A DNA stretch of 64,000 nucleotides. Origin: Acidobacteriota bacterium (lineage in GTDB: Bacteria > Acidobacteriota > UBA4820 > DSQY01). The translations under genes were made by a program, and so were the position numbers. Numbering within the stretch: position 1 is the first letter of the stretch; the number at the start of each line of letters is the position of its first letter. The notes under the pieces are model-generated. The model made no database searches. It saw only the letters and a list, made by a program, of their open reading frames with translations, and was not told where the DNA came from. The stretch is taken from assembly GCA_040752915.1 (NCBI GenBank), contig JBFMHB010000002.1:13967-77966 (forward strand). Direction: 5' to 3'. Below, piece after piece: positions 1-64,000 of the stretch.

Positions 1-758
1 TCACCGATCTCGCCCTGGCGGTGAATTCCATGCTCCGCGAGCTGGAAGCACAGCAAAACCAGATGGTTCAGGCCGCCAAGCTCACCACCGTGGGCACGCT
101 CACGTCGGGCATCGCCCACGAGCTCAACAACCCGCTCAACAACATCGCCATCACGACGGAAGCCCTCATGGAGGACTTCAAACGGCTTTCCGAAGGGGAG
201 AAATGGAAGCTCCTTCAGGACATTTACTTCGAGACCGAGAGGGCCGGCGAAATCGTCAAGAGCCTCCTCGACTTCACCCGGGAGGAGAGGCCGGAATCGG
301 TTCCCGTGTCCCTGGCGGAGGTCGTGGAATCCACCCGGCGGCTTCTTCACAACGAGATGGACCTGTCGGGGGTGAGGTTCGCGGCGGAGATTCCGGAGGA
401 CCTGCCCACCGTGCGCGCCGCCGTGAATCCCCTTCGGCAGGTCTTCTTGAACCTCTTCATCAACGCGGTCCACGCCATGCCGCGGGGCGGAACTCTTTCC
501 GTCCGGGCCATGAGAACCGACTCGGAGCGGGTCTGCGTCGACGTGACCGACACGGGCACGGGCATTCCGGCCGAAGTGCTTCCCCGAATCTTCGATCCCT
601 TCTTCACGACCAAGGAACCGGGCAAGGGAACCGGCCTGGGGTTGAGCGTATCCCTGGGCATCCTGCGAAAGTACGGCGGGGAAATGCGCGTCGTCAGCGA
701 AGTGGGCAAGGGAACTACGTTTCACGTGTGTTTGCCGGTGATGGAGACATCCGGTTGA
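1..758 (+). CDS. Sensor histidine kinase, C-terminal part (5' end lies outside the window). It has a HisKA-like H-box (SGIAHELNNPLN) and a HATPase_c region (DTGTGIP...GTGLGLSVS).
   Basis: The reading frame is open from base 3 with no upstream stop. H-box and N/G1/G2 ATP-binding motifs are readable in the translation. The stop is at 756-758. Confidence 0.85.
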   Translation, partial: TDLALAVNSMLRELEAQQNQMVQAAKLTTVGTLTSGIAHELNNPLNNIAITTEALMEDFKRLSEGEKWKLLQDIYFETERAGEIVKSLLDFTREERPESVPVSLAEVVESTRRLLHNEMDLSGVRFAAEIPEDLPTVRAAVNPLRQVFLNLFINAVHAMPRGGTLSVRAMRTDSERVCVDVTDTGTGIPAEVLPRIFDPFFTTKEPGKGTGLGLSVSLGILRKYGGEMRVVSEVGKGTTFHVCLPVMETSG

Positions 759-1150
759 TGCCGAACCCGGAGGTGGTCATGGCGGCCCAGAAGCGCGTGA
801 TGGTCCTGGACGACGAGCCCATCGTGGGCGAAAGATTGAAGCCGGCGCTGGAGAAGGAGGGCTTCGAGGTGGAGGTCTTCACCGACAGCGAAAGGGCCGT
901 CCAGCGTCTCGCAGAATCACCTTTCCATGTGCTCGTTACGGACCTGAAAATGCGCGGCCCTTCGGGAATGGACGTTCTCCGCTACGTCAAGGAGACCGCC
1001 CCCTCCACGGCGGTGATCGTCATCACCGGCTACGCCACCATCGAGACGCACCACGAGGCCGAGGCGTGGGGCGCCGCGAAGTTCGTCCCGAAGCCCTTCA
1101 AGATTCAAGAAATCGCCCGACTCGTTCGGGAGGCCGCCGGCCCGTCCTGA
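758..1150 (+). CDS. Single-domain response regulator (CheY-like receiver).
   Basis: The ATG overlaps the kinase stop (TGATG). Receiver motifs are present: VMVLDDEP, VLVTDLKMRGPSG and the conserved K in KPF. The protein is about 130 aa with no output domain. Confidence 0.85.
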   Translation: MPNPEVVMAAQKRVMVLDDEPIVGERLKPALEKEGFEVEVFTDSERAVQRLAESPFHVLVTDLKMRGPSGMDVLRYVKETAPSTAVIVITGYATIETHHEAEAWGAAKFVPKPFKIQEIARLVREAAGPS

Positions 1151-1221
1151 GCCTCCCGATCCAGACCCTCTATCCGATCCCGCCGCCAGGGAGCGCCTCT
1201 CCACGCCCGGTGAGGACCCGG

Positions 1222-2073
1222 TCAAGCCAGCCGGGACATCCTCAGCAACCTTCGTCCGACGGGCGCGACGGGCATGAGGACTCGGCCGATGGCCACGTCG
1301 GCTGGGTTTGCGGGATAGCTGTCCCGGAGGTAATCCCGCACCTTCCGAAGAACCGCGTCTCCGGTTCTCCCGAGCGTGACATGAATCCGTCCGCCCCGGG
1401 CGATCACTTCCACGGGGACGCGGAGGCCGCAGGGCTCTCCGGTGAGGTCGAGCAGTATCCGGGATTCCAATGCAAGATCCCGCATCCGGCTGCGGCTCTC
1501 CTCCGTGGGTTGGAATTCCGCTCCGACGGCGAGGGCGCCGAGAATGGGCAAGGCCGTCCGGAAGGAGAGCCTTCCCGTCCAGAGGACCAGGTCAAAGCCG
1601 TCGGCTTCCTGGACGGCGACGCCATGGACGTAACGGACCCACGATTCGATGTCCCGATCCACGGAGGTCAAGAACTCCTCGGCCTTGGCGCTCGGAAGCC
1701 TCAACCGCTCCTGCACACGCTCCACTCGGAGGCTTCTTGGGGAAAACACACCGACCCTGGACACATGCCGAACTCCCGGCAGAAGCCTGTGGCCCGCCCT
1801 ACCGTAGTAGACCAGGGGACCCCTGGACCACATTTCGCAAAGCAGGGCCGTCATTCCTGCCAGATAACGCCTCCGGAGGTAATCGAAGCGGGGCCCGGAA
1901 ATGCGGCCCCTGGAGGCCGCCACCTCCAGATCCCCCAGGTGCACGTCCTGTTCCGCCAGGCGCGAGATGGCCTCCTCCCGCGTAAGGAGATTCCACCCGA
2001 TTTCTCTGGCCAGGCCGGCGGCCAGGCGTTCTCCCCCCCCAAACGGGAGCCCCGCGATCATCAGTATGGTCAT
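1222..2073 (-). CDS. Cytidylate kinase-like family protein (Cytidylate_kin2-like, degenerate P-loop GLPFGGGERLA) with a BON-like C-terminal region.
   Basis: It is a paralogue of the 6655-7464 gene, with the same architecture and about 30% identity by eye. The start is taken at MTILMIAG. The longer ORF runs to 2115. Confidence 0.55.
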   Translation of the reverse strand: MTILMIAGLPFGGGERLAAGLAREIGWNLLTREEAISRLAEQDVHLGDLEVAASRGRISGPRFDYLRRRYLAGMTALLCEMWSRGPLVYYGRAGHRLLPGVRHVSRVGVFSPRSLRVERVQERLRLPSAKAEEFLTSVDRDIESWVRYVHGVAVQEADGFDLVLWTGRLSFRTALPILGALAVGAEFQPTEESRSRMRDLALESRILLDLTGEPCGLRVPVEVIARGGRIHVTLGRTGDAVLRKVRDYLRDSYPANPADVAIGRVLMPVAPVGRRLLRMSRLA

Positions 2074-2173
2074 GCACGCTCCCCATGAACCGTCCCCGAA
2101 GGGCGGCCCCATCATACATCGAGCGGAGTGGGACCTTCACACAACGGGGGCGGGACCGCCCGCGCCCGTGGAT

Positions 2174-4744
2174 CTACCGCCCGCTTTCCCGGGGGGGGCG
2201 ACAAGGCGACGCTTCCGGGTCGAATCGGTAATTCCCCGCCATGAACTGGGCCACATACCATTCCATCGCCTCGTGGCTCTCCATGTACATGTCCAACTGG
2301 CTGGAGCAAGCCATCAAGCGGCCCAGGATGTCCAGGGCCGCCGCGGTCTCCTCCGCGGTGCCCTTCCTGTGCCAGGCGTTCACGACGTCCCCTCTCCGGT
2401 CCGCCAGGAATCCCTGGCGAGAGAGCACCTTCTCGATGAAGACCGCCCGGAGGTTCCTGCGCCACCGGGTCGCGCCGCCGCCGGCGAAACGGAAGGAGAT
2501 GTAGTTGGCGTTGGCCTGATCCGAGAGGCACGCGTCCACGAGCGTGAAGTGGTAGGCCAGACGGCTGTTGAGGTTCATGTACTCGTCGGCCACCAGGAGG
2601 TAGCTCCGCTCTCCCAGGGCCCTCCGGGCGCTGGAGTGGGATGCGAAGGATCCCGCCACCACCGAGGCGAGGCCGTTCAGGCTGGCCGGCATCTGCCGGC
2701 TCCAGGACACGCCGGGATGGGTGACTCCGCACCAAAAGGCCGCGAAAGGCCGGGATGTGATTTGCTCGGGCAAGATCTCCCTCGTCTCCGGGTCCTCAAG
2801 CCGCACCCCCCCTCCCAGGTCCAGGACGAAGAGGCGGATGGGTGTCGCCGCGACGAGCCTCCTTGCGCTCAGGGGCGACCGATCCGCCGCCCTGTCGTTC
2901 ACTGAAAACATGGTTTCGATGGCCTTCTCGTGGGAAAACCGGAGGATATCGTGGGCGGACCGGCACCCCGAAGCCCGAAAATTGAAGGCCGACGGGTCCA
3001 CGAGGTTGAGCGTCAGCAGGCTGGAGTGGATCGGATCCTCCCTGAGCTCGGCGTACCTCTCCCCGAGGGGGACTTCGGCGGTGGGAGCGGCCCAGAGAAT
3101 CCCGCCGTAAAGGGCCGGACTGCCGGCGTCCAGGCTCACCTCCGAACCGTGGGACGTGCGCTCCATCGCGTGGGCCATCTGAAACGCGGACGGGATCTTG
3201 AACTCCCTGAGGAGCGCAGCGCCGTGGCCCGTGACGATCCCCCGTTCCGCAACGACTCCGGCGATTCGGTTCAGGACCTTGACGATGTCGGGCATGGGGC
3301 GCCGCACGAAAAGAATGGCTCCGGAGGGCACGTGGGCGAGGGATTCAACGTCCTCCACGTGAAACGCCGGTCCCGAGGCCCGGCCGCCGTAGATGGTCTT
3401 CCCACCCTTCAGGAGGGGCTCGGCCCTGGGGTTTCCCCTGGACTTCCCTCCGCCTGACTTGAATCCGAGGGCGAGGTCCCGAGTCTGGACGATCCACAGG
3501 GCGCCGTCTTCGTCGAGGACCCACTCCACGTCCTGCGGGGCCTTGAAGTGGGCCTCGAGCCGCACCCCCCAGTGCGCCAAAACCTGCAGATCTTCCGTTT
3601 CCATGGAGGATCCTCTGGACTCGTTCACGTCGAGGATTCTCCTCGCTATCCCCCCCCGTTCCCCGAGCACAACTTGGGATTCCTTTCGGGTGATATGCCG
3701 TTCAAGGACCGCGTGGCTCCGACCCCTCGCCAGTACGAACAGGTCGGCGGAGGCGCTCCCCCCGGCCAGGTCCACGCCCAGCCCTCGAGTGGCCGTGATG
3801 AGAAGGTTACCCGAGCTCGGCTGGTTCGGGTCCCTCGTGTACAGAATCCCCGCCGCCTTCGCTCGCAGGACGGGAATCACCAGGACCGCCATGGGGCTTT
3901 CCACCTCCCCGATGCCCCGCGAGCGGCGGTACGCGATGGCCCTCTCGGAGAAGCGGCTCGCGAGCACCTTCCGGTACGCGTCGAGGAGCTGGTTCTCCGG
4001 AACGTTGAGGAGGCTCAAGAACTGTCCGGCGAAGGTCTGCGGCCCACCTTCTCCCACTGCGCTGGAACGGACCGCGAAGCCCTGGCCGAGTGTGTCGAGG
4101 CGCTTGGCTCTCTCCATCAGAGCCACTTCCACGGCCCGGGGGATGGGCGCCTCGAGCACTTTGGCGACCAGACGCCGGGAGGCCTCCCGAATCCCCTCGA
4201 GATCGTCCGGATCCACCTCCCTCAGGGCATCCCGGATCTCCCGCCAGAGCGGGATGCCCACGGTCTGGCGATAGGCTTCCGTCGTCAGGACAAAGCCCTC
4301 TGGAACGGGCAGTCCGACGTGGTTCCGAACTTCTCCGAGGTAGGCCGTCTTTCCGCCCACTTCGTCCGAAGCACGAAGGTCTATCTCCGCCAGGGATGCG
4401 GCGAGCCGCGGAGTCTCCCTCTCCTGCCCCGCCGCGACGAAGGCCTCCACCTCATGGCGCTGTCTGGCCAGGAGCCTCACCAGCCGCGGGAACTTGTTCT
4501 CCGTGAGGGTCTCCAGTGCCTCGACGGTCCCGCGGGCCCGGTCGAAGACCTCGGCGATCCTCGGACCGATCACGTCCCGGAGAGGGGGGACGTACTGGAG
4601 ATCCTCCTGGAGGGACGCCATGCGTTCGAGGCACTCGTTGTTGTAGGCGAGGAGGTCGCGGAAGCACCGGTAGTGCTCCCGCATGCGGGCCTCCGCGGAA
4701 CGGACTTCCGCGTCGGTCCCCTTGCCTCTCCACGGAAGCCACAT
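2174..4744 (-). CDS. PEP-utilizing enzyme family protein (pyruvate, water dikinase-like). It has a PPDK_N ATP-grasp domain plus a phosphohistidine mobile domain, then a C-terminal ~330 aa region that is not the canonical PEP-binding TIM barrel.
   Basis: DEVGGKTAYLGEV at the start of the PEP/pyruvate-binding domain. GGRASGPAFHV...VTGHGAALLREFKIPSA is a mobile His domain. No SxNDL-type PEP-utilizers_C motifs are visible in the C-terminal third. Confidence 0.7.
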   Translation of the reverse strand: MWLPWRGKGTDAEVRSAEARMREHYRCFRDLLAYNNECLERMASLQEDLQYVPPLRDVIGPRIAEVFDRARGTVEALETLTENKFPRLVRLLARQRHEVEAFVAAGQERETPRLAASLAEIDLRASDEVGGKTAYLGEVRNHVGLPVPEGFVLTTEAYRQTVGIPLWREIRDALREVDPDDLEGIREASRRLVAKVLEAPIPRAVEVALMERAKRLDTLGQGFAVRSSAVGEGGPQTFAGQFLSLLNVPENQLLDAYRKVLASRFSERAIAYRRSRGIGEVESPMAVLVIPVLRAKAAGILYTRDPNQPSSGNLLITATRGLGVDLAGGSASADLFVLARGRSHAVLERHITRKESQVVLGERGGIARRILDVNESRGSSMETEDLQVLAHWGVRLEAHFKAPQDVEWVLDEDGALWIVQTRDLALGFKSGGGKSRGNPRAEPLLKGGKTIYGGRASGPAFHVEDVESLAHVPSGAILFVRRPMPDIVKVLNRIAGVVAERGIVTGHGAALLREFKIPSAFQMAHAMERTSHGSEVSLDAGSPALYGGILWAAPTAEVPLGERYAELREDPIHSSLLTLNLVDPSAFNFRASGCRSAHDILRFSHEKAIETMFSVNDRAADRSPLSARRLVAATPIRLFVLDLGGGVRLEDPETREILPEQITSRPFAAFWCGVTHPGVSWSRQMPASLNGLASVVAGSFASHSSARRALGERSYLLVADEYMNLNSRLAYHFTLVDACLSDQANANYISFRFAGGGATRWRRNLRAVFIEKVLSRQGFLADRRGDVVNAWHRKGTAEETAAALDILGRLMACSSQLDMYMESHEAMEWYVAQFMAGNYRFDPEASPCRPPRESGR

Positions 4745-4889
4745 GGGCAGGCCACCTCCGCGATCGGGTCCTCGGGCCAGGTGATCACCGCTGGAGTGGG
4801 GACCCTTAGCGGTCTATTCCTCCCCGTGAGCGATTTTGGCCGTACCCGCCGGAAATGCCCTCGGGCGCCTTTCCCTCCCGGCGTGTCTC

Positions 4890-5672
4890 TTAGTGGGCGG
4901 AGACCTTTCCGCCCAGCCTGGAGGCGATGAAATCGATGCCCAGGCCCGCCAGCGTGGCCACGAGAATGCACAGAATGCCGTACAGGACCGCCCGGTCCTT
5001 GGCCATTCCGGCCATCTTCTCGGGGAACCCCACCTTCAAGACCTTGAGGGGAAGTTCCGCTCGAGACAGGACCCTTCCGTCCCTGCAGGCGTACACTTCC
5101 AGCCGGTAGTCCGCCGGCGGGGCCACTTTGGGCCAGGCGAAGGAGACGGCGTAGCGGCTCGAGTTCTCCCCCGGCGTCACCGCAACGGTGCCCTCGTTCA
5201 CCTGGAGGATCCCCTGATCGGATTTGAGCTTCAGGTAGTTCTCCCTCACGAGCGGCTGGTCCATGACCGGCGGGTCCACCTTCATTTGGGCCTGGATCGA
5301 GGTCACGTCCAACTGGCCCGCCTCGAGGGCTTCCCGGGAGAGGAGGTCGGCCAGCGGGGCGCTCGAGAAGCCGATGAAGAGGGCGGGGACGCCGGCGATG
5401 CGGACCTTCCCCGCATTGGCCCAGATGGGCCCGAAGCGGCCCTTCTTGTTGAAGGACTCCTCGATCTGAGGTCCTTTCACGACGAGGTACACGCCGCTCC
5501 CGGCGGGCACTTCGCCCTCCACCCGGATCTGGGCCCCGCCGTAGAAGGCGTCCATCCGGATCACCTCCGGACTGATCCGGGCCGTCGGTGCGGCGGGTTC
5601 CTGAGAGAATCCGGAAAGCGCAAAGGAAAGAACGGCCAGGGCAACCAGCGATGCGGTTCGTGCGCGCTTCAT
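4890..5672 (-). CDS. Secreted or membrane hypothetical protein (TIGR02186-like putative transmembrane protein), with an N-terminal signal peptide and a C-terminal TM helix.
   Basis: Signal peptide MKRARTASLVALAVLSFALSGFSQE. C-terminal hydrophobic helix LYGILCILVATLAGLGIDFI. The gene ends 2 bp from the TauE gene, suggesting translational coupling. Confidence 0.5.
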   Translation of the reverse strand: MKRARTASLVALAVLSFALSGFSQEPAAPTARISPEVIRMDAFYGGAQIRVEGEVPAGSGVYLVVKGPQIEESFNKKGRFGPIWANAGKVRIAGVPALFIGFSSAPLADLLSREALEAGQLDVTSIQAQMKVDPPVMDQPLVRENYLKLKSDQGILQVNEGTVAVTPGENSSRYAVSFAWPKVAPPADYRLEVYACRDGRVLSRAELPLKVLKVGFPEKMAGMAKDRAVLYGILCILVATLAGLGIDFIASRLGGKVSAH

Positions 5673-5673
5673 G

Positions 5674-6594
5674 TCAGTGCCCTCCCCCCGTGGCGTACGA
5701 AAGAAGGCTCGCCGGCGTGACCACCAGGCTGAACGCCATCTTCACCATGACCAACAGGACGATGGAGGCGAGGAGAATCTTGAGCTGATCGCCCCTCAGC
5801 CGCTTGCCCACCCGGGCGCCGATCTGGGCCCCTATCGTGGATCCGATCATGAGGAGCAGGGCCAGGACCAGGTCCACCGTATGGTTCGTGGTGGCCTGCA
5901 TGAAGGTGACCCCGGCGCAGGTGAAGAAGATCTGGAAGAGGTCGGTTCCCACCGCCACGTGCATGGGCATCCGCAGGAGGTACACCATCATGGGGACCAT
6001 GATGAAGCCGCCCCCCACGCCCATGATGGCGGCGAGAATCCCGACGACCATGCACAGGAAGAAGGGAACGAACACCGAATGCTGGACCCCGGCGGTGGGG
6101 AAGTTCATCTGGAACGGGAGCCGGGAGAGTAGCCCGGGCTTCTTGACCGCCCCCGACTTCTTCGGGGCCATCCCGCCGCGCCGGAGGGCGTTGAGGCTTT
6201 CGAAGAACATGTACCCCCCGACGCTTCCCAGGACCACCACGTAGGTCACCGTGATGAGGAAGTCGGCGTTGCCCATGGCCCGCAGGACCTTGATGATCCG
6301 CACGCCGATGGCCCCGCCCACGAGTCCCCCGATGAGGAGAATGGACCCCAACTTCACGTCCACGTTTTTCAGGCGGAAGTGGGCGGCCGCCCCGGACGCC
6401 GAGGCCGCCACGATCTGGCAGGAGTCCGAGGCGGCCGCGACGGTGGGCGGGATGCCCATCATGATCAGGATGGGCGTGAGCAGAAACCCGCCTCCCACCC
6501 CGAACATCCCGGACATGAAGCCGACGATGGCTCCGGCCCCCATGACCAGGAACAGGTTGATGCTGATTCCGGCGACAGGTAAGAAGATCGACAT
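5674..6594 (-). CDS. TauE/SafE (DUF81) family sulfite/anion exporter.
   Basis: Duplicated 4-TM halves with GxGGG motifs (GMFGVGGGFLLTPIL and IMGVGGGFIMVPMMV), typical of TauE/SafE. Confidence 0.85.
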   Translation of the reverse strand: MSIFLPVAGISINLFLVMGAGAIVGFMSGMFGVGGGFLLTPILIMMGIPPTVAAASDSCQIVAASASGAAAHFRLKNVDVKLGSILLIGGLVGGAIGVRIIKVLRAMGNADFLITVTYVVVLGSVGGYMFFESLNALRRGGMAPKKSGAVKKPGLLSRLPFQMNFPTAGVQHSVFVPFFLCMVVGILAAIMGVGGGFIMVPMMVYLLRMPMHVAVGTDLFQIFFTCAGVTFMQATTNHTVDLVLALLLMIGSTIGAQIGARVGKRLRGDQLKILLASIVLLVMVKMAFSLVVTPASLLSYATGGGH

Positions 6595-6654
6595 GTCCCC
6601 CCCTGCTCGGCCACGCCCCCCATGATTTCCGCGGGTGCCGGGCCCTCTCCCGGG

Positions 6655-7464
6655 CTACGCGCTGGGCGGCTGGACCAGTCCCTCCAAACTCACGCTCGTG
6701 ACCCCCTGAATCTTCCAGACCACCTCCTGGACCTCCTTCACTTGTTCGCGGTTGGCCAGTTTCCCCCGAATGGTCACCGCCCCCCCATGAGCCTCCACGT
6801 CCACTTCCAGCGTGCCCGTGGCCGGATGGGTGACGAGGCTGGCTCGGATCCGGCTGGCGAGGGCCAGGTCCTCCATGGCCGCCATCGAATCCTCCGTTTC
6901 CTCGAACACCCGCTGCCTCGCGACGGAGGCGATGATGTCGCACGCCTCCTTGATGTCCATGTACTCGAGGTTCAGCACGATATCGTAGAGGGAGGGTTCG
7001 CCCCAGTCCACGCCGTAGAGATAGTGGGTCCACTTCTTGCGGTCCTGGTCCATCTTCTGGATGTAGGCGACGGATTCCTCGCGGGTCATCTTGAGCCGGT
7101 CCTGGACCATGGCCACCCGGTGTTCGAAGGGCGCGATGATGCGGGTCCTCAGGACGTGGCTCACTCCCCGAAGCAGAAGGTGGCCCGCGTTGCCGTGGTA
7201 GATGGCTTTCCCCCCCCGGACCTCCTCCGTCAGCGCGGCCTGGATCAGGGTGAGGTAGACGTACTTCTTGTGGTTGAACCGGTCCCAGAACCCCGGGGGG
7301 TTCATGAGGGCGCTCCGGAGTTCTTCCTGGGTAACGCCGTACGCGGCGGCCCGCTCCACGATCACGTCGCGGTCCACGCACCGGTAGCTCAGGTTGTCGG
7401 CCAGGCACTCGGCCAGGATCTTGCCGCCGCTGAAAGACCCGCGGGAAATGGTGATGACCGCCAT
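6655..7464 (-). CDS. Cytidylate kinase-like family protein with a C-terminal BON domain.
   Basis: MAVITISRGSFSGGKILAE is a Cytidylate_kin2-type N-terminus. The C-terminus GTLEVDVEAHGGAVTIRGKLANREQVKEVQEVVWKIQGVTSVSL has a BON-like pattern. It is a paralogue of 1222-2073. Confidence 0.6.
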   Translation of the reverse strand: MAVITISRGSFSGGKILAECLADNLSYRCVDRDVIVERAAAYGVTQEELRSALMNPPGFWDRFNHKKYVYLTLIQAALTEEVRGGKAIYHGNAGHLLLRGVSHVLRTRIIAPFEHRVAMVQDRLKMTREESVAYIQKMDQDRKKWTHYLYGVDWGEPSLYDIVLNLEYMDIKEACDIIASVARQRVFEETEDSMAAMEDLALASRIRASLVTHPATGTLEVDVEAHGGAVTIRGKLANREQVKEVQEVVWKIQGVTSVSLEGLVQPPSA

Positions 7465-7707
7465 GGCCGACCCCCTCCGTATAATTTGGACACGCCCCGC
7501 ATCGGCGTCAACAGGATGCACCCGGGCGAGGCCTCAAAGCAAGGGGTTTCGAATCCTTTTTCCGCGCCTTTTCATAACATTTTGTTACAATCCCCCACCT
7601 CGGACCGCGGGCCCGTCCTTCCATTGACCCCTGCCGGCCCCCATGCTACACAGGCCGCTCGGTGATCCCCATCCCCCGAAGGGAAGGACCCCGAAGAGGG
7701 ACATCGC

Positions 7708-9414
7708 ATGAGACCCGGCAAGGTGTACATCGTGGGCGCGGGCCCGGGCCACCCCGAACTCCTCACTCTCAAGGCCGCGGCCCTCCTGCGCCAGGGCGAC
7801 GTGATCGTGTACGACCGCCTGATCCAGGAGGAGGTCCTCGCCCTCGCCAAGCCCTCCGCCGAACGCCTCTACATGGGGAAGCCCGTAGGCAAGCACGACT
7901 CGCGCCAGGACGAAATCCACGAGGTGCTCGTCCGGAAGGCCCGAGAGGGGAAGGTCGTCGTGCGGCTCAAGGGCGGAGATCCCTTCGTCTTCGGACGGGG
8001 GGGCGAGGAGGCCGAGTACCTGGCCGCCCACGGCGTGGCCTTCGAGGTCATCCCCGGCGTCTCCTCCGCCCTGGCGGCGCCTCTCTCGGCGGGCATCGCC
8101 GTCACCCACCGGGAGAACGCCTCCTGCGTGGCCATCGTCACGGGCCACGAGGCCAAGGACGAGGAGACCCGCATCGACTGGGAGGCCCTGGCCCGCCTCG
8201 ACACCCTGGTCTTCCTCATGGGCGTGAAAAACGCGGGGCGGATCGCCTCCCGCCTCATCCGCCATGGGCGGAGCCCCAAGACCCCGTGCGCGTTCATCCA
8301 GATGGCCTTCTGGCACGACGAGGCCGTCCTCGTCAGCACGCTGGGGCGCGTGGAGGAGGACCTCGCCCGGGCGGGGATCCGGCCGCCCGCCACTTTCGTC
8401 GTGGGGGAGGTGGTGCGCCTGAGGGAGAAGATCAGCCATGCCGAGCGGGACCTCGCACGGCGCGCCGACGGCTCCGCCCGCTTCGACCCGTCCCCCGTAC
8501 CCGATCAGCTTCTCCGCCTGGCCTCGGCGGGCCTCGGCTCACAGGCTTTGGGTCTCGCCCTCGAGGTCTCCCTCTTCGACCGCACCGAGACGCCGGAACC
8601 GCCCGAGTCCCTGGCCGCCGCGCTGGGCTGGGACGCGTCCGCCGCCGTGGAGATCCTGGACGCCCTCGTGGCCTTGGGACTGCTCGAAAAGCGGGAGGAC
8701 GGCTACGGCAACCTGGAACTCTCCTCCCGGTACCTGCGGGACGGTTCGCCCCATTCGCTCCGGCCCACGCTCCTCCACCAGGCGTCCCTCTCCGTTTCCT
8801 GGGACCGCCTGAAGGCGTACGTCCAGGAGGGGTGCCGCGACTTCGTGGCCCCCGATCCGAACCCTGCGGGGGCCGCCGCCTGCGAGGCCCTCGCCCGATT
8901 CGCCGCTCCCGCCGTCGTGGAGAAACTCGATTCACGGCCTCCGGGCCCCGTTCTCCTGATTGGCTGGGGAGGGGAAGCCTATGCCGAGGCCCTCCGCACC
9001 CGATGGCCGGACCTGGCCTTTTCCCACCGGAACCCCTTGGAAGGCCCGGACCGCGGGCTTCGCATGCTGGCCCCGATCCCAAGGGAGGGCGCCCCCTTCG
9101 GTACGATCTTCCTCTCGGGTCTCCTGGCCTCCTCCAGCCGCGGCGACGTGCAGAAGATCCTGGAATGCGCCGTTGAAGCCCTCGATTCCGGCGGCCGGGT
9201 CTTCCTTCACGACGCCTTCCTGCCCTCCAGCGTCCTGCCTCCCCCCGAGGTGGTCCTCGGCGCCCTCGGGCGGCGGGTGGCCCAGGGAGGATGCCGCACC
9301 TGGAGCGTCAACCGGCTCGTCCAGACCCTGGACGCCCTCGGCCTCTGCGGGGTGAAGGTCCACTCCCTTCCCGCGGGCACCCTTCTGGTGGAAGCCGGAA
9401 AGGCGTCGGCGTGA
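7708..9414 (+). CDS. cobA: Uroporphyrinogen-III C-methyltransferase (SUMT/CobA, residues ~1-250) fused to a C-terminal ~300 aa region resembling a winged-helix dimerisation domain plus a class-I methyltransferase-like domain.
   Basis: VYIVGAGPGHPELLTLKA, GDPFVFGRGGEE and VIPGVSSALAAP are canonical SUMT motifs. The C-terminal half has an OMT-dimerisation-like winged-helix segment (ILDALVALGLLEKREDGYGNLEL) and a degenerate nucleotide-binding loop (LLIGWGGEA). Confidence 0.75.
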   Translation: MRPGKVYIVGAGPGHPELLTLKAAALLRQGDVIVYDRLIQEEVLALAKPSAERLYMGKPVGKHDSRQDEIHEVLVRKAREGKVVVRLKGGDPFVFGRGGEEAEYLAAHGVAFEVIPGVSSALAAPLSAGIAVTHRENASCVAIVTGHEAKDEETRIDWEALARLDTLVFLMGVKNAGRIASRLIRHGRSPKTPCAFIQMAFWHDEAVLVSTLGRVEEDLARAGIRPPATFVVGEVVRLREKISHAERDLARRADGSARFDPSPVPDQLLRLASAGLGSQALGLALEVSLFDRTETPEPPESLAAALGWDASAAVEILDALVALGLLEKREDGYGNLELSSRYLRDGSPHSLRPTLLHQASLSVSWDRLKAYVQEGCRDFVAPDPNPAGAAACEALARFAAPAVVEKLDSRPPGPVLLIGWGGEAYAEALRTRWPDLAFSHRNPLEGPDRGLRMLAPIPREGAPFGTIFLSGLLASSSRGDVQKILECAVEALDSGGRVFLHDAFLPSSVLPPPEVVLGALGRRVAQGGCRTWSVNRLVQTLDALGLCGVKVHSLPAGTLLVEAGKASA

Positions 9415-9448
9415 CGCCCCCTCCTTCAGGGTCCGAGGGAGGAGAACC

Positions 9449-10084
9449 GTGAGCTACTTCGTCAACCTCAACGTCAAGGGCCGCAAGGCCGTGGTCGTGG
9501 GCGGAGGGAACGTGGCCCTCCGGAAGGTCGGCGGCCTCCTCGCCGCCGGAGCCCGCGTCTCGGTGGTGGCCGAATCTCCCCACCCCGAGATTCGCCTCCT
9601 GGCCGCGGCGGGGCGCCTTCGCCTGGAAGCCCGCCCTTACGCCGATGGAGATCTGGAAGGCGCCTTCCTGGCCGTGGCCGCCACCGACGACGAGGAGGTG
9701 AACGCCCGCGTCTCCGCCGAGGCGGTGCGGCGCGGGATCCTCGTCAACGTGGCCGACCGACCGGCCCTCTGCACCTTCACCCTGCCCGCCGTGGTGCGGC
9801 GGGGGGACCTCACCCTCGCGGTGGCCACCGACGGCCGTTGCCCGGCCCTTTCCCGTGCCCTCCGGGAGGAACTGGAGAACACCTACGGGGAGGAGTACGC
9901 CGGGCTGACGGACCTGATGGGGAGCCTTCGAGGGCGGCTCATGGCCGAGGGACGCCCCTATGGCGAAATCCAGAAGGCCCTGGAGGCCCTCTACCGCGGA
10001 GGGGCCCTCCGCCTCCTGGCGGAAGGCGACCTCGAAGGGCTCCGCGACCTCATCCGGCGAACCTGCTCCCTCGAAGAAGATTAG
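9449..10084 (+). CDS. sirC: Precorrin-2 dehydrogenase / sirohydrochlorin ferrochelatase (siroheme synthase N-terminal domain; SirC/Met8-like).
   Basis: GTG start preceded by GGGAGGAG. Rossmann NAD motif VVVGGGNVALRKV. Length and domain order match the CysG N-terminal domain. It lies immediately downstream of cobA. Confidence 0.75.
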   Translation: MSYFVNLNVKGRKAVVVGGGNVALRKVGGLLAAGARVSVVAESPHPEIRLLAAAGRLRLEARPYADGDLEGAFLAVAATDDEEVNARVSAEAVRRGILVNVADRPALCTFTLPAVVRRGDLTLAVATDGRCPALSRALREELENTYGEEYAGLTDLMGSLRGRLMAEGRPYGEIQKALEALYRGGALRLLAEGDLEGLRDLIRRTCSLEED

Positions 10085-10244
10085 GCCCATCCGCACGGCT
10101 GTCCGGGGTTTTCTTGACCCGTCTTGCGCTACCCGCCTTCCGGAACGAAGCGGAGGAAGGCGCCTCCCGACGGCGGTGGGCCGAGTGCAAGGAAGCCGAC
10201 GCGGCACCCGACCTCATGGACCGATCTTCCCGGTCGGAGAACCC

Positions 10245-12452
10245 TCAGGGGCACGTGCTCGTTGTGTCGATCAGGCTGTTTCCGCACAGCCCCGAAGCGC
10301 TCGTGCTCCGCTGGCTCTCCACTCCGCCGACGCGCTTGAGCCCCCAGGAACTCTCCATGGGGCCCGAATCGCCCACGATGATCCAGAAGGTGTTCCCCGA
10401 GGGCGGGGTCCAGGAGGAGCCGCTGGTGATGCCGCACACGGAGCCGGTCCAGCCATAGGTGGACACGCTCGAGAGGGGGCCGTAGTACAGGTTGTAGGAG
10501 GGGGCCGGACAGGTCGTGGAGTCGAAGGTCACCGTGATGTCCGACCCTGACTTGACCCCGCGCGCGGGCGAGGTGCCTCCCCGCCCGTCGGGCGCCGGGG
10601 CCACGGAGCAGGTCTGGATGGTCACGGCGTGCCCCGCCGAGGTGCCCGAGCACCCCGAGCCGTTGGTATAGGAGACCGTGTAGGTTCCGCTCTCCGTGGC
10701 CGTGTAGGCGGCGCTGTTCGTCCCCACGGGGTTCCCGTTTTTTCTCCACTGGTACGAGGACATCCCGCTTTCCGTGCTCAGAGCCACCGTGGTGGCCGGG
10801 CAGGTGTTGGTGGAGTCCCCCGTGATCGTGGGGGTGGCGGGCTGGTAGGCGTCGGTGCCCGACACCGTGGACGTGGACGCCTCCTCGCCGCAGGTGTTGA
10901 TGTACTTCACCGAATAATCGTAGGCCGTGTTGTTCGTGCCGCCCGTGTCCACCCAGGAGGTGGCGCCGTAGGCGATGTAGCCCGAGGCGTCGGTGGCGCC
11001 GCGGAAGACGCGATAGCCCCGATCGGGGCTGGAAAGGCCCTCGTCCCCCCAGGCCGTGGGAGCGGCCGCCCAGGTGATCCGGGCGCCGTCGTCGGCGCAG
11101 ATCCCGTTCTCGTCCGTGACGGACGGGGCGGACAATCCGGAGGGCACGTCGCAACAAGGCGTCGCGGAGCAGGATCCTCCGCTCTCCCAGGCCGCCACCT
11201 TAACGTCGTCCACCATCCAGTAATACCCGTAGTGGCCCAGGTACCGGAAGCGAACGCGGACGTCGGAGTGGCCCGCGGCCAGGTCGCTGAGGTCCAGGAC
11301 CACGGGAACGGACTCGCCGGGATCGGCTTCCGGCGGGAACCCCCCGGCGGGAGGATTCCCCACGCTCACGCGCCAGGTCTCCACCGTCTGCCACGTGGTT
11401 CCCCCGTCGGTGCTCACGTCCACGAACGCCGACTCCTCGTGGCCCGTTTGGAACGCCCAGAGAAAAGAACGGAAGGTCAGGTCCACGGAAACGGCGTCCG
11501 TGCAATCCAGGGACGGCGAGACCAGGCTGTCTTCCTGGATTCCCCCCTCCCCGTAGTGGTCCGAGTCCAGAATCTCCACGTACCCGCTCATGCCCTCGGG
11601 GAGGGGACGCTCGGCCGGATTGGCGGTGGTCCAGGTCTGGCCCGCGTCTCCACCGTCCTCGAGGCTCCAGCCCGTCGGGGGATCGTCTTCGGAGAAGTCC
11701 TCCTCGAGCAGGTACGCAGCCGGGGACCCCACCGGAATGACGAAGGTCTCCTGCCAGGACCCCTGTTCGCAAGTCATCGTCACCGTGAAGGACATGCGCG
11801 CGCCGCAGGGAACGTCTCGGCCGATGTCGACGGTGAACGAAGCGTCCTCCGGCTGGAAAAACAGGGTGGTATCGTAGGCCTCCACCGTGTCGAGCGAAAC
11901 GGAGGAGGGGGTGACGGTCACCCCGGACGTGGAGGTGGACACCGCGACCTGAGCGGCGGTGGCATCCGTTCCCCCCCGGTTGAGGATCCTCAAGGTCAGA
12001 TCAAGGGTCTCCCCCGGGCCGGCCAACCCGTCTCCGGGACTTGAATCGCAGGAGTCCATCCACCAATGGGAAGCGACCTCCAGCCGGGCGCAGTCCAGCG
12101 TGAACAGGTGGTACTGCCCCCCGTCGTCTTCCGTGGTGGTTCCATCCTGGTTGCTGGAAGTGACCGAGAAGAGGTACGTGTCGCAGGGCAAATCCGTGAG
12201 CGTGATGGAATGGGACGTGCCCGCTTCCTCTACTTCCACATAAGAGCCCAGGGCGCGGGTGGGACCGAAATCCACGCGGCTGTCGGCGGCCTCGTTGGTC
12301 GTCCAGGTCACCGTGGCCGTGGTATCCGTGATTTCGCTGACCTGCACGTCCGTGATGACCGGCCCCGCCCACAAGGCGGACGAAAGGGCCGCAATCCACA
12401 CCGCGACCGAGAAAAGCCCCGCCCGGGTTCCCCGTCTTTTTGCCCTACCCAT
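10245..12452 (-). CDS. Large secreted protein 'A' (~735 aa): signal peptide, Fn3-like repeats, MAM-like/choice-of-anchor-J-like domain (YWMVDDVKV), and the shared C-terminal Cys-bearing domain.
   Basis: Signal peptide MGRAKRRGTRAGLFSVAVWIAALSSALWAGP. TDVQVSEITDTTATVTWTTNEAADSRVDFG is an Fn3 module. The C-terminal domain ends ...GLCGNSLIDTTSTCP. Confidence 0.7.
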   Translation of the reverse strand: MGRAKRRGTRAGLFSVAVWIAALSSALWAGPVITDVQVSEITDTTATVTWTTNEAADSRVDFGPTRALGSYVEVEEAGTSHSITLTDLPCDTYLFSVTSSNQDGTTTEDDGGQYHLFTLDCARLEVASHWWMDSCDSSPGDGLAGPGETLDLTLRILNRGGTDATAAQVAVSTSTSGVTVTPSSVSLDTVEAYDTTLFFQPEDASFTVDIGRDVPCGARMSFTVTMTCEQGSWQETFVIPVGSPAAYLLEEDFSEDDPPTGWSLEDGGDAGQTWTTANPAERPLPEGMSGYVEILDSDHYGEGGIQEDSLVSPSLDCTDAVSVDLTFRSFLWAFQTGHEESAFVDVSTDGGTTWQTVETWRVSVGNPPAGGFPPEADPGESVPVVLDLSDLAAGHSDVRVRFRYLGHYGYYWMVDDVKVAAWESGGSCSATPCCDVPSGLSAPSVTDENGICADDGARITWAAAPTAWGDEGLSSPDRGYRVFRGATDASGYIAYGATSWVDTGGTNNTAYDYSVKYINTCGEEASTSTVSGTDAYQPATPTITGDSTNTCPATTVALSTESGMSSYQWRKNGNPVGTNSAAYTATESGTYTVSYTNGSGCSGTSAGHAVTIQTCSVAPAPDGRGGTSPARGVKSGSDITVTFDSTTCPAPSYNLYYGPLSSVSTYGWTGSVCGITSGSSWTPPSGNTFWIIVGDSGPMESSWGLKRVGGVESQRSTSASGLCGNSLIDTTSTCP

Positions 12453-12637
12453 GGACACCCCTCCCCCGCCCCGCCGGGGCGACTCGAAGGTGCTGCACGG
12501 GAACAAGATAGCCCCGGACGGGGCGGAGGGCTACTCGAAGGGACCTCGGGCTCGGCGGGCTCGCGTGAAATGTGCGTGGGCTCACGGACTTGCACGCGAC
12601 CAGAGCAGGCTCCGTGCCGGCCGGACGCCCAGGCGCC

Positions 12638-15535
12638 TCACGGACAGGCGGTTGCGGTGCTCTTGGCGGTGAAGCCGCACTGGTTGGAGGCGGCGGGGTG
12701 GCGCTCACTCCCCGCCGAGTCCCTTCCCCAGTGACTTTCCATGGCCTCCCCGTCGGTTCCCACGAGGACCCACCAGATGAAGGCCTCCCCCACGGGCACG
12801 GAGGGAGAGGTCCACGCATAGGTCCCCGAGGGCCCCATCCCGCAGACGGCGCCCGAAAGCGCACAGGCCGACAGACCGCTGGCCACGCCCCAGTAAAGGT
12901 TGTAGTCCGGGCTCGCGCAGGTGAAGACGTCCCACGCGATGTCCACCTGGCTTCCGTCCCCATTGGCTTTTGAGGCCCTCGCCGCCGTTCCGGTCACCCA
13001 CCGGCCGTCGGGCACCGGCTTGACCGCGGCAGTCCCCCCCGCGGCGGCGCACGGCTCCACGCTCTCCGCCTCGACGCGCACGTTGTCCACCATCCAGTAC
13101 CACTCGTAGCTCCCGTTGTAGTACCGGAAGCGCACCTGGGCGTCGGAGGCCCCCGCCGCGCGGCTCGTCAGGTCGAGCGTCTCGTGCTCCGGATTCGCCG
13201 TGCTCGCCCCCGTCCACCGGCCCACGTTCTGCCAGGCCCCCGACGTCCGGCTCGACCGGACGTCCACGTCGCACACCTCGCTCTCGTACCGGTAGAAGTA
13301 GTGGTCGAACTCCAGCGTCACCGACGTGGCCGCCGATAGGTCCAGCACCGGCGTGATCAACTGCTCGTCTTGTGTCGCCCCCGTTCCCGCCTCGTCGCTG
13401 TCCACGATGGCGAAGGGATCCGTGATGGGCGCCGTGGCGTTTCTCCCCCCGGGGTTCGACGTCGTCCACGTGGAGGCCGCGCCCCCTCCCGATCCGCCGT
13501 CCACCACCGTCCACGTCCCGGGGATCCCCGACCCGAAGTCCTCGTCCAGCGCCGTGAAACTCGAGTGGCTGCCGGTGGGGGTGCCGGAACGGACGAGGAG
13601 GTTCCCGTCCTCCTGACCGGTCCCGCCGTCCACGGCCCGAACCACGTAATGGTACGTTGTCCCAAGGGCCAGGCCCGCCGCGTCCCGGAAGGCCGTCGCC
13701 ACGATCCCCCTGGCGATGCGGGTCGAGGCATCGGGGACGAATCCCGCGGAGGTGGACCGGTACACGTTGTAGGTCACCGAACTTCCGCAATACGAGGCGG
13801 CCGCTTCCCAAGACAGGTCCAGGGAGCAGGTCGCCTCTCCAGGGTTCACCACGGAGGACAGGCCCGAAAAGGAGGGGGGCTCGGTGCAGGGCCCCGTGGT
13901 CACCGCTTCGGCGCAGTCGCTCGGGGCCGAAAGGCAGTGGCCGGTGGCGTCCAGGGCCTGGATCCGGTAGGCGTAGGGGACGCCTCCCGAGGCCCCTTCG
14001 TCCGTTAAGGCCGCGGAGGCCGTTTCGCCGAGAACCAGGGCCTCCTCCCCGGATGCGCACCCCCCCCTCGTCCGGAGGACCCGGTAGGTCAGGCCACCTC
14101 CCCCAGGGGTCCAGGCCACCTCGACGCGGTTCTCTCCGGCCGGCGTCGCCGAAACGCCGGTGGGAACGGCGGGCGGTCCGCACAGGGGGTCCGCCAGGTG
14201 GGCCAGGGTGGCCACGTAGGCCTTCACGGCCGAGTAGAAGAAGCCGGGCGATCCGCAGTTCGCCCGGGTGTCGTTGGACGTGTGGTAGTAGGGATAGTGG
14301 CCGGCGTGGCTGCAGTATCCCTCGTTGTCCGTGATCCCGCAGACGGCCGACCACCCTTTCTGCCAGAAGGGATAGTGGTCGCTGGCCGTCAGGCTCGCGC
14401 AGGAGAAGGCATCCACCGGACAGCCGGTGGCATACGCCGAAGCGCAGTCCGCAAACAGGAGTCCGAGCCACTGGGAAGACGCGTTGTAATTGAGGTCCAG
14501 GTTTTCCGCCGCGGGAGAGCCATCCCCCTGCCAGCCGATCATGTCCGCGTTGAGGACCGCCTGGATTTGCTCTCCGCGGGCCTGGGCGTCGTCGGCGTAC
14601 GCCGCGCTCCCGTACAGGCCCTGCTCCTCCCCCGTGCAGGCGATGAACTTGACGGTATTGGCGAAGGCGTAGGGCGCCATGGCCCGGGCCGCGGCGGTGA
14701 CGACGGCCGCACCGCTGGCGTTGTCGTCCGCCCCGGGGGCGGCCCCCGAGGAGGGCATGTCATCCAGGTGGCCGATCACGATGTAGACGCGTTCCGGATT
14801 CGTCCTCCCGGTAAGGGTCCCGATGACGTTCGGCGCGTAGCCCGCGCGGTAATCCTGGAGCGACGGGCTCAGGCCCCATTCGGCGAACTCGTCGAAGACG
14901 CCCTGGACCGCGGTCTGGCACCCGGAACTCAGGGAGTGCCGGGTGGTGTAGGTATTCGGGAACCGGCCGCCGATGACCGCGTCCCATGCGCCCGAAAGGG
15001 TGGAAGGGTCCAGGGAGTCCACGAGGGACTGGACGAGAGGCTTGGGCGTGACGGCCAGCGGCTCTCCCCGTCTCTGCCTTTCTGCGTACTCCGGCGGAGG
15101 CGGATCTGGAAGCGCAAGCGGGCGAAAATCCAGGATCTGGAAGAACCAGCGGGGAGACTGGACGCATTCCTCGGGGACATCCCCCTCGAAGCGGAGGAAC
15201 GCGAGATTCTCTTCGAACCGGAGGACTTCGCCGCACGCTCTCTGGAAATCGGGCGACCATCCATCCCTCAACCCCGCCACCGCGTAGGTGGCGCCCTCTT
15301 CCCGGTGATCCAGGATTTCGGCATCGTATCCGAGACGGCGGAGGGTGTCCTCCGGGCCCGCTCCGTCCGCCAGGGCCAGAAAGCCCGACTCGTACTCGTA
15401 AACCAGTTGGACTCCCGCGGAGAGCAGGAGGGCGCGGTCCTCCACGGTGCGCCGTTCGATGCGGAGGATCTCCGCGGCGGCCGTCCCCGGCGGTGCCCAC
15501 AGAATCAAGCCCAATGCCAGGGCCGGCCACTTCAT
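12638..15535 (-). CDS. Giant secreted M28-family aminopeptidase-like protein 'B' (965 aa): signal peptide, M28 zinc-peptidase domain, Fn3 repeats, MAM-like domain, shared C-terminal domain.
   Basis: M28 motifs VIGHLDDMP (His-Asp), DDNASGAAVV (Asp), ACTGEEQGLYGS (Glu-Glu) and VLNADMIG. Signal peptide MKWPALALGLILWAPPGTAAA. The C-terminal domain ends ...NQCGFTAKSTATACP. Confidence 0.8.
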   Translation of the reverse strand: MKWPALALGLILWAPPGTAAAEILRIERRTVEDRALLLSAGVQLVYEYESGFLALADGAGPEDTLRRLGYDAEILDHREEGATYAVAGLRDGWSPDFQRACGEVLRFEENLAFLRFEGDVPEECVQSPRWFFQILDFRPLALPDPPPPEYAERQRRGEPLAVTPKPLVQSLVDSLDPSTLSGAWDAVIGGRFPNTYTTRHSLSSGCQTAVQGVFDEFAEWGLSPSLQDYRAGYAPNVIGTLTGRTNPERVYIVIGHLDDMPSSGAAPGADDNASGAAVVTAAARAMAPYAFANTVKFIACTGEEQGLYGSAAYADDAQARGEQIQAVLNADMIGWQGDGSPAAENLDLNYNASSQWLGLLFADCASAYATGCPVDAFSCASLTASDHYPFWQKGWSAVCGITDNEGYCSHAGHYPYYHTSNDTRANCGSPGFFYSAVKAYVATLAHLADPLCGPPAVPTGVSATPAGENRVEVAWTPGGGGLTYRVLRTRGGCASGEEALVLGETASAALTDEGASGGVPYAYRIQALDATGHCLSAPSDCAEAVTTGPCTEPPSFSGLSSVVNPGEATCSLDLSWEAAASYCGSSVTYNVYRSTSAGFVPDASTRIARGIVATAFRDAAGLALGTTYHYVVRAVDGGTGQEDGNLLVRSGTPTGSHSSFTALDEDFGSGIPGTWTVVDGGSGGGAASTWTTSNPGGRNATAPITDPFAIVDSDEAGTGATQDEQLITPVLDLSAATSVTLEFDHYFYRYESEVCDVDVRSSRTSGAWQNVGRWTGASTANPEHETLDLTSRAAGASDAQVRFRYYNGSYEWYWMVDNVRVEAESVEPCAAAGGTAAVKPVPDGRWVTGTAARASKANGDGSQVDIAWDVFTCASPDYNLYWGVASGLSACALSGAVCGMGPSGTYAWTSPSVPVGEAFIWWVLVGTDGEAMESHWGRDSAGSERHPAASNQCGFTAKSTATACP
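13078..13556. repeat. Copy 1 (in gene B) of a ~480 bp near-identical nucleotide cassette encoding the MAM-like domain. Copy 2 lies in gene C at 15966-16442.
   Basis: Read directly: long runs such as gttgtccaccatccagtaccactcgtagctcccgttgtagtaccggaa...ctcgaccggacgtccacgtcgcacacctcgctctcgtaccggtagaagtagtggtc occur in both genes with only scattered mismatches. The encoded peptides are about 98% identical. Confidence 0.85.
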
Positions 15536-15572
15536 GTCCTCGCCCCTCCTATCCTGGATGCCCTCCCACCCC

Positions 15573-18500
15573 CTACGGGCAGGCGCCCGTGGGATCGATG
15601 TGGCGCGGGCCGGCGGATGCGCTTCCGGGGTGACCGTCCCCCCCGGGATTCCAGCCGGTGACGAGGTACCAGAGGACTCCTCCCGGGGCCGCCGCGGGAT
15701 CGTCTGAAAGACCCGTGGCTTCTGGCAATCCGAGGTTGTCCAGGCGTTTGCAGGAATCCAGGCCGCCGTCGAGCAGGGCCGAGAGGTCCGCGAGGACGCC
15801 TCGGTAGAGGTGGTAGTGATAGGCTTCTGTGTTGGAGCCCCATTCCAGGGTCGAATCGTCGGTCCACTTCATGTGGGTGGCCGGAGTGCCCGCGGTTTCG
15901 CCGGGGGCCGCGGCGGGCACGCAGGCGCTCATGGCGCACCCTCCGGGAGCGGTGTAGGTGACCCGAACGTTGTCCACCATCCAGTACCACTCGTAGCTCC
16001 CGTTGTAGTACCGGAACCGCACCTGCGCGTCGGAGGCCCCCGCCGCGCGGCTCGTCAGGTCCAGGGTCTCGTGCTCCGGATTCGCCGTGCTCGCCCCCGT
16101 CCACCGGCCCACGTTCTGCCAGGCCCCCGACGTCCGGCTCGACCGGACGTCCACGTCGCACACCTCGCTCTCGTACCGGTAGAAGTAGTGGTCAAACTCC
16201 AGCGTCACCGTCGTGGCCGCCGATAGGTCCAGCACCGGCGTGATCAACTGCTCGTCTTGTGTCACCCCCCAGCCCGCCTCGTCGCTGTCCACGATGGCGA
16301 AGGGATCCGTGATGGGCGCCGTGGCGTTTCTCCCCCCGGGGTTCGACGTCGTCCACGTGGAGGCCGCGCCCCCTCCAGATCCGCCGTCCACCACCGTCCA
16401 CGTCCCGGGGATCCCCGACCCGAAGTCCTCGTCCAGCGCCGTTCCGGACCCTGGTACGGGCTGGCCCAGCATCACGGAGAAGGTGTCGTCCCAGGCGCCC
16501 TGGTTCGAGACCAGGTGCAGGGAGAAAGTCGCCGACGTACCGCAGGAGACCGAGGGGTCCGCGAAGACCCGGAAGTGGGGCGGATCGGAGGCGCGCTCCT
16601 CCCCGGAGGGAATGTCGGAATAGGATGCCGAATCGACCAGCACGAGGATGCCCGGCGTCGAGGTGGAGAGGCTCCCCAGGACCGCCGTGGCGCCGGAGGT
16701 TCCCACGTTTTCCGCCGTCACGGCAAGGATGGCCTCCTCCCCCGCGTCCCAGACGCCGTCTCCGCCTCCTCCCCCCGAGCCGGTGCAGGCGTCCGTCAGG
16801 AGGTGGGAGGCGTAGGCCAGTTCGGCCCCACAGGACTGGGCGGGGAAGGTGAAGCTCAGGCTCCAGGAATCGATGGTTCCCGTGTCCGAACCTGCGTCGT
16901 CCACGACCTTCAGGCCCCAGTTCCCCGCCGCCACCTGGCCGTCGAAGGCCGACAGGGAGCCCTCGGGACGGAAGGTGCCTGTGAAGGGAGCCGTCCCCCC
17001 CGTGATGGACGAGGAGGCCTCGTCGTCCAGGACCGTCTCCGTGAAGTTCTCGCCCGAGCCGCCGTTGTCGGTGGAGAGTTCGACCTGGGTGCCCTGGGGG
17101 CTCACGAGATAGATGTCCAGATCGCCGTCGTAGGTGTGGGTGATGGAGTGGATGGTCACGTTCACGTCCACGATGACCTTGTCGTCGGGCACGGACAGGA
17201 CCGAGGTCACCCCTGCCGGGTTCGCGTCGGGAATGGCCAGCCCCGGGGTCTCGGTGCGCGTGTAGGTGGGCGCGCTCGTGACGCCCGTCGTAAAGGCGTA
17301 GTAGGCGCCCCCGTTGTCGTCGGAAGAGGAGTTGCCGGCGGGGTCCGCCGAATCCACGGCGTAGTAGTAGCCCCGGCAGGCTTCCAGGGCGCTCAGCGTC
17401 ACCGAGTGAGCCGTCCCGTACGCCGCGTCGGACCCCGTGGAGGAAGGCGGGACGGATGTGCCGTACCGCACGCGCGAGTCGGCGGGCTCGTCCGTGGTCC
17501 ATGTGACGGTCACGTTTTGGCCGCTCACGGAAGCCGAGACGTCGGAGATGACCGGGGCCCGGCAGTCCCCGGAGGCCGTTCCGTCCACGTCGACGTTCGG
17601 GGTCCCGCAGTAGTCCGCGTCCACGTAGCGCACGGTCAGGGTGGCTCCGTCGGTCATGCGGACCTCGGAGGGACCGGGTGTGGACGAATCCGTGGTGGCG
17701 ACGGTGCCCGTGTAGACAGCCGACCCCGGTGGAGTATTGGACAGGGTGAAGCTCTTGTGGCTTCCGTCGGCGGTGGACCAGGCTTCCACCGCAAGGGTGG
17801 CGGGCGAGCCGGGGACGTTCGAATCCACTACGGTCACCCCCACGGAGTCCGTGCACCGGACGACCGCCTTGGACAGGGACACGGATCCCGCGCAGGGCAT
17901 GGGGGTCACCGTCGCGCAGGCGCTCATGGCGCTCACGCAGGAATCGCTTGCGGTCGCGGCCTGCACGCGGTAGAAGTAGGTGATCCCGTTGACAACGGTC
18001 GTGTCCGTGTAGGCGAGGGAGGGGGCGTTCACCGTGGCCACCTTGGTGAACCCCGCGTCGCAGTTCATCTCGTTCCGGTAGATGAAATAGCGCGTCGCGT
18101 TCGGCCCGCCGGAGGTCCAGGTCAGGAGCGCCGAATCGCTCCCCGCGGCCACCGAAGCCGTGGGAACGGTCAGGGAAGGACAGGAGGTCTGGTTCTGGTT
18201 GGTGGCGTCGCCCGCGGACCCGCAGGCGATTCCGTGGCGGGCGAGGCTGGAGTAGATCGCCGCCGCGTGGGGCGTCCCGTTGGCCGTCCCGTCCCCGTCG
18301 TCGTCGAAGGCCCTCATGGTCGAATACAGGCTCCCCCCGTTGCAGCCGTTGGAGGTCGGGGGCGTGCAGGTGTACATGTTGCCCAGAGTGGGCATGCTCG
18401 AATAGAAGAGGCGGTCCGCGAGCTGCCAGGCCGTGGGAAGGTCCAGGCCGCACAGGGCCGGCAGATCCCGGTTCACGAAGTCCCACAGGGCCTGGGTGGA

Positions 18501-20234
18501 GAGGCCCGATTCGCAGTGGTCCTCCCATCCGCAAGGCCCGTTGTAGGAGCCCGACCCGCCGCAGTTCCAAACGCCGCCGGACCCCTGATTTTGCGGGGTC
18601 CACGGCGTCTGGGAGGCGTGCATCATGTAGTCCGCGTCCCGGATCCCCGAACAACCCGTGCAGGCGTCCCCGTAGCCGTCGCAGTTCCCGCTCGTGAAAG
18701 CGCCGCGGCCGGTGCAGGAATCGTGGAGCTGCAGGGTCGCGGTCCAGTCGGCGCGCGTCTCCACGGGCGGGCTGTCTCCCCCCGAACCGTCGTAGTCGTC
18801 CATGCTGTGGCCCCACTCGTGGAGCGACACCCCGGGGATCTCTCCCAGGTTCCAGCACCCCGCGGCGGCCTTGTAGAAATTCAGCGTTCCGCCCCCGGAG
18901 GTTGCGTTGCACCAGGCGTTCTGATTCACGTTCACGTTCATGTGGCTCGAGTTCAGCCAGGTGTTTCCCGGCATGTAGGTCCTGGCTTTGATATTGATGT
19001 TGGTGAGGTGGTAGTACTGGATCTTGGCCGACCACGTGTTGCCGGGACCTCCGGGATTGGGGCTGGGCACTCCGCAGTCCGTGCCCACGCTCTGGCCGTA
19101 GTCCGCGTCGCCCGTCGTGGTCGACAGGCTCGTGGACCCGCACGAGTCGTTGATCCAGGTGTATTTCCCCTGGGTGAGATCCACGGTGGCCGAATCGCCC
19201 GGGAAGAGCCCGCCCACGTCCGCGTAATCGTTGGGTGCCGGCAAATTGGTCCGGACGAAGGGAAAGGGCCGGTCGGAGGGGTTGTTGTGGTTGTCGCCCG
19301 GATAGACCACGCCGTGGACCCGGCCGTAGCGGTTGGCATCGACAAAGCGGACGATCTCCCCCGAATGGGCGTCCACGAGAGCTTCCCACATGCCCACCAC
19401 ACCGGGGCGCCGGAACGAGAGCCGGTAGCAAAGGACGTGGTCGAGGCCCGCTCCCACCTCTCCCTCGTAGCGGTTTGGATCGGCTCCCCGAGGCAGGACG
19501 GGGATCAGGAGCAGGGAGCCCGTGTCGAGAATTTCGTCCTTTTCTCTCGGGAAATCCTGGAGGTACCCGGCCAGAATCTGCCAGGCGGTCTCCAGGCTGA
19601 GGGCGGGCCGCGGGTCCGTCCGGACGGCGGCCACCTTCTCGGTGACCACCTGGATCAGGTTTCCGTTGTTGATCCGGAAACGGATGACCGCCCCCTCCAC
19701 CGGCACGCCCGCGACGACCTGCTGGAAGTTGGCGTAGGCCATGTGGCCCGCCGCCCCCAGGCCGTCCCGGATCGGCACGAACTGGGACGGATCGACCTGG
19801 AAGAGATCCCGGTGGCGCCAGAGGAATTCGAGGGCCAGGGACTCGACGGTGCCGGCGGGCAGGCACTCGGGGTCGGGGCAGGCCATGCCCCATTCCGCCG
19901 GGTCCAGATCGTTCGCCGGCCCCGGAATGAAGGGTATGGCCCCGCCTTCCAAGAGAGAGGGAACGCCGCGACGCAGGTCCATCCACGCGCGCCACTGGCC
20001 CCCCGCCTCCGCGCGCAGGGCTCGCAACCCCTCCGCCTGGGCGGCGGCGCCCTCCAGGAGATCCGCATCCGCCTGGATTTCCACCACCCGAAGCTCGGGC
20101 CGGACGGTGGTCAAATGGTCGAAGGGATGGAGCGGCTCCTTGGCCCTCTGGCTCCACGTGGCGATCGAAACCACGGCGAACCCGGCGAGAAGCGCAACGA
20201 CTGTAAGGCAGGACCGTCTGATGGTGGCGCGCAT
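15573..20234 (-). CDS. Giant secreted HExxH zinc metalloprotease 'C' (1553 aa): signal peptide, FTP/PepSY-like propeptide region, Cys-rich catalytic domain (HEWGH), Fn3 repeats, proprotein-convertase P-domain, MAM-like domain, shared C-terminal domain.
   Basis: GVSLHEWGHSMDD is an HExxH motif. TYDGDLDIYLVSPQGTQVELS...GNWGLKVVDDAGSDTGTIDSWSLSF is P-domain-like. The signal peptide is present. The peptidase family is not resolvable by eye. Confidence 0.75.
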   Translation of the reverse strand: MRATIRRSCLTVVALLAGFAVVSIATWSQRAKEPLHPFDHLTTVRPELRVVEIQADADLLEGAAAQAEGLRALRAEAGGQWRAWMDLRRGVPSLLEGGAIPFIPGPANDLDPAEWGMACPDPECLPAGTVESLALEFLWRHRDLFQVDPSQFVPIRDGLGAAGHMAYANFQQVVAGVPVEGAVIRFRINNGNLIQVVTEKVAAVRTDPRPALSLETAWQILAGYLQDFPREKDEILDTGSLLLIPVLPRGADPNRYEGEVGAGLDHVLCYRLSFRRPGVVGMWEALVDAHSGEIVRFVDANRYGRVHGVVYPGDNHNNPSDRPFPFVRTNLPAPNDYADVGGLFPGDSATVDLTQGKYTWINDSCGSTSLSTTTGDADYGQSVGTDCGVPSPNPGGPGNTWSAKIQYYHLTNINIKARTYMPGNTWLNSSHMNVNVNQNAWCNATSGGGTLNFYKAAAGCWNLGEIPGVSLHEWGHSMDDYDGSGGDSPPVETRADWTATLQLHDSCTGRGAFTSGNCDGYGDACTGCSGIRDADYMMHASQTPWTPQNQGSGGVWNCGGSGSYNGPCGWEDHCESGLSTQALWDFVNRDLPALCGLDLPTAWQLADRLFYSSMPTLGNMYTCTPPTSNGCNGGSLYSTMRAFDDDGDGTANGTPHAAAIYSSLARHGIACGSAGDATNQNQTSCPSLTVPTASVAAGSDSALLTWTSGGPNATRYFIYRNEMNCDAGFTKVATVNAPSLAYTDTTVVNGITYFYRVQAATASDSCVSAMSACATVTPMPCAGSVSLSKAVVRCTDSVGVTVVDSNVPGSPATLAVEAWSTADGSHKSFTLSNTPPGSAVYTGTVATTDSSTPGPSEVRMTDGATLTVRYVDADYCGTPNVDVDGTASGDCRAPVISDVSASVSGQNVTVTWTTDEPADSRVRYGTSVPPSSTGSDAAYGTAHSVTLSALEACRGYYYAVDSADPAGNSSSDDNGGAYYAFTTGVTSAPTYTRTETPGLAIPDANPAGVTSVLSVPDDKVIVDVNVTIHSITHTYDGDLDIYLVSPQGTQVELSTDNGGSGENFTETVLDDEASSSITGGTAPFTGTFRPEGSLSAFDGQVAAGNWGLKVVDDAGSDTGTIDSWSLSFTFPAQSCGAELAYASHLLTDACTGSGGGGGDGVWDAGEEAILAVTAENVGTSGATAVLGSLSTSTPGILVLVDSASYSDIPSGEERASDPPHFRVFADPSVSCGTSATFSLHLVSNQGAWDDTFSVMLGQPVPGSGTALDEDFGSGIPGTWTVVDGGSGGGAASTWTTSNPGGRNATAPITDPFAIVDSDEAGWGVTQDEQLITPVLDLSAATTVTLEFDHYFYRYESEVCDVDVRSSRTSGAWQNVGRWTGASTANPEHETLDLTSRAAGASDAQVRFRYYNGSYEWYWMVDNVRVTYTAPGGCAMSACVPAAAPGETAGTPATHMKWTDDSTLEWGSNTEAYHYHLYRGVLADLSALLDGGLDSCKRLDNLGLPEATGLSDDPAAAPGGVLWYLVTGWNPGGDGHPGSASAGPRHIDPTGACP
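15966..16442. repeat. Copy 2 (in gene C) of the ~480 bp near-identical cassette shared with gene B.
   Basis: See the copy 1 entry. Confidence 0.85.
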
Positions 20235-20481
20235 GAGTCCCCTCCCCGCGAGGCTGCAGGTTCAGCCAGAGAGGGCCCACACGCTATGCGGAACGAGAAT
20301 CCCACCCAGAGGCCCCCGCCCCTCGTAACCCGACAGCTCCGTATAGGATTCTGGTGCCTCCTGGCGAAGATGTCAAGTTCTTGAAACAATAGAGGTTACT
20401 CCGTTCTCAGCATCCTGTCCGGGCAGGAGGGACGCCCCCGCACGCCTGTCCCCCCCATGAAGACCGATGCGGCAAAGCCGA

Positions 20482-20507
20482 AAGGGCGGCCCCGAAAGGC
20501 CGCCCTT
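20482..20507 (-). terminator. Terminator-like hairpin downstream of gene D (perfect 10 bp stem aagggcggcc / ggccgccctt, loop ccgaaa).
   Basis: The inverted repeat was read directly. It lies 53 bp below the D stop on the minus strand. The T-tract is weak. Confidence 0.5.
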
Positions 20508-20559
20508 GCTTCCCGATTTCCGCGAACCGAGGCCCGCCTCGTTCCGCCTCCGCAACTTC

Positions 20560-23500
20560 TTACGGCATGCCGTCGCAGTAGGAATCGGCGGCGCGGGCCA
20601 CGCCTTCCGACGTGGTTCCCAGGGAGCCCTCGGCGCCCGTCCCGTTGTCGGCCGTGACGAGGAAATACAAAACCGATGGCGTGGAGGTGAGGCCCGCCTC
20701 CAGGTCCACATCGCCCACCTGGAGGAGTTCTCCCGCATCCGTCCAGGAGGACCAGAGGCATTCCTTCTTGCCGACGGAGGCGTCGGTCACCTGGAAGGCG
20801 GTGGTCACCGGCGAGGAGGACACGTAGAGCTGGTAGTGGTAGGCCCCCACGTCCTCGAACTCGAGATCCACGAGGCTCCCGTCCTTGGCGGCTTTGAGGT
20901 GGTGGGAGGCGTCGTCGGAGACCTCGGCGGGGGGCGGGCAGAGGGACCAGGTGACGGACGTGGCGGAGGCGTCCTCCGTGTAGCCCGAGCAGCCGTACCC
21001 GGTGACCCGGCAGGTGTAGGAGTGGGCGGCCGCCGAGGAGAAGACCGGGCTGTACGTGGAGCCGGTGGCCCCGGAGACGGGGACACCGTCTTCGATCCAC
21101 TGGTAGGAAAGGGGAGCCGTGCCTCCCGTGGCGGAGGCGGTGAGGGTCACCGGAACCCCCAGGCAGGGCGAAAGGGGGCCCTCGGGAGCGACCGTAACGG
21201 ACGAGGGGTTCGTGCAGGCGCATCCGTCCTTTTCGTTGATGAGGATCCGGATGTCGTCCACGTACCAGCCCTCGGTCCCCGTGCAGCCCGACCAGCACGT
21301 GTAGGTGTACACCACGAACTTGAACCGGAACTGGGTGGCCCCGGCGTAGGCGCTCAGGGGCACGGCCAGTTCGCCCCAGGTCAGGTCTCCCGCGTCGAGG
21401 TAGAAGGATTCGTTCCGGACCCAGGTCGTCCCCCCGTCGGTGGAGATCCACACCCGGGCGCGGCTGTAGCCCGGACAGGGAATGGCGGCCGCGTGCCAAA
21501 AGCGCAGTTCTTTGAGGACGGTGCCCGAGGGGACGGCGATATTGGGACTGATCCAGGATTCCTCGGGGTTCGTGTAGCAGACGTCGGGGGAGGCCTCGGG
21601 CGTGTGGTAGCTGTGGGTGGCGCTGTGGGCGCGATCGGTGGACCAGATCCAGTCCCCGTGGCCGAGGGCCGTGGTGCAGGCGCTCACGCTCCGGGCCGTG
21701 GTCCCCGCCCAGCCGTTGGGGTAAGCCTCGGCGTCGTCGGAGAAGAGGAGGTCCTTGTCGGTGGCCTTGGCGAAGGTCCCCGAAACGGGGGAGATGTTGC
21801 CGCCCGTGAGCGTGTACGAGAAGGTGATGCTCCGGTCCGCGTACCCCGCCGGATCGCAGGCCAGCGTCACCAGGAAACTGCGCTGGGCCGTGGCCCCCGA
21901 GGCGATGTCCCCGAGAAAGACGGTGGGATTGGCGAGGGTCACGGCGGAGGCCGGGATGTCGCTGTCGGCGGCCACCCCCAAGGAGAGATAGACGGCCGTG
22001 GCGGTCTGGCCCGCGCAGGAGGAGTTGAGGGCGCTCACGGTGAGGGTGACGGTCTCCCCGTTGTCGATGTACCCGTCGCCGTCGCCCGAGAGGTCCAGGA
22101 CCGTGCTTCCGGCGTAATCCACGTGGGGCCCCGACACGGACCCGTAGACGTACCCGATGCTCGAGGTCTCGGCCCCGATGCAGCGCACGTCCATCAGGCC
22201 CGAGGTGGTCTCGTTGTTGAGGGCGTTGTTGGGATCCGTCGTGGAGGTGAATTCGGAAGCCCCGTCCTCGTAGGAGAAGGCGGCCCCCGCCGTGCTCGAG
22301 TTGAGGCCGTCGGCGGTGGTCGTGTTCCACCCCTTGCGCTCCACGTTGGCGGCATACGGCGGGTCGTCGCGGAACCCGTTCACATCCCGGTGCCAGACGA
22401 GAAGGCCGAACTCGGGCAGGTAGGGCTCGTAGTAGCCCACGGGCGCGCGGTTCTCAAAGACGAACCACTCGCTGGAGTCGTTGGGGCAGACGGCCCGGTG
22501 CATGACGTTGTCCTGGGCCGCTCCCGAGAGGGCGTCGATGCGGTAGGCCCCTGGATGATGGCTTCCGCCGGAGTACAGGTCCGTCACGTCTGCGGTGAAG
22601 ATCCACCCGTAGCTGTCCGAGGCGTTCTGCAGTTCGATGTCGAACTTGAGGGGCGTCCCCATGTGAGAGGGGTTCGTGCCCGATTTGACCCCGTTGTAAG
22701 AGCCGTTGTCCATGAGGTCCCACTCGCCCGCCACGGTGGCGTCGTAGTCGTAGTCGTAGAGGTCGGGGCCGCCGAGGGTGTGGAAGCCCTCGTGGGCGTA
22801 GACCCCCACGCCGAACCACTTGTCCGTGACGGCGGGCGGGCTCACGCCGCGGTTGAGGGCCGGCTCGAATTCGGGATTGATGGAATACGTATGCCCCCGA
22901 GGGACAGACTTCCCGTCCACGGTGACGGCCGTGTCGATGTTCCACTGGTGAGACCAGATGTGATTCAGGGGATCGGTCACCCCGTCGCAAGATTCTCCGT
23001 AGTGCTCCTGGCCTTCCCTCGCGTGGATGACGAAGATCATGAGTTCGGCGTCGGAGATCGTGCCGTCGCCGTTCGTGTCGTACCGCGCGTAATCCACGTC
23101 GGGCTCGGCGGCCTTGATGGCCCATTCGATGAGATCCTTGATGTTGTTCACGCTGTCGCTGCTGCAAAACCCCATCTTGTACTTGTCCTCCCCCCAGTAG
23201 GCCATGGTCTGGGGGTTGATGTACCAGCCGTCGTTGACCACGGTGCCCGAGCCGGCCCCGTTTTGGGCCACCGTCACGTCCCACTGGAACTGTCCGTAGG
23301 AGACCTCGTCGTAGTAGTGGTTGAGGCCGCCGGGGATGGCCGGGTCCCCGAAGAGGTCCTGCCAGGCGGAGGCATCGTTGGGGCGGCCCGGGATGGGCTC
23401 GTAGCCGGGCTCGCCCGCGATGGGCGTATTCGGCCCCGTGGTGTGGCGGCTCGCCGTGTCGGCGAAGTCCACGAGGATCACGAGGACAGGGAGGCTCAGG

Positions 23501-24018
23501 GGCGTCGGGTTTACGGCCAGGGGCTCCTCGCCGGGGGCCGGGGGCAACCGGTCCGCCCGCGTTCCGAAGCCGCATTCCAGGAACCGCCGCTTCACCGACC
23601 CGTCGTTTTCCGGGCGCAGGGGGATCTTCAGGTCCGATGGGTCCATGCGGGGACGGATGTGCCGGGGCCATCCCTCGGGAACCGCGTCCCGCCCCGCCCG
23701 CAGCCGCGAGGGAGACAGGGCCTCAAGGCCCCCCGTCGCCGGATCGGCGTACACCCAGAAACCCTCCCCGTCCCGGACCAGGGTAAAGCCGTCCTCGGAT
23801 TCGAAGAAGCAGAGGCGCTCGTCCCCCACCATCCGGACCACCACCGGCGTCCCGTCGGGCTGGAACCTCACGTGGGGCTTGGGGTAGGCCTTCACGGCCC
23901 AGACCGCCACCGAGGCCGACAGGGCGCCCGCGGCCGCCGCCGCGAGCGCAAAGTTCTTCCAGGACAAGGATTCACGGAAAAAGGACCGGCCACGCTCCTT
24001 CGGACGCACGTTCCCCAT
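20560..24018 (-). CDS. Giant secreted M6-family (immune inhibitor A / InhA-like) metalloprotease 'D' (1152 aa) with Fn3 repeats and the shared C-terminal domain.
   Basis: VLVILVDFADT, YDTNGDGTISD and YAHEGFHTLGGPDLYD (HExxH) match the InhA-like M6 layout. Signal peptide or TM helix at residues ~20-45. Confidence 0.75.
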   Translation of the reverse strand: MGNVRPKERGRSFFRESLSWKNFALAAAAAGALSASVAVWAVKAYPKPHVRFQPDGTPVVVRMVGDERLCFFESEDGFTLVRDGEGFWVYADPATGGLEALSPSRLRAGRDAVPEGWPRHIRPRMDPSDLKIPLRPENDGSVKRRFLECGFGTRADRLPPAPGEEPLAVNPTPLSLPVLVILVDFADTASRHTTGPNTPIAGEPGYEPIPGRPNDASAWQDLFGDPAIPGGLNHYYDEVSYGQFQWDVTVAQNGAGSGTVVNDGWYINPQTMAYWGEDKYKMGFCSSDSVNNIKDLIEWAIKAAEPDVDYARYDTNGDGTISDAELMIFVIHAREGQEHYGESCDGVTDPLNHIWSHQWNIDTAVTVDGKSVPRGHTYSINPEFEPALNRGVSPPAVTDKWFGVGVYAHEGFHTLGGPDLYDYDYDATVAGEWDLMDNGSYNGVKSGTNPSHMGTPLKFDIELQNASDSYGWIFTADVTDLYSGGSHHPGAYRIDALSGAAQDNVMHRAVCPNDSSEWFVFENRAPVGYYEPYLPEFGLLVWHRDVNGFRDDPPYAANVERKGWNTTTADGLNSSTAGAAFSYEDGASEFTSTTDPNNALNNETTSGLMDVRCIGAETSSIGYVYGSVSGPHVDYAGSTVLDLSGDGDGYIDNGETVTLTVSALNSSCAGQTATAVYLSLGVAADSDIPASAVTLANPTVFLGDIASGATAQRSFLVTLACDPAGYADRSITFSYTLTGGNISPVSGTFAKATDKDLLFSDDAEAYPNGWAGTTARSVSACTTALGHGDWIWSTDRAHSATHSYHTPEASPDVCYTNPEESWISPNIAVPSGTVLKELRFWHAAAIPCPGYSRARVWISTDGGTTWVRNESFYLDAGDLTWGELAVPLSAYAGATQFRFKFVVYTYTCWSGCTGTEGWYVDDIRILINEKDGCACTNPSSVTVAPEGPLSPCLGVPVTLTASATGGTAPLSYQWIEDGVPVSGATGSTYSPVFSSAAAHSYTCRVTGYGCSGYTEDASATSVTWSLCPPPAEVSDDASHHLKAAKDGSLVDLEFEDVGAYHYQLYVSSSPVTTAFQVTDASVGKKECLWSSWTDAGELLQVGDVDLEAGLTSTPSVLYFLVTADNGTGAEGSLGTTSEGVARAADSYCDGMP

Positions 24019-24123
24019 GACGCCCTCCCACTTGCAGACTATTTGCGGAAGGGCCCCTGAACGTCACGGGGGATTCTCTGGCTGGGGATCGCTCCCAACG
24101 GGGGTGTGGACGCGAAGAAGAAA

Positions 24124-24149
24124 GAGGCGGGCCAAGGCCCGCCCCTTTT
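24124..24149. terminator. Bidirectional terminator-like hairpin between genes D and E (stem ggcgggcc / ggcccgcc, loop aa), flanked by T-rich runs on both strands.
   Basis: gaagaagaaagaggcgggccaaggcccgcccctttt. It lies 26-50 bp downstream of the gene E stop on the minus strand. Confidence 0.55.
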
Positions 24150-24174
24150 CTCCGGTGTTGGACCGACCAGAGCC

Positions 24175-27100
24175 CTACGGGCAGGTGCTCACCGTGCTCT
24201 TAGCGGTGAAGCCGCACTGATTGGAGGCGGCAGGGTGGCGCTCGTTCCCGGCCGAGTCCCTGCCCCATGAGCTTTCCATCACGGAGGCGTCCGAACCGAC
24301 GAGGACCCACCAGACGAAGTCCTCCCCCTCCGGGATGGCCGGGGCTGACCAGCTGTAGCTTCCCGTCGGTCCCATGCCGCAGGAGCTTCCCGAAAGGGAG
24401 TAAGAGGAAAGGCCTCCTTCCGTTCCCCAGTAGACGTTGTAGGCGGGGCTTACGCAGGTGGAGACGTCCCAAGTAAGGTCCACCGTCCTCCCGTCCTGAG
24501 ACGTCTTGGCGGCCATCATCGGTGTCCCCGTGACCCACCTCCCGTCGGGGACGGGCTTGACCGACGTGGTGCTCCCGGATGTGGAGCAGGGGGTGTTTGT
24601 CTGCACGTGCGACACGACGATTTCGTCCACGTACCAGCCCTCGTAGGTCAGGGATCCATCCGTCGAGAAATTCCATCGCACGAGGATTGTCTGGCCGTTG
24701 TAGGCCGAGAGCGTCACGCTGTACTGCGTCCAGGTGAGGTTCGTGCCCGTATAGCAGGGTAGATTGTTGTCGTATCCGCAGGCGTCGCTCGTGTTCCGAA
24801 AGGTGTCTGGATAGGCCGGCGCCGGCGTCAGTTGGGTCCAACTGGAGCCTCCGTCGCTGGACACCTCCACAACGCCGCCGTCGTAACGGCTTTCGATCTC
24901 ATAGGCCGTCCAATACGTCATGCGGGAAAGCTGACCCGCCGTGAGGGTCAGGGGAGGGGTCCGGAGCGCGCCGCAAGAGCTGTCCGCGTACCCAGAGTGG
25001 TACGCGCTGGCACCTCCGTGGACCCGCGCCGCGGTGGTGTGCCAGGTTCCGGTGAGAGTCATGGCCGGATCGCCCACCTCCGCCCCCGCCTGCCAGGTGG
25101 AGTCTCCGATGCTCCCCACGGGAACCGCGGAACGCCGAACGAGATTCGAATCCTCGACCCCATTGGCGTCATCTACGGCCCTCACGACGTAGTAGTAGGT
25201 CGTCCCGCTTACGAGGCCCATGGCATCATGAAAAGACGTCCCCAGGACCCCTGTCGCAATCATGCTCCCAGTCCCCGGAATGAAGCCCGAGTCGGTGGAT
25301 CGGTAGATGTTGAAGGTCACCTCCCCACCGCACTGGGCGGACGCCGCGCTCCATTGGAGATCCAGGGAACAGGGAGACGCCGAGCCGGAGGTAACGGCGG
25401 ACAGGCCTGCAAACATGGGGGCTAGGGTGCATACCCCCTCGGCCGTTTCCGAAGCGCAAGAACTCTGGGCCGACTGGCAACGGCCCGTCGCGTCCACACC
25501 CACCACGTGATAAGCGTACGAGGTTCCTCCCGAAACCTCAGTGTCCGTGTAGGAGGTTGACGTGAGCCCTTCGGCCAACAGGGTCCAGGCCAGCGGCGCG
25601 GGCGAGCAGGTGGAGCCCTGTGCCCGATACAGGCTGTACGTGGCGGCCGCTGGGGAACCTCCCGCCCAGGACAGGTCGATTCGGTTGTCTCCGTTGGCGA
25701 TGGCCTGGAGCGATGAGGGCGCTCCCGGGTCCTCGCATCCGCACTCGTCGAAGCGAAAGGAGGCCACCCGCGTGGCGCTGCTCCCGGACTCCATGTACTC
25801 GGAAAAGAACCAAAACGTGCACTCATCCACGGGATCAACGCCTATGCCCGCGTAGTCACCCCATCTATCGTACGTCGTCTGGGAGGAGACCCCGTCGATG
25901 ATCCGGTGTTCGTAGTAGGGCATGGTTCCCAGGGGGTCCGTGCTGAGCCGACCCGCATAATAGAGAGACGGGTAATAAGGGGTGCTGCTTCCCGTTCGGG
26001 TGTAACCCACGGCGATGTTCCCACTGCCATCCATGGCGGCGCTCGCGACGGACCGATGCACCCCCGGTTCGCCTCCGAGGGTCCCTTCCTGATACAGGTA
26101 CCAGGAGGATCCCTCCTTCCGGAGCTCGAACCACCTCACCGCCGCGTGATCCGTCCCGTCCACGTCCACCGCAAAGGCTCCAACCAGCGTTTCGTGCGAG
26201 CCGAAGTTTCTGTATTGGAGAGGGAAGTGGAGCGGCTCCCGAATGGGGTCGATGGCCTGCGTGGTTCCCGGCTGGGGCATACAGTCCCAGTTTCCCGACG
26301 TTCCGCAAAGGGTGTGATCCCAGTCCGTCATCTGGATGCTGGGTAATTGAGTGACGAAGGAATTGGCCGGTGTGGCCCAGTCCACGAAGACCTCGCGCAT
26401 TTCCATCAGGTCGCATCCCGCGCACGTACCTCCGTGGATCTCGGTGTCCACGGGGCGCAAGAAGAGGCCCCTGGCCCCGGAAGGCGGGGGATTAGGCCCC
26501 TCGTGGCCAGCGGGAAGGAAAAGCTGGAAGCCCCACCCCGCAAGGTCCGGAAGCGAGAACTTCTGCATCGTCGCCGGTTGGCCGGTCAGCATCTTGGAGC
26601 GTTCCATCGCAAAAACGTCGCGCGTCGTGGACGTGCCCGCGTTTACGCCCACAAGGTAAGCTCCGTCGTCGAAAGCCCCGTCCCCATCCTCGTCCAGAGG
26701 CCAGACACCGTACTTGGGGTAATCCGGCACGCTCGAATAACCGGCGTTGAAGGTGTAGGCGTACCATGCGCCCGTCGGGTCCGGGGTCTGGGACACGTAA
26801 ACGCAGAAGTAACTTCCCGTTCCGGAGAATTCACTGATGACCCACCGGTCGGCCAATTGGTCGTAAAGGACGATGGGGTCGCAGTACCCGTTGTTGCAGG
26901 GGGAGGTCGAGGAGAGGCTCTCCATGGTAAAAGAAGTGTCGAATACTCCGTTCTTGTCGAAGACCCATACCGTTGAGTTTGCCGCGTTCACGCCTTGAAC
27001 GACGTGATCCGGCCCGACGTCCCCCGTGCAGTCCGGGGGATAGGATCCGTAGTCCGCCCCCTCCACGTTGACGATCGGTGTGTCAAAGGCACTTGGCGCC

Positions 27101-27378
27101 GGGATGGGAGCCTGGCGCTGCCATTCCACAAGGCGGTCTTCGACGGGGGGGACCACGACCTCCGGCCCAAGAAAGCCCTGCTCGTCTCTCCGCTTCATCT
27201 CCAGTCCGTACAGACCTTCGACCGGAGCCAGGGGCGGAAGGTCCCTGACGCGGGGGCTGAGGGTGGGAAAAACCGGGCCCACCACCTGGGTTGCCCCTGC
27301 AATCCGCTCCTGCGCCCAGCCCGGCAAGACCGGTGAAACGAAGAGTATAACGAACGTCAAGATTGCCAGGCGCCTCAT
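24175..27378 (-). CDS. Giant secreted protein 'E' (1067 aa): signal peptide, ~550 aa N-terminal domain of unassigned family, Fn3 repeats, MAM-like domain (YEGWYVDEIVVS), and a shared C-terminal domain nearly identical to that of protein B.
   Basis: Signal peptide MRRLAILTFVILFVSPVLPGWAQE. C-terminal VKPVPDGRWVTGT...NQCGFTAKSTVSTCP. No HExxH motif was seen. Confidence 0.7.
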   Translation of the reverse strand: MRRLAILTFVILFVSPVLPGWAQERIAGATQVVGPVFPTLSPRVRDLPPLAPVEGLYGLEMKRRDEQGFLGPEVVVPPVEDRLVEWQRQAPIPAPSAFDTPIVNVEGADYGSYPPDCTGDVGPDHVVQGVNAANSTVWVFDKNGVFDTSFTMESLSSTSPCNNGYCDPIVLYDQLADRWVISEFSGTGSYFCVYVSQTPDPTGAWYAYTFNAGYSSVPDYPKYGVWPLDEDGDGAFDDGAYLVGVNAGTSTTRDVFAMERSKMLTGQPATMQKFSLPDLAGWGFQLFLPAGHEGPNPPPSGARGLFLRPVDTEIHGGTCAGCDLMEMREVFVDWATPANSFVTQLPSIQMTDWDHTLCGTSGNWDCMPQPGTTQAIDPIREPLHFPLQYRNFGSHETLVGAFAVDVDGTDHAAVRWFELRKEGSSWYLYQEGTLGGEPGVHRSVASAAMDGSGNIAVGYTRTGSSTPYYPSLYYAGRLSTDPLGTMPYYEHRIIDGVSSQTTYDRWGDYAGIGVDPVDECTFWFFSEYMESGSSATRVASFRFDECGCEDPGAPSSLQAIANGDNRIDLSWAGGSPAAATYSLYRAQGSTCSPAPLAWTLLAEGLTSTSYTDTEVSGGTSYAYHVVGVDATGRCQSAQSSCASETAEGVCTLAPMFAGLSAVTSGSASPCSLDLQWSAASAQCGGEVTFNIYRSTDSGFIPGTGSMIATGVLGTSFHDAMGLVSGTTYYYVVRAVDDANGVEDSNLVRRSAVPVGSIGDSTWQAGAEVGDPAMTLTGTWHTTAARVHGGASAYHSGYADSSCGALRTPPLTLTAGQLSRMTYWTAYEIESRYDGGVVEVSSDGGSSWTQLTPAPAYPDTFRNTSDACGYDNNLPCYTGTNLTWTQYSVTLSAYNGQTILVRWNFSTDGSLTYEGWYVDEIVVSHVQTNTPCSTSGSTTSVKPVPDGRWVTGTPMMAAKTSQDGRTVDLTWDVSTCVSPAYNVYWGTEGGLSSYSLSGSSCGMGPTGSYSWSAPAIPEGEDFVWWVLVGSDASVMESSWGRDSAGNERHPAASNQCGFTAKSTVSTCP

Positions 27379-27399
27379 AGGATCCTCCCCTTCCCCACT

Positions 27400-29748
27400 T
27401 TACAGGTTTCGACTCTCCAGTAACAGCCGAGAGGCACTTCGAACGTACTTGTTTTCCGACCGGGCCAAACGGGAAAGCGCCTGACCGTCCAGGGTCTCGA
27501 GGAGAGCTTCCGCCCAGGCGAGGACGTCCACTTCCGCATACTGACGCCGGATAGTCTCCGCTCCAGAAACCGCCTTGCCCTGGAAGGCCTCCATTTTCCC
27601 AGGTCTACGCCCCCACAGAGTGCGGTCCAGAAAAACACGATCCTCGGGGCCCGAGACACGCAGAGTCAGGACCTGCACCCAGGCGCGTGCCCGGGGGGGA
27701 GGGTAGGGCGTGGCCCCATCCCTGGAATACCTAACGTCCTGCCAGCGGCTTCTGTAGGAGAGATCCAATCGTCCCAGGACCTCCTCCAAGAGTGGATCGG
27801 CCAACATGCGCTGGAGGGGTACGAGCCTCGACACCGACTCGCCTTCTTTTCGGAGTTCCAGGATTCTCCTTGCCGCATCGTCGGGAGAGACCGGTCCCGA
27901 GGGATCGCCCATCCACTTTCGGAGGAGGCCCGTATCCTCGATTCGGGAGAGTGCGGCGGCCCGAACGGCGGGGTCGCCATCAGTCCTGGCGGTGTCCTCA
28001 AGGACCTCCGGGTCCGAGCATTCAAGCACACCTTCCATGCGTCGTTCCGGATCAGCCTGCCGGTGCAGCCACCCTCTCAGTCCGCCGATCTCGTCCAACC
28101 GCCTGATGGCCGCGACACGAACATCCACATCCGGGTCCATCGAGGCGATCCGGCCCAGCCGATCCAGGTTCCTGATCCGGTCGGCCGCTGCCCGCCGCAC
28201 GACCCAGTCCGCGTCAGATTCTGAGACCCGGCCGATGACCTTCTCGTCGTTGATTCTCCGCAAGGCCGCCAGCCGGACGTGCGGGCTGGCATCCTGGAAC
28301 AGTACCAGCGCAAGAGATTCCTCCGAAACCAGCCGGCTCGCAGCAATGGCGCGCACATTCGGAGACGGATCGGTGGAGGCGGCCGTCCGAAAGAGACTCT
28401 GGTCATCCGAGACTTGGAGGAGGGCGGCGGAACGGACCTCCGGGGACGGGTCGTTGCGAGCGGCCGTTGCGAGGACCGCCTCTTCCCGGATGCGCCGGAT
28501 GGCAGAAGCCCTTACCCGGGGGCTGGCATCTCTCCGAAAAACCTCCACGAGGGACTTGGCGTCGGAGATTCGTGAGACGGCCCGCGCCCGGACCTCCGGT
28601 TCGGAGTCCGAGTAGGCGATTTCCAGGAGAAGCTCCGGCAGATCCAACTGCCCCACGGCCGCTGCCCGAACCCTTCCGTCCGCGTCGGATCGGGCCAAAT
28701 GGGCCCGTGTCTCCTGAGAACGAAGGCCCTCCGCCGCCGCTGCTCGAACCAGGGGATCTTCGTCCGCGACGGCCACGGAACTGAGGAAAACCTGGTCGTC
28801 AATCCGGCGGACGGCTTCCCTTCGAACGACGGCGCTCGCATCCTTCCGGACCAGGACCTTCAGAACCTCCTCCGTCGGAAGCAGCTCCACGGCCTGACGT
28901 CGAGTCTCCGGATCGGGGTGGTCCGCGACCACGTGATCCAAGGCGCCCAATTCTCGAAGCCGCCGAAGAGCGAGGGCCTTCGTCTCCCGATCTTGGCTGC
29001 GGTCCAGGAGCACCTTGAGGTGGTCGGGGTTTGACAACCTGGCGATTGCGAGCATTTTGGGCCGTGATTCGACTTCTTGGAGGACGGCGAGGCGGAGAAA
29101 GGAAGGATTTGAAAGGCCTTTGACGGCCGCCTGTCGAACCTCCACCTCAGGATCCGAGACCGCCGCGTGAAAGCGCGCCTCCTCCGAAAGGAGCCTTTCC
29201 ACGGCGTTTCGGCGAACCACCCAATCGGGATCTCCAAGGGCCGTCTGTTCCAAAAGGGCCTGATCCTGGACCCGGTCAATCGCTTCCGCCCTGAGGAACC
29301 AATCGCCCTCCCGAAGAATGTCCTCCAGAAAGACCGGATCGTGGAGGCGCCGAATGGCTTCCATCCTCGCCCCTTTGCTCGATGCGCATCGGGCCACCCG
29401 CCAGAGATCTTCCTGATCCTTGAGTTGCAAGACGGCGGCTACAGCCTCCATTTCGTCCTGGCTTTGAACGGCAACCGACAAGAGGCCCGAGGGGGAGCCC
29501 TCGGGGATCACCTCTCCCCCGAGGCCATTGGCGTTCGATCCGACCACGGGCGGCATCACCTTCTCGCAAGGTTCAGAAGCCTGAGAGGCCGCTGTCCACC
29601 CAAGCATCAGTCCTGTGCCCCATAGGACCATCAGGGGTAACGTGGAGAACACGATCCCGATCCTCCCACCCCACTGAGCACCCCGGTTCACCATGCCTCC
29701 GCCCGCCTTCCCCAACACCCGCCCCCCTCCCTCTGGGCGACCTCCCAC
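27400..29748 (-). CDS. HEAT-repeat protein (about 14 tandem PBS-lyase-type HEAT-like repeats) with an N-terminal signal peptide or TM segment. It is embedded in the protease array 22 bp upstream of gene E. The start is ambiguous: 29748 or 29694.
   Basis: Recurring ~31 aa units: DPDWVVRRNAVERL, DPEVEVRQAAVKGL, EPEVRARAVSRI, SPRVRASAIRRI, DVDVRVAAIRRL and others. N-terminal hydrophobic stretch FSTLPLMVLWGTGLMLGWTAASQA. Confidence 0.7.
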   Translation of the reverse strand: MGGRPEGGGRVLGKAGGGMVNRGAQWGGRIGIVFSTLPLMVLWGTGLMLGWTAASQASEPCEKVMPPVVGSNANGLGGEVIPEGSPSGLLSVAVQSQDEMEAVAAVLQLKDQEDLWRVARCASSKGARMEAIRRLHDPVFLEDILREGDWFLRAEAIDRVQDQALLEQTALGDPDWVVRRNAVERLLSEEARFHAAVSDPEVEVRQAAVKGLSNPSFLRLAVLQEVESRPKMLAIARLSNPDHLKVLLDRSQDRETKALALRRLRELGALDHVVADHPDPETRRQAVELLPTEEVLKVLVRKDASAVVRREAVRRIDDQVFLSSVAVADEDPLVRAAAAEGLRSQETRAHLARSDADGRVRAAAVGQLDLPELLLEIAYSDSEPEVRARAVSRISDAKSLVEVFRRDASPRVRASAIRRIREEAVLATAARNDPSPEVRSAALLQVSDDQSLFRTAASTDPSPNVRAIAASRLVSEESLALVLFQDASPHVRLAALRRINDEKVIGRVSESDADWVVRRAAADRIRNLDRLGRIASMDPDVDVRVAAIRRLDEIGGLRGWLHRQADPERRMEGVLECSDPEVLEDTARTDGDPAVRAAALSRIEDTGLLRKWMGDPSGPVSPDDAARRILELRKEGESVSRLVPLQRMLADPLLEEVLGRLDLSYRSRWQDVRYSRDGATPYPPPRARAWVQVLTLRVSGPEDRVFLDRTLWGRRPGKMEAFQGKAVSGAETIRRQYAEVDVLAWAEALLETLDGQALSRLARSENKYVRSASRLLLESRNL

Positions 29749-29923
29749 GCGCCTGGCCGCCGGCGGCTCGAGCAGATTGCAGCAATCCGCGTCAAAAGCT
29801 TTATTCTAGCAGCCCCCAAGGTATGGGGCTTCGCTCTCCGACTCCTCGTCGCCTCTCTTGGCGAGATCAAACAGGTGGGGCGGGCCGGAGCCCGCCCCGT
29901 TTGAATCCGATGCCGGGCTTCTC

Positions 29924-32900
29924 CTACTTGTCGCAGTACGCATCTGCCGTGCGGGCCGTGCCGGAGGAGTTGTTCCCCAGGCTCCCCTCCGTTCCGAAGC
30001 CGTTGTCCGCCGTCACCAGGAAGTACAGCACCTGCGTGCTTCCCGTGATCCCGCTTTCCAGATCCACCAGGGACATCCTCAGCATTCCCGGCTCCGCGTC
30101 CGGCGTCCATCCCGCCCACGCGCAGTCCCGCTTTCCGTACTGCGGGTCCGCCACCTGGAACGCCGACGTGTTGGGGCTGTTGGACACGTAGACCTGATAA
30201 TGGCTCGCCGTCACGTCCTCGAAGACGATGTCCGTCGCGCTCCCGTTCTTGTACGCCTTCAGCGGGTGGTCCGCGCTTCCCGACACCTCCCCCGCCATGC
30301 AGGGCGAAATCGTCACCGCGTGGCCCCCCGACGTGCCCGCACACCCCGAGGCGTTCGTGTAAGACACGGTGTAGGTGCCCGACGCGGTGGCCGTATGCGT
30401 CGCGCTGTCCGTGCCCACGGGGCTCCCGTTCAGGTACCACTGGTACCCCGTCATCCCCGATTCGGTGCTGAGATTCACGGTCGAAGCCGGGCAGGTGTTG
30501 GACGAAGCTCCTGAAATGGCCGGCGCGGGCGTGGCGTCCTCGTCCGAAGCCGCGGACCCGCCCGTCTCGGCCTCCATCCCGCACGCGTTCTTGTACCGCA
30601 CGCTGTAGGTGTAGCTCACGCCCGGCAAAGCCGTCGCGTCCGTCACCGACGTCGTCCCGTAGGCCACCTCCGCCTGAAGGACGCTCCCGTCCCGTAGCAC
30701 GTCGTAGGTCCTCGTCCCCGACACGTCGCCCCACGACCCCGGGTCCGCCGGCCAGCTCACCGCAATGCCGTCGTTCGCGCAGGCGCTCGCGTCCACGGCC
30801 GTCACGCTCCCCACCGACGAAGGCGCCGCGCACGACGTGCACGTGCCAACGGTTGTAACGCTCACTTCCACGTCGTCGATAAACCACCCGAGGGATGCCG
30901 TATTGCAGTCGACTATTACGCAGAAGGCGATCCAGACGGTTTTTCCGGCCGCCCCCCCGACATTGCCAGAAATGGCGTTGCAAGCAGCATCCAAGTCCAG
31001 GACCGTATTGACCAGCGTGCTTTGTGTGTCTGTCCAAACAGGCAGTCCAGCCGCATAATCAGGAGGACAGCCGTTCGTTCGAATTGTGTTGGTATAGGTG
31101 TTCTGCAAGATGGCGGCGGAGGGAACCAATGTGTAATTCGAAGCGTCTGTTGAAACGGCCAGCAGTGCTCCGTCATACCGATTCTCAAAGCTCCAGCGAT
31201 GCCAGAAACTCATCCTGGCGGACGTTCCATCCGCGGGCACAGCAATCCCAGAAGCGCCGTTTGGCTGTGCAAAGGTGAAGTGTGAAACCACAGTCGTCAA
31301 GCCCGTGCAGGTGGAGGCTCCGTACCGGAATACGTGAGTCCCACTGCTCGAAGGCGAGCAGGACTGTATCCCACGCCAATCGGTCAACGTTCCGGTACCG
31401 CTAAAATACCCTGTTGTCCAGTCGCTCAGCCCCGAGCCGGATTCAAAATCGTTGAAATACAAGATCGAAGTACTCGCCGTTCCCGGCGCGGCGCCGCGCT
31501 CGGTCGCGTTCGCGTCCTCCAGCCCGTTGACCGTCTCCACCGCCCGCACCACGTAGTAGTACGTCGTCCCGCTCTGGACGCTCGCATCCGTCCACGTCGT
31601 ACCCGTCAAGCCGCTCTCGATCTGGTTCGACGGCCCCGGCGTGAAGCCGCTCGCCGTGTCCCGGTACACGTTGTAGGTCACGCCCCCTCCGCACGAGGAG
31701 GCCGCCGCGCTCCAGGCCAATTGCAGGGAGCACGTGGCCCCCGACACCGCCGTCACGGAAGTCAAACCCGAAAAGGTCGGCGGATTGATGCACGGCGCAG
31801 CGGGCGTCGTGGCCTCCGCGCAGGCGCTGTAGGCCGACTCGCAGACCCCGGACACCGCCGTCACCACGTAGGCGTACGTCGTGCTCCCGCCCGCCGTTCC
31901 GTCGCTGTAGGTGGTGGCGGCCACGGGCCCGCCCGTCGTCAGCTTCGTGTAGGCCCCCTGGGGGCACGTTCCCGTGGCTCGGTACACGTGGTACGCGCTC
32001 GCCCCGCCCACGGGGCCCCAGCTCAGGTCCACGTTGTTGTAGGCCGTAGCCGTGGCCGAGAGCCCCCCCGGCGCCCCCGGCGTCCCGTTCGCGTCCGTCC
32101 CCGCCGTCGCGTTCGACCAGGGCCCCGTGCAGGAGGCGCTCCGTCCCCGCGCCGCATACGTGTGCGAGGCCGTATCCCCCGGCGAGTACACGTAGGGACT
32201 CGTCACGCCCGAGAGCGTCGTCGTCCCGTCCACCAGCAGGTCGTACGCCGTCGCCCCCGCCACCGCGTGCCAGGTGACCTGCACTCCGCTCAGCGCGCAT
32301 GCGCTCACGTCCCCCACCAGCGGCGCCGCCGGCGCCAGGAGGCCGTTCACGTCCGTCCCCGCCGTCGCGCCGGACCACGCTCCCGTGCAGGAAACCGTCC
32401 GGGCCCGCACCGCATAGGTGTGCGAATTGGAGTTCCCCGGCTCGTAGAAATACGGGCTCGTCACACCCGAAATCGTCGTGGCCCCGTCGATCAGGAGATC
32501 GTAGGCCGTCGCTCCCGAGACCGGGCCCCAGGACACGTTCACTCCCGTCAAGGCGCAGGCGTCCGCGTCCGTCACCGCGGGCGCCGAGGGCGTCCCCGGC
32601 GTCCCATTCGCATCCGCGTAGCTTTGGGCGCCGGAATCCGTCGTGCACGTCTCCACCACCGCCTGGACCACGTAGCTGTGGGAGGACGTGTCCCCGGGGT
32701 TGTACAGCGCGCCGGAGGCATACCCCGCCACCGCCACCGACCCGTCTCGCAGCAGGTTGTGGCTCGTGGCTCCGGAACCCGCCGTGTACGACACCCGGAT
32801 CCCGCTCTGCGCGCACCCCGACTCGTCGGCGAATCCCGTGATCTCCGGCGCGCCGGGCGGCGTGCATGAAGTGCCGGTGGTGCACGTGCCGTATCCCGTA

Positions 32901-35900
32901 ATCAAGACATCGTCGATGGCGGCCTCGATCAGACCGCCGACGACGGTCCCGTCGGCCGCGCGCACCCGGATCCGCATGGTCGAAGTCAAGCCGACGTAGT
33001 TCTCCAGTTGGAACGTGACGTTCGTCCATGTGTTGTGGCCGGTTACCGAATCCGGCAACGATTCGAGCTGGACCCACGTGGACCCTCCGTTGTTGGACAC
33101 CTCAAGATAGTAGTAGTCACCCGAATCGTCGTTGGTGTATTCGTTGAGAAACCACCGCCACAGCGAGAGCGTCGCCGAGGCATATCCGGAGGCGTCGAAA
33201 ATGGGCGATGTTGCGATGACCTCCCCGCCGTCCACGTCGTCCGTCCCCGCGGCCCCCGCCGGGTTCGCCGCCGTGTACAGGGAGTTCACGCCGGGGGAGG
33301 CGGTGTGGTCGTCCTCCGGCTGAGATGGCTCACCCAGGTTCCCGGTCGTTCCGACGGGATCTCCGATCACGAAATCACCCGTCGTGGCGGCGGGGGAGCC
33401 CTTCGCGAAGGTCCATCCGAGATTGCCCCCCTCAAAGGTGTCCGAGAAGAGCGTCGCGGAGCCGCCCGTGGGCGTCCCCGACCTCTCCACGAGGTTCCCG
33501 TCCTCGAGGCCGTTCGCCGAATCGTAGGCACGAACGACGTAGTAGTAAGTCGTTCCGTTCGAGAGCCCGACGGAGTCGGTGTAGGAGGTCCCGGTCCACC
33601 CCGCGTAGAGGCGGTTGGAGAAATTCGGGGTGAAGCCGCTCGTCTCCGACCTGTATACGTTGTACGTGACACCCCCCCCGCAGTTCGAGGACCCGGCGGA
33701 CCAGGAGAGTTGCAGGGTACACGTGGCGCCCTGGGAGTTCGTCACGGAAGTGACACCCCCGAAGGCGGGAGGAAGGGTGCATACCCCCGTGGCGGTGGCT
33801 TGGGCGCAGGCGGATTGGAGGGACTCGCATCCGCCCGTCGAATCGACGGCGGAGACCTTGTAGGAGTAGGTCGTGCCCCCGCTCACCGTGGAGTCCGTGT
33901 ACGGGGAGGACGTGAGGCCCGAGGCGATGACGGAGAAGGCCCCCGGCGCGGCGCACGTCCCCACGGCGCGATACACCCTGTAGGTGGCGCCCGCCGGGGT
34001 TCCGGCGCTCCAGGGGATGGTCAACTGGTTGTCGCCCGGAACCGAGACGGTGCCGATGGTCGGCGTCCCCGGGGTGGTGCAGGGAGCGGGCGTAACGGTC
34101 ACGCAGTTGCTCATCGGGCTCACGCAGGCATCGCTGGAGCCGATCGCCTGCACGCGGTAGTAGTAAGTCACACCGTTGGCGAGGGGCGTGTCGGTGAAGG
34201 AGGTGGACGGGGCCATCACGGTGCCGACCTTGGTGTAGCCCGCGTCGCACCCGGTCTCGTTGCGGTAAACGTAGTACTTCGCGGCGTTGGCGACCGTCCC
34301 CCACGAGAGGGAAGCCTGCGTATTGCCGGCCGCCCCCGAGAGAACGGGCGCCACCAACGCGGGGCAGCAGTTGGCCTGGTCCGTATTGACCACCGTCGTG
34401 CAAGCGATCTTGTGGCGGTTGAAGGCGTTGAAGATGGCGCTGGCGTGGGGTGTGCCGTTGCTGAGATCTCCGTCGCAATCGTCCACCACCCGGAAGGTCG
34501 TGAAGTAGTTGCTGGTGGCGCAGCCGTTGGAAGTGGTCAGGGACGGGCAAGCGTAGGCCGAACCGGACGTGGACCGGCTGGCGTACCAGAGGCGGTCCAT
34601 CAGCTGCCATGCCGTGGCCGCATCGAGCCCCCACGCCGTCAGGTCCCGCACGGGGAGATCCCACATCGCCTGCGAGGAGATCAGGGACTCGCAGTGGCCT
34701 TCGTAACCGCAGGGCCCGTCGTAGGAGGGGTTCGTGTCGCAATTGAAGCCGCTGGAATTGTCCAGAAAGGTCGGATCGTACGGCGTGTTGGAGGCGTGCT
34801 TGGCGTAATCGATCTCGCGGATGCCGGAGCAGCTCAGGCAGCAGTCGCCGTACCCGGAGCAGTTGTATCCGACGGTGGTCGTTCCGCACCCCCGGTTCAT
34901 CGTGTAGAAGAACCCGCCGCCGGCGCAGGATCCGTGAGTCTGGAGAACCCCCGAAAAGTCGCCGTAGGTTTCCCCGGTGCCGTTGTCCCCTGCCGGCGAG
35001 CCATCGTTGGAGTCCAGCCCGTGGGCCCATTCGTGGAGAGACACGCCGGGCAGTTCGCCGGTGTTCCAGCAACCTCCGCCGGACCGGAAGAAGTTGATGG
35101 ACGTTCCATCCCAATAGGCGTTGCATGTATCCGAAATGTTGACGTGGTCGGTGATCCTTCCTTGGAGCCACGTATTTCCGGGGAGGTACGTGAAGGCTTT
35201 GATCTTGATCATGGATACGTTGTAATACTGCGTCCGGGAGGCCCTCGTGTTTCCCGCCCCGCCTCCGGGGCTGCTGCAGTCGGTCGCGGCGCTGGTTCCA
35301 AAGTTGATGAGCCCCGAAGCGTCCGAGGCGAGCGAGATGGACCCACAATCGTCCACGATGTCCACGCCGCCCACGTTGCCCGCGCTTCCCGTCCTTCCCG
35401 TCATGGTGCTCGTTCCGCTCGTCCCGGGAAAACTGCCGACGATGTCGGCCCAGGCGGACCCGCTGTAGTCCGCGTAAGGGAACGGCACGATGACTTCGGT
35501 GGCGGGCTGGTCGGTCTTGTACACGCCGCCCTGGATGCTCCCGTAGCGGTTCGCGTCCACGAATTCGAGAAGTTCCCCGTTGTGGGCGTCTACCCTGGCC
35601 TGCCACGTGCCCATCACGCCGGGCCGACGGAAGCTCATTTCATAGACAAGGCGGTATCGGAGGCCCTGTCCCCCCTGGACCAAGACCCGCGAGAGAGTCT
35701 CCGGCGCGGAGACGGGGACGATCAAGAGCCGCCCGGGCTCCAGGACTTGATCTTGCGGCGAAGGCCCGCCGATGAACCCGTACAGGATCTGCCAGGCGGT
35801 CTCGGCGGTGATGGCCGGAAGGGGGTCCAGCCCCCGGATGGCCTCGGGGTTCACGAACTCCTGCCCCACCTGCACCAAGTTCCCGTGATTCAGACGGAAG

Positions 35901-36490
35901 ATGAGGTGGGCCTGATCGACGGGGATGCCGTGGTAGGTCCACTGGAAATTCAAGAAATAGAGGTAGTCGAGGACAGGGCCGGAGCCTTCCGTCACCAATG
36001 CCAGATCGTCGGGCTTCACCCCGAAGAGGTCCGGATAGGCCGCGAGGAACTCCAGAGCGCGACCCGCCACCACTTCCACCGGAACATCCCGCCCTTCCAT
36101 GAACGCCGGCAGCCCCAGGTCATCCCCCTGCAGGGTGTTGGCCGTGCCCGGGATCCATGGAATTCCCCGGCCCTCCAAATGCGCGGGCCGTCCCGTTACC
36201 CGGTCAAAAAGCATGATCCAGCGGCCGCCGCGGTCGGTGAAGAAGCGGTCCCAGTCCCCCAGGACCGGAGCGAGCGCTTCGATTTCCGCCCGGGATGCCC
36301 CGGCCCGGTATTCGTCCACGGAAACCGTCTGGGAGGTGACCCATGTTTCCGGTTTCGCGAAGGACAGGGAATCCAGGAGGTCCTTGTCCTCCTTCACCAC
36401 CTGCGCCGCCACGGCCAGGGGCAGGAGTGTCGCCATGCCGAGACCCAGAAGAAACCGCACGCCCCGCCGCGCCACCCAGCATCCGACCAT
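29924..36490 (-). CDS. Giant secreted HExxH zinc metalloprotease 'F' (2188 aa), a paralogue of C. It has a propeptide-like N-terminus, a Cys-rich catalytic domain (HEWAH), more than 8 Fn3 repeats, two MAM-like domains, and a shared C-terminal domain ending YCDK.
   Basis: GVSLHEWAHGLDSNDG aligns with the catalytic region of C. Signal peptide MVGCWVARRGVRFLLGLGMATLLPLAVAAQ. Repeated ~95 aa Fn3-like modules (...TYRVYRA..., ...YNVYRSE...). Confidence 0.75.
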   Translation of the reverse strand: MVGCWVARRGVRFLLGLGMATLLPLAVAAQVVKEDKDLLDSLSFAKPETWVTSQTVSVDEYRAGASRAEIEALAPVLGDWDRFFTDRGGRWIMLFDRVTGRPAHLEGRGIPWIPGTANTLQGDDLGLPAFMEGRDVPVEVVAGRALEFLAAYPDLFGVKPDDLALVTEGSGPVLDYLYFLNFQWTYHGIPVDQAHLIFRLNHGNLVQVGQEFVNPEAIRGLDPLPAITAETAWQILYGFIGGPSPQDQVLEPGRLLIVPVSAPETLSRVLVQGGQGLRYRLVYEMSFRRPGVMGTWQARVDAHNGELLEFVDANRYGSIQGGVYKTDQPATEVIVPFPYADYSGSAWADIVGSFPGTSGTSTMTGRTGSAGNVGGVDIVDDCGSISLASDASGLINFGTSAATDCSSPGGGAGNTRASRTQYYNVSMIKIKAFTYLPGNTWLQGRITDHVNISDTCNAYWDGTSINFFRSGGGCWNTGELPGVSLHEWAHGLDSNDGSPAGDNGTGETYGDFSGVLQTHGSCAGGGFFYTMNRGCGTTTVGYNCSGYGDCCLSCSGIREIDYAKHASNTPYDPTFLDNSSGFNCDTNPSYDGPCGYEGHCESLISSQAMWDLPVRDLTAWGLDAATAWQLMDRLWYASRSTSGSAYACPSLTTSNGCATSNYFTTFRVVDDCDGDLSNGTPHASAIFNAFNRHKIACTTVVNTDQANCCPALVAPVLSGAAGNTQASLSWGTVANAAKYYVYRNETGCDAGYTKVGTVMAPSTSFTDTPLANGVTYYYRVQAIGSSDACVSPMSNCVTVTPAPCTTPGTPTIGTVSVPGDNQLTIPWSAGTPAGATYRVYRAVGTCAAPGAFSVIASGLTSSPYTDSTVSGGTTYSYKVSAVDSTGGCESLQSACAQATATGVCTLPPAFGGVTSVTNSQGATCTLQLSWSAGSSNCGGGVTYNVYRSETSGFTPNFSNRLYAGWTGTSYTDSVGLSNGTTYYYVVRAYDSANGLEDGNLVERSGTPTGGSATLFSDTFEGGNLGWTFAKGSPAATTGDFVIGDPVGTTGNLGEPSQPEDDHTASPGVNSLYTAANPAGAAGTDDVDGGEVIATSPIFDASGYASATLSLWRWFLNEYTNDDSGDYYYLEVSNNGGSTWVQLESLPDSVTGHNTWTNVTFQLENYVGLTSTMRIRVRAADGTVVGGLIEAAIDDVLITGYGTCTTGTSCTPPGAPEITGFADESGCAQSGIRVSYTAGSGATSHNLLRDGSVAVAGYASGALYNPGDTSSHSYVVQAVVETCTTDSGAQSYADANGTPGTPSAPAVTDADACALTGVNVSWGPVSGATAYDLLIDGATTISGVTSPYFYEPGNSNSHTYAVRARTVSCTGAWSGATAGTDVNGLLAPAAPLVGDVSACALSGVQVTWHAVAGATAYDLLVDGTTTLSGVTSPYVYSPGDTASHTYAARGRSASCTGPWSNATAGTDANGTPGAPGGLSATATAYNNVDLSWGPVGGASAYHVYRATGTCPQGAYTKLTTGGPVAATTYSDGTAGGSTTYAYVVTAVSGVCESAYSACAEATTPAAPCINPPTFSGLTSVTAVSGATCSLQLAWSAAASSCGGGVTYNVYRDTASGFTPGPSNQIESGLTGTTWTDASVQSGTTYYYVVRAVETVNGLEDANATERGAAPGTASTSILYFNDFESGSGLSDWTTGYFSGTGTLTDWRGIQSCSPSSSGTHVFRYGASTCTGLTTVVSHFTFAQPNGASGIAVPADGTSARMSFWHRWSFENRYDGALLAVSTDASNYTLVPSAAILQNTYTNTIRTNGCPPDYAAGLPVWTDTQSTLVNTVLDLDAACNAISGNVGGAAGKTVWIAFCVIVDCNTASLGWFIDDVEVSVTTVGTCTSCAAPSSVGSVTAVDASACANDGIAVSWPADPGSWGDVSGTRTYDVLRDGSVLQAEVAYGTTSVTDATALPGVSYTYSVRYKNACGMEAETGGSAASDEDATPAPAISGASSNTCPASTVNLSTESGMTGYQWYLNGSPVGTDSATHTATASGTYTVSYTNASGCAGTSGGHAVTISPCMAGEVSGSADHPLKAYKNGSATDIVFEDVTASHYQVYVSNSPNTSAFQVADPQYGKRDCAWAGWTPDAEPGMLRMSLVDLESGITGSTQVLYFLVTADNGFGTEGSLGNNSSGTARTADAYCDK

Positions 36491-36608
36491 TCGATCCTCC
36501 TGCGCCTGAAGAAAACCCCGACCGGCCGCTCACACCGACCGTCGAACTAGATACTACGTACACATCACCGTGCTAACTCCCACCCCCGCAGGAGGTAATT
36601 CATGGAAG

Positions 36609-36637
36609 AATCTATTTATGATCGCGCAACTTGTCAA
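36609..36637 (-). promoter_or_regulatory. Candidate sigma70-type promoter for giant gene F: TTGACA-17 bp-TAGATT on the minus strand, inside a locally AT-rich intergenic island.
   Basis: Plus-strand 'tgtcaa' at 36632-36637 (-35) and 'aatcta' at 36609-36614 (-10) with a 17 bp spacer. About 110 nt upstream of the F start codon. Confidence 0.4.
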
Positions 36638-36776
36638 GCCGGTAACCGAAAAGCGTATACTTAGTTACCGCTTTTTGGAGGCATTGCGCCGCCGTGCCCC
36701 GGCCCAAGGGATTCGGAAGGACTGTATCCTCCGGAACCGGGCCCCCCGGCCGGTTTTCTCCGGTCCCCAACGAAAC

Positions 36777-36800
36777 CGGGGCGGGCCGAAGCCCGCCCCG
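36777..36800 (-). terminator. Rho-independent terminator-like hairpin downstream of the BNR-repeat gene (perfect 10 bp GC stem cggggcgggc / gcccgccccg, loop cgaa).
   Basis: The inverted repeat was read directly. It lies 45 bp downstream of the 36845 stop on the minus strand. The flanking T-tract is weak (TTTCGTT). Confidence 0.5.
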
Positions 36801-36844
36801 AGGGTTGGATGGAAGGTGGGCCCCATAGGGGCCTCGTCGCCGAC

Positions 36845-39622
36845 CTATTGCGGCTGGGGGAAACCGCCCGGGCCGGGAAGGAGGATGGCGTAGGCGCCGC
36901 GGCCGTACGTGAAGGCCGTGAGGGTGGTGCTGGCGTAAGGGCTCCCGGCGGGCCCGCGGTCCACGGTGAGGTACTGAATGACGGTGTTGGGCAGTCCCTC
37001 CTGGAAGCGGTACCAGACGGGGGAAGCGGCGGAGATGTCGTTGGTGAAGTAGAAGCCCATCTCGGTGCCGACGAAGGCCTGGACCGGGTTGTTGGGGTTG
37101 ATGACGATGGAGTTGGCGGGCACGTCGGGGAGGTTGCCCGTCTTGTCGGTCCAGGTCCAGGCCCCGCCCGAATTGGTGCAGAGGAAGACGTGGCCCGGCG
37201 TCGTGGGTGTGTTGGGGTTGAACCCGCCCACGGCGGCGTAGACCTTGTACTCCGTGGTGGGATCGAAGGCCACCCCCATGACGGCGCGGTTGGGGAGAAC
37301 GGTGTTGCCGCCCGTCAGGTCGGTCCATTTGGACTTGCTGTTGGCCTTGCAGGCAAAGGAGGAGGTGTTGGCCGCCGCCAGGGTGCAGTTGGCTCCTTTG
37401 AACGCCGTGTTACTCCACTGCACTCTTCCGTCGTCGGAGCCGACCACCACGGCCGTGGGATTGGACAGGGCGATGTCCAGGCTGATGAGGCTTCCCTGGC
37501 CCTTGGTGAGGTCCTTCTTCGTCAGGCGCGTCCAGACCCCGCCCCCGTCCACGCTGGCGTACGGCCTGTGGGAGCCGTAGACGAGGTTTTTGCACGCCGT
37601 CGTGTTGCCGTGGAAGACGTCCATCTTGAAGGGCGCGCTCCACCCGTTCCGGTCGCCCGACCACTTGGTGGCCAGACGGGTGTAGTAGCCCGAGGCCCCG
37701 TCGGTGGAGCGGTACATGCCTCCATAGTAGACCTCATAGAGCCAGTTCCCCGCCGTGAGGGTCCCGCCGATGGGGTCGAAGGCCGTGAAGAAGCCGTCTC
37801 CGCCGGCCCCCCTGGCCTGCCAGGTGAGGTCCGGATTGGAGCTGTCCCAGCTCGCCGTGCCGTTGTCCTGGGATCCTGCGAAGAAGTACTGGACCGCCCC
37901 GCCCGCCAGGTCGGCCCCGGTCTGACCCGCGTACCACTGGATCGTACCCACGTCCTTGTTGAGGTCGGTGAAACCGCCCGCCGTGCCGTCGGCGGCATAG
38001 AGGCCCCCGTCGCTTCCGAAGAGGAAGAGGGAGGAGGGGCCCGTGCCGGAGACCCACTCGGCTCCATGCTGGTCCGGGTGGAGCGAGCCGTAGCTCGGGC
38101 AGCCCGTGCTGTACACGTTGCTCAGGTTCGTCAGGGTCATGGAGGTGTAGGTGGAGTCCACAGAGGCCTTGTAGAGGTCCACACGGCCGATGTACAGGGT
38201 CTTGTCATCGCCGGGATCCGTCAGGAGGAAGAGGTTGTACCAGTCCTGCCCCTCTCCCCGCGGAATGTTGTAGCAGTCCCGGTAGTTCGTGTCGGCGCTC
38301 CCCGCGAGCATGCGCCAGGTCTGGCCCTGGTCCGTCGTGACCCAGGTGCCCAGGGCGTTGGTCTGGGAGGCGCTCTGGACCTGTGCGTAGAGGACGAAGT
38401 TCCCCGAGGCGTTCCCCCGGGAGGAGGCCAACCGGATGCGCCCCAGGTCCGTGGCGGCGTTGGTTCCGTTCCCGGTCCCCGCCGGCCATCCGTTGGCCGA
38501 GAGGGTGAGGGTCGGGCAGCCCGAATCGGGGACCGTACCCTTGTACACCCCGTTGTTGCCGTTGTAGGCCGAGGAGGTGAAACCCACGGCCACGTAAAGC
38601 GTGGTGGGGACGGTGGAGGGGTCGAGGACGATGCCGCTGATGCGGTTCAGGGCGCCGATGGGCTGGTCCAGGTTCAGCGGGTCCGTCGGATTGGCCCCGA
38701 AGGGACAGCGGGTCCAGGTGAGCCCGGCGTCGTGACTGATGAAGAGGTCGAAGCGCGTCCCCACGAGGATGTTGTCGCTGTTGTTCGGATCCACCTTGAT
38801 GACGCCGATGTTCTGATTGGCGAAGCGCGGCGTGAGGGCGGCGAAGGGCGTGAAGACGTCGGCGCCCAGCTGGGTCCAGGTGAGACCGCCGTCGGTCGTC
38901 TTCATGATCCCCTGGCCGAACTGGTCGTAGGCGTCGAAATCGCCGGTCCCCACGTAGACCGTGTCCGGATCGTTGGGGTCGATTTCGATGGCGCCCACCG
39001 CCTGGGTCACGAAGTCGAAGTCCTCCCAGAGCGGCGTCCACGCCGTGTCGGGACCACAGCAGTTCTGGGTCTTCCAGAGTCCGCCCGTGGCCGCTCCCGC
39101 GTAAGCCGCGATGGCGCCCGGGGTGCTCGTCGTACGGGGGTCCACGGCGATGGCGTTGAAGCGCCCCGTCACCCGGCCGTAGGTGTACCCGTCGGTCTGG
39201 GTGGACATGTCCATGGGGGAGGGGCCGACGGGAGTCCAGGCGTCGGCGCCGATGGTCAGGCCCTGGGTCCGGGCGGGACGGCTGGTCCCGGCCGCCGGCC
39301 ACCGGCCCTCGGGGACCTTCTCCTTCACCCAGCGCGCCGCCGATTCCATGGCCCCGGTGGGGATGGTGGTGCCGGGATAGGTCATGAGGTGCCAGCGCCA
39401 GGCGCCGTGGCTCTTGACCGCGGAGCCCTCCACCTCGAGGGCCGACCCGGCGGGCGGAAGGTACTTGGGCTTGGGGGCCGCCTTGGCCGAGGGCTTGGGC
39501 GACGGAGGGGGGGCCTTCTTGGCCGCCCGGGCGGGCAGAGCGAGCGCCGAGAGGAGGAGGATCCCCGCCAGGGGAACCGAGGAAAACCGCTTGAACGTAC
39601 GGGTCAATGTGGGCTGAGACAT
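36845..39622 (-). CDS. Secreted BNR/Asp-box repeat protein (sortilin/Vps10- or GH74-like beta-propeller fold) with a Pro/Lys/Ala-rich linker after the signal peptide. An alternative start is at 39676.
   Basis: Asp-box motifs TTDGGLTWT, SHDAGLTWT, TTDQGQTW and STDGASGY. Signal peptide FKRFSSVPLAGILLLSALALPARA, followed by AKKAPPPSPKPSAKAAPKPK. Confidence 0.7.
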   Translation of the reverse strand: MSQPTLTRTFKRFSSVPLAGILLLSALALPARAAKKAPPPSPKPSAKAAPKPKYLPPAGSALEVEGSAVKSHGAWRWHLMTYPGTTIPTGAMESAARWVKEKVPEGRWPAAGTSRPARTQGLTIGADAWTPVGPSPMDMSTQTDGYTYGRVTGRFNAIAVDPRTTSTPGAIAAYAGAATGGLWKTQNCCGPDTAWTPLWEDFDFVTQAVGAIEIDPNDPDTVYVGTGDFDAYDQFGQGIMKTTDGGLTWTQLGADVFTPFAALTPRFANQNIGVIKVDPNNSDNILVGTRFDLFISHDAGLTWTRCPFGANPTDPLNLDQPIGALNRISGIVLDPSTVPTTLYVAVGFTSSAYNGNNGVYKGTVPDSGCPTLTLSANGWPAGTGNGTNAATDLGRIRLASSRGNASGNFVLYAQVQSASQTNALGTWVTTDQGQTWRMLAGSADTNYRDCYNIPRGEGQDWYNLFLLTDPGDDKTLYIGRVDLYKASVDSTYTSMTLTNLSNVYSTGCPSYGSLHPDQHGAEWVSGTGPSSLFLFGSDGGLYAADGTAGGFTDLNKDVGTIQWYAGQTGADLAGGAVQYFFAGSQDNGTASWDSSNPDLTWQARGAGGDGFFTAFDPIGGTLTAGNWLYEVYYGGMYRSTDGASGYYTRLATKWSGDRNGWSAPFKMDVFHGNTTACKNLVYGSHRPYASVDGGGVWTRLTKKDLTKGQGSLISLDIALSNPTAVVVGSDDGRVQWSNTAFKGANCTLAAANTSSFACKANSKSKWTDLTGGNTVLPNRAVMGVAFDPTTEYKVYAAVGGFNPNTPTTPGHVFLCTNSGGAWTWTDKTGNLPDVPANSIVINPNNPVQAFVGTEMGFYFTNDISAASPVWYRFQEGLPNTVIQYLTVDRGPAGSPYASTTLTAFTYGRGAYAILLPGPGGFPQPQ

Positions 39623-39731
39623 GGTCTCCCTCCCGCCGGCGGACCGGCTTTGCAGCGTTGAGATGCCCCGCGGCATCTTTCGACTCCCTCCCCCGGTGGG
39701 GGGATTCGGACCGGCGCGAAAGGCCTTGCGA

Positions 39732-41195
39732 TCAGCCCTCCTTGGGCCGGTAGGTCAGCACGGGGTTCCGGGCCGCCGACACTTCGTCGAGGCGCTTCCG
39801 GAAGGCCTCGTGGGGGGCCTTCTTGACGAACTCCGGGTCTTTTCTCGCCTCGTCCAGGATCGCCTTCACGGCCTCCACGAAGCGGTCCATCTCCTCCACC
39901 GGCTCGGTCTCCGTGGGCTCCACCATGAGGGCCCCGTGGACGATGAGGGGAAAGTACACGGTGGGCGGGTGGAAGCCGTAGTCGATGAGGCGCTTGGCCA
40001 GATCCATGGTGGTGATGCCCCCGGGAAGGCCCTTGTCGCAGAAGACCACCTCGTGGAGCGTGGGACCGTCGAAGCCCAGGGGGAGGTGCTCCCCGAGCCT
40101 CGCCCGCAGGTAGTTGGCGTTGAGAACGGCCATCTGGGAGGCCCGCTTCAGGCCCTCCCCACCCATGGTTTCGATGTAGCAAAGCGCCCGGACGAGGATC
40201 AGGAAGTTGCCGAAGAAGGCGTGGACCTTGCCGATGCTCTTGGGACGGTCCCAATCCCAGCGAAAGCCGTCCTTCCCCCGGACCAGCACCGGTTTGGGCA
40301 GGAAGGGCTCCAGGTGGGCCTTGCAGACCACGGGGCCCGCGCCCGGACCCCCGCCTCCGTGGGGGGTGGAAAAGGTCTTGTGGAGGTTGATGTGCATGAC
40401 GTCGGCGCCCCAGTCGCCTGGGCGGGTAATCCCCATGAGCGCGTTGAGGTTGGCGCCGTCCACGTAGACCTGGCCGCCCTGGGCGTGAAGGATCGAGCAG
40501 ATATCCGCGATGTTTTTCTCGAAGATGCCCAGGGTGTTGGGCACGGTGAGCATGATGGCCGCCACGTCCGGCGCCATGCGGGCCTTGAGGGAGGCGAGGT
40601 CCACGCAGCCGTCGGGCCCGCTCCGGATCTCCTCCACGCGGTAGCCCGCCATGTGGGACGTGGCGGGGTTCGTGCCGTGGGCCGAATCGGGGATCAGAAC
40701 CACTTCCCGGGCGTCCCCGCGGTCCTCGTGATAGGCCCGGATGACCTGCATCCCCGTGAATTCGCCCTGGGCCCCGGCCGAGGGCTGGAGGGTGCAGGCG
40801 TCCATCCCCGCCACGGCGCACAGGGCCCGCTCGAGGGTGTGGAGGATTTCCAGCGCCCCCTGGACCGAAGCGTCGTCCTGCATGGGGTGGAGGCCCGTCA
40901 GGCCCTCGAACCGGGAGACGTCCTCGTTGAGCTTCGGGTTGTACTTCATGGTGCAGGAGCCCAGCGGGTACAGGCCGTAGTCCACCGCGTAGTTCATCAG
41001 GGACAGCCGGGTGAAGTGCCGGACCACGTCCACTTCGCTCAGTTCGGGAAGGCGGGCCGGGGGATCGGGGCGCAAGAGATCCCCGAAGAGAGCCTCGGCG
41101 TCAGCCGTGGGGACTTCCTTGGTGCACAGGCAGACTCCCAGGCGGCCGGGCTTGTCCTTTTCGAAGAGGAGCGGTTCCTCGATGAAGCGGCTCAT
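39732..41195 (-). CDS. gcvPB: Glycine dehydrogenase (decarboxylating) subunit 2 (P-protein C-terminal half).
   Basis: MSRFIEEPLLFEK start. PLP-dependent motifs (NLHKTFSTPHGGGGPG). The longer track ORF upstream of this Met is an open GC-rich frame overlapping gcvPA. Confidence 0.9.
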   Translation of the reverse strand: MSRFIEEPLLFEKDKPGRLGVCLCTKEVPTADAEALFGDLLRPDPPARLPELSEVDVVRHFTRLSLMNYAVDYGLYPLGSCTMKYNPKLNEDVSRFEGLTGLHPMQDDASVQGALEILHTLERALCAVAGMDACTLQPSAGAQGEFTGMQVIRAYHEDRGDAREVVLIPDSAHGTNPATSHMAGYRVEEIRSGPDGCVDLASLKARMAPDVAAIMLTVPNTLGIFEKNIADICSILHAQGGQVYVDGANLNALMGITRPGDWGADVMHINLHKTFSTPHGGGGPGAGPVVCKAHLEPFLPKPVLVRGKDGFRWDWDRPKSIGKVHAFFGNFLILVRALCYIETMGGEGLKRASQMAVLNANYLRARLGEHLPLGFDGPTLHEVVFCDKGLPGGITTMDLAKRLIDYGFHPPTVYFPLIVHGALMVEPTETEPVEEMDRFVEAVKAILDEARKDPEFVKKAPHEAFRKRLDEVSAARNPVLTYRPKEG

Positions 41196-42541
41196 GAAAG
41201 ACCTCCCAGGATCTCGGCGAGCTTCTCGGAGGCCTCTTTCGGCGTCTGCTCGGTGGCGCAGAGGAGGTACCCGTTGGACAGCTCCGGATAGTGGGCCGTC
41301 AGGTCGAGGCCGCCCACGATGTGGGCCTTGAGGGCCTCGGCGTTGGCCCGGGAGGGGGGGATCTTCAAGCCCACCGCGAACTCGTTGAAGGTGGGGCCCG
41401 AGAAAAGGGGCCGGATGCCCCGCTCCGCGAGTAGGGACTTGAGGTGCTCGGCCTTGCTCAGGTTCCTCAGGGCGAGTTCGCGGAGGTTCCGCCGGCCCAT
41501 GAGGGCGAGGTAGATGACCGCGGCGAGCATGCAGAGTCCCTGGTTCGTGCAAATGTTGGAGGTGGCCTTCTCGCGGCGGATGTGCTGTTCCCGCGTCGTC
41601 AGGGTGAGGACGAAGCCCCGCCGTCCCTCGGCGTCCCGGGTCTCTCCCACCAGGCGCCCGGGCATCTGCCGCACATGGGCCTTTCGGGCGGCGAGGAAGC
41701 CGAGGTTCGGGCCTCCGTATCCCAGCGGGAGCCCGAAGGAGCGGGCCTCGCCGCACACCACGTCGGCCCCCGCGTCGCCGGGAGGCCGGATCAGGGCGAG
41801 GGCCAGGGCCTCGCAGACCACCCCCACGAGGAGGGGGCGGTTGGGACCCGCCGGAAGGGCCGCGGCGACGGCCCCGAAGTCCTCCACGACGCCGAAGAAG
41901 TTGGGCTGGCCCACGAGGAGGCAGCACGCCCCCTCCAACCCCGCCCCGGCGAGGGACGGGAGGTCGATCCGGCCGTCGGGCCCGTAGGGCACCTCGGCCA
42001 CGTCGAGGTCCAGGTGTTTGAGGTAGGTGCGGATCACCTCTCGGTAAGCGGGGTGGAGGGACTTCGCCACGAGCACCTTCCGCCCCTTGTGGACCCTCGC
42101 GGCCAGGAGGGCCGCCTCGGCCGCGGCGGAGGCCCCGTCGTACAAGGACGCGTTGCAGACGTCGGTCCCGCACAGATCGGCCATCATGGTCTGGAATTCG
42201 AAGATGGCCTGGAGAGTGCCCTGCGCCAGTTCGGGCTGGTAGGGCGTGTAGGCCGTGTAGAATTCGCTCCTCGAAAGGAGGTGGCCCACCGGGGCGGGGA
42301 CGAAGTGATTGTAGGCGCCCGCGCCCAGGAAGCCCGGACGGCACGTGAGGGAGTGGTTCCGGGACGAGCGGGTGACGAAGCGCTCCCTCAGGTCGCATTC
42401 GGGCAGGGCCGTGGGCATGTCCAGAGGCGCCTTGAGCCTCAGAGGCTCCGGGATGGAGGCGAAGAGGTCCTCCACCTGGGACACGCCGGCGGCGGTGAGC
42501 ATGACCCGGAGGTCCTCCGGACTCTGCGGAAGGTAACGCAT
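41192..42541 (-). CDS. gcvPA: Glycine dehydrogenase (decarboxylating) subunit 1 (P-protein N-terminal half).
   Basis: MRYLPQSPEDLRVML and YTPYQPELAQGTLQAIFEFQTM are typical GcvPA motifs. ATGA overlap with gcvPB. Confidence 0.9.
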   Translation of the reverse strand: MRYLPQSPEDLRVMLTAAGVSQVEDLFASIPEPLRLKAPLDMPTALPECDLRERFVTRSSRNHSLTCRPGFLGAGAYNHFVPAPVGHLLSRSEFYTAYTPYQPELAQGTLQAIFEFQTMMADLCGTDVCNASLYDGASAAAEAALLAARVHKGRKVLVAKSLHPAYREVIRTYLKHLDLDVAEVPYGPDGRIDLPSLAGAGLEGACCLLVGQPNFFGVVEDFGAVAAALPAGPNRPLLVGVVCEALALALIRPPGDAGADVVCGEARSFGLPLGYGGPNLGFLAARKAHVRQMPGRLVGETRDAEGRRGFVLTLTTREQHIRREKATSNICTNQGLCMLAAVIYLALMGRRNLRELALRNLSKAEHLKSLLAERGIRPLFSGPTFNEFAVGLKIPPSRANAEALKAHIVGGLDLTAHYPELSNGYLLCATEQTPKEASEKLAEILGGLS

Positions 42542-42550
42542 GGGAACTCC

Positions 42551-42940
42551 TCAGTGGGAGGCTTCGGCGACGTACTTCCCGTAGGCCTCGGCGTCCATCA
42601 GCCCGCCGATTTCGGCGGCGTCGGAGAGGGCGATCTTGACGATCCACCCCTCTCCGTAGGGATCCTGATTCAGGAGTTCGGGGTGGTCCTTCAGCGCCTC
42701 GTTGGCGGCGGAAACCGTTCCGGATACCGGGGCGTTGAGTTCCGAAACGGCTTTCACGCTCTCCACGCTGCCCATGGGGTTCCCCGCCGTGACGGCGGCT
42801 CCCACCTCGGGCGCCTCCACGAAGACGATGTCGCCGAGTTCGTGCTGAGCGAAGTCCGTCACGCCCACCACGGCCTCCCCACCGCTCGCGCGAACCCACT
42901 CGTGGGTCTTGGTGTACCTCAGGTCTCCGGGCACGTTCAT
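42551..42940 (-). CDS. gcvH: Glycine cleavage system H protein (lipoyl carrier).
   Basis: MNVPGDLRYTKTHEW and the lipoyl-lysine region SVESVKAVSELNAPVSG. The start is chosen by alignment to the canonical GcvH N-terminus. The ORF extends to 42946. Confidence 0.88.
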   Translation of the reverse strand: MNVPGDLRYTKTHEWVRASGGEAVVGVTDFAQHELGDIVFVEAPEVGAAVTAGNPMGSVESVKAVSELNAPVSGTVSAANEALKDHPELLNQDPYGEGWIVKIALSDAAEIGGLMDAEAYGKYVAEASH

Positions 42941-43029
42941 CTGCACCTCCGGAGCCCGGGCGCCTTTCTCCGAAAGTCCCCGGGCCTCACCTCGCCGTCA
43001 CTCCGCTCTTACGTCCTCGCCAGCCCGAG

Positions 43030-44130
43030 CTAGCGGCTTCTCTTGTAAAAAGGCTTGGGGACGACCCGCGCGGCCAGGCGCCTGCCCCGCACGTCCACCT
43101 CGAAGGCCGAACCCGGGGCGGAGATCTCCACGGGCAGGTACGCCATGCCGATGGACTTCTTCAGGAAGGGCGCCTGGGTCCCGCTCGTCACATGGCCCAC
43201 CTTTTCCCCGCCTTGGTAGCAGTCGTACCCGTGGCGGGGGATTCCCCGGTCCACCAGTTCGAAGCCCACGAGCTTTCTCCGGACCCCTTCGGCTTTCTGC
43301 CGCTCGAGGACCTCCCGGCCGTTGAAGGAGGGCTTGCTCAGTTTCAGGATCCAGCCCAAATCCGCCTCGAGGACCGTCGTCGTGGCGTCGATGTCGTTGC
43401 CGTACAAGGCCATGGCGGCCTCGAGGCGCAGGGTGTCCCTCGCACCAAGGCCCGCCGGCTGGAGTCCCTCCTCCCGGCCCTCCTTCAGGAGGGCCCGCCA
43501 GAGTTCCGGGGCCTTGGAGGGGGAAAGGTAGACCTCGAAACCGTCCTCCCCGGTATAGCCGGTGCGCGCCAGGAGGCAGCGCTCGCCGAGCACCGTCCCG
43601 TAGGTGAACCAGTAATACTTCACGGCGGAAAGGTCGGAGTCGGGAACGAGCCTCTGAAGGATGGCTACGGCCAGAGGACCCTGGATGGCGATCTGGGCCG
43701 TCTGCGGGCTCCGGTTGGTGACCGTGGCGTCGAAACCCGAGGCTTCTTTCAGAATCCAGGCGTGGTCCTTGGGCTCGTTGGCCGCGTTGACCACCAGCAA
43801 GTAGCGGTCCTGTGCGACCTTGTGGACCAGCAGGTCGTCCACGAAGGTGCCCTCCTTCGTCAGGAGACCGCTGTACTGGATCTGGTTCACCGCCAGCTTG
43901 GAGGCGTCGTTGCTGCACAAGTGCTGGACGAGGTCGAGGGCCTGGGGCCCCTCGATCCAGATCTCGCCCATGTGGCTCACGTCGAAGAGGCCCGCCCGGG
44001 TCCGGACGGCCTCGTGCTCCTCGAGGATCGACGTGTACTGAACGGGCATGTCCCAGCCCCCGAAATCCACCATTCGGGCGCCCAGGGCTCGGTGCTCCTC
44101 GTTCAGGGGGGTGCGCTTCACGCTGTCCAT
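43030..44130 (-). CDS. gcvT: Aminomethyltransferase (glycine cleavage system T protein).
   Basis: RTPLNEEHRALGARMVDFGGWDMPVQY and ARTGYTGEDGFE are canonical GcvT motifs. The start is at MDSVKR. Confidence 0.9.
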   Translation of the reverse strand: MDSVKRTPLNEEHRALGARMVDFGGWDMPVQYTSILEEHEAVRTRAGLFDVSHMGEIWIEGPQALDLVQHLCSNDASKLAVNQIQYSGLLTKEGTFVDDLLVHKVAQDRYLLVVNAANEPKDHAWILKEASGFDATVTNRSPQTAQIAIQGPLAVAILQRLVPDSDLSAVKYYWFTYGTVLGERCLLARTGYTGEDGFEVYLSPSKAPELWRALLKEGREEGLQPAGLGARDTLRLEAAMALYGNDIDATTTVLEADLGWILKLSKPSFNGREVLERQKAEGVRRKLVGFELVDRGIPRHGYDCYQGGEKVGHVTSGTQAPFLKKSIGMAYLPVEISAPGSAFEVDVRGRRLAARVVPKPFYKRSR

Positions 44131-44253
44131 GATTCCCCTCCGTAAGCCGCCTATTCTAGGCCCCGTTCGGCACAGCGTCAAACGAATTCCCGCCGTGTCC
44201 CACACCCCTGGGTGAGGCGCCGTGGCGGCTGGAATCTCGCGGAGGCGGAGGCC

Positions 44254-45327
44254 CTATTCGGCGGGTTCGTACAGGGTCCTTCGCTTCCGGGGAGTGAATC
44301 CCGCGTCGCGGATGAGTCGCCGCAGCTCCTCCTCGTTGGTCCGGTTTCGGCACCCCGCCGCGGCCACCACGTTCTCCTCGATCATGATGGAGCCCATGTC
44401 ATTGGCCCCGAACCGGAGAGCCACCTGCCCCATCTTCAGCCCCTGGGTGACCCAGGAGGCCTGGACGTTGTCGAAGTTGTCGAGGAAGAGACGGGAGAGG
44501 GCCACCACCCTCAAGTAATCCACCCCCGTGGCGGGGGCTTCCTGGAGGGGGGTGTCCGGTCCGGGCTGGAAGGTCCACGGGATGAAGGCCGTGAAGCCGC
44601 CGGTCTCGTCCTGGAGGCCGCGAAGGTGGCACAGGTGGGTCAAGATGTCCCGCGGCGACTCGATGGACCCGAACATCATGGTGGCCGTCGTGCGCAATCC
44701 CTGGCGGTGCGCCTCCCGCATGACCGCGAGCCATTCCTCCACCGTGGCCTTGCCCCGCGCCATGTCCTCCCGCACCGCGTCCGAGAGGATCTCCGCCCCG
44801 CCGCCGGGAATGCTCATGAGCCCCGCCGCCTTGAGCCGCGCCACCACCTCTTCGAGCGGCAGGCCGAAGCGCTTGGCGAAATAGGTGAGTTCCGGGGGAG
44901 AGAAGGCGTGGACGTGAATCGCCGGGAAGCGCTCCCGGATGGCGCCCAGCATTTCTTCGTAATAGGAGAAGGGCAGGGTGGGGTGGTGCCCTCCCTGCAG
45001 GAGGATCCCCGTGCCGCCCAGCTCCTCCGTTTCCCGGATCTTCTGAAGGATGGCCTCGATGGACAGGACGTAGCCTTCCGGGTCGCCGGGTTTGCGGTAG
45101 AAGGCGCAGAAGGCGCACCGCGCCACGCACACGTTCGTGTAGTTGATGTTCCGATCCACGATGTAGGTGGCCACGCCGTCCCGATGGCGCCGCTCCCTCG
45201 CCCCGTCGGCCGCGGCCCCCAGGTCGAGCAGGGGCGCACTTTCCAGCAGGACCAGGCCCTCGTCCAGGGACAGCCGCTCCCCCGCGAAGGCCTTCTCCAG
45301 CGCCCGGATCGCGTCATTCCCCGCCAT
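44254..45327 (-). CDS. Radical-SAM enzyme of the MqnC/MqnE family (cyclic dehypoxanthinyl futalosine synthase or aminofutalosine synthase; menaquinone via futalosine).
   Basis: The CxxxCxxC cluster (NVCVARCAFCAF) and overall similarity to MqnC/MqnE/CofH-type proteins. It is adjacent to an MqnA-like gene. MqnC and MqnE cannot be told apart by eye. Confidence 0.7.
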   Translation of the reverse strand: MAGNDAIRALEKAFAGERLSLDEGLVLLESAPLLDLGAAADGARERRHRDGVATYIVDRNINYTNVCVARCAFCAFYRKPGDPEGYVLSIEAILQKIRETEELGGTGILLQGGHHPTLPFSYYEEMLGAIRERFPAIHVHAFSPPELTYFAKRFGLPLEEVVARLKAAGLMSIPGGGAEILSDAVREDMARGKATVEEWLAVMREAHRQGLRTTATMMFGSIESPRDILTHLCHLRGLQDETGGFTAFIPWTFQPGPDTPLQEAPATGVDYLRVVALSRLFLDNFDNVQASWVTQGLKMGQVALRFGANDMGSIMIEENVVAAAGCRNRTNEEELRRLIRDAGFTPRKRRTLYEPAE

Positions 45328-46102
45328 ACGGCTCTCCCCACTTGGAGGGCGGGGGCTCCTCGCCCAGGACCTCGCGGGAAAAACGGGCCAGGGCCGCCCG
45401 TTCTTCCCGGCCGAGGGTGAAGGACAGTTGCCGGGTCAGGTAGTGGCGGATGCGCGACGGCGAAAGGTCCAGGGCCAGGGCGTGGCGGGCCACGATGTCG
45501 TCGAGGCAGGCCAGGCCCAGGGCGCACGAAGACGCCAGGACCTCCCGGACCTCGTCCGTGCAGACCTCCCTCCGCCCCGCCCATACGGCGAAGACGAAGG
45601 GCAATCCGGTGCGGGCCTTCCACAGGGAGGCCAGGTCGAGGGCCGGGAGCCGCCCGAGGGCGCCGGGGAGACGAAGGGCGCGGTCCCCGATCACCAGGGC
45701 GGCCTCGCCGGGACCGAGTCGATCCGGGGCGATTCCCTCCTCGAACGACACCCCCTCCGGAAGGGCTTCCTGGAGGAGGAGGCGAAGGAGAGCCTGGGAG
45801 GTCCGGCTCGCCGGATCGAGGAAGACCCTCCGCACGGAGGCGAGATCACCGCCCAGGACGAGAAGGACCGACCCGGCCTCGTCGGGCGCCACCACGCCCA
45901 GGGGGGCGGCCAGGGTCAGCCAGGGCTCCCGCAGAAAGACCACGGAGGGCACGAGGCCCAGGTCCGCCTCTCCCTTGAGGAGCCGCTCGGCGCAGCGCGA
46001 GGGCACGTCGAAGGTGACGTCCCATCCCTCGGGAGCGCGGCCCTCCGAGAGGCCCCACGTGAGGGGGGCCGAATTGAGGAAGCCCACCGCGGAAACCCTC
46101 AT
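45314..46102 (-). CDS. MqnA/MqnD-family menaquinone biosynthesis protein (chorismate dehydratase-like).
   Basis: MRVSAVGFLNSAPLTWGL at the N-terminus and a length of ~262 aa match the VitK2_biosynth family. ATGA overlap with cinA. The long upstream part of the track ORF is shadow frame. Confidence 0.65.
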   Translation of the reverse strand: MRVSAVGFLNSAPLTWGLSEGRAPEGWDVTFDVPSRCAERLLKGEADLGLVPSVVFLREPWLTLAAPLGVVAPDEAGSVLLVLGGDLASVRRVFLDPASRTSQALLRLLLQEALPEGVSFEEGIAPDRLGPGEAALVIGDRALRLPGALGRLPALDLASLWKARTGLPFVFAVWAGRREVCTDEVREVLASSCALGLACLDDIVARHALALDLSPSRIRHYLTRQLSFTLGREERAALARFSREVLGEEPPPSKWGEPYGGE

Positions 46103-47349
46103 GGCGCCGCGGCGCCCCGGACCCGCCGCCAGAGATGGTAGAGCGCCATGTGGGCCGAGAACTCCATGACCGAGAGCCGGTCCAGGGGGAGGTGGACCCT
46201 GTGCGCCCATTCCCCCTCGGGCGTGCCCACCGCGACCCAGACGGTTCCGGCGGGCTTTTCCGGACTCCCCCCGCCGGGGCCCGCCACGCCGGTGGTCGCC
46301 GCCGCGCAGGCGGCGCCGAAGCGCGCCCGGACCCCCCGCGCCATGGCGCGCGCTGTTTCCTCGCTCACGGCGCCAGACCGTTGAAGAATCTCCGGCGCCA
46401 CTCCCAGGAGCGAGGATTTGGCCTCGTTGTCGTAGGCCGTGACCGAGCCGAGAAAGTACCGGGAGGCGCCGGCCACGGAAACGACCTTGTGGGCCAGGAG
46501 GCCCCCGGTGCAGGACTCGGCCGCCGCCAGGGTCCAGCCGCGTCGGAGCAGGGCTTCCCCGAGGGCCGCCTCCAGGGAGGTCCCGTCCAGGCTCACGAGG
46601 TGGCCCTTCCACCCCGCGGCGAAGGCGCGCCGCGCCTCTTCCTCCAGGTCCGCCGCCGATTCGGCGGGAGGGGAGGTGATCGTCAGCGTGACCCGGAGGA
46701 TCCCCAGGTGGGGGAGGATGGACACGGAGACCCCGCGCCTGCCATACCAAGGCGACAGGACCGGCTCCGCCGACGCTTCGGGAAGTCCCGCCAGGACGGC
46801 CCGTACGGTCCGCACTTCGGGCTGCTCCGGGAACGCCTCCCTCAGTCTCGGAAGGACGCCGCCTTCCAGCATCTCCCGAAACTCGGCCGGCACGCCGGGA
46901 AGCAGGATGAGGTGTGCCTTGCCGCGCCTCAGACAACATCCGCAGGCCAGCCCCCGGGGGTTGGGGATCGCTTCGGAGCCCTCGACGACGAGGGCCTGGC
47001 GGCGGTTCACCGCGTCCAGCGCCCGGCCGCGGGAGGCGAGCCGGCGGGTGAGTTCCTCCGCCCAGGCCCCGTCCTCCACGATTCCGACGCCGAGGGCCCG
47101 TGCGGCCCCCTCCCTCGTGAGGTCGTCCCCGGTGGGTCCGAGGCCCCCAGAGGCGAGGACCACGTCGCAGGTCTCGAGGGCCCCGCTCAGGGCCGAGGCG
47201 ATGGCTTCCACCCGGTCCTCCACGCGCGAAACGAGGCCGATGTCAAACCCCGCTTCTTTCAGGCGCGCGGCGGCGAGGACCCCGTTGGAATCCCCTCGAG
47301 CGGGATCCGTCATCTCCGATCCGATGGCGAAGAAGGCGGCCGTGGGCAT
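46099..47349 (-). CDS. cinA: CinA-family protein (competence/damage-inducible; N-terminal MoaB/MogA-like domain plus C-terminal nicotinamide-nucleotide amidohydrolase PncC-like domain).
   Basis: AAFFAIGSEMTDPARGDSNGVLAAARL at the N-terminus. AAAESCTGGLLA in the C-terminal domain. Confidence 0.8.
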   Translation of the reverse strand: MPTAAFFAIGSEMTDPARGDSNGVLAAARLKEAGFDIGLVSRVEDRVEAIASALSGALETCDVVLASGGLGPTGDDLTREGAARALGVGIVEDGAWAEELTRRLASRGRALDAVNRRQALVVEGSEAIPNPRGLACGCCLRRGKAHLILLPGVPAEFREMLEGGVLPRLREAFPEQPEVRTVRAVLAGLPEASAEPVLSPWYGRRGVSVSILPHLGILRVTLTITSPPAESAADLEEEARRAFAAGWKGHLVSLDGTSLEAALGEALLRRGWTLAAAESCTGGLLAHKVVSVAGASRYFLGSVTAYDNEAKSSLLGVAPEILQRSGAVSEETARAMARGVRARFGAACAAATTGVAGPGGGSPEKPAGTVWVAVGTPEGEWAHRVHLPLDRLSVMEFSAHMALYHLWRRVRGAAAP

Positions 47350-47374
47350 GGGACGTCTCCGGGCGGCTCCGGCT

Positions 47375-48034
47375 TCAGCCGCCCGCCGGCGCGGCCTCCA
47401 GGTAGTCTCCGTGTCCGTTGGACTCGAGGAGTTCCGCCAGGGCGTCCATGACACGCTCCGACAGCTCCTCGGGCTTGAGGCGGGCGAGCCCGGTCAAGGG
47501 CTTGCCCACGTAGAGGGTCACCCGGCCGGGTTTGGGGATCGTCCGCCCCACCGGATAGGCCTCCCGGGTTCCCGCGATGGCCACGGGGAGAATGGGGACC
47601 TGGGCGCGGACCGCGAGCAGGCCGAGGCCCGGCTGTCCGGGGAGCAGTTTCCCGGTGCCCGATCGCCGGCCCTCGGGGAAGATGGCCACGACCCTCCCCC
47701 CCTTCAGGAGGGAAAGGGCCTTCTTGATGGGGGCCAGCTGAAAGGCCGCGCCGGCCTGCACCGGGATCACATCCATGAGCCGGGAGAAGAGGTGGACCAC
47801 GGGCTTGCGGAACTGCTCCTCGGCCATGATGAACCAGAGGCGCCGTCTGAGAAACGCTCCCAGGACCAGGGGGTCCACGAAGGAGGCGTGGTTGGCGGCG
47901 ACGAGGACGCCTCCCTGGGCCGGAAGATTCTCGCCGCCGATGACCCGGACCCGAAAGTAGGGACGGAGAAGGGTGCCGAAGGCCCCCTTGGCGGTGGCGT
48001 AGGCGGCGGCTTTCAGGGCTTGCTTCAGGTTCAT
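47375..48034 (-). CDS. plsC: 1-acyl-sn-glycerol-3-phosphate acyltransferase.
   Basis: HxxxxD motif (VAANHASFVDP) and AIFPEGRRS. The start is at MNLKQALK. The track ORF continues upstream as shadow frame over asnB. Confidence 0.8.
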   Translation of the reverse strand: MNLKQALKAAAYATAKGAFGTLLRPYFRVRVIGGENLPAQGGVLVAANHASFVDPLVLGAFLRRRLWFIMAEEQFRKPVVHLFSRLMDVIPVQAGAAFQLAPIKKALSLLKGGRVVAIFPEGRRSGTGKLLPGQPGLGLLAVRAQVPILPVAIAGTREAYPVGRTIPKPGRVTLYVGKPLTGLARLKPEELSERVMDALAELLESNGHGDYLEAAPAGG

Positions 48035-48151
48035 GTTCTGCGGTCGCTCCGGACCTCGTAGCCTATCCCAGGCCGGGCCCCTTGGCAAGGCCGGTCGCCC
48101 TCCGTCCCAAAACGGTCCCAGGGCCGTGTAGAATGCCGGTGGCGGCGTACC

Positions 48152-50029
48152 GTGTGCGGCATCTGCGGAGAGGTGGCCTTCGGAGGCGGAGCGGACCCCG
48201 AGCGGGTCCGGGCCATGGCGCGCGCCCTGGGACACCGGGGCCCCGACGGCGAAGGGCTCTGGTCCTCCCCCGACGCGGCCCTGGGCCACCGGCGCCTGGC
48301 CATCATCGACCTCTCCGACGCCGCCTCCCAGCCCATGGCCAGCCCCGACGGCCGGTACCGCATCGTGTTCAACGGGGAGATTTACAACTTCCTGGACGTG
48401 CGGGCCGAACTGGAATCGCTCGGGGAGCGCTTTTCCACCCGGTCGGACACGGAAGTCCTCCTCCGGGCGCTCACCGTGTGGGGCCTTCCCGGCCTGGCCA
48501 AGATCAACGGCATGTGGGGCTTCGCCCTCTGGGACGCGCGGGAGCGCACCCTTCTCTTGAGCCGGGACCGCGTGGGCGTGAAACCCCTCTACTGGGTCCG
48601 GACGCCCCGGGGCATCGCCTTCGCCTCCGAGATCCCGCCCCTGCTCCTTCATCCGGCCGTGGGCCGCGAGATCCATCCGGCGGCCCTGGCCGAGCAGGTG
48701 GCCTGCCGGTACGTCCTCGCCCCGCGGACCCTTCTGAAGGACGTGAAGAAGCTCCCCCCCGGACACATCCTCTCCATCTCCGAGGGGGGCGTCCGCCTCT
48801 TCCCGTATTGGCGGCTTCCCCTGGAGCCCCCGGAAGGGACGACACCCCTCCGGGAGGAAGAGGCTGTCACCCGCTTCGGAGATTGCTTCGAGGCCTCGGT
48901 CCGGCGCCAGCTCATCGCCGACGTTCCCGTGGGGGTCCTGCTTTCCGGGGGGGTGGACTCCTCTGCCCTGGCCGCGGCCGTGAGGCGTTGCGGCCAGGAG
49001 AAGCTGTCTACGTTCACGGTGGCCTTCGCCGGCAAGGGCGCCTACGACGAGCGGCTGTGGGCCCGCGCCGTCGCCACCACCCTCCGCGCCGACCACCACG
49101 AACTCGTCATCACCCCCGAGGCCTTCGCCGAGAGCCTGGAGGGCGTGCTCGCGCGGCTGGACGATCCCGTGGCCGACTCCGCCGTCCTGCCGCTGTACCA
49201 CGTGTGCGCCCTCGCCTCCCGCCACGTGAAGGTCCTCCTGTCGGGCCAGGGGGCCGACGAGATCCTCGGGGGATACCACCTGGAGCGGGTCCTCAAGCAG
49301 ATCCGGGCCATCGTCCTGCTGAGGGGGATCCCCGGCGCCCGCCACGCGGCGCGGGCCATCGCCCGGCGCGACCCCAAGCGTGCGTATCTCCTTCGTTGGG
49401 AAGAACTGCGCAGCGCGTCCCCGGGGCAGATCCCCGGCCGCATCCGCTACGACCTCACCCTCCCCCTGGGGGAGGCGCGGGTGCGAAGCCTTCTGATCGA
49501 TCCGCCCCCTCCGCCGTACGACCGGACCCTCGACGCCTTCTACATGGAGGTCCCGTCCCACCGGGGCCCTCTGGACGCCATGCTCTCGGTCCTCGTGAAG
49601 GGGTGGCTCGCCGACAACCTCCTCAACCATTCGGACCGCATGTCCATGGCCCACTCCCTGGAGATGCGCGTCCCGTTCCTGGACGGGCCCCTGGTGGATT
49701 TCGCCTTCGCCCTCCCCGAATCCATGAAAGTCCGCGGCTCGGTCACCAAGCACGTCCTCAAGCGCTACGCCGTGGAGGCGGGGGTGCCCCGTCACGTGGC
49801 CTACCGGCGGAAGAAGGGCTTTCCCGTCCCCTGGGGAGCCTGGGTGCGAGGCCCCCTGCGCGAACGCGTGCGGGACATCCTGGAGAACTCGGCCTGGATG
49901 CGGCCCCACTTTCGCATCGAGGGGATCCGCGCCGCCTTCGAGGAGCACCAGCGAGGCGCGGAGCACGATCTCCTGCTCTGGAACCTCGTGGTCCTCGCCC
50001 ACTGGGGCGAGCGCATGGGCCTGAAATAG
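48152..50029 (+). CDS. asnB: Asparagine synthase (glutamine-hydrolysing).
   Basis: N-terminal MCGI nucleophile Cys. The SGGVDSS PP-loop motif. Length 625 aa. Confidence 0.9.
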   Translation: MCGICGEVAFGGGADPERVRAMARALGHRGPDGEGLWSSPDAALGHRRLAIIDLSDAASQPMASPDGRYRIVFNGEIYNFLDVRAELESLGERFSTRSDTEVLLRALTVWGLPGLAKINGMWGFALWDARERTLLLSRDRVGVKPLYWVRTPRGIAFASEIPPLLLHPAVGREIHPAALAEQVACRYVLAPRTLLKDVKKLPPGHILSISEGGVRLFPYWRLPLEPPEGTTPLREEEAVTRFGDCFEASVRRQLIADVPVGVLLSGGVDSSALAAAVRRCGQEKLSTFTVAFAGKGAYDERLWARAVATTLRADHHELVITPEAFAESLEGVLARLDDPVADSAVLPLYHVCALASRHVKVLLSGQGADEILGGYHLERVLKQIRAIVLLRGIPGARHAARAIARRDPKRAYLLRWEELRSASPGQIPGRIRYDLTLPLGEARVRSLLIDPPPPPYDRTLDAFYMEVPSHRGPLDAMLSVLVKGWLADNLLNHSDRMSMAHSLEMRVPFLDGPLVDFAFALPESMKVRGSVTKHVLKRYAVEAGVPRHVAYRRKKGFPVPWGAWVRGPLRERVRDILENSAWMRPHFRIEGIRAAFEEHQRGAEHDLLLWNLVVLAHWGERMGLK

Positions 50030-50134
50030 GGCGGAAGCCGCAAGCCCGGGGCGACTGCGCCGGGCGCGCCCCCGGACCGGGGGGCCGAAACCTTCGACGC
50101 GGGCCTGCGTATCAGCCCGCAGAGGAGGTGCAAG

Positions 50135-50752
50135 ATGAACCCCGCGACCCTTCGAAAAGCCATCCTGACGACGCTCCTGGCGGCCCTCGTCCTGGCTGCG
50201 GCCGCCCCCGCCGTGGCGGGCTCAGACCCTCTGGTCCAGATCCGCGTCCAGGGCGACGGGGAGCAGGCCCTCATCGAGGTCCCCATGAAGGTCCTGGAGT
50301 TTCTGGACAAGAACCAGGTGGGGAAGGAGTTCCACGCCTGCCGCATGCACGGCCAGGACGTCACCCTTTCCCTCGGAGACATGATGAAGGCCCTGAAGCA
50401 GGCCGGATCCGGCGGCGAGACGGTCCTCATGACCATCGAGGAGGAGGGGAAGAAGCGCAGCGTGACCGTGGGCTTCGCCGATGAAAAGTCCCTCCGCCCC
50501 GGCAAGGCGCCCACCCAGGTGGTCCTCTCGGTCCGCGGCGAGAAGGGCGGAAGCGAGCCCAAGGACATCAAAATCAGCGTCCCCCTCGCCACGGTGGAGG
50601 CCATCTTCCAGGGGGTCAAGATCGAAAAGGAGGGCGACGACCAGGCCGGGCTCCTGATCCGCCAGCTCGTCCCCTTCGCCCGGGACCTGGGTACGGGCCT
50701 CCTGGCCCGCGTCGTCTCCGACGACGGCGAAGTCTCCATCGTCCTCGAATAG
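50135..50752 (+). CDS. Secreted hypothetical protein (signal peptide, ~205 aa).
   Basis: N-terminal signal peptide LTTLLAALVLAAAAPAVAGS. No recognised domain. Confidence 0.5.
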   Translation: MNPATLRKAILTTLLAALVLAAAAPAVAGSDPLVQIRVQGDGEQALIEVPMKVLEFLDKNQVGKEFHACRMHGQDVTLSLGDMMKALKQAGSGGETVLMTIEEEGKKRSVTVGFADEKSLRPGKAPTQVVLSVRGEKGGSEPKDIKISVPLATVEAIFQGVKIEKEGDDQAGLLIRQLVPFARDLGTGLLARVVSDDGEVSIVLE

Positions 50753-50820
50753 GTCCTTCGATGCGAAGAAAAGGGGCGGCCGGCGGCCGCCCCTTTTCTG
50801 TTGGCGCGAGACGAACGGTT

Positions 50821-52239
50821 TCAGGCCTTGGTCTTGAAGTCCTTTCCGACCCATCCCTTGGCCAGAAGGAGGAGGAGCGTCGAGCAGATGGCGATGCACC
50901 CGAAGATGAGCCACATCTTCTGGGGCCCGGCGGTGCCCTGAGCCGGATCGAATCCGGCGGGGCAGTATTTCTCGATCATCCACCCCGAGTAGAGGGCCGG
51001 CACGAGCACCTTGGTGAGGAACCAGGGGAGCTGGGCCACACCCATGTATTCGCCGGTCCTCCCTTCCGGCGCGATTTCGGCGGCGTACTGGAGGAACCGG
51101 GGCTGCCACATGGCCTCGCCGATGGTCATCACCACGAGGTACCCGAAGAGCGTCCAGAAGTTCGTTCCAATAGCCAGGAAGAAGGCCGGCACGGCCATGA
51201 CGAAGGTCCCGATGATCATCATCGTGTAGACCTTCCGCTTGTAGGTCAGCGCCGTGATCACCGGAACGGCGATGAAGATCAGGAGGGGATTGAAGTTCGA
51301 GGCGATCTCGAACTTCTCCCCGATCCAGCCCGTGTAGCACCGCGAGACGTACTGGGGAAGGATGAGCCAGTTGTAGGTGAAGAGCGTCTGCACGGGGATG
51401 AGGGCGAAGATGAAGAAGGCGAATTTGAGGTCCGTCAGCGGGTGCGTCTTCAGCCAGTTCACGAACGAGAAGGGCGGCTTCGGCGCCGTCTCGTCCGCCG
51501 GCGCCTCCCCCCGGTCCGCCCGGGCCTTTGCCGCGGCCTCCTTCACGACGGTCCGCGAAAGGATGAAGAGGGTCAGCAGGAGGGAGACGAGTGTAAATCC
51601 CGCGTAGACCCAGAAGGCCCCGTTGATGCCCCAGCCGAGGTACTTCTCGTCCCGGATGAGGAAGGCGAAGGTGGGCAGGTACCCGCCCAGGTTCATCAGG
51701 GCGTACAGCATGGCGAAACCCATGGCGGCGGTCTTCTCGTTCGTGAACTTCCGCACCGCCGCGTAGGCCGCCGGCTGGTACATGCCGTATCCCACGACCA
51801 CGAGAAGGATCCCTCCCAGCGTGGCCAGGTGGATGCCTCCCCAGAGGCCGGGTTGGAGTCCGAGGAGGGGCGCCCCGGCGATGACGAGACGGCCGCACAG
51901 CATCACCACGAAGGCGAGCGCGAGGGCGAGCCTCACGCCGTAGCGGTCCGCCACGAAGCCGAGGAAGAACATGGCGATGGTGATGCCCGCCGTCTGGACC
52001 ATGACCATCCGGTGGGACCAGACGTCCGCGTGGGGGACGCCCGCGAAAACGAAGTCCGAGAAGTAGATGGCGAGGTACCCGAGGATTCCGAAATACACCA
52101 TGCCCTCGAGGAAGTACGGCAGGTTCACGCCCCAGAGCGCCCGGGGGGCGTGGATGAGGTCCACGAAGGGCTGGGTGATCTCCTTCAGCGGAGACGGTTT
52201 CGCATCGGTCTGGCTTTCCACGGCGGACCCTCCTCCCAC
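50821..52239 (-). CDS. MFS transporter, likely of the POT/PTR2 (peptide) family.
   Basis: About 12 predicted TM helices. POT-like motif GEAMWQPRFLQYAAEIAPEGRTGEYMG. A central charged loop. Confidence 0.65.
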   Translation of the reverse strand: MGGGSAVESQTDAKPSPLKEITQPFVDLIHAPRALWGVNLPYFLEGMVYFGILGYLAIYFSDFVFAGVPHADVWSHRMVMVQTAGITIAMFFLGFVADRYGVRLALALAFVVMLCGRLVIAGAPLLGLQPGLWGGIHLATLGGILLVVVGYGMYQPAAYAAVRKFTNEKTAAMGFAMLYALMNLGGYLPTFAFLIRDEKYLGWGINGAFWVYAGFTLVSLLLTLFILSRTVVKEAAAKARADRGEAPADETAPKPPFSFVNWLKTHPLTDLKFAFFIFALIPVQTLFTYNWLILPQYVSRCYTGWIGEKFEIASNFNPLLIFIAVPVITALTYKRKVYTMMIIGTFVMAVPAFFLAIGTNFWTLFGYLVVMTIGEAMWQPRFLQYAAEIAPEGRTGEYMGVAQLPWFLTKVLVPALYSGWMIEKYCPAGFDPAQGTAGPQKMWLIFGCIAICSTLLLLLAKGWVGKDFKTKA

Positions 52240-52372
52240 GGCAAGGCTACTGTATCATGAGGGGGCCGAACCAGACGTCCTCTTGCGCGCGCTTCAGGCC
52301 TCCCCTGGAATCTTTGAAGGAAGTGCGGCGTTGGGGCCGGGTGGGGTGAAGGCCGGCTTCAAGGAGGCACGA

Positions 52373-52978
52373 ATGGTGTTGCTCAAAGTTGCAGCGGGAC
52401 TTCTGGCTCTGGTTCTTGTGGGGGGCGCGCTTCTGTATTCGCGCCTGGACGTCCGCGCCTCGGATCAGAGCGCCGTGGGCCCACGGACCGAAGCCACCGT
52501 CTACGGGTTTACCCTTCCCCTGAACGACGGGACGCCGAAGGCCCTCAAGGACTACGAGGGCAGGGTCCTGCTCATCGTGAACACGGCCTCCAAGTGCGGC
52601 TTCACGCCCCAGTACGAGGGGCTGGAGAAGCTCTACGAGACTTATCAAGACAGGGGCTTCCTGGTCCTGGCCTTCCCCTCCAACGACTTCCTGGACCAGG
52701 AGCCGGGGAGCGATGCCGAGATCGCCCAGTTCTGCCGCCTGAACTACGGCGTCACCTTTCCCGTCTTCGCGAAATCCCGGGTAAAAGGGAAGGACATGAA
52801 CCCCCTCTACCGCTTCCTCACGGAGCGCTCCGGCTTCGACGGGGACATCTCCTGGAACTTCAACAAGTTCCTCGTGGACCGGAAGGGGAGAGTCGTGGCC
52901 CGCTTCGGCTCCCGCACCGCCCCTCAGGATGCCGAACTCGTCCAGGCGGTGGAGACCGCCCTGGGACCCGTGTCCTGA
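52373..52978 (+). CDS. gpx: Glutathione peroxidase.
   Basis: NTASKCGFTPQYEGLE (catalytic Cys), FPSNDF and WNFNKFLV(D) motifs. AAGGAGG RBS at 52361-52367. The start is at MVLLK. The track ORF extends upstream in frame. Confidence 0.85.
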   Translation: MVLLKVAAGLLALVLVGGALLYSRLDVRASDQSAVGPRTEATVYGFTLPLNDGTPKALKDYEGRVLLIVNTASKCGFTPQYEGLEKLYETYQDRGFLVLAFPSNDFLDQEPGSDAEIAQFCRLNYGVTFPVFAKSRVKGKDMNPLYRFLTERSGFDGDISWNFNKFLVDRKGRVVARFGSRTAPQDAELVQAVETALGPVS

Positions 52979-53060
52979 AATCAGGGAGACGCCAGGCGAG
53001 AGACGTGAGCCGGGAAACGAGAGGCGCAAAACGGTAGACGGGAAACGGCTCCTTTTCGTT

Positions 53061-53100
53061 CCCTAGTCCCCTAGTCCCCTAGTCCCCTGGTCCCCCAGTC
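53061..53100. repeat. Tandem octamer repeat CCCTAGTC x3 followed by two degenerate copies (CCCTGGTC, CCCCAGTC), in the convergent intergenic region between gpx and the 53119-54006 gene.
   Basis: Read directly: ccctagtcccctagtcccctagtcccctggtcccccagtc. Confidence 0.85.
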
Positions 53101-53118
53101 CCTCGGGCCCTGGCTCGC

Positions 53119-54006
53119 CTATCTCTTTCGCCTCAGTTCGAAGGTCAGCCGGTCGGGCCGGAAGGCCCAGACGGCCCCCTGGTCGTCCGTGAGGAGGGCC
53201 TCCTCGTTGACGAAAGAGAGATCCTGAACCGCGCCCCGGAACTCCACCCAGGCCTCCCGCTCCCCCGAGTAGGCGAAGGCCCGGTTTCCCCGGGAGAGGG
53301 CCAGGGCCGTGCCGCCTTCGATCTTCACCTCCTGGAGGGGCTCCCTCAGAGGAACGAAGCGGCCGGCGCGCGAGTCGTACAGGAGAGCGTTCGTCCCCGG
53401 CGGGCCGAAGAAGACCGCCAGGCGCTCGCCCAGGGCGCACCGCGTGAAGTCCGAGGCGTCGCTCGCCCACACCCCCCGGGACGCATCGTAGAGGGTCGTC
53501 TTCACGTGCTCGCCGAAGAAGGCCGCCAGCCGCCCCGACAGGGCCACCTGGCACGCCTCCAACACGGGCGTCTGCCAGCGCCCCGACAGGGCGTCGTAGA
53601 TCCCCGGGCGCCCCGGGCCTCCGTATCCCACGGCCAGGTTCTCGCTGACCGCGCCCCGGAAATACCGGTCGAACTGGGGCACCCAGGCGTGGCGGCCCAG
53701 GTCGTAGACGGCGCTCCCAGGCCCGTCGGGCCCGTAGGCCAGCAGGAGCCGGCTCCCCGCCGCCGCGAGGGGAAAGTCTCCCGCCGCGGGCACCCACTTC
53801 TTGGTCTGAGGGTCGTACACCTCCAGCCGGCCATCCCGGTGGGCCCACGCCAGCGTGGACCCTACCGGCTCGTACACCCTCGCTTCGCGGCGATCCCCCT
53901 CCAGCACCACCGGCCCGTCCTGGCTCTGAGTCGTCTGGCCGAGGGCCGGGCCCAAGGCCGAAAATAGAACCGCCAAGGCCGCCGCCACGATCCGACTCCC
54001 CTTCAT
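53119..54006 (-). CDS. Secreted hypothetical protein with repeated degenerate ~45 aa units.
   Basis: Signal peptide MKGSRIVAAALAVLFSALGPALGQ. Recurring pattern '...LYD/VYD...G.W.P...'. No known domain recognised. Confidence 0.5.
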   Translation of the reverse strand: MKGSRIVAAALAVLFSALGPALGQTTQSQDGPVVLEGDRREARVYEPVGSTLAWAHRDGRLEVYDPQTKKWVPAAGDFPLAAAGSRLLLAYGPDGPGSAVYDLGRHAWVPQFDRYFRGAVSENLAVGYGGPGRPGIYDALSGRWQTPVLEACQVALSGRLAAFFGEHVKTTLYDASRGVWASDASDFTRCALGERLAVFFGPPGTNALLYDSRAGRFVPLREPLQEVKIEGGTALALSRGNRAFAYSGEREAWVEFRGAVQDLSFVNEEALLTDDQGAVWAFRPDRLTFELRRKR

Positions 54007-54069
54007 GGCTCACCTCCCCGCCGAGGGTTTCCTTGTGATTCTAGCGCCCACCGGGTGGATTTCACACCC

Positions 54070-55710
54070 TCACCGCGCGAAGGAGAAGGCCGCCGATTCC
54101 TTCCCGTCGGGGTTCACGACCGTCAGCGCCACCGCCTCGCCCTTGGGCAAGAGGTCCTTGAGGCCCGCCCCCGAGGCCACAAGCCGCGTCCGGTTGTTCT
54201 TGTCCGTCCCCCGGTACCGCGTACGGGGGACGGCGACGCCGTTGACCCGCACCTCGGCCCCTTCCTGGAAATTCCACCCGACGACCTTCAGCCGGAAGGG
54301 GTCGTGGAGCACCTTCACCGACTGGATCCCCGGAAAGGCGTCCCCGCAGATCATCTCGGAACGTTGGCTCTCCGTCCAGTCCTCCTGTTCGTGAGTTTTC
54401 ACGTCCGCGGACCACGCGTAAGGGTTGTCCTCTTCCAAGACGTCGTTCATGTCGAGGGCGGTGAAGGAATCGTCTTCCCAAGAGAAAGAGACGGGCAGGA
54501 TGTCATTGGAGTCGCACTCCATGGGAAGGCCGAAGTCCGAATCGTAGCGAGCGTAGTACTGCAAGTCGGCACTAGCGTAATCGTAGAAACCGATGAACCC
54601 TCCCTCTTTCGGCGCAACGGCGACCTGGCCCACCTCCCGTATCGAACCGCCGTAACAGATTCGCTTCACGATGTGGCCGTCCTCTGGGCTCAGCACCAGA
54701 ATGCAGGGAAACCAATTATAGGGATTGCAAGACACATAGGTTCCGCTGAGAAGGATGTTTCCATCAAAGCCCTGCGCGATCAGGCCTTGTTGATAAAGAT
54801 GCAAGCCACCACTGCAGCTTGGATCTGTTCGAGTATATTTTTGCCAGCGGATACTCCCATCGGCATTTAGACAGAGGACCGTCGTTCGGTTTGGAGACGC
54901 ATCGCCCCAACCTGTGTGGGACGAACCAATTACAATCCCCCCGTCTGGAAGGATCTCGAGCTTTCGAGCATCCTGAGGGCATCCATTGCCACCTCCGTCG
55001 CTTTCGCAAAAATCCAGGAAATCATAGGCCTTTGCCCATTGAAGATGCCCTTCGTGGCTCATTTTGAATAGCAACGTGCCGTGTACCCGGTCCCCGTGGT
55101 AGCCGCCTTCCAGCTGCCCAAGGAAAATAAAGCCTCCATCGGGAGTCGCCTTGGCCGTCACCGTCGGATAGTTGAAGGAAACGGGGACCGCTCTTGAATA
55201 GAGGGTTCGGCTCCAAAGAATGCGCCCCGTGGCTGGATCCAGCGCCGTGAACCACCCGGAATCGGGACCGACCGCAACGACGGCGGAGGCATCCAAAGAG
55301 AAGGTTCGGTAGATTCCAAATTCCCCGAAGACCCACTCCTTCTCGACCTCTCCCTGCGCATTGCAGCGGAAGCCCCAGTCTACGGGCCCTCCGATGGTGT
55401 TGTTGTAGGCGAAGGCGAGAAACGAACCATCGGGAAGGGGCGCCAGCGATTCGTAGTAAACGCTGCCCGCGTACTTGCGGAGCCAAAGCAGGTTTCCATG
55501 GGCGTCGAAGCGCCGGATCAGGAGGCCGTCGAGGGTGCAGACGTCGAAGAAGCCCCCCTGGGGATCTGCAACCCATTCAACCGTCGCCCAAGAAGAGCTG
55601 TGCCTAAGGCCGACGGGGTCCGAGTAGGAGCGGCGCCACGCCTCCTCCGCGGCTGCGCCGGGAAGGTCCCAAAGCAACGACAAGAGGAGAAGCAAAACGG
55701 AGCGCTTCAT
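54070..55710 (-). CDS. Secreted hypothetical protein (beta-propeller-like, 546 aa).
   Basis: Signal peptide MKRSVLLLLLSLLWDLPGAAA. Multiple degenerate repeats of the form PDGG(F/I)...G. Family unknown. Confidence 0.5.
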   Translation of the reverse strand: MKRSVLLLLLSLLWDLPGAAAEEAWRRSYSDPVGLRHSSSWATVEWVADPQGGFFDVCTLDGLLIRRFDAHGNLLWLRKYAGSVYYESLAPLPDGSFLAFAYNNTIGGPVDWGFRCNAQGEVEKEWVFGEFGIYRTFSLDASAVVAVGPDSGWFTALDPATGRILWSRTLYSRAVPVSFNYPTVTAKATPDGGFIFLGQLEGGYHGDRVHGTLLFKMSHEGHLQWAKAYDFLDFCESDGGGNGCPQDARKLEILPDGGIVIGSSHTGWGDASPNRTTVLCLNADGSIRWQKYTRTDPSCSGGLHLYQQGLIAQGFDGNILLSGTYVSCNPYNWFPCILVLSPEDGHIVKRICYGGSIREVGQVAVAPKEGGFIGFYDYASADLQYYARYDSDFGLPMECDSNDILPVSFSWEDDSFTALDMNDVLEEDNPYAWSADVKTHEQEDWTESQRSEMICGDAFPGIQSVKVLHDPFRLKVVGWNFQEGAEVRVNGVAVPRTRYRGTDKNNRTRLVASGAGLKDLLPKGEAVALTVVNPDGKESAAFSFAR

Positions 55711-55768
55711 GGCTTTCCCTCGTAATAGAACCGGCCCCCTCCCTTAAGGGAGGGGGCCGGACGAAAGG

Positions 55769-58048
55769 TCAATGGTACAGATTCACGTTGCGCGTCTCCA
55801 CCGTACCGTAGCCCGCCAAGGTGACGGTCACCGGGAAGGTGGCGCTGGCGTTGTACTGGCCTTGGCCGCTGAAGTTGCCGGTGAGGAAGACCTTCACCAG
55901 CGTCCGCCCTTCGCCATCCGTACCGGCGCTTTCCTTGCGCCCTGTGAGCGCGAAGTCGGAGCAGGAACCTTGCTGCGCCTGGCATGTACCCACGTTCACG
56001 TTCACGTTGTTGTATTCCCCGGGGCCTACCCAGAAGGCTTCAATCAAATGCTCGTCTCCGTTGGCCGGGAAACTGAGCGGGCAGGAAAAGCCCTGGGAGA
56101 GGCACGATGAGGAGCCGGGCCCGGCTGCGAAAGAAGGCACTACATCGAAGGGTACCCCCGCGCGCGACGGGTAATCGGGTTGTGGATCCTCCTTGCAGGA
56201 AAGATAGGGCAGAACAAGGTGCGAAGGGGCGTGCGCGGGCGCCCAGGCCTTAAAGCGGTTCCCCCATGCCGTGGGGTCGGAACACTCCCACGTGGGTGAC
56301 ACCCAGCCGTTGGTTCTCCAGTTTTCGCTGCTATCGTAATACCGGATGTTTTTCATCCGATACAAACTTGTACCGTGGAAGGTCAGCCGATTGCTCGCTC
56401 CATTCAGCGGACGGATGGCGATGTCCACTGAATTACTCTGCGCGTCCAAAGCGTACCCGACACTGTTGGCTGGACCGTACTCTGAACCCGGTGCGAAAGA
56501 AGGCGGAGACGGCGCTGGCAAGAACTGCAAGGCGTTCAGCAGAACTCCTGCGTATTTCCGATGCCGCCACGTGTACTGCCGCCAGTCGGGAGATTCCTCG
56601 AACTGGATGTTATCCGGGTTGAGAAGAACGAGACCGGATGCCTGAGGAACCCCGTTTTCATGAATGGTGATACAGGGTGTCGCCTCCAGGCAAAATCCCG
56701 GGGCTCCGTCCCCCGTCCATGTTGAAGAGAAAGGCTCGCCGCAGGTCGCCTGCCAAAGATCACTCCGCCGCACCCGAACCCTTTTTCGATATTCGGGCGT
56801 GGGCTGTACATCTACCGCAGGAATTCCATCTGACTTCACCGCAAAGACAAACGGCCTCACGTAGTCTTCACTGGGTCTTGTCCCGCAGGCGGAGAGGTTC
56901 TTGCGCCACTTGCGGAAGAGCCCGAGGCCGTCGGCCTGGACGGTGAAGGCGTCCCCGCCCAGGATGGAGGGCTGGAGCGTCGAGGCCACCTGGATGTTCC
57001 GAATCGGATCGGGAAAACCGTAGAAGAAACCCGCCTCGACCCAGTCGCCCACGTTGGAATTCCAGCTGCACTCGTACCGCGGCGACCAGACCTTCTTTCC
57101 GTTGCTGGACTTGATCTTAATGGAGGCCGGCCCGAGGTAGTTCTTGTCCCCCGGCGCGTCGGGGACGGTGCACCGAAGAACACCCACCATGGAAGCGCCG
57201 TCGTACGATTCCCGTACCGGATTCGCAATCGTGGCCAGCTTGGCCGAAGTGGGGATTTTGAACTTCACGGTCACGGTGTCCCACTCGGCCTTGGTGAAAC
57301 CCTTCACGGTGATCTTGACCTCCCGGTGCCCACCTCCGCAGTTGCAGACGTTTGGAAAGTCCCGGTTCGGAGCCATGGTGACAAAGGAGAGGCCCGGCGA
57401 ATCTTGCAGCGGCACATCCCCCTCCTCGTCCGGCAGTGTGTCGGGCGGTTCGACGGGCAGGAGCATGGCCGAGGCAGGCGGCGCGAGCGAGACGTCGTCC
57501 ACCTCCAGCCAGGCCGGCGAGGCACCCGGCGCCCCTTCCGCGGCCAGCCGAAGCCAGTAGTCCTCTCCGGCCCTCATTCCCTTCTCTTCGGGCGAGAAGT
57601 CCACCGTCACCTTCTGCCAGGTGGCTTCCGCCCCCTTGAGGGTCGCCAGCGGCACTTCCAGGCCGCTCGATGCTTCGATGAGGGAAATCCTCAGGCCCCG
57701 GCCCGGAAGCGCTCCTTTTCCCCGGCTCCGAACGAAAAGGCTCAGGCGCGCCTGGGACAGAAGGGAGACACCCGCGCCCAAAAACTGCTCCAGCGAATCT
57801 TCCCGCAGGGGTGTGAGCCCCAGCCTCGCGTACCCTTCATTTCCTTCGCCGGAGGCCGGGTCTTCCACAACCAGGGGCGAGGAACCGGCCGGCTCCGCCT
57901 CCCAGGCGAGGTTCCACCCCTCGGAAAACGAACCGTTTCGGATCTGCTCCTGACCGAAAGCCGGAAGTGCGGCCATCGCCAGCGCCCAAACCCCAATAAG
58001 CCACAGCACCGCCCGCTTCCCCCGGCGGCGCCGCATTTCCTTTTCCAT
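55769..58048 (-). CDS. Secreted hypothetical protein with an N-terminal carbohydrate-binding-module-like domain (CBM4/9-like), 759 aa.
   Basis: Signal peptide. QIRNGSFSEGWNLAWEAEP...LEVDDVSLAPP resembles CBM4/9-type sugar-binding modules. The remainder is unassigned. Confidence 0.5.
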   Translation of the reverse strand: MEKEMRRRRGKRAVLWLIGVWALAMAALPAFGQEQIRNGSFSEGWNLAWEAEPAGSSPLVVEDPASGEGNEGYARLGLTPLREDSLEQFLGAGVSLLSQARLSLFVRSRGKGALPGRGLRISLIEASSGLEVPLATLKGAEATWQKVTVDFSPEEKGMRAGEDYWLRLAAEGAPGASPAWLEVDDVSLAPPASAMLLPVEPPDTLPDEEGDVPLQDSPGLSFVTMAPNRDFPNVCNCGGGHREVKITVKGFTKAEWDTVTVKFKIPTSAKLATIANPVRESYDGASMVGVLRCTVPDAPGDKNYLGPASIKIKSSNGKKVWSPRYECSWNSNVGDWVEAGFFYGFPDPIRNIQVASTLQPSILGGDAFTVQADGLGLFRKWRKNLSACGTRPSEDYVRPFVFAVKSDGIPAVDVQPTPEYRKRVRVRRSDLWQATCGEPFSSTWTGDGAPGFCLEATPCITIHENGVPQASGLVLLNPDNIQFEESPDWRQYTWRHRKYAGVLLNALQFLPAPSPPSFAPGSEYGPANSVGYALDAQSNSVDIAIRPLNGASNRLTFHGTSLYRMKNIRYYDSSENWRTNGWVSPTWECSDPTAWGNRFKAWAPAHAPSHLVLPYLSCKEDPQPDYPSRAGVPFDVVPSFAAGPGSSSCLSQGFSCPLSFPANGDEHLIEAFWVGPGEYNNVNVNVGTCQAQQGSCSDFALTGRKESAGTDGEGRTLVKVFLTGNFSGQGQYNASATFPVTVTLAGYGTVETRNVNLYH

Positions 58049-58145
58049 CGAGACACCCCCTTTCGGTTCATCGGTCGCACCTGACGTGATGTATCGAACC
58101 CGATGACGCCAAAAGGGGGGCGGACGCCCCCGCGAGACGCAAATC

Positions 58146-58177
58146 GGTTGGTTGGTTGGTTGGTTGGTCGGTCGGTT
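58146..58177. repeat. Tetranucleotide microsatellite (GGTT)5(GGTC)2(GGTT)1, about 100 bp upstream of the start of the secreted CBM-like protein gene (55769-58048, minus strand).
   Basis: Read directly: ggttggttggttggttggttggtcggtcggtt. Confidence 0.9.
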
Positions 58178-58473
58178 GCAATGACCGTGCCATCATCCCT
58201 CTCCCCGGATCGGCCTGGGGAATCCCCCCACGCTCGCTCGGCCTTTTTTCGTTCTTATACCTCCGTACATGGGGCATGTAAAGGACCGGCGATCCGGATC
58301 TTCTCGGGCGCGGGGCACTCCCTTCGCATGTCGCTCTGCCAAACAGTTGGACAAACAGGTGGCTGTCCCCGCGGCTAATGGGCGGCGGAGGGGCTGGGGC
58401 CGGAGCGCGGGCAGGGCCCGGCCGAGGCTCGAAGGCGACACACCACCCTCTCTTGGGCAGGCGTGGACCGGCC

Positions 58474-60588
58474 CTATGGATTCAGCAGGCGGCCGTAGTC
58501 GCGGGAGTAGGCAAGGACGCGGGCGGTGTAGGCGCGGGTCTCGGCGTAAGGAATCATGGCCACGAAATCCTCCTCGCAGGAAGGGTTCCAGGCCGCCATC
58601 CACCGGGCCACCACGTCCTCTCCGGCGTTGTAGGCGGCCACCGCCCCCGCCGTGGGGAACCGATTCAGGAGAAGGCCCAGGTAGCGGATGCCGAGGGCGG
58701 CGTTCGCACCCGGATCGTAGAGGTCTCCGGGGTCCTCTCCATGGGGGGCCAGGCGCAGGGCCGTTTCGGGCATGAGCTGCATGAGGCCGCGGGCCCCCGC
58801 GGGGGAGAGGGCGGTCTCGTCGAAGCCGCTCTCCTGGAGCATGACGGCCAAGACGAGGGCCGGAGGGACGCCTTCGGCTTTGGCGAGGGGGCGGATTTTC
58901 CCCAGTAGAGGAGCAGGGTAGAAGGCTTCCAGGACCGCATTGGGGCAGGCCCAGGGGCCCTCAACTCCCGGCGCCGCTTTGTGGAGGGCCGATTCGGCGG
59001 CGGCACGCCGCCCGGCGCGCCCGCACAGGAGCGCGTAGGTGAGGGCGACGTGGGGCGAGCGGCTTCCGGCCTTCCGGTACAGAACCGAGAAGGCGTCGGC
59101 GGCGTCGGATTCCAGGCCTGCCCGGTCCAGGGCGCGGGCCAGGAAAGACTCTTCCCCGCCCGCGGCCTCCGTCCAGGGCTCCGGAAGGACCGCCGGCGAA
59201 TCCTGCGCGGCCTTCTCGCCCCGTTCCCCGAGCCGCCGCAGGGCCGAGGCGCGCCAGTAGCCCTCCGGACCCGCGGCCAGGCGGAGGAGCGCCTCGACTT
59301 CCACGTCCCGGCGGCCGGAACGCCCCGCCGCGGAGGCCAGGCCCCACAGGGCGCTGGATCGCAAGAGGCCGGCCCCGGGGTTTTCGACGACGGAGCGGAA
59401 GAGGGACAGGGACTCCTCCCATCGGCCGAGCTGGTGGAGGGCCCATCCCCGGCGGAGGCAGGCGGCCAGGAGAAGGGAGTCTCCCCCGCCCAGGGAATCG
59501 AGCCGCGCCCACGCATCCTGCGCCTCCTCGAAGTTTCCCGCGGCGTAGGCCGAAACGGCCCATGCGTTGAGGGCTTCGGCGTGGAGCCCCTCGTGGCCCT
59601 TCGCGGGGATTTCCAGAAGGGCGCGGCAGCGCTCCGCAACGGCCCCGTGGTCCCCTTCGCGGACGAGGGCCCAGGCGGCCTTCAGGCGGGCGCGGAGGGC
59701 GGCCTCCGTGTTCCCCCGGGCGCGGGCCAGGGCGTCCGCCGCCTGGACCGTTTCGTCGTTGCGCCGCAAGGCGTGGAGGACCTCCACCCGCAAGAGGGCG
59801 GCTCGCTCCCCCGAGGCGCCCTCGAAGGCCTTAGCCGGCAGGCTCAGGAGGAGGTCCCAGGCGTCCTCCCGGCGACCCGATTTCAAGAAGCGCCGGGCCA
59901 GGTCCAGGGTCTGGTCGGCGCTTCGGGTCGGCGGCGCGAAATGGCCCTCCTCGGCGAGGCGGTTCAGCCGGAGCCCTGCCTCCCTCCCGAGGACGCAGTC
60001 GGGCCGAAGGTAGAGGTCCCGCAAGGTCCCCCCCGCCTCCCTCCACCGCTCCAGCTGGAGGAGCCCCAGGGCCCTTTCCCACCGGACCCGGTCCCGGTCG
60101 GCGCCGCGCGAGAGGTCCACCAGCCTGGACAGGGTTTCCAACCGGGGCGTGAGTCGGCCCTGGGCTTCCTGGGCCCGCGCCAGGAGCCTCAAGGCCCGAA
60201 GGCGCAGGCTCGGAACGGGGGATCCCGCCAACCGGACCGCCAGCCCTTCGGCCTCCTTCGCCCTCCCCAGGTCCAGGAGGGCCTGGGTGAGCAGGAGTCG
60301 GCCAAAGGGGGCCAGGGGACCCGCGGAGTCGGCGGTCTCCCTCAGGGGGTCCACGGCCGCGGCCGGGTCTCCGGCCAGGAGAGCCATTCTGCCGTAGGCC
60401 AGGGCGGCCGTCTTGTCCGGCCCGGCGGGAGAGGAGGCCCAGGCATGGCGGAAGGCGGCCAGGGCCTCGGGCCACCGGCCCTGGCGGCGGAGGGCCGCGG
60501 CGTGGTCGAGCTCCGAGGCCCCCTGCGGCGCAGGGACCGCGGGGAGCGAAGCGCCGGCGGTCGCGAGGGAGAGCCCCAGGCACAGCAA
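58474..60588 (-). CDS. slt: Soluble lytic murein transglycosylase (Slt70-like): alpha-superhelical TPR-like N-terminal region plus a C-terminal GH23 lysozyme-like domain.
   Basis: The catalytic region AVMLQESGFDETALSPAGARGLMQLMPETA has the ES-GLMQ motif. AYNAGEDVV is an AYNAG motif. Confidence 0.8.
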   Translation of the reverse strand: MLCLGLSLATAGASLPAVPAPQGASELDHAAALRRQGRWPEALAAFRHAWASSPAGPDKTAALAYGRMALLAGDPAAAVDPLRETADSAGPLAPFGRLLLTQALLDLGRAKEAEGLAVRLAGSPVPSLRLRALRLLARAQEAQGRLTPRLETLSRLVDLSRGADRDRVRWERALGLLQLERWREAGGTLRDLYLRPDCVLGREAGLRLNRLAEEGHFAPPTRSADQTLDLARRFLKSGRREDAWDLLLSLPAKAFEGASGERAALLRVEVLHALRRNDETVQAADALARARGNTEAALRARLKAAWALVREGDHGAVAERCRALLEIPAKGHEGLHAEALNAWAVSAYAAGNFEEAQDAWARLDSLGGGDSLLLAACLRRGWALHQLGRWEESLSLFRSVVENPGAGLLRSSALWGLASAAGRSGRRDVEVEALLRLAAGPEGYWRASALRRLGERGEKAAQDSPAVLPEPWTEAAGGEESFLARALDRAGLESDAADAFSVLYRKAGSRSPHVALTYALLCGRAGRRAAAESALHKAAPGVEGPWACPNAVLEAFYPAPLLGKIRPLAKAEGVPPALVLAVMLQESGFDETALSPAGARGLMQLMPETALRLAPHGEDPGDLYDPGANAALGIRYLGLLLNRFPTAGAVAAYNAGEDVVARWMAAWNPSCEEDFVAMIPYAETRAYTARVLAYSRDYGRLLNP

Positions 60589-60670
60589 AACCCCCGGGAG
60601 GAGGGGAAGGACCCTTCTCCCGGGGGCTCGGGGTGAGGTGTGCCCGCCGGCGGCCCTGGGGCCGCGGGCG

Positions 60671-62509
60671 TCAGAAGGCGACTTCCCAGACCGACTGGTC
60701 GTTGGTCTTGATGGCCAGGGACTGGGCGTAGACCTGGGGCACGGCCCGGTGCATGAAGCAGGCCGCCGCCTGGATCTTGTTGTGGTAGAACTTGGCGTCG
60801 CCGTTCTCCTTCAGGAAGGCATGGTAGGCCTTCTTGTCGGTGGCGTCCACGTCCTTCTCGCGCAGGATGGCCTTGAGCTTCTTGCCCGCCACGGCGGCCT
60901 GTTCGAGGAGGAGGGCGCCGGCGAAGACGTGGCCCATCATGTCGAGGATGCCGCAGGCGTTGGGGAGCAGGACGAGGGGCGCGTCCATCCGCTTGCCCAG
61001 GTCGGCGAGAATTCCGGAAAGCTCCTTCACGGCGTTGGCGAGGTGGATGGCTGAGGCCCCCAGCTCCGTGTCCGTCACGTATTCCTGGGCCGTCTCCTGA
61101 ACCTTTTGCAGGAAGGCTTTCACGAGGGCGCCGTTCTCCATCTTCATCTTTCGGAAGCAGAGGTCGAGGGCCTGGATGCCGTTCGTGCCCTCGTAGATGG
61201 GGGCGATGCGGGCGTCGCGGAGGTACTGCTCCGCCGGGTACTCCATGGTGTAGCCGTAGCCGCCGTAGCACTGGAGGGCCATGTCGGTCATGCGCACGCC
61301 CCAGTCCGTGCACCATGCCTTGCAGATGGGGGTCAGGAGCTCCACCCAGCCCTGGGCCGTTTTCTTGGCTTCGCCCTCGGAAACGTGGGCGAGGTCCAGC
61401 TGGCAGGCGGTGAACGAGACCAGGGCGCGCATGCCGTGGACGTAGGCCATTTGAGTGAGGAGCATGCGCTTCACGTCCGGGTGCTCGATGATGGGGACCT
61501 GGGGACCGTCCGCGGAGCGGTCCTTGAAGTGCTTGCCCTGGAGCCTCTCCTGGGCGAAGGCGAGGGCGTGCTGGTAGGCGGCCGACGCCAGAGCCATGCC
61601 CTGGACGCCCACTTCGTAGCGCGCGGCGTTCATCATCTGGAACATGAGGGACATGCCCTCCTGCTCCTTGCCCAGGAGGAAGCCCTCGCACCCGTCGTTG
61701 GCCCCGAAGACCATGGAGCAGGTGGGGGACCCGTGGATGCCCAGCTTGTGCTCGATGTTGCTCACGGCCACGTCGTTGTACTCGCCCAGGCTCCCGTCCG
61801 GGTTCACGCGGAACTTGGGGACGATGAACAGGGAGAGCCCCTTCGTTCCGGGAGGGGCGTCCGGAGTGCGGGCGAGGACGGCGTGGATGATGTTGGGGGT
61901 CATGTCCTGGTCGCCCGAGGTGATGAAGATCTTTTCGCCCGAGATCTTGTAGCGGCCGTCGGGGGATTTCACGGCCTTGGTGCGGCTGGCGCCCACGTCG
62001 GAGCCCGCGCCCGGCTCGGTGAGGCACATGGTACCGCCCCACTTCCCCGTGTAGAGCTTCTCGCAGAAGAGGCCCTTCATTTCGTCGGTGCCGAAGCTCT
62101 CGATGAGGTGGCCCGTGCCCCGGCCGAGGAGCATGGTGAGGGCGAGGGAGGGGTTGGCGCCCACCATGAACTCGAAGATGCCCGTGCCCACGGACTCGGG
62201 CAGGCCCATGCCGCCGTACTCCTGGTTGGCGGAGGCGCCGATCCAGCCGGCCTCGGAGATGGTCTTGTAGGCCTTGTGGAAGGAGGGAGGCAGGAGCACC
62301 TTCCCGTCCACGAATTTCGCGCCCACCCGGTCGCCGTCGGCGTTGGTGGGCCCCATCTCGTTCTGGACGACCTTGAGGGCCTCCTCGAGGATCATCTCCA
62401 GATCGGACCGCTCGAAGCCGCTGAACTCCTCCGCCTTGAGGATCTTGTTCAGGGGCAGCCACTCGAACAGGTTGAACTTCACGTCTCTGAGGTCGTCCTT
62501 GTAATCCAT
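60671..62509 (-). CDS. Acyl-CoA dehydrogenase (long FadE-type with an extended C-terminal domain).
   Basis: ACAD motifs (LTEPGAGSD; YGGYGYTMEYPAEQYLRDARIAPIYEGTNGIQ). Length 612 aa. Confidence 0.85.
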   Translation of the reverse strand: MDYKDDLRDVKFNLFEWLPLNKILKAEEFSGFERSDLEMILEEALKVVQNEMGPTNADGDRVGAKFVDGKVLLPPSFHKAYKTISEAGWIGASANQEYGGMGLPESVGTGIFEFMVGANPSLALTMLLGRGTGHLIESFGTDEMKGLFCEKLYTGKWGGTMCLTEPGAGSDVGASRTKAVKSPDGRYKISGEKIFITSGDQDMTPNIIHAVLARTPDAPPGTKGLSLFIVPKFRVNPDGSLGEYNDVAVSNIEHKLGIHGSPTCSMVFGANDGCEGFLLGKEQEGMSLMFQMMNAARYEVGVQGMALASAAYQHALAFAQERLQGKHFKDRSADGPQVPIIEHPDVKRMLLTQMAYVHGMRALVSFTACQLDLAHVSEGEAKKTAQGWVELLTPICKAWCTDWGVRMTDMALQCYGGYGYTMEYPAEQYLRDARIAPIYEGTNGIQALDLCFRKMKMENGALVKAFLQKVQETAQEYVTDTELGASAIHLANAVKELSGILADLGKRMDAPLVLLPNACGILDMMGHVFAGALLLEQAAVAGKKLKAILREKDVDATDKKAYHAFLKENGDAKFYHNKIQAAACFMHRAVPQVYAQSLAIKTNDQSVWEVAF

Positions 62510-62804
62510 CGCTCACGCCTCCTTCAAGAAACACCCGTCCGGCCGCCGCCGGCGCCCCGAGGATCCGATCCGCCCGATTCCGCCTTTCCCAAGGGTTCCT
62601 GAGCCTCCCTTGTCACCCTGTCCAGCTGGGCCGACCCGGGGGGCGGGGAGCCCTGCATACGAAAGTAAGTAAATACTCACGAAAAATCAAGCCCCCCCTT
62701 TCAACCGCCCTCCAAAAGCCGCCACGGTTACATCCGGGACCCAGGCGCATCTTGGCTCTCCTGAGCGCCCGGCGGCGCCGGGCCCGTCGTGAGGAGAACG
62801 CCCA

Positions 62805-63203
62805 ATGGAGCTTACCGTCACGTTTCCCGGAGGAAAGCGCGTGGACGCCCAGTTCCTCCACCACACCATCCGGACCGATCAGTCCCGCGAATCGGGGGGA
62901 GAGGGATCCGCCCCCGAGCCTTTCCTGCTCTTCCTGTCCTCCATCGCCACCTGCGCCGGCATCTACGTCCTCTCGTTCTGTCAAAGCCGCGGATTGCCCA
63001 CGGAGGGCCTCTCCCTGACGCAGACCGCGGAGTTTCACCCGGTGACGGGCCGGCTCGAGAGGGTGGGCCTGGACATTCGGGTCCCCCCTGGATTCCCGGA
63101 GAAGTACCGAGAGGCCCTGGTGCGCGCCGCGGACATGTGCGCCGTCAAGAAGGCCCTCCAGGACCCTCCCGCTTTCGAGGTCAAGACCTCGACGGCCTCC
63201 TGA
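62805..63203 (+). CDS. OsmC/Ohr-family peroxiredoxin-like protein.
   Basis: About 130 aa. The two conserved Cys in LSSIATCAG and ADMCAVKKAL are typical of OsmC/Ohr. Confidence 0.7.
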   Translation: MELTVTFPGGKRVDAQFLHHTIRTDQSRESGGEGSAPEPFLLFLSSIATCAGIYVLSFCQSRGLPTEGLSLTQTAEFHPVTGRLERVGLDIRVPPGFPEKYREALVRAADMCAVKKALQDPPAFEVKTSTAS

Positions 63204-63296
63204 CCGGGCCTCCGCCGCGTGGTATCCTCGACCCCTCGGGGTCCCCGTCCCCTTCCGGGAGCGGGGGCCCCGGGATTCCTTTTCCGGAGGACCGTC

Positions 63297-64000
63297 ATGA
63301 TCGCCCGAGCCGCCCGCGTCGCCCTCGCCGCCTTCGCCGCCGCCCTCGTCTTCGCCGCTCCCTTCGCCTCCCCTCCACCGAAGGACCGGGGACAGTACCG
63401 CCCCGCCGTGAAGGACCCGGTCCTCCAGGAACTGGAGGAGGCGAATGCCGCGGCGGAGGATGCCGCCGCCAAAGTCACCGACGACCTCCTCGCGGCCCAG
63501 GACCAGGAGGAAAAGGCGAGGGAAGCGGCGCGGCGTGATTTTCGCATGGATCTCTCCGGACTCCGCCGTCCCCGGGGGCCGGAGGATTTTCCCGCACGGG
63601 CCTGGGCCTTTCCGCCGGTGGCCCAGTACCTCACCGGCACTTGCTGGTCCTTCGCCACGACCTCCTTCTTCGAATCCGAAATCAAGCGGCTTTCGGGAAG
63701 AGAGGTCAAACTCTCGGAGCTCTGGTCGGTCTATCACGAGTACCTGGACAAGGCCAGGCGCCACGTCGCCACCCGAGGCCGATCGGTCTTCGAGGAGGGG
63801 TCCGAATCGGAGGCCATCCCCCGCCTTTGGAAAACCTACGGCGTCGTCCCCGAATCGGCCTATCCGGGCGTCCTCGCCCCGGACGGGCGCCACAACCACG
63901 CCCGCATGATGGACGAGTTGAAGGCCTATTTCGCCTACTGCGAGGCCAACAATTACTGGAACGAAGACCAGGTGCTGTCCGCCGTGCGAGGCATCCTGGA
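63297..64000 (+). CDS. C1-family (papain-like / aminopeptidase C-like) cysteine peptidase, partial (3' end outside the window). Secreted.
   Basis: ATG at 63297 with the frame open to the window end. Signal peptide. Active-site Cys motif QYLTGTCWSFATTSFFESE. Confidence 0.65.
   Translation, partial: MIARAARVALAAFAAALVFAAPFASPPPKDRGQYRPAVKDPVLQELEEANAAAEDAAAKVTDDLLAAQDQEEKAREAARRDFRMDLSGLRRPRGPEDFPARAWAFPPVAQYLTGTCWSFATTSFFESEIKRLSGREVKLSELWSVYHEYLDKARRHVATRGRSVFEEGSESEAIPRLWKTYGVVPESAYPGVLAPDGRHNHARMMDELKAYFAYCEANNYWNEDQVLSAVRGIL

Follow-up and report, generated by a model that had tools for sequence, protein, structure and literature searches.

A PEP-synthase-like enzyme with a novel C-terminal domain lies in a conserved gene module that points to control of sulfur-oxyanion uptake in several bacterial phyla

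What does an enzyme resembling PEP synthase do beside a membrane transporter and two cytidylate-kinase-like proteins? The question is raised by five co-directional minus-strand genes at positions 1222-7464 of a 64,000-nucleotide stretch of DNA from an Acidobacteriota bacterium, the whole of which we refer to as the window. All five open reading frames noted in an earlier sequence-only reading are present where it placed them, and all have the third-position GC content (0.77-0.92) expected of genuine genes, so the cluster itself is real. In order of coordinate they encode a Cytidylate_kin2 paralog (cmkA), the 856-aa PEP-synthase-like enzyme, an Alph_Pro_TM protein, a TauE/TSUP transporter and a Cytidylate_kin2 protein with a BON domain (cmkB) (Table 1). 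The open reading frame of cmkA spans 1222-2115, and we set its start at 2073 from the gene calls of homologous genes. The histidine kinase gene at the window's edge is convergent with the module and starts before the window, encoding 385 aa on the parent contig; the gene call for the kinase on L006 comprises HAMP, HisKA and HATPase_c.

Table 1. Positions in the window of the module genes, the enzyme's domains and the flanking genes
Feature	Position	Strand	Basis
Sensor histidine kinase, C-terminal part (HisKA + HATPase_c)	21..758	+	Pfam
CheY-like single-domain response regulator, 123 aa	779..1150	+	Pfam Response_reg 6e-24
cmkA, Cytidylate_kin2 paralog, 283 aa, BON-like C-terminus	1222..2073	-	Pfam 8e-15, paralog alignment
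PEP-synthase-like His-phosphotransfer enzyme, 856 aa	2174..4744	-	Pfam, NCBIfam, PpsA alignment
Enzyme N-terminal ~115 residues	4400..4744	-	Conservation profile; no family match
ATP-grasp (PPDK_N) domain, residues 127-423	3476..4366	-	Pfam 6e-66
Mobile phospho-histidine domain, residues 473-540	3125..3328	-	Pfam 1e-10; His507 codon 3224-3226
Novel C-terminal domain, residues 545-856	2177..3112	-	No Pfam/NCBIfam/PDB match; AlphaFold
Alph_Pro_TM (TIGR02186-like), 260 aa	4890..5672	-	Pfam 2e-42, TM prediction
TauE/SafE (TSUP family) membrane transporter, 306 aa	5674..6594	-	Pfam 4e-50, TM prediction
cmkB, Cytidylate_kin2 + BON, 269 aa	6655..7464	-	Pfam 7e-36 + 6e-8
DsrWa-like: TP_methylase + winged-helix 'Dimerisation' domain + C-terminal region; divergent	7708..9414	+	Pfam
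DsrV-like precorrin-2 dehydrogenase homolog (NAD_binding_7 + Sirohm_synth_M)	9449..10084	+	Pfam

The central enzyme is predicted to be cytoplasmic, with zero TM segments. It had been described as combining an ATP-grasp domain with the phospho-His domain of PEP synthase, and this was borne out by Pfam matches to PPDK_N (PF01326, residues 127-423, 6e-66) and to the PEP-utilizers mobile domain (PF00391, residues 473-540, 1e-10). Escherichia coli PpsA is 29% identical to the enzyme, its His421 aligning with His507, and among 125 diverse family members His507 is invariant within the motif GN[IV][TA]GHxAxLLRE and the ATP-grasp motifs are conserved; such catalytic motifs lead us to expect an active dikinase core. 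Two positions ahead of the catalytic His, the same 125 members have T or A, so threonine regulation of the PSRP/PDRP type is not conserved, and no ppsR-like (DUF299) gene is adjacent to the enzyme. Its domains follow the order found in PpsA and PPDK, with the ATP-grasp preceding the swivelling phospho-His domain, but the enzyme differs from both in having an unrelated C-domain of ~310 aa instead of the PEP/pyruvate TIM barrel, and an extra N-terminal region of ~115 aa, a weakly conserved helical stretch (residues 1-115) with zero Pfam or NCBIfam matches. The enzyme therefore has all three elements of the dikinase superfamily in the broad sense, an ATP-grasp, a swivelling His domain and a separate acceptor domain, the last being of a new type. 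One variant of the family is fused to an LMW phosphatase domain, and among the homologs searched none is fused to a cmk-like or receiver domain.

Is the C-domain simply a diverged barrel? Residues 545-856 have zero matches in Pfam, NCBIfam and the PDB, and hhalign gave a probability of 0.06% for their relation to the C-terminal barrel of PpsA. The AlphaFold model, which is confident (pLDDT 80.7), shows an antiparallel beta-sheet with long helices and not a (beta-alpha)8 barrel; a Foldseek search with it returned zero neighbors and no barrel among the matches. The earlier expectation that the C-terminal third would not match PEP-utilizers_C therefore stood up in the HMM search, and an identity as ordinary PEP synthase is not supported. 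The C-domain is novel and defines a large uncharacterized family of 1,110 representative homologs (clusters at 50% identity), in which C594, H598, D599, H605, N724, H732, N747, F753, G755, G808, D818 and others are invariant across distant members. The domain occupies the position of the acceptor domain in place of the pyruvate-binding barrel and is under strong selection. Its many invariant polar residues (Cys, His, Asp, His, Asn, His, Asn, Asp) could form a small-molecule or metal site no less readily than a surface for protein docking. It represents a fourth type of acceptor domain for the dikinase superfamily.

The two outer proteins are paralogs, as had been proposed (32% identity, E=1e-35), and score 124.6 and 55.8 bits against Cytidylate_kin2 (PF13189; gathering cutoff 28). 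Of the degenerate P-loops attributed to both, only that of cmkA was substantiated: its Walker-A lysine is lost (loop MIAGLPFGGGERLA), so cmkA is likely non-catalytic, whereas cmkB retains a G-x-x-x-x-G-K loop (ITISRGSFSGGK) that is invariant within its clade, although this loop, GSFSGGKI, is without the Ser/Thr of the canonical Walker A, GxxxxGK[ST]. The conservation of cmkB exceeds that of the enzyme. Neither protein reaches equivalog level for true (d)CMP kinases (TIGR02173/TIGR00017); against TIGR02173 the score was 32.7 bits, below the cutoff of 102. The BON-like C-termini also differ in their standing: cmkB has a Pfam BON match (PF04972; 33.4 bits against a cutoff of 27, 6e-8) and an OsmY match in the PDB, and the C-terminus of cmkA, without a Pfam BON match, nevertheless aligns with the BON region of cmkB and of its paralogs in a Desulfobacterales locus (L088), making it BON-like through homology alone. 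PDB entry 3hdt ('putative kinase') matches the cmk-like protein at 1e-6, and Cmk and the PF13189 structures 3HDT/3FDI have in common with the module's cmk-like proteins an NMP-kinase-like fold family. Compared with Cmk, the module proteins lack the Walker A Ser/Thr or the whole loop, and have an extra BON domain in cmkB and a BON-like C-terminus in cmkA.

The transporter scores 171 bits against TauE/SafE (PF01925; cutoff 32.6) and has about eight predicted hydrophobic/TM segments, and its neighbor scores 146 bits against Alph_Pro_TM (PF09608; cutoff 24.5) and 72.3 bits against NCBIfam TIGR02186 (cutoff 255), making it a relative and not an equivalog of the latter family. TM prediction gives this neighbor a signal-like N-terminus, an extracytoplasmic domain of ~190 aa and one C-terminal TM anchor. 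The gap between the two genes is 1 nt (TGA-c-ATG), correcting an earlier figure of 2 bp. We regard the Alph_Pro_TM protein as a putative accessory subunit of the TauE transporter, and the latter as a putative sulfur-oxyanion carrier for which the genomic context suggests uptake as the direction of transport. Members of the TauE family have been described as sulfite/organosulfonate exporters, as the Pfam name reflects (PMC5840216); in the same survey of candidate sulfate carriers (SulP, DASS, CysP and TSUP) functions could not be assigned to the TSUP proteins, and DASS and SulP are sulfate-uptake families in sulfate reducers (PMC5840216, PMC11887813).

Does this grouping of genes extend beyond a single genome? 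We sampled the best-scoring 80 loci per scan, a selection that is not phylogenetically balanced, and compared two sets, 55 Acidobacteriota/Binatia loci from independent species-level genomes and 34 distant loci. In 40-53 of the 55 Acidobacteriota/Binatia genomes the enzyme has the same genes around it (transporter in 52, periplasmic accessory gene in 53, cmk-like gene in 40), and it follows the TauE and periplasmic accessory genes in 52; Alph_Pro_TM lies near it in 39 of these loci, and a triad of DVU0150-family, TauE and DUF4881 genes lies upstream of it in 24-25. A transporter is likewise present in 29 of the 34 distant loci (22 TSUP, 7 DASS), and a cmk-like gene in 22. The clustering is far beyond chance, and the neighborhood is conserved in the manner that the sequence-only reading had asked to be checked. 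At one operon position the transporter family varies while the enzyme and cmk-like genes persist: in some Desulfobacterota-type loci, operons that are otherwise homologous have DASS in place of TauE, as can be seen by setting 'DASS> cmk> cmk> RR> u331> RR> enzyme> HK>' beside 'cmk> TauE> u331> RR> enzyme> HK>'. A SulP-STAS gene stands beside one operon, that of L088, where it adjoins a cmk::REC fusion, and divergent members of the enzyme family adjoin chromate- and phosphate-type transporters.

Two further kinds of neighbor bear on function. In Desulfobacterota-type loci the enzyme has a CheY-like response regulator on one side and a histidine kinase on the other, and one cmk-like protein, in L088, is fused to a receiver domain. 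Tandem arrays of the form 'enzyme RR enzyme HK' are also seen. The response regulator of the window is 46.6% identical (E=2e-38) to the one immediately upstream of the enzyme in L088, and is probably the same component. Histidine kinase genes accompany the enzyme in 25 of the 34 distant loci and 12 of the 55 acidobacterial ones, and a response regulator or histidine kinase in 26 and 17, respectively, so two-component input is not universal. The other neighbors are genes of dissimilatory sulfur metabolism. A sat gene is found within 10 kb of the enzyme in 36 of the 55 Acidobacteriota/Binatia loci, often immediately adjacent, and at least one sat/dsr/apr marker within the same distance in 40; near the enzyme in the 34 distant, Desulfobacterota-type loci, sat was found in none. 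On contig 61 of the published MAG SbA3 the order is enzyme-dsrD-dsrN-sat-dsrM2K2, AprBA, Sat and DsrN are encoded near the enzyme in L001, and a DsrMKJOP-type operon accompanies the module in L173. In the window itself, only the DsrWa- and DsrV-like genes (names from PMC6018796) represent the sulfur gene set beside the module; a TP_methylase (DsrWa-like) gene lies near it in 22 of the 55 loci, and also in L005 and L173, and a DsrV-like gene is present in the closest loci (L008, L010, L011 and L014). SbA1 was reported to be without sat and apr (PMC6018796) and has the module nonetheless (L028), so the substrate shared by all may be something other than sulfate.

We tentatively favor, with somewhat less than even confidence, the explanation that the module is a cytoplasmic His-phosphotransfer regulatory unit governing the uptake of sulfur oxyanions in dissimilatory sulfur metabolism. 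It builds on what we observed of the domain architecture, the conserved catalytic His, the novel C-domain, the synteny across phyla, the variable transporter slot and the cmk::receiver fusion; the biochemistry of each step, the identity of the acceptor and that of the substrate carried are what we infer from them. The enzyme, to judge from its conserved motifs, would bind ATP in the ATP-grasp domain, autophosphorylate His507 and release AMP (and Pi) as PEP synthase does, after which the phospho-His domain would swing to the novel C-domain and hand the phosphoryl group to a non-pyruvate acceptor, most likely a partner protein, with the Cytidylate_kin2/BON proteins or a CheY-like response regulator as candidates. 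Phosphorylation of the enzyme would track ATP, AMP and Pi, so the unit would report energy charge. P-loop-retaining cmkB may bind a nucleotide or anion and P-loop-less cmkA may serve as a pseudo-kinase adaptor, the BON domains placing both at the membrane beside the TauE and Alph_Pro_TM carrier, and an external signal would enter through the histidine kinase and its response regulator. Costly uptake and activation of oxyanions (2 ATP equivalents per sulfate), presumably of the sulfate, sulfite or thiosulfate type, would in this way be matched to supply and energy status. Weighing against this explanation are the polar character of the invariant C-domain residues, the limitation of RR/HK genes to 17 of the 55 acidobacterial loci, the lack of enzyme fusions to a cmk-like or receiver domain among the homologs searched, and the presence of the module in SbA1. 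The more specific proposal of a 'dikinase-driven phosphorelay', in which an ATP-grasp/phospho-His enzyme takes the role of a classical histidine kinase or PTS enzyme I and energy charge (ATP against AMP/Pi) is relayed via the new acceptor domain into phosphorylated CheY-like receivers and/or pseudo-NMP-kinase/BON adaptors that gate sulfur-oxyanion uptake in sulfate/sulfite-respiring bacteria, we hold to be doubtful as it stands.

What other explanations could account for such a module? One, that the enzyme is simply PEP synthase or pyruvate,water dikinase with a diverged C-terminus and neighbors gathered by chance, can be considered refuted and retains practically no probability: PEP synthase models are the best NCBIfam matches and JGI annotates homologs as 'pyruvate,water dikinase', but the scores are 238 bits against a cutoff of 598 (TIGR01418) and 230 against 740 (NF005057) with only model positions 5-465 covered, PEP-utilizers_C is absent, the C-domain is no barrel by either hhalign or AlphaFold, and the synteny is highly non-random. 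The sequence-only reading had instead proposed that an enzyme acting in the manner of rifampin phosphotransferase (RPH) phosphorylates a small organic molecule, the product being exported by TauE and the TIGR02186-like protein. A dikinase core with a non-pyruvate acceptor domain, a neighborhood whose conservation is real, and the description of TauE proteins as exporters (PMC5840216) are all in keeping with this proposal, which we nonetheless find improbable. RPH and the prodigiosin ligases PigC and RedH do belong to the same superfamily and apply the ATP-grasp/His machinery to non-pyruvate acceptors, but their NCBIfam models match the ATP-grasp region alone (1e-40 to 1e-61 over ~300 residues): NF041857 matches at positions 5-311 only (207 against 999 bits), and NF000283 (rifamycin phosphotransferase) reaches 144 bits against a cutoff of 1700. 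In RPH (structures 5HV1/5FBS) the domain that binds the acceptor is flanked by the ATP-grasp and a C-terminal His domain, whereas in the module enzyme the His domain is central and the novel domain C-terminal, and no RPH chains were among the Foldseek matches of the enzyme. Nor does export agree with transporters that carry extracytoplasmic accessory proteins (Alph_Pro_TM, DVU0150, DUF4881), with an uptake family, DASS, in the TauE slot of parallel operons and SulP beside one, or with the sat/dsr/apr and two-component context, which speaks for uptake and regulation; near the enzyme there are no conserved genes that would make or break down an organic substrate.

Could the enzyme be metabolic? 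A dikinase that phosphorylates, or in the reverse direction dephosphorylates, a small molecule tied to sulfate activation (an oxyanion such as sulfate or sulfite, APS or AMP), or that recycles the AMP and PPi of Sat/APS reductase in the manner of PPDK, with the cmk-like P-loop proteins as nucleotide-handling partners, is unlikely. In its favor are the frequent proximity of Sat in Acidobacteriota/Binatia, a C-domain rich in invariant residues of catalytic type, the invariant GxxxxGK loop of cmkB, characterized relatives (PEPS, PPDK, RPH, PigC/RedH) that all use small molecules or glucans, and an oxyanion theme suggested by the chromate- and phosphate-type transporters beside divergent members. 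Against it, Sat is missing from all 34 Desulfobacterota-type loci, core metabolic enzymes are not usually placed between a response regulator and a histidine kinase, the cmk::receiver fusion and P-loop-less paralogs point to signaling, and no known metabolite fits. We give little probability to a further possibility, that the dikinase and the cmk-like proteins energize the secondary carrier by ATP hydrolysis, as in ArsA/ArsB, or modify the incoming oxyanion as in a PTS, either of which would make it possible to accumulate sulfate with high affinity from micromolar levels. In its favor, EI of the PTS is a member of this enzyme superfamily, the transporter, accessory protein and enzyme genes are tightly linked and co-directional, and the habitats, peat and soil, are poor in sulfate (PMC6018796). 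However, the enzyme has no fused membrane-docking domain, a specific mechanical coupling is hard to reconcile with carriers as structurally unrelated as TSUP, DASS and SulP, and the embedding among RR and HK genes favors regulation.

For the regulatory unit that we favor, the nearest functional analogy may be the nitrogen-related PTS. EI-Ntr, NPr and EIIA-Ntr form a regulatory His relay whose phosphorylation reports metabolic status and controls the ion transporters Trk and Kdp and the sensor kinases KdpD and PhoR. Its donor is PEP, used via a TIM barrel, whereas the predicted donor of the module enzyme is ATP, used via the ATP-grasp, and the module lacks HPr- and EIIA-like genes, the partners being Cytidylate_kin2/BON proteins and CheY-like receivers. 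Two described gene sets also overlap with the module. The DASS/SulP clusters of Desulfobacteraceae hold many two-component systems and, like L088 and related loci, Usp proteins and a TetR regulator, and a second, unidentified level of control responding to energy status has been postulated for sulfate uptake (PMC11887813). A dikinase-like enzyme is absent from the text and supplement of that study, where 'Cytidylate kinase-like' appears in proteome protein lists alone, unconnected to the DASS/SulP clusters (PMC11887813); in contrast to those clusters, the window version has TauE and Alph_Pro_TM. The second set is the DVU0150-DVU0146 operon of Desulfovibrio vulgaris, which belongs to a sigma54/DVU0151 regulon and is assigned to 'transmembrane transport' (PMC4641369). 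The family name of its first gene is borne by the acidobacterial triad of DVU0150-family, TauE and DUF4881 genes; the accessory protein in the window differs in being of the Alph_Pro_TM type.

One consequence is practical, as the 'pyruvate,water dikinase' annotation is corrected, which would otherwise lead to wrong calls of gluconeogenesis in metabolic reconstructions of MAGs. In dissimilatory sulfate reduction, which governs how carbon is mineralized in marine sediments and how much methane wetlands emit, the uptake of sulfate comes first, influences the overall rate and is the step least understood. For this step the module supplies candidates in an unannotated enzyme family of ~1,100 clusters, a conserved P-loop/BON partner and TSUP carriers with periplasmic accessory proteins, physically tied to sat/dsr in Acidobacteriota and to DASS/SulP and two-component genes in Desulfobacterota, and it provides a functional context for three orphan families, Alph_Pro_TM, DVU0150 and DUF4881. 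Taken together, our observations suggest that several bacterial phyla control their uptake of sulfur oxyanions by a system not described before. If a dikinase-driven phosphorelay does underlie it, this would be a new kind of signaling and would provide, in several phyla, the missing 'second control level' of sulfate uptake.

The five minus-strand genes named by the sequence-only reading are all present as it described them (ORF calling), and they are genuine genes, since their third-position GC is 0.77-0.92 in a window of 65-70% GC; gene calls on the parent contig match them, with cmkA there a 283-aa protein. The two genes of the cytidylate kinase-like family, cmkA and cmkB, are indeed paralogues (32% identity, E=1e-35 in a pairwise comparison), and the spacing of TauE and Alph_Pro_TM, put at 2 bp, was measured as a single nucleotide (TGA-c-ATG). 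Transmembrane prediction gave no hydrophobic segments in either cmk-like protein or in the 856-aa PEP-synthase-like protein (hereafter the enzyme), ~8 in TauE, and a signal-like N-terminus followed by one C-terminal anchor in the Alph_Pro_TM protein. Sigma-70 promoter and terminator scans of window positions 1-7800 yielded matches no better than chance; the module's intergenic regions hold no sigma-54 consensus, and its window-wide number is at chance level.

Coordinates of the module, its flanks and other features discussed (positions in the window unless a contig or locus is named)
Feature	Position	Strand	Assignment or remark
cmkA	1222-2073/2115	-	Pfam Cytidylate_kin2 8e-15
Enzyme	2174-4744	-	Pfam PPDK_N, residues 127-423, 6e-66; PEP-utilizers mobile domain, residues 473-540, 1e-10
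Alph_Pro_TM protein	4890-5672	-	Pfam Alph_Pro_TM 2e-42; NCBIfam TIGR02186 just 72 bits vs cutoff 255
TauE transporter	5674-6594	-	Pfam TauE 4e-50
cmkB	6655-7464	-	Pfam Cytidylate_kin2 7e-36; BON 6e-8
TP_methylase fusion, DsrWa-like	7708-9414	+	568 aa; divergent from module
NAD_binding_7 + Sirohm_synth_M protein, DsrV-like	9449-10084	+	34 nt downstream of TP_methylase fusion
Eight very large ORFs	10245-39676	-	Run of ORFs of 753 to 2,188 aa; N-termini of several are signal-peptide-like; unrelated to module
Four consecutive ORFs	41192-45327	-	N-termini resemble, by eye, glycine-cleavage-system P, H, T subunits
759-aa ORF	55769-58048	-	
Sigma-54 -24/-12 site	58177-58192	-	Perfect consensus (TGGCACGGTCATTGCA), the window's only zero-mismatch site; about 130 nt upstream of 759-aa ORF
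Second TauE + Alph_Pro_TM pair	parent contig (L006) 11960-20936		Beyond window position 1; flanked by two histidine kinase/single-domain response regulator pairs; hypF, hypC, hypD (hydrogenase maturation) come after the pair
s84	L001 11049-11303		Conserved 84-aa protein directly 3' of enzyme in 14/55 loci
u331	L088 8537-9532		Conserved 331-aa protein between two response regulator genes upstream of enzyme; no Pfam match
u148	L088 3904-4350		Conserved 148-aa protein, weakly Usp-like, upstream of transporter

The last ~310 residues of the enzyme, which we call the C-domain, have no sequence match in Pfam, NCBIfam or the PDB, the sole PDB hit to the C-terminal 338 aa being a chance Fab (E=0.88). 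In conservation profiles of the family alignments this stretch ranks with the most conserved of the enzyme, and HMMER, run exhaustively over 1.84 billion representatives, recovered 1,110 homologues, 522 of them at E<=1e-30; nearly all have the C-domain at the same position in a protein of 820-880 aa. The exceptions carry lectin/ConA-like C-terminal extensions or, in one case, an N-terminal LMW-phosphatase (LMWPc) domain; a Rosetta-stone test found no fusion of the enzyme to a cmk-like or receiver domain among long family members. With a first AlphaFold model, built on a shallow alignment (pLDDT 65.8), Foldseek gave weak arginine-kinase/McsB-like hits at a probability of about 0.8 over ~80 residues, which faded with a better, confident model from a diverse alignment (pLDDT 80.7, pTM 0.71) and carry no weight here. 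The latter predicts an antiparallel sheet with long helices and no (beta-alpha)8 barrel, and against 350,542 PDB chains its best Foldseek hit reached only E=0.04 and TM 0.24, with neither a PEPS/PPDK barrel nor a rifampin phosphotransferase (RPH) chain returned. The non-canonical C-terminus claimed from sequence thus withstood a search for PEP-utilizers_C by Pfam/NCBIfam, hhalign, AlphaFold and Foldseek: the missing family match, the predicted fold without a barrel and an hhalign probability of 0.06% between the C-domain profile and the PpsA barrel exclude an ordinary PEP synthase.

The rest of the enzyme is more familiar, its domain order (grasp, His, then a third domain) being that of PEP synthase. 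Residues 120-550 are 29% identical to E. coli PpsA with His507 aligned to the catalytic His421, and neither His507 nor the ATP-grasp signature blocks vary among 125 members whose C-domain identities range from roughly 33 to 100% (motif GN[IV][TA]GHxAxLLRE); because of this alignment and invariance, a working His-phosphotransfer core is to be expected. Because either T or A stands two positions ahead of the catalytic His, we rejected PSRP/PDRP-type regulation by the cmk-like proteins as a conserved feature. As for those proteins, the five compared align end to end, BON-like region included. Both P-loops in the window had been called degenerate, which is correct for cmkA, whose loop lacks the lysine (as do those of cmk2 and a cmk::REC fusion), but not for cmkB, which like its Desulfobacterales counterpart keeps G-x-x-x-x-G-K. 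The cmkB loop, ITISRGSFSGGK, does not vary among 120 close homologues (62-96% identical), over which cmkB is better conserved than the enzyme. Judged from such comparisons the non-canonical loop is a family trait, because PDB 3hdt, of the same Pfam family as cmkB, shows a GSGG variant, and alone it is no proof of lost ligand binding.

Scanning one genome per species with the C-domain alignment as probe turned up 229 stretches with relatives; MAGs of Acidobacteriota or Binatia, SbA1 and SbA3 from peat among them, account for all of the best 80. Neighbours were counted in the 55 loci that span 18 kb or more, by tblastn with the window proteins and annotated neighbours from three loci (L001, L003, L005). 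Within 10 kb of the enzyme lie a transporter of the TauE/SafE family (TSUP) in 52/55 loci, a periplasmic accessory gene (Alph_Pro_TM, DVU0150 or DUF4881) in 53, a cmk-like gene in 40, Sat in 36 and at least one sat/apr/dsr marker in 40, figures in which divergent small proteins may be undercounted (coverage thresholds of 40-50%) and which are drawn from the best-scoring 80 loci per scan, so not from a balanced sample. Gene order is stereotyped: Sat or a divergent TP_methylase fusion, cmk, the transporter genes (TauE-Alph_Pro_TM and/or DVU0150-TauE-DUF4881) and the enzyme, followed 3' by a second cmk, as in the window and L008-L014, or by a small protein, DsrN, Sat and DsrM2K2. With this order, and with shared partners in 40-53 of 55 loci, the neighbourhood is clearly conserved, the point on which the sequence-only reading had staked its module. 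The Alph_Pro_TM/TIGR02186 family, whose name refers to alphaproteobacteria, is a regular TauE partner in Acidobacteriota, Binatia and some Desulfobacterota-type loci; comparison of loci by gene order shows DVU0150 and DUF4881 as an alternative accessory pair flanking a second TauE type.

In SbA3, contig 61 carries dsrD, dsrN, sat, dsrM2 and dsrK2 as genes 610002-610009 (Hausmann et al., PMC6018796), and since our locus L068 is that contig, the enzyme is the unnamed gene immediately upstream of dsrD. The small protein s84 has no match to Pfam DsrD at E<=0.01; it is a candidate dsrD product by position only, lying where Hausmann et al. annotate that gene in SbA3. SbA1 carries the module (L028) despite being reported without sat/apr (Hausmann et al., PMC6018796), and for this reason we call the substrate a sulfur oxyanion, not sulfate. 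Since sat, apr and dsrAB are all missing from the window itself, what links this organism to sulfur is its closest relatives and the module's two divergent neighbours, a TP_methylase fusion and a precorrin-2-dehydrogenase homologue (Pfam), families designated DsrWa and DsrV by Hausmann et al. (PMC6018796). The fusion joins a uroporphyrin-III-methyltransferase-type TP_methylase to an O-methyltransferase 'Dimerisation' winged-helix (weak HTH_IclR/MarR_2 matches, residues 292-331) and a further ~220-aa region, and many loci, as well as one Deltaproteobacteria MAG, have it next to the module; it may be a regulator, not solely a sirohaem enzyme. Sirohaem-cofactor biosynthesis, to which DsrN, DsrWa and DsrV might point, was rejected as the module's core function, those genes being missing from Desulfobacterota-type loci.

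More distant members of the enzyme family (33-40% C-domain identity) occur in Desulfobacterales, other 'Deltaproteobacteria' and Nitrospiraceae. A Desulfobacterales locus (L088) reads, on the enzyme strand, NtrC-type regulator, Usp-like, DASS (Na_sulph_symp + TrkA_C), cmk, cmk, response regulator (RR), 331-aa protein, RR, enzyme, histidine kinase (HK), and on the other strand Usp, RR, HisKA-like protein, RR, dCache HK, a Cytidylate_kin2::receiver fusion, SulP-STAS and TetR; the RR directly upstream of its enzyme is 47% identical to an RR of the window (E=2e-38). A metagenome scan led by L088 found the same operon again and again, with 'RR, enzyme, HK' near-constant in Desulfobacterota-type operons and the transporter slot filled by DASS or TauE in otherwise homologous ones. 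In the 34 distant loci that span 10 kb or more, a transporter is present in 29 (22 TSUP, 7 DASS), a cmk-like gene in 22 and RR/HK genes in 26. Further divergent loci agree with this picture. One 'Deltaproteobacteria' MAG has enzyme, dCache-HK, RR and enzyme adjoining DVU0150-TauE, along with a DsrMKJOP-type operon and the TP_methylase-Dimerisation fusion. Elsewhere the phosphatase-fused variant lies alongside MFS and chromate-transporter-family genes, another divergent member has a Na/Pi cotransporter with PhoU nearby, and a Nitrospiraceae variant has GDT1/TerC/LysE/MFS and ChrB neighbours and no cmk-like gene in its locus. Several loci (L018, L019, L023, L087, L121, L130, L173) contain tandem or multiple enzyme copies (as many as four); these often alternate with genes for RR and HK, which suggests paralogous parallel modules.

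What, then, does the module do? From phylum to phylum the enzyme stays together with cmk-like/BON proteins and an oxyanion-type transporter. What varies is the family to which the transporter belongs (TSUP with periplasmic accessory proteins, DASS, SulP) and whether RR/HK genes and sat/dsr genes are present. From sequence, predicted structure and synteny we tentatively favour, at a little under an even chance, a regulatory phosphotransfer unit in which the enzyme and cmk proteins would act for sulfur-oxyanion uptake. We prefer this to a biosynthetic or export pathway because structurally unrelated carriers fill the same operon slot beside the enzyme and cmk genes, because P-loop-less paralogues and a cmk-like::receiver fusion occur, and because the enzyme lies between RR and HK. 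The earlier proposal, RPH-like phosphorylation of a small molecule followed by export through TauE and the TIGR02186-like protein, is less well supported and strikes us as quite improbable: RPH differs from the enzyme in domain order, and the RPH and PigC/RedH NCBIfam models match its grasp domain only, at scores far under their cutoffs. We consider an energisation model, also less well supported, just as doubtful.

A metabolic role tied to sulfate activation or adenylate/PPi recycling is unlikely, if less so, and is a serious rival because the many Cys, His, Asp and Asn residues invariant in the C-domain alignment would fit a small-molecule or metal site equally well. Returning to the regulatory phosphotransfer unit, its nearest functional analogy, going by established knowledge, would be the nitrogen PTS. 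For Desulfobacteraceae a 'second control level' of sulfate uptake that answers to energy status has been postulated (PMC11887813), and the unit would fit that role.

The enzyme is named in neither that paper nor its supplement, and their only use of 'cytidylate kinase-like' is in proteome protein lists; a D. vulgaris fitness paper and a paper on a sulfate-reducing acidobacterium make no mention of module genes, and our literature search turned up no published account of the module, of the C-domain or of the association. The genes were probably drawn, unnamed, in a published figure, and their public database names ('PEP/pyruvate-binding domain-containing protein', 'pyruvate,water dikinase', 'cytidylate kinase') are generic or wrong. 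We conclude that what is new here is a putative acceptor domain within the dikinase superfamily, together with its genomic partnership, and that, if the relay model is true, they would constitute a new type of signalling system.

Follow-up and report, generated by a model that had tools for sequence, protein, structure and literature searches.

An array of modular exported proteins with a shared C-terminal tail in an Acidobacteriota genome

The gene array described here is best explained, with moderate confidence, as an expanded and recombination-prone hot spot between glycine-cleavage (gcv) and siroheme genes, filled with Sec-exported modular exo-proteins that would carry a common targeting or retention tail. 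It is made up of seven intact and co-oriented minus-strand genes (A to F and the HEAT-repeat gene H) at positions 10245-36490 of the window, that is, the whole 64-kb stretch of DNA that was analysed (Table 1). The source genome is a Thermoanaerobaculia-like Acidobacteriota, a soil or sediment-type MAG. The initial annotation had correctly placed six giant minus-strand genes and an embedded HEAT gene, and its description of exported multi-domain proteins built from a common toolkit is borne out by their N-termini, their Fn3 and MAM modules and their C-terminal domains. It gave too little weight to the tail itself, which is the most interesting feature of the locus: all six proteins A-F end in a related domain of ~115-130 aa, all six tails align, as had been claimed, and these six are the only copies in the window.

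Table 1. Positions and content of the array genes, of the putative transcription signals and of the neighbouring features. Strand is relative to the window.
Feature	Position	Strand	Description
Gene A	10245..12506	-	likely ATG start 12452, giving 735 aa; signal peptide, Fn3, CARDB-like Ig, choice-of-anchor-J-like (11187-11735), Fn3, Ig-like, tail (10248-10589)
Gene B	12638..15535	-	965 aa; signal peptide, M28 aminopeptidase domain (14255-14830), two Fn3, choice-of-anchor J (13064-13570), tail (12641-13033)
Gene C	15573..20234	-	1553 aa; signal peptide, FTP/PepSY-like propeptide (~19335-20117), thermolysin-fold catalytic domain (~18210-19334; zinc motif HEWGH at 18807-18821), Fn3, P-domain (16851-17168), CARDB-like, choice-of-anchor J (15951-16457), divergent tail (15576-15917)
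Gene D	20560..24018	-	1152 aa; signal peptide or anchor, M6/InhA-like domain (22390-23487), CARDB-like, MAM-like, Ig-like, type-2 tail (20563-20931; ends ...YCDGMP)
Gene E	24175..27378	-	1067 aa; signal peptide, 7-bladed beta-propeller head (~25744-27081), two Fn3, InhA-like MAM (24610-25029), tail (24178-24561; ends ...TCP)
Gene H	27400..29748	-	likely ATG start 29694; N-terminal signal or anchor, HEAT repeats, no tail
Gene F	29924..36490	-	2188 aa; signal peptide, propeptide and thermolysin-fold head (34391-36490; HEWAH at 35021-35035), nine Fn3, two MAM-like modules, Ig-like, type-2 tail (29927-30259; ends ...YCDK)
Terminator-like hairpin past D stop	20470..20515	-	-29.6 kcal/mol, z -2.22
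Terminator-like hairpin with U-rich tail past E stop	24113..24154	-	-28.6 kcal/mol, z -3.77
GC hairpin directly 3' of F stop	29867..29904	-	-28.2 kcal/mol, z -4.36
Terminator-like GC hairpin with U-tract after upstream BNR gene	36776..36801	-	-32.1 kcal/mol, z -3.85
Promoter-like TTGACA-17-CAGAAT upstream of C	20348..20376	-	consensus match only
Promoter-like TTGACA-17-TAGATT upstream of F	36609..36637	-	consensus match only
DNA repeat copy 1, in B	13075..13555	-	97-98% identical to copy 2
DNA repeat copy 2, in C	15962..16442	-
Siroheme genes (TP_methylase protein, NAD_binding_7/SirC-like)	7708..10084	+	flank
BNR/sortilin-like exported protein	36845..39676	-	upstream flank; no tail, outside tail family
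gcvPA/gcvT	41192-44205		border of hot spot

The array genes have a GC3 of 0.72-0.91 against a GC2 of 0.48-0.59, which indicates real coding frames, and neither frameshifts nor internal stops were found in their ORFs. The size range previously given (753-2188 aa) is right for F, whereas A is probably 735 aa long, a form that corresponds to a database protein (P0273). The repeats may have been shaped in their details by assembly, as the genome is a MAG, and this origin, together with a near-identical 480-nt repeat inside the array, might suggest an assembly artefact or a decaying pseudogene cluster. Nevertheless, this is hardly credible given the uninterrupted ORFs with their strong GC3 bias, the exact matches of B, C, D, E and F to NCBI MAG proteins, with exact copies in several public sources, and the recurrence of the order F-H-E-D-A in a sister MAG that was assembled independently (and of F-H-E-D in another one), with 71-96% identity per gene. 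All seven N-termini have a basic stretch followed by a hydrophobic segment and are signal-peptide-like, a call made from composition rather than with a trained predictor; a hydrophobic C-terminal segment is absent from all seven proteins. The Fn3-like repeats, 15 in total, are spread over A, B, C, E and F.

Judged by their sequences, four of the six tail-bearing genes (B, C, D and F) have zinc protease heads. The Pfam and NCBIfam searches recovered M28 in B, M6 in D, the P-domain in C (5e-16) and choice-of-anchor J in B and C (NF038128, 45.9 and 41.2 bits respectively, cutoff 30), in agreement with the initial annotation; with M28 and M6 matched and the ORFs intact, the locus is neither devoid of peptidase domains nor decayed. 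The head of B scored 114.2 bits against PF04389 (cutoff 21.3, 8e-33, aa 236-427) and contains the motifs GHLD (255), DDNASG (270), GEEQG (302), NADM (329) and SDHYPF (385), which we take to be the M28 co-catalytic zinc ligands (His, Asp, Glu-Glu, Asp and His). The M6/InhA-like head of D scored above the cutoffs of both PF05547 (64.6 bits, cutoff 22, 1e-17) and TIGR03296 (126.3 bits, cutoff 110.8, 2e-36), and has a HExxHxxGxPDxY motif, HEGFHTLGGPDLY, at aa 409. D is comparable to the Bacillus M6 protease InhA in having this catalytic domain and motif followed by MAM-like modules, but besides the tail it also has CARDB-like and Ig-like modules, and its host is a diderm. The C-terminal MAM domain of InhA also resembles the InhA-like MAM of E (PF20773, 63.3 bits, cutoff 26.9, 3e-17). 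E and F match the MAM part of NF038111 and NF038112, the MAM-like modules of D and F were assigned only through similarity to the MAM region of the M36 family and internal BLAST, and the choice-of-anchor-J-like module of A is related to those of B and C (local profile, 3e-84).

The heads of C and F are paralogous. Five positions of their family (H472, E473, H476, E492 and D496) are invariant in 40 sequences, and the model of the C head (moderate confidence, pLDDT 71) has a thermolysin fold in which HExxH is joined by a third ligand, a Glu, which supports their earlier description as HEWGH and HEWAH metalloproteases. FTP and PepSY matches are sub-threshold, with the same relative positions in both proteins, and NF038113 matches the propeptide region only (E 0.0016). 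No Pfam match to Peptidase_M4 or M36 was found even at E<=5, and no PDB sequence matched the heads at E<=1. Compared with the thermolysin (M4) and fungalysin (M36) zymogens, they are only 12-15% identical, and their catalytic domain is rich in cysteines and contains long insertions. Almost all members of the family are proteins from Acidobacteriota metagenomes. C and F are most likely endopeptidases of predicted thermolysin/fungalysin fold, made as zymogens with putative FTP/PepSY propeptides.

The two remaining proteins do not fit a peptidase role. The head of E, formerly thought to be peptidase-like or unassigned, is a generic 7-bladed beta-propeller from a large uncharacterised family, and matches no catalytic domain of a peptidase in either sequence or fold. 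A had also been credited with an unassigned head, but Fn3, Ig-like, choice-of-anchor-J and tail modules cover its full length and leave it without a catalytic one. The view of six peptidase-like proteins is not supported: peptidase heads with intact metal motifs are seen in B, C, D and F, and the notion of a proteolysis island suits these four but neither A nor E.

The tail, a domain of ~120 aa derived from Fn3, has four conserved cysteines, and none of the six copies has a Pfam or NCBIfam match at E<=5-10. Its profile retrieved 1,725 cluster representatives at E<=1e-3 (397 at E<=1e-10). Among the best 149 of these 1,725, there are 106 full-length matches, 99 of which end no more than 3 residues from the C-terminus. 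Every one of these 99 terminal tails has a cysteine among its last 5 residues and 74 end in CP, mostly as ...TCP-COOH; a distance of 11 residues separates the last two cysteines in 69 of the 74, and 59 have four cysteines within the last 125 aa. In the compared loci, the tail lies at the 3' end of all 29 tail-bearing reading frames and reaches the stop codon in 25. Its passengers include S8, S53, Trypsin_2, PAD_porph, Kelch, SpoIID, Metallophos and FG-GAP, among others (34 Pfam families among 51 tail carriers), and the idea of a peptidase-specific tail is not supported, given the many non-peptidase carriers elsewhere. Between orthologues, the tail is 89-95% conserved, which equals the catalytic heads and exceeds most spacer modules. 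On these sequence grounds, it is a strictly C-terminal domain family absent from Pfam and NCBIfam.

Several known C-terminal elements may shed light on its function. The T9SS CTDs of Bacteroidota (Por_Secre_tail/TIGR04183; e.g. gingipains, PPAD) are beta-sandwiches of ~80-130 aa that occur folded, single and strictly C-terminal on many unrelated exported proteins. The tail is similar in its predicted beta-sandwich form, its single C-terminal copy, its presence on several proteins per genome and its diverse cargo, which includes proteases and PAD_porph. Nevertheless, its four conserved cysteines and ...TCP-COOH end are not CTD features, and the CTD models PF18962, TIGR04183 and TIGR04131 (Pfam, NCBIfam) did not match the six tails at E<=5-10. 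No T9SS is known from Acidobacteriota; PorV, PorU and Sov were not found in the 64-kb window, nor was any machinery gene co-occurring with the tail in the window or in 19 compared loci. The sortase-type M36/MAM proteases (rhombosortase-, myxosortase- and T9SS-dependent in NCBIfam; MYXO-CTERM, GlyGly-CTERM) have a layout like that of the array proteins, with a thermolysin-clan head and FTP/PepSY propeptide (a putative one in C and F), MAM or choice-of-anchor J and a C-terminal tag, and their signals share with the tail an invariant cysteine near the C-terminus. These tripartite signals combine a short motif with a transmembrane helix and a cluster of Arg residues (Haft 2023, doi 10.1101/2023.06.07.544157). 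In contrast, the tag found here is a predicted folded domain of ~120 aa whose last 60 residues are not hydrophobic (maximum Kyte-Doolittle values of 0.45-1.11 in a 17-residue window) and end in ...TCP or ...YCDK; the tails have no PEP-CTERM, MYXO-CTERM or GlyGly-CTERM signature and no NCBIfam match to one. Finally, the C-terminal pro-domains (PPC) of secreted M4 and S8 proteases are beta-sandwiches that aid export and are often removed later. The tail is likewise a predicted C-terminal beta-sandwich on secreted proteases, yet it has no PF04151 match and is also found on non-protease proteins. By analogy with T9SS CTDs and protease pro-domains, the tail may be a common secretion or surface-anchoring tag.

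Alternatively, the tail could serve to bind a ligand or polymer or to mediate adhesion, in the manner of a CBM or lectin, and have no role in secretion or sorting, which we consider possible but doubtful; it would then tether the enzymes to substrate, exopolysaccharide or prey cells. Its Fn3-like core, the profile of which also matches tenascin Fn3 and monobodies, is consistent with this idea, as are the 43 multi-Fn3 proteins among the best 149 representatives, the position of the tail after MAM-like binding modules in every protein and the lack of sorting machinery nearby. Yet binding modules normally vary in position and copy number, whereas the tail is single in each protein, at the extreme C-terminus in 99/106 and with a cysteine among the last 5 residues in 99/99. 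It is also carried by very different enzymes, which would not be expected to share a substrate.

If the tail is instead a targeting or retention element, as favored here, it must be the last element of the polypeptide. The proteins would cross the inner membrane via Sec, as their signal peptides suggest, and would fold and acquire their disulfide bonds in the periplasm, which would suit their conserved, evenly numbered cysteines. The tail would then give them a common fate, either outer-membrane passage or retention at the outer membrane or surface, in analogy to T9SS CTDs and protease C-terminal pro-domains. The cargo would comprise an M28 aminopeptidase (B), an M6 InhA-like endopeptidase (D), two thermolysin/fungalysin-fold endopeptidases (C, F), a beta-propeller protein (E) and a headless binding protein (A), with a common layout of head, Fn3 spacer(s), MAM/choice-of-anchor-J beta-sandwich and tail. 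Once freed from their propeptides, the peptidases could digest extracellular protein for nutrition; the Fn3 repeats would serve as stalks, and binding would be the task of the exchangeable MAM-like modules.

H lies 21 nt upstream of E, which makes the co-transcription of H and E probable, and its orthologue adjoins E in sister MAGs (L006 and L007). The presence of this exported repeat protein inside the array, along with the single terminal module common to many enzymes, could evoke a dockerin-like assembly module through which the six proteins would dock on a scaffold, perhaps H, to form a cellulosome-like complex of several proteases at the cell surface. This scenario is quite improbable, since H is limited to the closest sister MAGs and absent from other tail-bearing loci, shows lower conservation (71%) than the adjacent genes (89-95%), and no cohesin-like repeats were found.

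The hairpins between D and E and between C and D, from which separate transcripts had been proposed, are both predicted to be strong, and comparable hairpins occur after F and after the BNR gene, the latter isolating F from that gene. The most likely predicted units are F, H-E, D and C-B, with A either joined to C-B or separate, rather than a single operon. The initial annotation regarded the array as a dedicated extracellular proteolysis or surface-decoration system. Its co-oriented, adjacent genes with a common toolkit, and the gathering of four zinc peptidases with complementary predicted specificities (endo- and aminopeptidase), would suit members acting as a unit. Yet such a system is improbable in view of the strong terminator-like hairpins past F, E and D and of the promoter-like sites before F and C. 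Accompanying machinery is also lacking: no secretion, processing or regulatory genes lie beside the array, and the rest of the 64-kb window is housekeeping. Moreover, gene content differs even among sister MAGs (C and B are missing between D and A in L006), the homologues of the C head found elsewhere are solitary genes, and in other MAGs this site is occupied by S8, S53 or BNR cargo.

The BNR/sortilin-like gene upstream and the siroheme genes downstream were both located as previously described, and the conserved borders of the hot spot are the siroheme genes and gcvPA/gcvT. Related MAGs have from 1 to 4 tail-bearing genes in this interval, a variation that identifies it as a variable hot spot. 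A fixed gene set is not supported, as the interval of the relatives holds different and fewer tail-bearing genes. Tandem arrays of tail-bearing genes also occur in relatives. The array is probably an expanded island of exo-enzymes sharing a tail, whose function is proposed by analogy, rather than a dedicated system. Within it, the repeat shared by B and C spans 480 nt, is sharply delimited and falls on the choice-of-anchor-J module, which, at such high identity, points to a recent gene conversion or module swap; on this sequence evidence, modules recombine between the genes of the array.

ORF analysis of the window recovers the seven long co-oriented minus-strand frames proposed in the initial annotation, with the same limits: six genes (A to F) whose products share a C-terminal domain, here called the tail, and a gene (H) for a HEAT-repeat protein between E and F. 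None of the seven frames is interrupted, and all of them show the GC enrichment at third codon positions that is typical of real genes (GC3 0.72-0.91 versus GC2 0.48-0.59) in a window of high GC content (~67%). B, C, D, E and F exactly match proteins from an Acidobacteriota MAG at NCBI, which are annotated as an M28 peptidase, a P-domain protein, an M6 metalloprotease and two hypothetical proteins; for A and H, the start codon is the sole difference from database entries. The start of A is most likely the ATG at 12452 (MGRAKRRG…, 735 aa; identical to the database protein P0273), and that of H most likely lies at 29694. Judged by composition, all seven N-termini have a basic stretch ahead of a hydrophobic core, as is typical of Sec signal peptides, and no hydrophobic C-terminal segment is present in A-F or H. 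The flanks had also been read correctly, with siroheme genes on one side and an exported BNR/sortilin-like protein on the other, beyond which lie gcvPA and then gcvT. The array is genuine, and metallopeptidases are encoded by four of the six genes that carry a tail; taken as a protease cluster, it is unusual in scale but otherwise ordinary biology.

Genes and other features of the array and its surroundings (window positions)
Feature	Position	Strand	Length	Remark
A	10245-12506	-	753 aa	ORF listing
B	12638-15535	-	965 aa	ORF listing
C	15573-20234	-	1553 aa	ORF listing
D	20560-24018	-	1152 aa	ORF listing
E	24175-27378	-	1067 aa	ORF listing
H	27400-29748	-	782 aa	ORF listing
H, from most likely start	27400-29694			
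F	29924-36490	-	2188 aa	ORF listing
Siroheme genes	7708-10084			Flank
BNR/sortilin-like gene	36845-39676			Flank
C head	18210-20117			
F head	34391-36490			
E head	25744-27081			
Repeat copy in B	13075-13555		480 nt	
Repeat copy in C	15962-16442		480 nt	
Second MAM module of F	30842-31486			F aa 1669-1883
Hairpin after BNR gene	36776-36801			
Hairpin after F	29867-29904			
Hairpin after E	24113-24154			
Hairpin after D	20470-20515			
Uroporphyrinogen methyltransferase	7708-9414			
Two ORFs in a stretch of lower GC	54070-58048		546 and 759 aa	

The M28 assignment of the N-terminal part, or head, of B holds (domain match at 8e-33, with all five metal-ligand motifs present), as does the M6/InhA assignment of D (Pfam 1e-17; TIGR03296 2e-36, above cutoff; motif HEGFHTLGGPDLY). 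C and F, which are 31.6% identical over ~1,500 aa, are paralogues whose 700-aa heads match neither a Pfam peptidase model nor a PDB sequence; phmmer searches of the PDB with the C and E heads returned nothing useful. A database search detected 89 homologues of the C/F heads, most of them unannotated and, where the organism is named, nearly all from Acidobacteriota. They include head-only proteins of ~690 aa, and the C-head homologues in more distant genomes are solitary genes. Since the 40 C/F-head homologues aligned all have H472, E473, H476, D479, E492 and D496, and sub-threshold FTP and PepSY matches lie at equivalent positions in C and F, both proteins are predicted to work like M4/M36 zymogens, although they are not members of these families by sequence model. 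Their heads make up a Cys-rich thermolysin-fold peptidase family without Pfam model or PDB sequence relative. In all, four proteins of the array have intact zinc-peptidase catalytic motifs or folds.

A and E had also been taken for peptidase-like proteins, with unassigned heads. The 548-aa E head is modelled with confidence as all-beta (pLDDT 88, pTM 0.89) and, by fold matches to this model, is a predicted 7-bladed beta-propeller, not recognisably a peptidase; no specific structural relative of the propeller was found. It belongs to a very large unannotated family (at least 2,184 homologues) with many invariant Asp, Glu and Arg residues and no Pfam model, represented in Anaerolineae (Chloroflexota), Acidobacteriota, Nitrospirota, Zixibacteria and Xanthomonadales and frequently fused to P-domain, PKD, MAM and CarboxypepD_reg modules. 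There is no unassigned head in A, as non-catalytic modules cover the whole protein (Fn3, CARDB-like Ig, choice-of-anchor-J-like, Fn3, Ig-like, tail). Iterated local profiles detect 15 Fn3-like repeats in total, with nine in F alone. A, C and D contain CARDB-like modules, A, B and C contain choice-of-anchor-J modules, and D, E and F contain MAM modules of the InhA type. A-F and H are modular proteins of the exported type. H also lies beside E in the sister MAGs, where its identity is 71% versus 89-96% for its neighbours; it was discarded as a general partner of the tail since it is absent outside these MAGs.

The last 115-130 residues of A-F all align. The tails of A, B and E are of one type, ending in …TCP, and C has a divergent relative ending in …GACP; D (…YCDGMP) and F (…YCDK) represent a second type. 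Searched in six frames, the whole window contains these six copies and no others, and the isolated tails have no Pfam match at E≤5 and no NCBIfam match at E≤10. When 1.84 billion cluster representatives were searched, the tail profile gave 1,725 matches at E≤1e-3, of which 397 reach E≤1e-10. Among the best 149 of the 1,725, 106 are full-length and 43 are multi-Fn3 proteins that match the profile core only. Mainly because of these 43 proteins and of weak PDB matches (the profile retrieves from PDB sequences only weak Fn3 matches, to tenascin Fn3 and monobodies), the sequence comparisons indicate that the tail core is probably Fn3-derived. A local hhalign comparison with the array's own Fn3 repeats is weak (E 0.0096, probability 4%).

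The tail lies within three residues of the protein C-terminus in 99 of the 106 full-length matches. All 99 have a cysteine within the last five residues and 74 end in Cys-Pro; in this last class, 69 of 74 have a spacing of 11 residues between the final two cysteines and 59 of 74 contain exactly four cysteines within the last 125 aa, a pattern that would fit two disulfides, one of them closing a terminal loop. A homologue search with the tail profile yielded mainly short, fragmentary gene calls, and the short "tail-only" proteins are fragments rather than genes in their own right. Of the 55 carriers that seem complete (≥380 aa), most have N-termini resembling signal peptides. Since the passengers vary widely (the 51 carriers scanned include Peptidase_S8, Trypsin_2, PAD_porph, Kelch and other propellers, SpoIID, Metallophos, FG-GAP, Chlam_PMP and more), the tail is not peptidase-specific; it is a conserved domain, strictly terminal, on diverse cargo. 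Between orthologues of this MAG and a sister MAG its identity is 89-95%, equal to that of the catalytic heads and higher than that of most spacer modules. No acidobacterial C-terminal domain of this kind was found described in the literature searched, an earlier description being possible. The novel element here is this uncatalogued terminal domain family, the two unannotated head families being lesser finds.

Several scenarios may explain the array. A composite one, which we hold with slightly more confidence than doubt, is that it encodes exported enzymes that share a tail-dependent step. The proteins would be exported by Sec and form disulfides in the periplasm, after which the tail would mediate outer-membrane passage or surface retention; the propeptides of C and F would be taken off and the enzymes would digest extracellular protein. 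Such digestion would fit the protein-degrading potential reported in related marine Acidobacteriota (PMC8528874). Alternatively, the tail could be only a binding module, in which case the locus would be a gene cluster for protein scavenging of an ordinary kind, though of unusual size. Since the tail obeys an absolute C-terminal position rule, occurs in one copy per protein and is attached to unrelated passengers, a role in sorting or retention is favored over plain ligand binding. No export or anchoring machinery for the tail was found within the window or the 19 loci fetched.

The closest analogue to the tail is the T9SS C-terminal domain, which has the same positional logic and a similar cargo range; nevertheless, the tail fails its sequence models, and we know of no T9SS in the Acidobacteriota lineage. 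Tripartite sortase-type signals combine a motif with a transmembrane helix and a basic cluster (Haft 2023). The absence of a hydrophobic C-terminus rules out such a signal for the tail. The layout of the NCBIfam sortase-dependent M36 metallopeptidases (head, MAM, tag) is echoed here, and E and F match their MAM region, but their signal is short whereas the array proteins have a folded tag. It is conceivable, if rather unlikely, that the …TCP-COOH tail is the cargo signal of an undescribed outer-membrane translocation or covalent surface-attachment pathway of Thermoanaerobaculia-type Acidobacteriota, an Fn3-evolved functional analogue of the T9SS C-terminal domain whose cargo diversifies by module recombination at a hot spot between the gcv and siroheme genes.

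Acidobacteriota are among the most abundant bacteria of soils and sediments and, to our knowledge, almost nothing is known of how their large hydrolases cross the outer membrane. T9SS and sortase-like systems were discovered through such a signature, a strictly C-terminal domain attached to catalytic heads that are unrelated; therefore, the tail, common to hundreds of protein clusters, offers a handle for locating matching machinery by profiling its presence against gene content. The array also marks out two sizeable families without Pfam or NCBIfam model, the thermolysin-fold peptidases and the 7-bladed propellers (>2,000 members), and provides clear examples of domain-level recombination in exo-enzyme genes.

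GTDB species genomes were scanned for tail-bearing loci with a narrower alignment that reaches the closest tail subfamily only. Of the 15 loci found, 14 belong to Acidobacteriota MAGs, several labelled Thermoanaerobaculia, and the other to a MAG with the label Kiritimatiellae. The tail genes adjoin siroheme genes, gcv genes or both, the same interval as that of this array, in at least seven of the loci fetched. The cargo of these relatives differs, with peptidases of the S8 and S53 (Pro-kumamolisin) families, propellers of BNR and E type, and heads of M6 and C/F type. Tandem co-oriented tail genes are also found there (four in L006, three in L007 and two each in L009, L010, L013 and L014). In the syntenic interval of a related long-read MAG (L004:2698-10546), an S8 subtilase and an S53 (Pro-kumamolisin) protein have the same tail, and several tiny gene calls resemble pieces of a single larger tail-bearing gene broken up by frameshifts. 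A mobile island is ruled out by the lack of tRNA genes in the window, the flank-like composition and the presence of the relatives' tail genes in the same interval.

The gene order F-H-E-D-A recurs in a sister MAG, and F-H-E-D in a second. In one sister MAG (L006:10502-16415) A directly follows D, with C and B missing, and in another (L005:3-3128) a C orthologue ends with a B-type tail, exactly the product expected of recombination between the choice-of-anchor-J modules of B and C; alternatively, both arrangements may come from assembly collapse. Modules do recombine. B and C share a 480-nt DNA repeat (97-98% identical) with sharp boundaries that coincide exactly with the choice-of-anchor-J module, flanking identity being at background level, which points to a probable recent gene conversion or module swap between these paralogues. 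The second MAM module of F has 35.8% identity with that of its orthologue (L006:3-4634) versus 84-95% for each of the other modules, which suggests that this MAM-like module alone was replaced. Therefore, the array is interpreted as an ancestral hot spot that expands and reshuffles through module-level recombination.

Separate transcripts had been proposed from hairpins, and this is supported by GC-rich hairpins downstream of the BNR gene, F, E and D, behind each stop codon (-28 to -32 kcal/mol, z -2.2 to -4.4), those after the BNR gene and E with clear U-tracts. All four have nearly the same stem (GGGGCGGGC, a 4-5-nt loop, GCCCGCCCC). H and E (21-nt gap) are probably co-transcribed, as are C and B (37-nt gap); the B-A gap (~185 nt) has a weak hairpin only. 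The promoter-like TTGACA-17-nAGAnT sequences that precede F and C match by consensus only, as often as expected by chance in the region, and a common regulatory region upstream of both genes was rejected given the little similarity outside these hexamers.

Elsewhere in the window, two ORFs without Pfam match lie in a stretch with a GC content of 0.60-0.62, below that of the rest. The uroporphyrinogen methyltransferase (TP_methylase) of the siroheme flank has, at its C-terminal end, a region similar to an O-methyltransferase "Dimerisation"/HTH domain, an architecture also present at the equivalent position in L004.

Follow-up and report, generated by a model that had tools for sequence, protein, structure and literature searches.

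The array and its six C-terminal tails

The window, by which we mean the whole 64-kb stretch of DNA that was analysed, comes from an uncultured Acidobacteriota bacterium. It contains an array of six co-oriented genes on the minus strand (A to F, 10245..36490) and, inside the array, one HEAT-repeat gene (27400-29748). The six genes encode mosaic multidomain proteins, all with Sec-type, signal-peptide-like N-termini. Gene A occupies 10245-12506. Gene B (12638-15535) encodes an M28 peptidase with choice_anch_J, gene C (15573-20234) a P-domain with choice_anch_J, gene D (20560-24018) an M6 metallopeptidase, gene E (24175-27378) an InhA-like MAM protein, and gene F (29924-36490) a protein of 2188 aa with multiple Fn3 domains and a MAM-like domain. 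The array is flanked on one side by sirohaem-synthase genes on the plus strand (7708-10084) and on the other by the gene of a secreted BNR propeller (36845-39676), followed by gcvP (39732-42899). The BNR propeller scored 16 bits against PorZ, a non-significant similarity given the cut-off of 260. A sequence-only reading of this DNA had placed a shared C-terminal tail on every array protein. This was the case for the six giants A to F, but the HEAT-repeat protein and the adjacent BNR propeller carried no tail. Some other Sec-signal proteins within the window were also tail-less.

Homology of the six tails, as that reading proposed, was upheld by their alignment, by cross-group HMMs, and by hhalign. 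Pairwise identity was 40-66% within A/B/E, 57% between D and F, and 22-29% between groups. HMMs built without one group still recovered the other groups at 12-22 bits, compared with 8-9 bits for the best decoy among 2,800 shuffled sequences; only for the C model, built from two sequences, did the best decoy (15.6 bits) come close to the real cross-group matches. In hhalign, P was about 1e-4 for A/B/E against D/F and 4e-5 for C against D/F. When the entire window was translated in six frames and scanned with the tail HMM, only these six C-termini were matched.

The HMM-based domain was about 115-132 aa long in all six proteins, and the boundaries drawn earlier proved too short for each of them. 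Three subtypes were distinguished, all on the minus strand. Type 1, ending in '...TCP', comprises tail A (10245..10619 with the stop codon included, residues about 630-753, from HMM envelopes and the Cys map), tail B (12638..13033, residues about 834-965, the sequence used for structure modelling), and tail E (24175..24579, residues about 934-1067). Type 2, ending in '...YCDx', comprises tail D (20560..20958, '...SYCDGMP', residues about 1021-1152) and tail F (29924..30319, '...AYCDK', residues about 2058-2188), in agreement with the second subtype recognised before. Tail C (15573..15923) ends in '...GACP', lacks the type-1 extension, and forms the third subtype; a close copy of it was found in metagenome protein P0003. 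The motifs quoted in the earlier reading and the Gly/Ser-rich end were present in the tails, with a Cys 1-4 residues from the stop, and the last 30 residues of B and E were indeed near-identical.

The proteins A to F also have large C-terminal cassettes in common beyond the tail alone. The domain directly before the tail in B, C, and E is choice-of-anchor J, and the MAM-like domain just upstream of the tail in E and F matched NCBIfam models of rhombosortase- or myxosortase-dependent M36 peptidases. These matches indicate that the C-terminal slot holding the tail is the slot of targeting signals in other phyla.

Fold, cysteines and chain end

Bacterial secreted hydrolases and giant surface proteins contain tandem arrays of Fn3 domains, and in bacterial hydrolases such domains often act as mere spacers. 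We found all six tails to be derived Fn3 beta-sandwiches, about 120-130 residues in length. The fold was a seven-stranded Fn3-type beta-sandwich, and its structural neighbours were Fn3-type domains. Strands B to F were conventional ('VDLxW', 'YNLY', and 'LYFLVTADNG' or 'FIWWVIVGTDG'), and retained hallmark motifs of bacterial Fn3 domains (Pfam fn3, PF00041; E-set/Fn3 superfamily): Trp/Phe in strand B, 'YNLY' in strand C, and a 'YYFVVTA'-like motif in strand F. A generic Fn3 HMM matched the B and E tails directly (i-E 7.5e-5 and 1.8e-5), and hhalign aligned the tail profile with tandem Fn3 repeats from strand B to the FG loop (97% probability, E 1.1e-10).

None of the six tails reached the Pfam fn3 (PF00041) gathering threshold or had any Pfam match at E ≤ 10, and NCBIfam models gave none at that limit either. 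The Pfam fn3 matches in the carrier proteins, where ordinary Fn3 domains are numerous, lay upstream of the tail. Foldseek found no close solved structure (best E 0.02, TM ≤ 0.44), and a PDB sequence search with the tail gave partial matches only (E ≥ 0.03). The database check suggested earlier found no tail match to PPC, CBM, or T9SS CTD models in Pfam or NCBIfam. A PPC pre-peptidase C-terminal domain or a CBM was rejected on the lack of a Pfam match at E ≤ 10 and on the Fn3-type structural neighbours.

The tail differs from an ordinary Fn3 domain in that about 50 of 132 residues lie outside the Fn3 core. After strand F, a Gly/Ser-rich extension, '(T/M)E(G/S)SxGxDSxGxxR...C', with two or four invariant Cys, takes the place of the usual G-strand region. 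Conservation peaked from strand F through the C-terminus, and the non-core extension 'ERHPAASGQCGFTAKST' was nearly invariant although the sequences share only 51-72% identity overall. C65 and C120 (B-tail numbering) were invariant across 74 sequences. This pair corresponds to residues 691/741 in A, 898/953 in B, 1495/1552 in C, 1087/1148 in D, 1000/1055 in E, and 2123/2186 in F; a second pair was present in A (666/752), B (873/964), and E (975/1066). Type 1 thus had four Cys columns at 0.96-1.0 occupancy and type 2 had two at 0.98-1.0. The second Cys expected 80-100 residues upstream of the terminal one was found only in A, B, and E, whereas family-wide the conserved partner lies 50-63 residues upstream. 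The invariant Cys pair probably forms a disulfide that pins the Gly/Ser-rich extension back onto the sandwich. Among 102 family members, 95 had the stop codon 1-2 residues past the last Cys. These results indicate that the tail is a new, previously unannotated Fn3 subfamily, probably pinned by its Cys, that is strictly C-terminal.

Distribution of the tail and known sorting systems

Thermoanaerobaculia and their Acidobacteriota relatives occur in large numbers, and most have not been cultured. Protein degradation by suites of secreted peptidases has been proposed for them (PMC8528874). In this study, 1.84 billion representatives were searched exhaustively with the tail profile, which gave 2,039 matches. 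Of the best 156 representatives, 86 had the complete tail as their extreme C-terminus, with '...TCP' or '...YCx[RK]' endings, and the remaining matches were tandem Fn3 repeat proteins (Pfam fn3 E 1e-27 to 1e-48). At E ≤ 1e-10 there were 450 representatives, many of them generic Fn3 repeat proteins. The named hosts were mostly Thermoanaerobaculia MAGs (Acidobacteriota), and the tail was also found in some other uncultured bacteria. The position was terminal in 86 of 87 strong matches, the sole 'internal' one being a 37-residue low-complexity read-through, and no internal or tandem copy was seen among about 100 members. Such strict terminal placement fits a true secretion signal and docking equally well.

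Most full-length members had signal-peptide-like N-termini, and their carrier domains included S8, M6/MAM, M28, M64, Kelch, NosD/beta-helix, LVIVD, and metallophosphatase. Several paralogues occurred per genome, often in tandem, with the subtypes coexisting within one locus. In other Acidobacteriota MAGs, tail-bearing genes also occupied the chromosomal site of the array, in sets that varied among MAGs. Among orthologues, conservation of the tail did not exceed that of the protein body, the two diverging at similar rates. Proteins closely homologous to peptidase D (M6; 59-65% identity) stop right after the MAM-like domain, which indicates that these enzymes can dispense with the tail. C-terminal to the same M6 body we found a tail of type 2, one resembling type 1, another beta-sandwich end devoid of Cys, a dockerin, or nothing. 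These results indicate that the tail is an accessory domain, swappable and strictly C-terminal, on Sec-exported multidomain hydrolases and adhesin-like proteins. Several of these proteins are 'hypothetical' at NCBI, and a tail that Pfam and NCBIfam do not recognise leaves a gap in their annotation. The tail HMM can be used to catalogue this part of the secretome and for phylogenetic profiling toward a partner.

We compared the tail with known sorting and anchoring systems. Helix-type signals occupy the same slot that the tail fills in B, C, and E, directly after the choice-of-anchor J or MAM-like domain. They consist of a short motif, a hydrophobic helix, and a basic tail, whereas the tail is a folded domain of 120-130 aa with no signature motif. 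As noted from the letters alone, the six sequences contain neither a hydrophobic helix nor a basic tail. The exclusion of PEP-CTERM, LPXTG, MYXO-CTERM, GlyGly-CTERM, and PGF-CTERM also stood, since no NCBIfam sorting-signal model matched, no hydrophobic stretch was present, and the chain ends 1-4 residues after a Cys. The tail is therefore not a sorting signal of the membrane-anchor type.

The T9SS CTDs of Bacteroidota (type A, TIGR04183/PF18962; type B, TIGR04131) can be compared with the tail only as an analogy. Tail and CTD alike form beta-sandwiches of about 80-130 aa at the extreme C-terminus of diverse Sec-exported cargo, and both occur in multiple copies per genome and in more than one subtype. 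However, the tail hosts are Acidobacteriota MAGs, and the conserved Cys-terminal ending has no CTD counterpart. The T9SS CTD had been set aside before, and the six tails gave no match to PF18962, TIGR04183, or TIGR04131 at E ≤ 10. No SprA, PorV, PorU, or PorK-N genes were detected in the 64-kb window or in flanks of up to 10 kb on related contigs. Dockerins share the terminal slot on modular secreted hydrolases, and distant M6 homologues of D carry one there (PF00404), but the dockerin is an unrelated, EF-hand-like Ca-binding module. We know of no cohesin-like partner for the tail.

Possible roles of the tail

Terminal position, Sec signal peptides, and varied cargo would suit a targeting or docking role. 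We propose that the derived, Cys-locked Fn3 tail is a handle, common to these proteins, for non-covalent docking or targeting; we hold this reading at about even chances. The protein would leave via Sec and lose its signal peptide, and the tail would then fold and become oxidised in the periplasm. The disulfide-locked extension, the best-conserved part of the domain, would form a rigid surface at the Fn3 loop end. This surface may serve as the shared handle that gathers different enzymes at the same partner, which could be a component of the cell envelope or a substrate polymer that they share. Against such a handle speak the tail-less M6 homologues, the similar conservation of tail and body among orthologues, and the frequent use of Fn3 domains as spacers in bacterial hydrolases. 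A strictly terminal module common to many exoenzymes gives a concrete handle on their targeting to, or retention at, the cell, and the isolated tail could be expressed for binding assays and disulfide mapping.

The tail may instead be a true secretion or sorting domain analogous to the T9SS CTD, read by a dedicated outer-membrane translocon or a sortase-like peptidase and possibly removed or used for attachment. The restriction to the extreme C-terminus with a stop 1-2 residues past the last Cys, a beta-sandwich of CTD-like size, and diverse Sec-dependent cargo are all consistent with this, as are the multiple, often tandem paralogues whose subtypes occur together in one locus. The two or three tail subtypes would then have their counterpart in the CTD types A and B, and the tail directly follows choice-of-anchor J/MAM modules whose relatives elsewhere bear rhombosortase or myxosortase signals. 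We nevertheless consider it unlikely. Models of the T9SS CTD and other sorting signals were unmatched even at E ≤ 10, the named hosts are Acidobacteriota MAGs and not Bacteroidota, and no partner or machinery gene was conserved beside the tails across 29 loci, the HEAT protein being a neighbour in close relatives only. Furthermore, the tail is absent from close M6 homologues and from other Sec-signal proteins in the window, no cleavage site is evident, and the family is small, with many generic Fn3 repeat proteins among its 450 representatives at E ≤ 1e-10. Still less probable is a more specific version, in which the tail would be the recognition domain of an undescribed sorting or surface-attachment pathway in Thermoanaerobaculia-type Acidobacteriota. 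It would then be a folded, disulfide-locked signal in '...TCP' and '...YCx[RK]' classes with a T9SS-CTD-like role, its near-terminal Cys and fixed end being part of recognition or processing.

A mere structural end-cap or spacer, that is, a disulfide-stabilised terminal Fn3 domain with no specific partner, would add modestly to the Fn3 clan. Its conservation would stem from folding constraints and from descent via domain shuffling among paralogues. The tail is an Fn3 domain on carriers rich in ordinary Fn3 domains, the six mosaics share large C-terminal cassettes beyond it, it is dispensable in homologues, and tail and body diverge at similar rates, all of which agrees with a spacer. However, a spacer needs no terminal position, yet in about 100 members no tail was internal or tandem, and the chain end is fixed 1-2 residues after the Cys. 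Unrelated carriers bear the same tail, and conservation is highest in the non-core extension 'ERHPAASGQCGFTAKST'. We regard a spacer, too, as improbable.

Finally, the '...TCP' tails, whose four invariant Cys have occupancies of 0.96-1.0, could use these residues to ligate a metal, for example as Zn(Cys)4, and the tail would then be a structural or redox module that depends on metal. This appears highly improbable, as type 2 and the C subtype have one invariant pair only and the His/Cys-rich motif typical of metal sites is absent. In addition, the signal peptides indicate an extracytoplasmic tail, and paired Cys in that location usually form disulfides.

Related C-terminal tails in the six array proteins

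Seven co-oriented minus-strand genes at positions 10245-36490 of the window (GC about 67%) encoded six large proteins (A-F) and one HEAT-repeat protein. Exact protein look-ups assigned the window to a MAG that carries the NCBI label Acidobacteriota, and a JGI metagenome contig also contains it. Protein A comprised 753 aa from its first TTG; the NCBI start is an internal ATG that gives 735 aa. B (965 aa) contained an M28 peptidase and a choice-of-anchor J domain, C (1553 aa) a proprotein-convertase P-domain and choice-of-anchor J, D (1152 aa) an M6 metallopeptidase, E (1067 aa) an InhA-like MAM domain and choice-of-anchor J, and F (2188 aa) an InhA-like MAM domain. Ordinary Fn3 domains were found in several of the six. 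As read from the translations, all six began with a Sec-type signal peptide, in which positively charged residues at the start were followed by a hydrophobic core and a cleavage region of small residues.

The sequence-only reading had proposed that all six proteins end in a related domain. The final 118-132 residues of A-F could be aligned and formed three groups, A/B/E (type 1), D/F (type 2), and C alone. Identity was 40-66% within A/B/E and 57% between D and F, but only 22-29% between groups, and homology was therefore tested explicitly. An HMM was built for each group together with its metagenomic relatives and was run against the other groups, with 2,800 shuffled decoys as the control. The one-group HMMs detected the other groups at 12-22 bits, compared with 8-9 bits for the best shuffled decoy, apart from the C model, the weak link, which was built from two sequences (best decoy, 15.6 bits; best real cross-group match, 17.4 bits). 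Profile-profile comparison gave P values of about 1e-4 for A/B/E against D/F and 4e-5 for C against D/F. The shuffle controls ruled out chance similarity, as did the alignment of the whole family. When the tail HMM was run over all stop-to-stop frames of the window, only these six C-termini were matched. These results, together with the alignment of the tails, support the proposed homology of the six.

The motifs, Gly/Ser-rich end, and near-terminal Cys described from the sequence were all present. The tails were found at the C-termini where they had been placed, but the HMM-based boundaries were longer than those first assigned, running from 10245 to 10619 in A, 12638-13033 in B, 15573-15923 in C, 20560-20958 in D, 24175-24579 in E, and 29924-30319 in F.

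The array proteins were mosaics of one another. Whole C-terminal halves were common to B and E, the Ig-like region preceding the tail to A and F, and the N-terminal 800 residues to C and F. In the neighboring genes B (12638-15535) and C (15573-20234), the MAM-like/choice-of-anchor J domain of B (residues 659-890) was 77% identical to that of C (residues 1263-1486), although B and C are otherwise dissimilar and bear tails of different subtypes. The identity suggests that a recent domain exchange or gene conversion took place within the array.

Fold and extension of the tail

No match to the isolated tails was obtained in Pfam or NCBIfam at E<=10. PPC, CBM, T9SS CTD, and helix-type sorting-signal families as currently modelled were thereby rejected, in agreement with the earlier view that the tail resembles neither T9SS CTDs nor signals of the PEP-CTERM or LPXTG class. 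A PDB sequence search with the tail gave only marginal partial matches (E of at least 0.03), and no description of the tail, or of a sorting system in the lineage, was found in the literature.

When 1.84 billion cluster representatives were searched exhaustively with the tail profile, there were 2,039 matches at E<=1e-3 (450 at E<=1e-10), and the best 156 of the 2,039 fell into two classes. In the first class, 86 of these 156 proteins carried one full-length match each at the extreme C-terminus. The longest had about 2,700 aa and the shortest <100 aa, the short ones being mostly fragments of genes on short contigs. Their ends read '...CGFTAKSTATTCP' in type 1 and '...RTADSYCx[RK]' in type 2. 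The sole non-terminal strong match was followed by a 37-residue low-complexity read-through. The chain stopped 1-2 residues past the last Cys in 95 of 102 tail-bearing proteins and within 4 residues in 99 of them. The second class consisted of giant proteins, each matched in part at 10-43 places. The matched regions were ordinary Fn3 repeats in tandem, with the pattern 'sYNLYws...GTTYYFVVTAvn..GES'; these proteins matched Pfam fn3 at E values of 1e-27 to 1e-48.

Since the second class consisted of tandem Fn3 repeats, the tail was suspected to be a modified Fn3 domain. Comparison of the 74-sequence tail alignment with genuine Fn3 repeats using hhalign gave a probability of 97% and an E value of 1.1e-10 over 76 columns that began at strand B and ended in the FG loop. 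The B and E tails were also matched directly by a generic Fn3 HMM. AlphaFold2 with the 74 sequences produced a model with a pLDDT of 92.5 and a pTM of 0.86, in which the strand order was as expected for a beta-sandwich; this model superseded an unusable one made with 14 sequences (pLDDT 55.7). On this fold, 'D(L/I)x(W/F)(D/E)' corresponds to strand B, '(Y/H)Y(N/H/Q)(L/V)Y' to strand C, and 'FIWWVLVGTDG' or 'VLYFLVTADNG' to strand F.

Past strand F, the canonical G strand 'GES..S....atP' was replaced by the extension '(T/M)E(G/S)SxGxDSxGxxR', and the region from strand F to the C-terminus was the best-conserved part of the domain. 'ERHPAAS' and 'TAKST' were invariant across type-1 tails that were only 51-72% identical overall. 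The invariant columns of the 74-sequence alignment were C65, G104, and C120 (numbered along the B tail). Type 1 had about 12 additional residues ending in C131-P, matched by a further Cys (C40) located in the B-C loop. Cys occupancy was 0.96-1.0 in four columns of type 1 and 0.98-1.0 in two columns of type 2. The invariant pair was located at residues 691/741 of A, 898/953 of B, 1495/1552 of C, 1087/1148 of D, 1000/1055 of E, and 2123/2186 of F, and the second pair at 666/752 of A, 873/964 of B, and 975/1066 of E. As the Cys residues come in even counts, are co-conserved, and are carried by exported proteins, one or two putative disulfides probably staple the extension to the sandwich.

We conclude that the tail forms a genuine subfamily of the Fn3 superfamily, one not annotated before. 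It is a strictly C-terminal module, probably held by disulfides, of multidomain enzymes that Thermoanaerobaculia-type Acidobacteriota export through Sec. As a form of the Fn3 domain type it is new, and it would gain importance only with the discovery of a dedicated recognition pathway.

Possible roles in docking, sorting, or capping

We favor a reading in which the tail is a non-covalent docking or targeting handle, and give it about an even chance. The tail was terminal in every case and never occurred in repeats, the chain end was fixed relative to the last Cys, and the conserved residues lay in the extension outside the core. The same module was borne by unrelated enzymes, with carrier domains including Peptidase_S8 (7 of 39 scanned), InhA-like MAM, M64, Kelch propellers, metallophosphatases, NosD/beta-helix, and LVIVD, and most full-length members started with a signal peptide. 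In B, C, and E, the tail directly followed the choice-of-anchor J/MAM domain, and distant homologues of D bore a dockerin where D has the tail. The MAM-like region of E and F matched NCBIfam models of rhombosortase- or myxosortase-dependent M36 peptidases, so that in other phyla this slot is taken by recognized sorting signals; F also had a weak, separate N-terminal match to a T9SS-dependent M36 model. These features were counted for targeting or docking. Of the two main rival readings, that of an inert structural cap appears improbable.

A true sorting or secretion signal, one candidate role in the sequence-only reading, seems similarly doubtful. The tail resembled neither T9SS CTD models nor any helix-type signal, and no secretion machinery was encoded in the window, which outside the array held housekeeping genes. 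No conserved partner gene was found beside the tails, where only housekeeping flanks recurred besides the HEAT-repeat gene, itself kept only in the closest relatives (loci L002, L004, and L005 on related contigs). About 20 homologues of D (59-65% identity) stopped directly after the MAM-like domain without a tail, and others ended in a different, Cys-less beta-sandwich. Among orthologues, the tail was no better conserved than the body.

Hosts, genomic site, and tail-less neighbors

Thermoanaerobaculia have been described as encoding suites of secreted peptidases (PMC8528874). When one genome per GTDB species was scanned with the type-1 core alignment, 15 loci were detected, 14 of them in Acidobacteriota or Thermoanaerobaculia MAGs and one in a MAG labelled Kiritimatiellae. 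The latter, a type-1 tail on a 7.1-kb contig (L017, JAQULY010000296.1), reflects either mis-binning or horizontal transfer, since the 14 other genome matches were all Acidobacteriota. The Thermoanaerobaculia label was also attached to homologues of D and to one type-2 carrier. Type-2 tails were also found on 55% GC contigs and on one 33% GC contig, and type 2 therefore extends beyond MAGs of 60-70% GC.

The array lies between sirohaem-synthase genes (7708-10084) and gcvP of the glycine-cleavage cluster (39732-44205). Tail-bearing genes, which were frequently in tandem, occupied the same site in many MAGs and varied in number and kind, with one to several different genes in other Acidobacteriota MAGs (L001/L010, L006, L009, L011, L012, L013, and L016). 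In its behavior the site resembles a hot-spot at which genes for secreted enzymes are gained, lost, and shuffled. On the 33% GC contig (L019, Logan ERR14790952_419), the gene of a type-2 tail protein and a gcvT-gcvH-gcvP cluster lay about 6 kb apart, which echoes the gcv linkage in the 67% GC window.

Several secreted proteins of the window had no tail. The HEAT-repeat protein (27400-29748, minus strand, 782 aa), which had a signal-peptide-like N-terminus and no NCBIfam match, was encoded between E and F; its gene is upstream of E in transcription, with its stop 21 nt from the E start. A secreted BNR/sortilin-like beta-propeller (36845-39676, minus strand) was encoded next to the array, separating it from gcvP, and had a 59%-identical homologue at L014. 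Its score against the T9SS PorZ model was non-significant (16 bits, cut-off 260), and the likeness is most likely a generic propeller resemblance. Three minus-strand ORFs with Sec signals (53119-54006, 54070-55710, and 55769-58048; 295, 546, and 759 aa) also lacked the tail and had no Pfam match. This stretch was lower in GC (60-62%), and the C-terminus of the 546-aa protein matched the 'choice-of-anchor Z repeating domain' below threshold.

In a syntenic MAG contig shared by L001 and L010 (ENA ERZ25039500 contig_16535), a tail-bearing S8 peptidase gene at 2698-6581 of L001 was split into short called genes, probably by an assembly frameshift error or as a pseudogene. Such breakage explains some of the tail 'proteins' in databases, those of just 130-230 aa.
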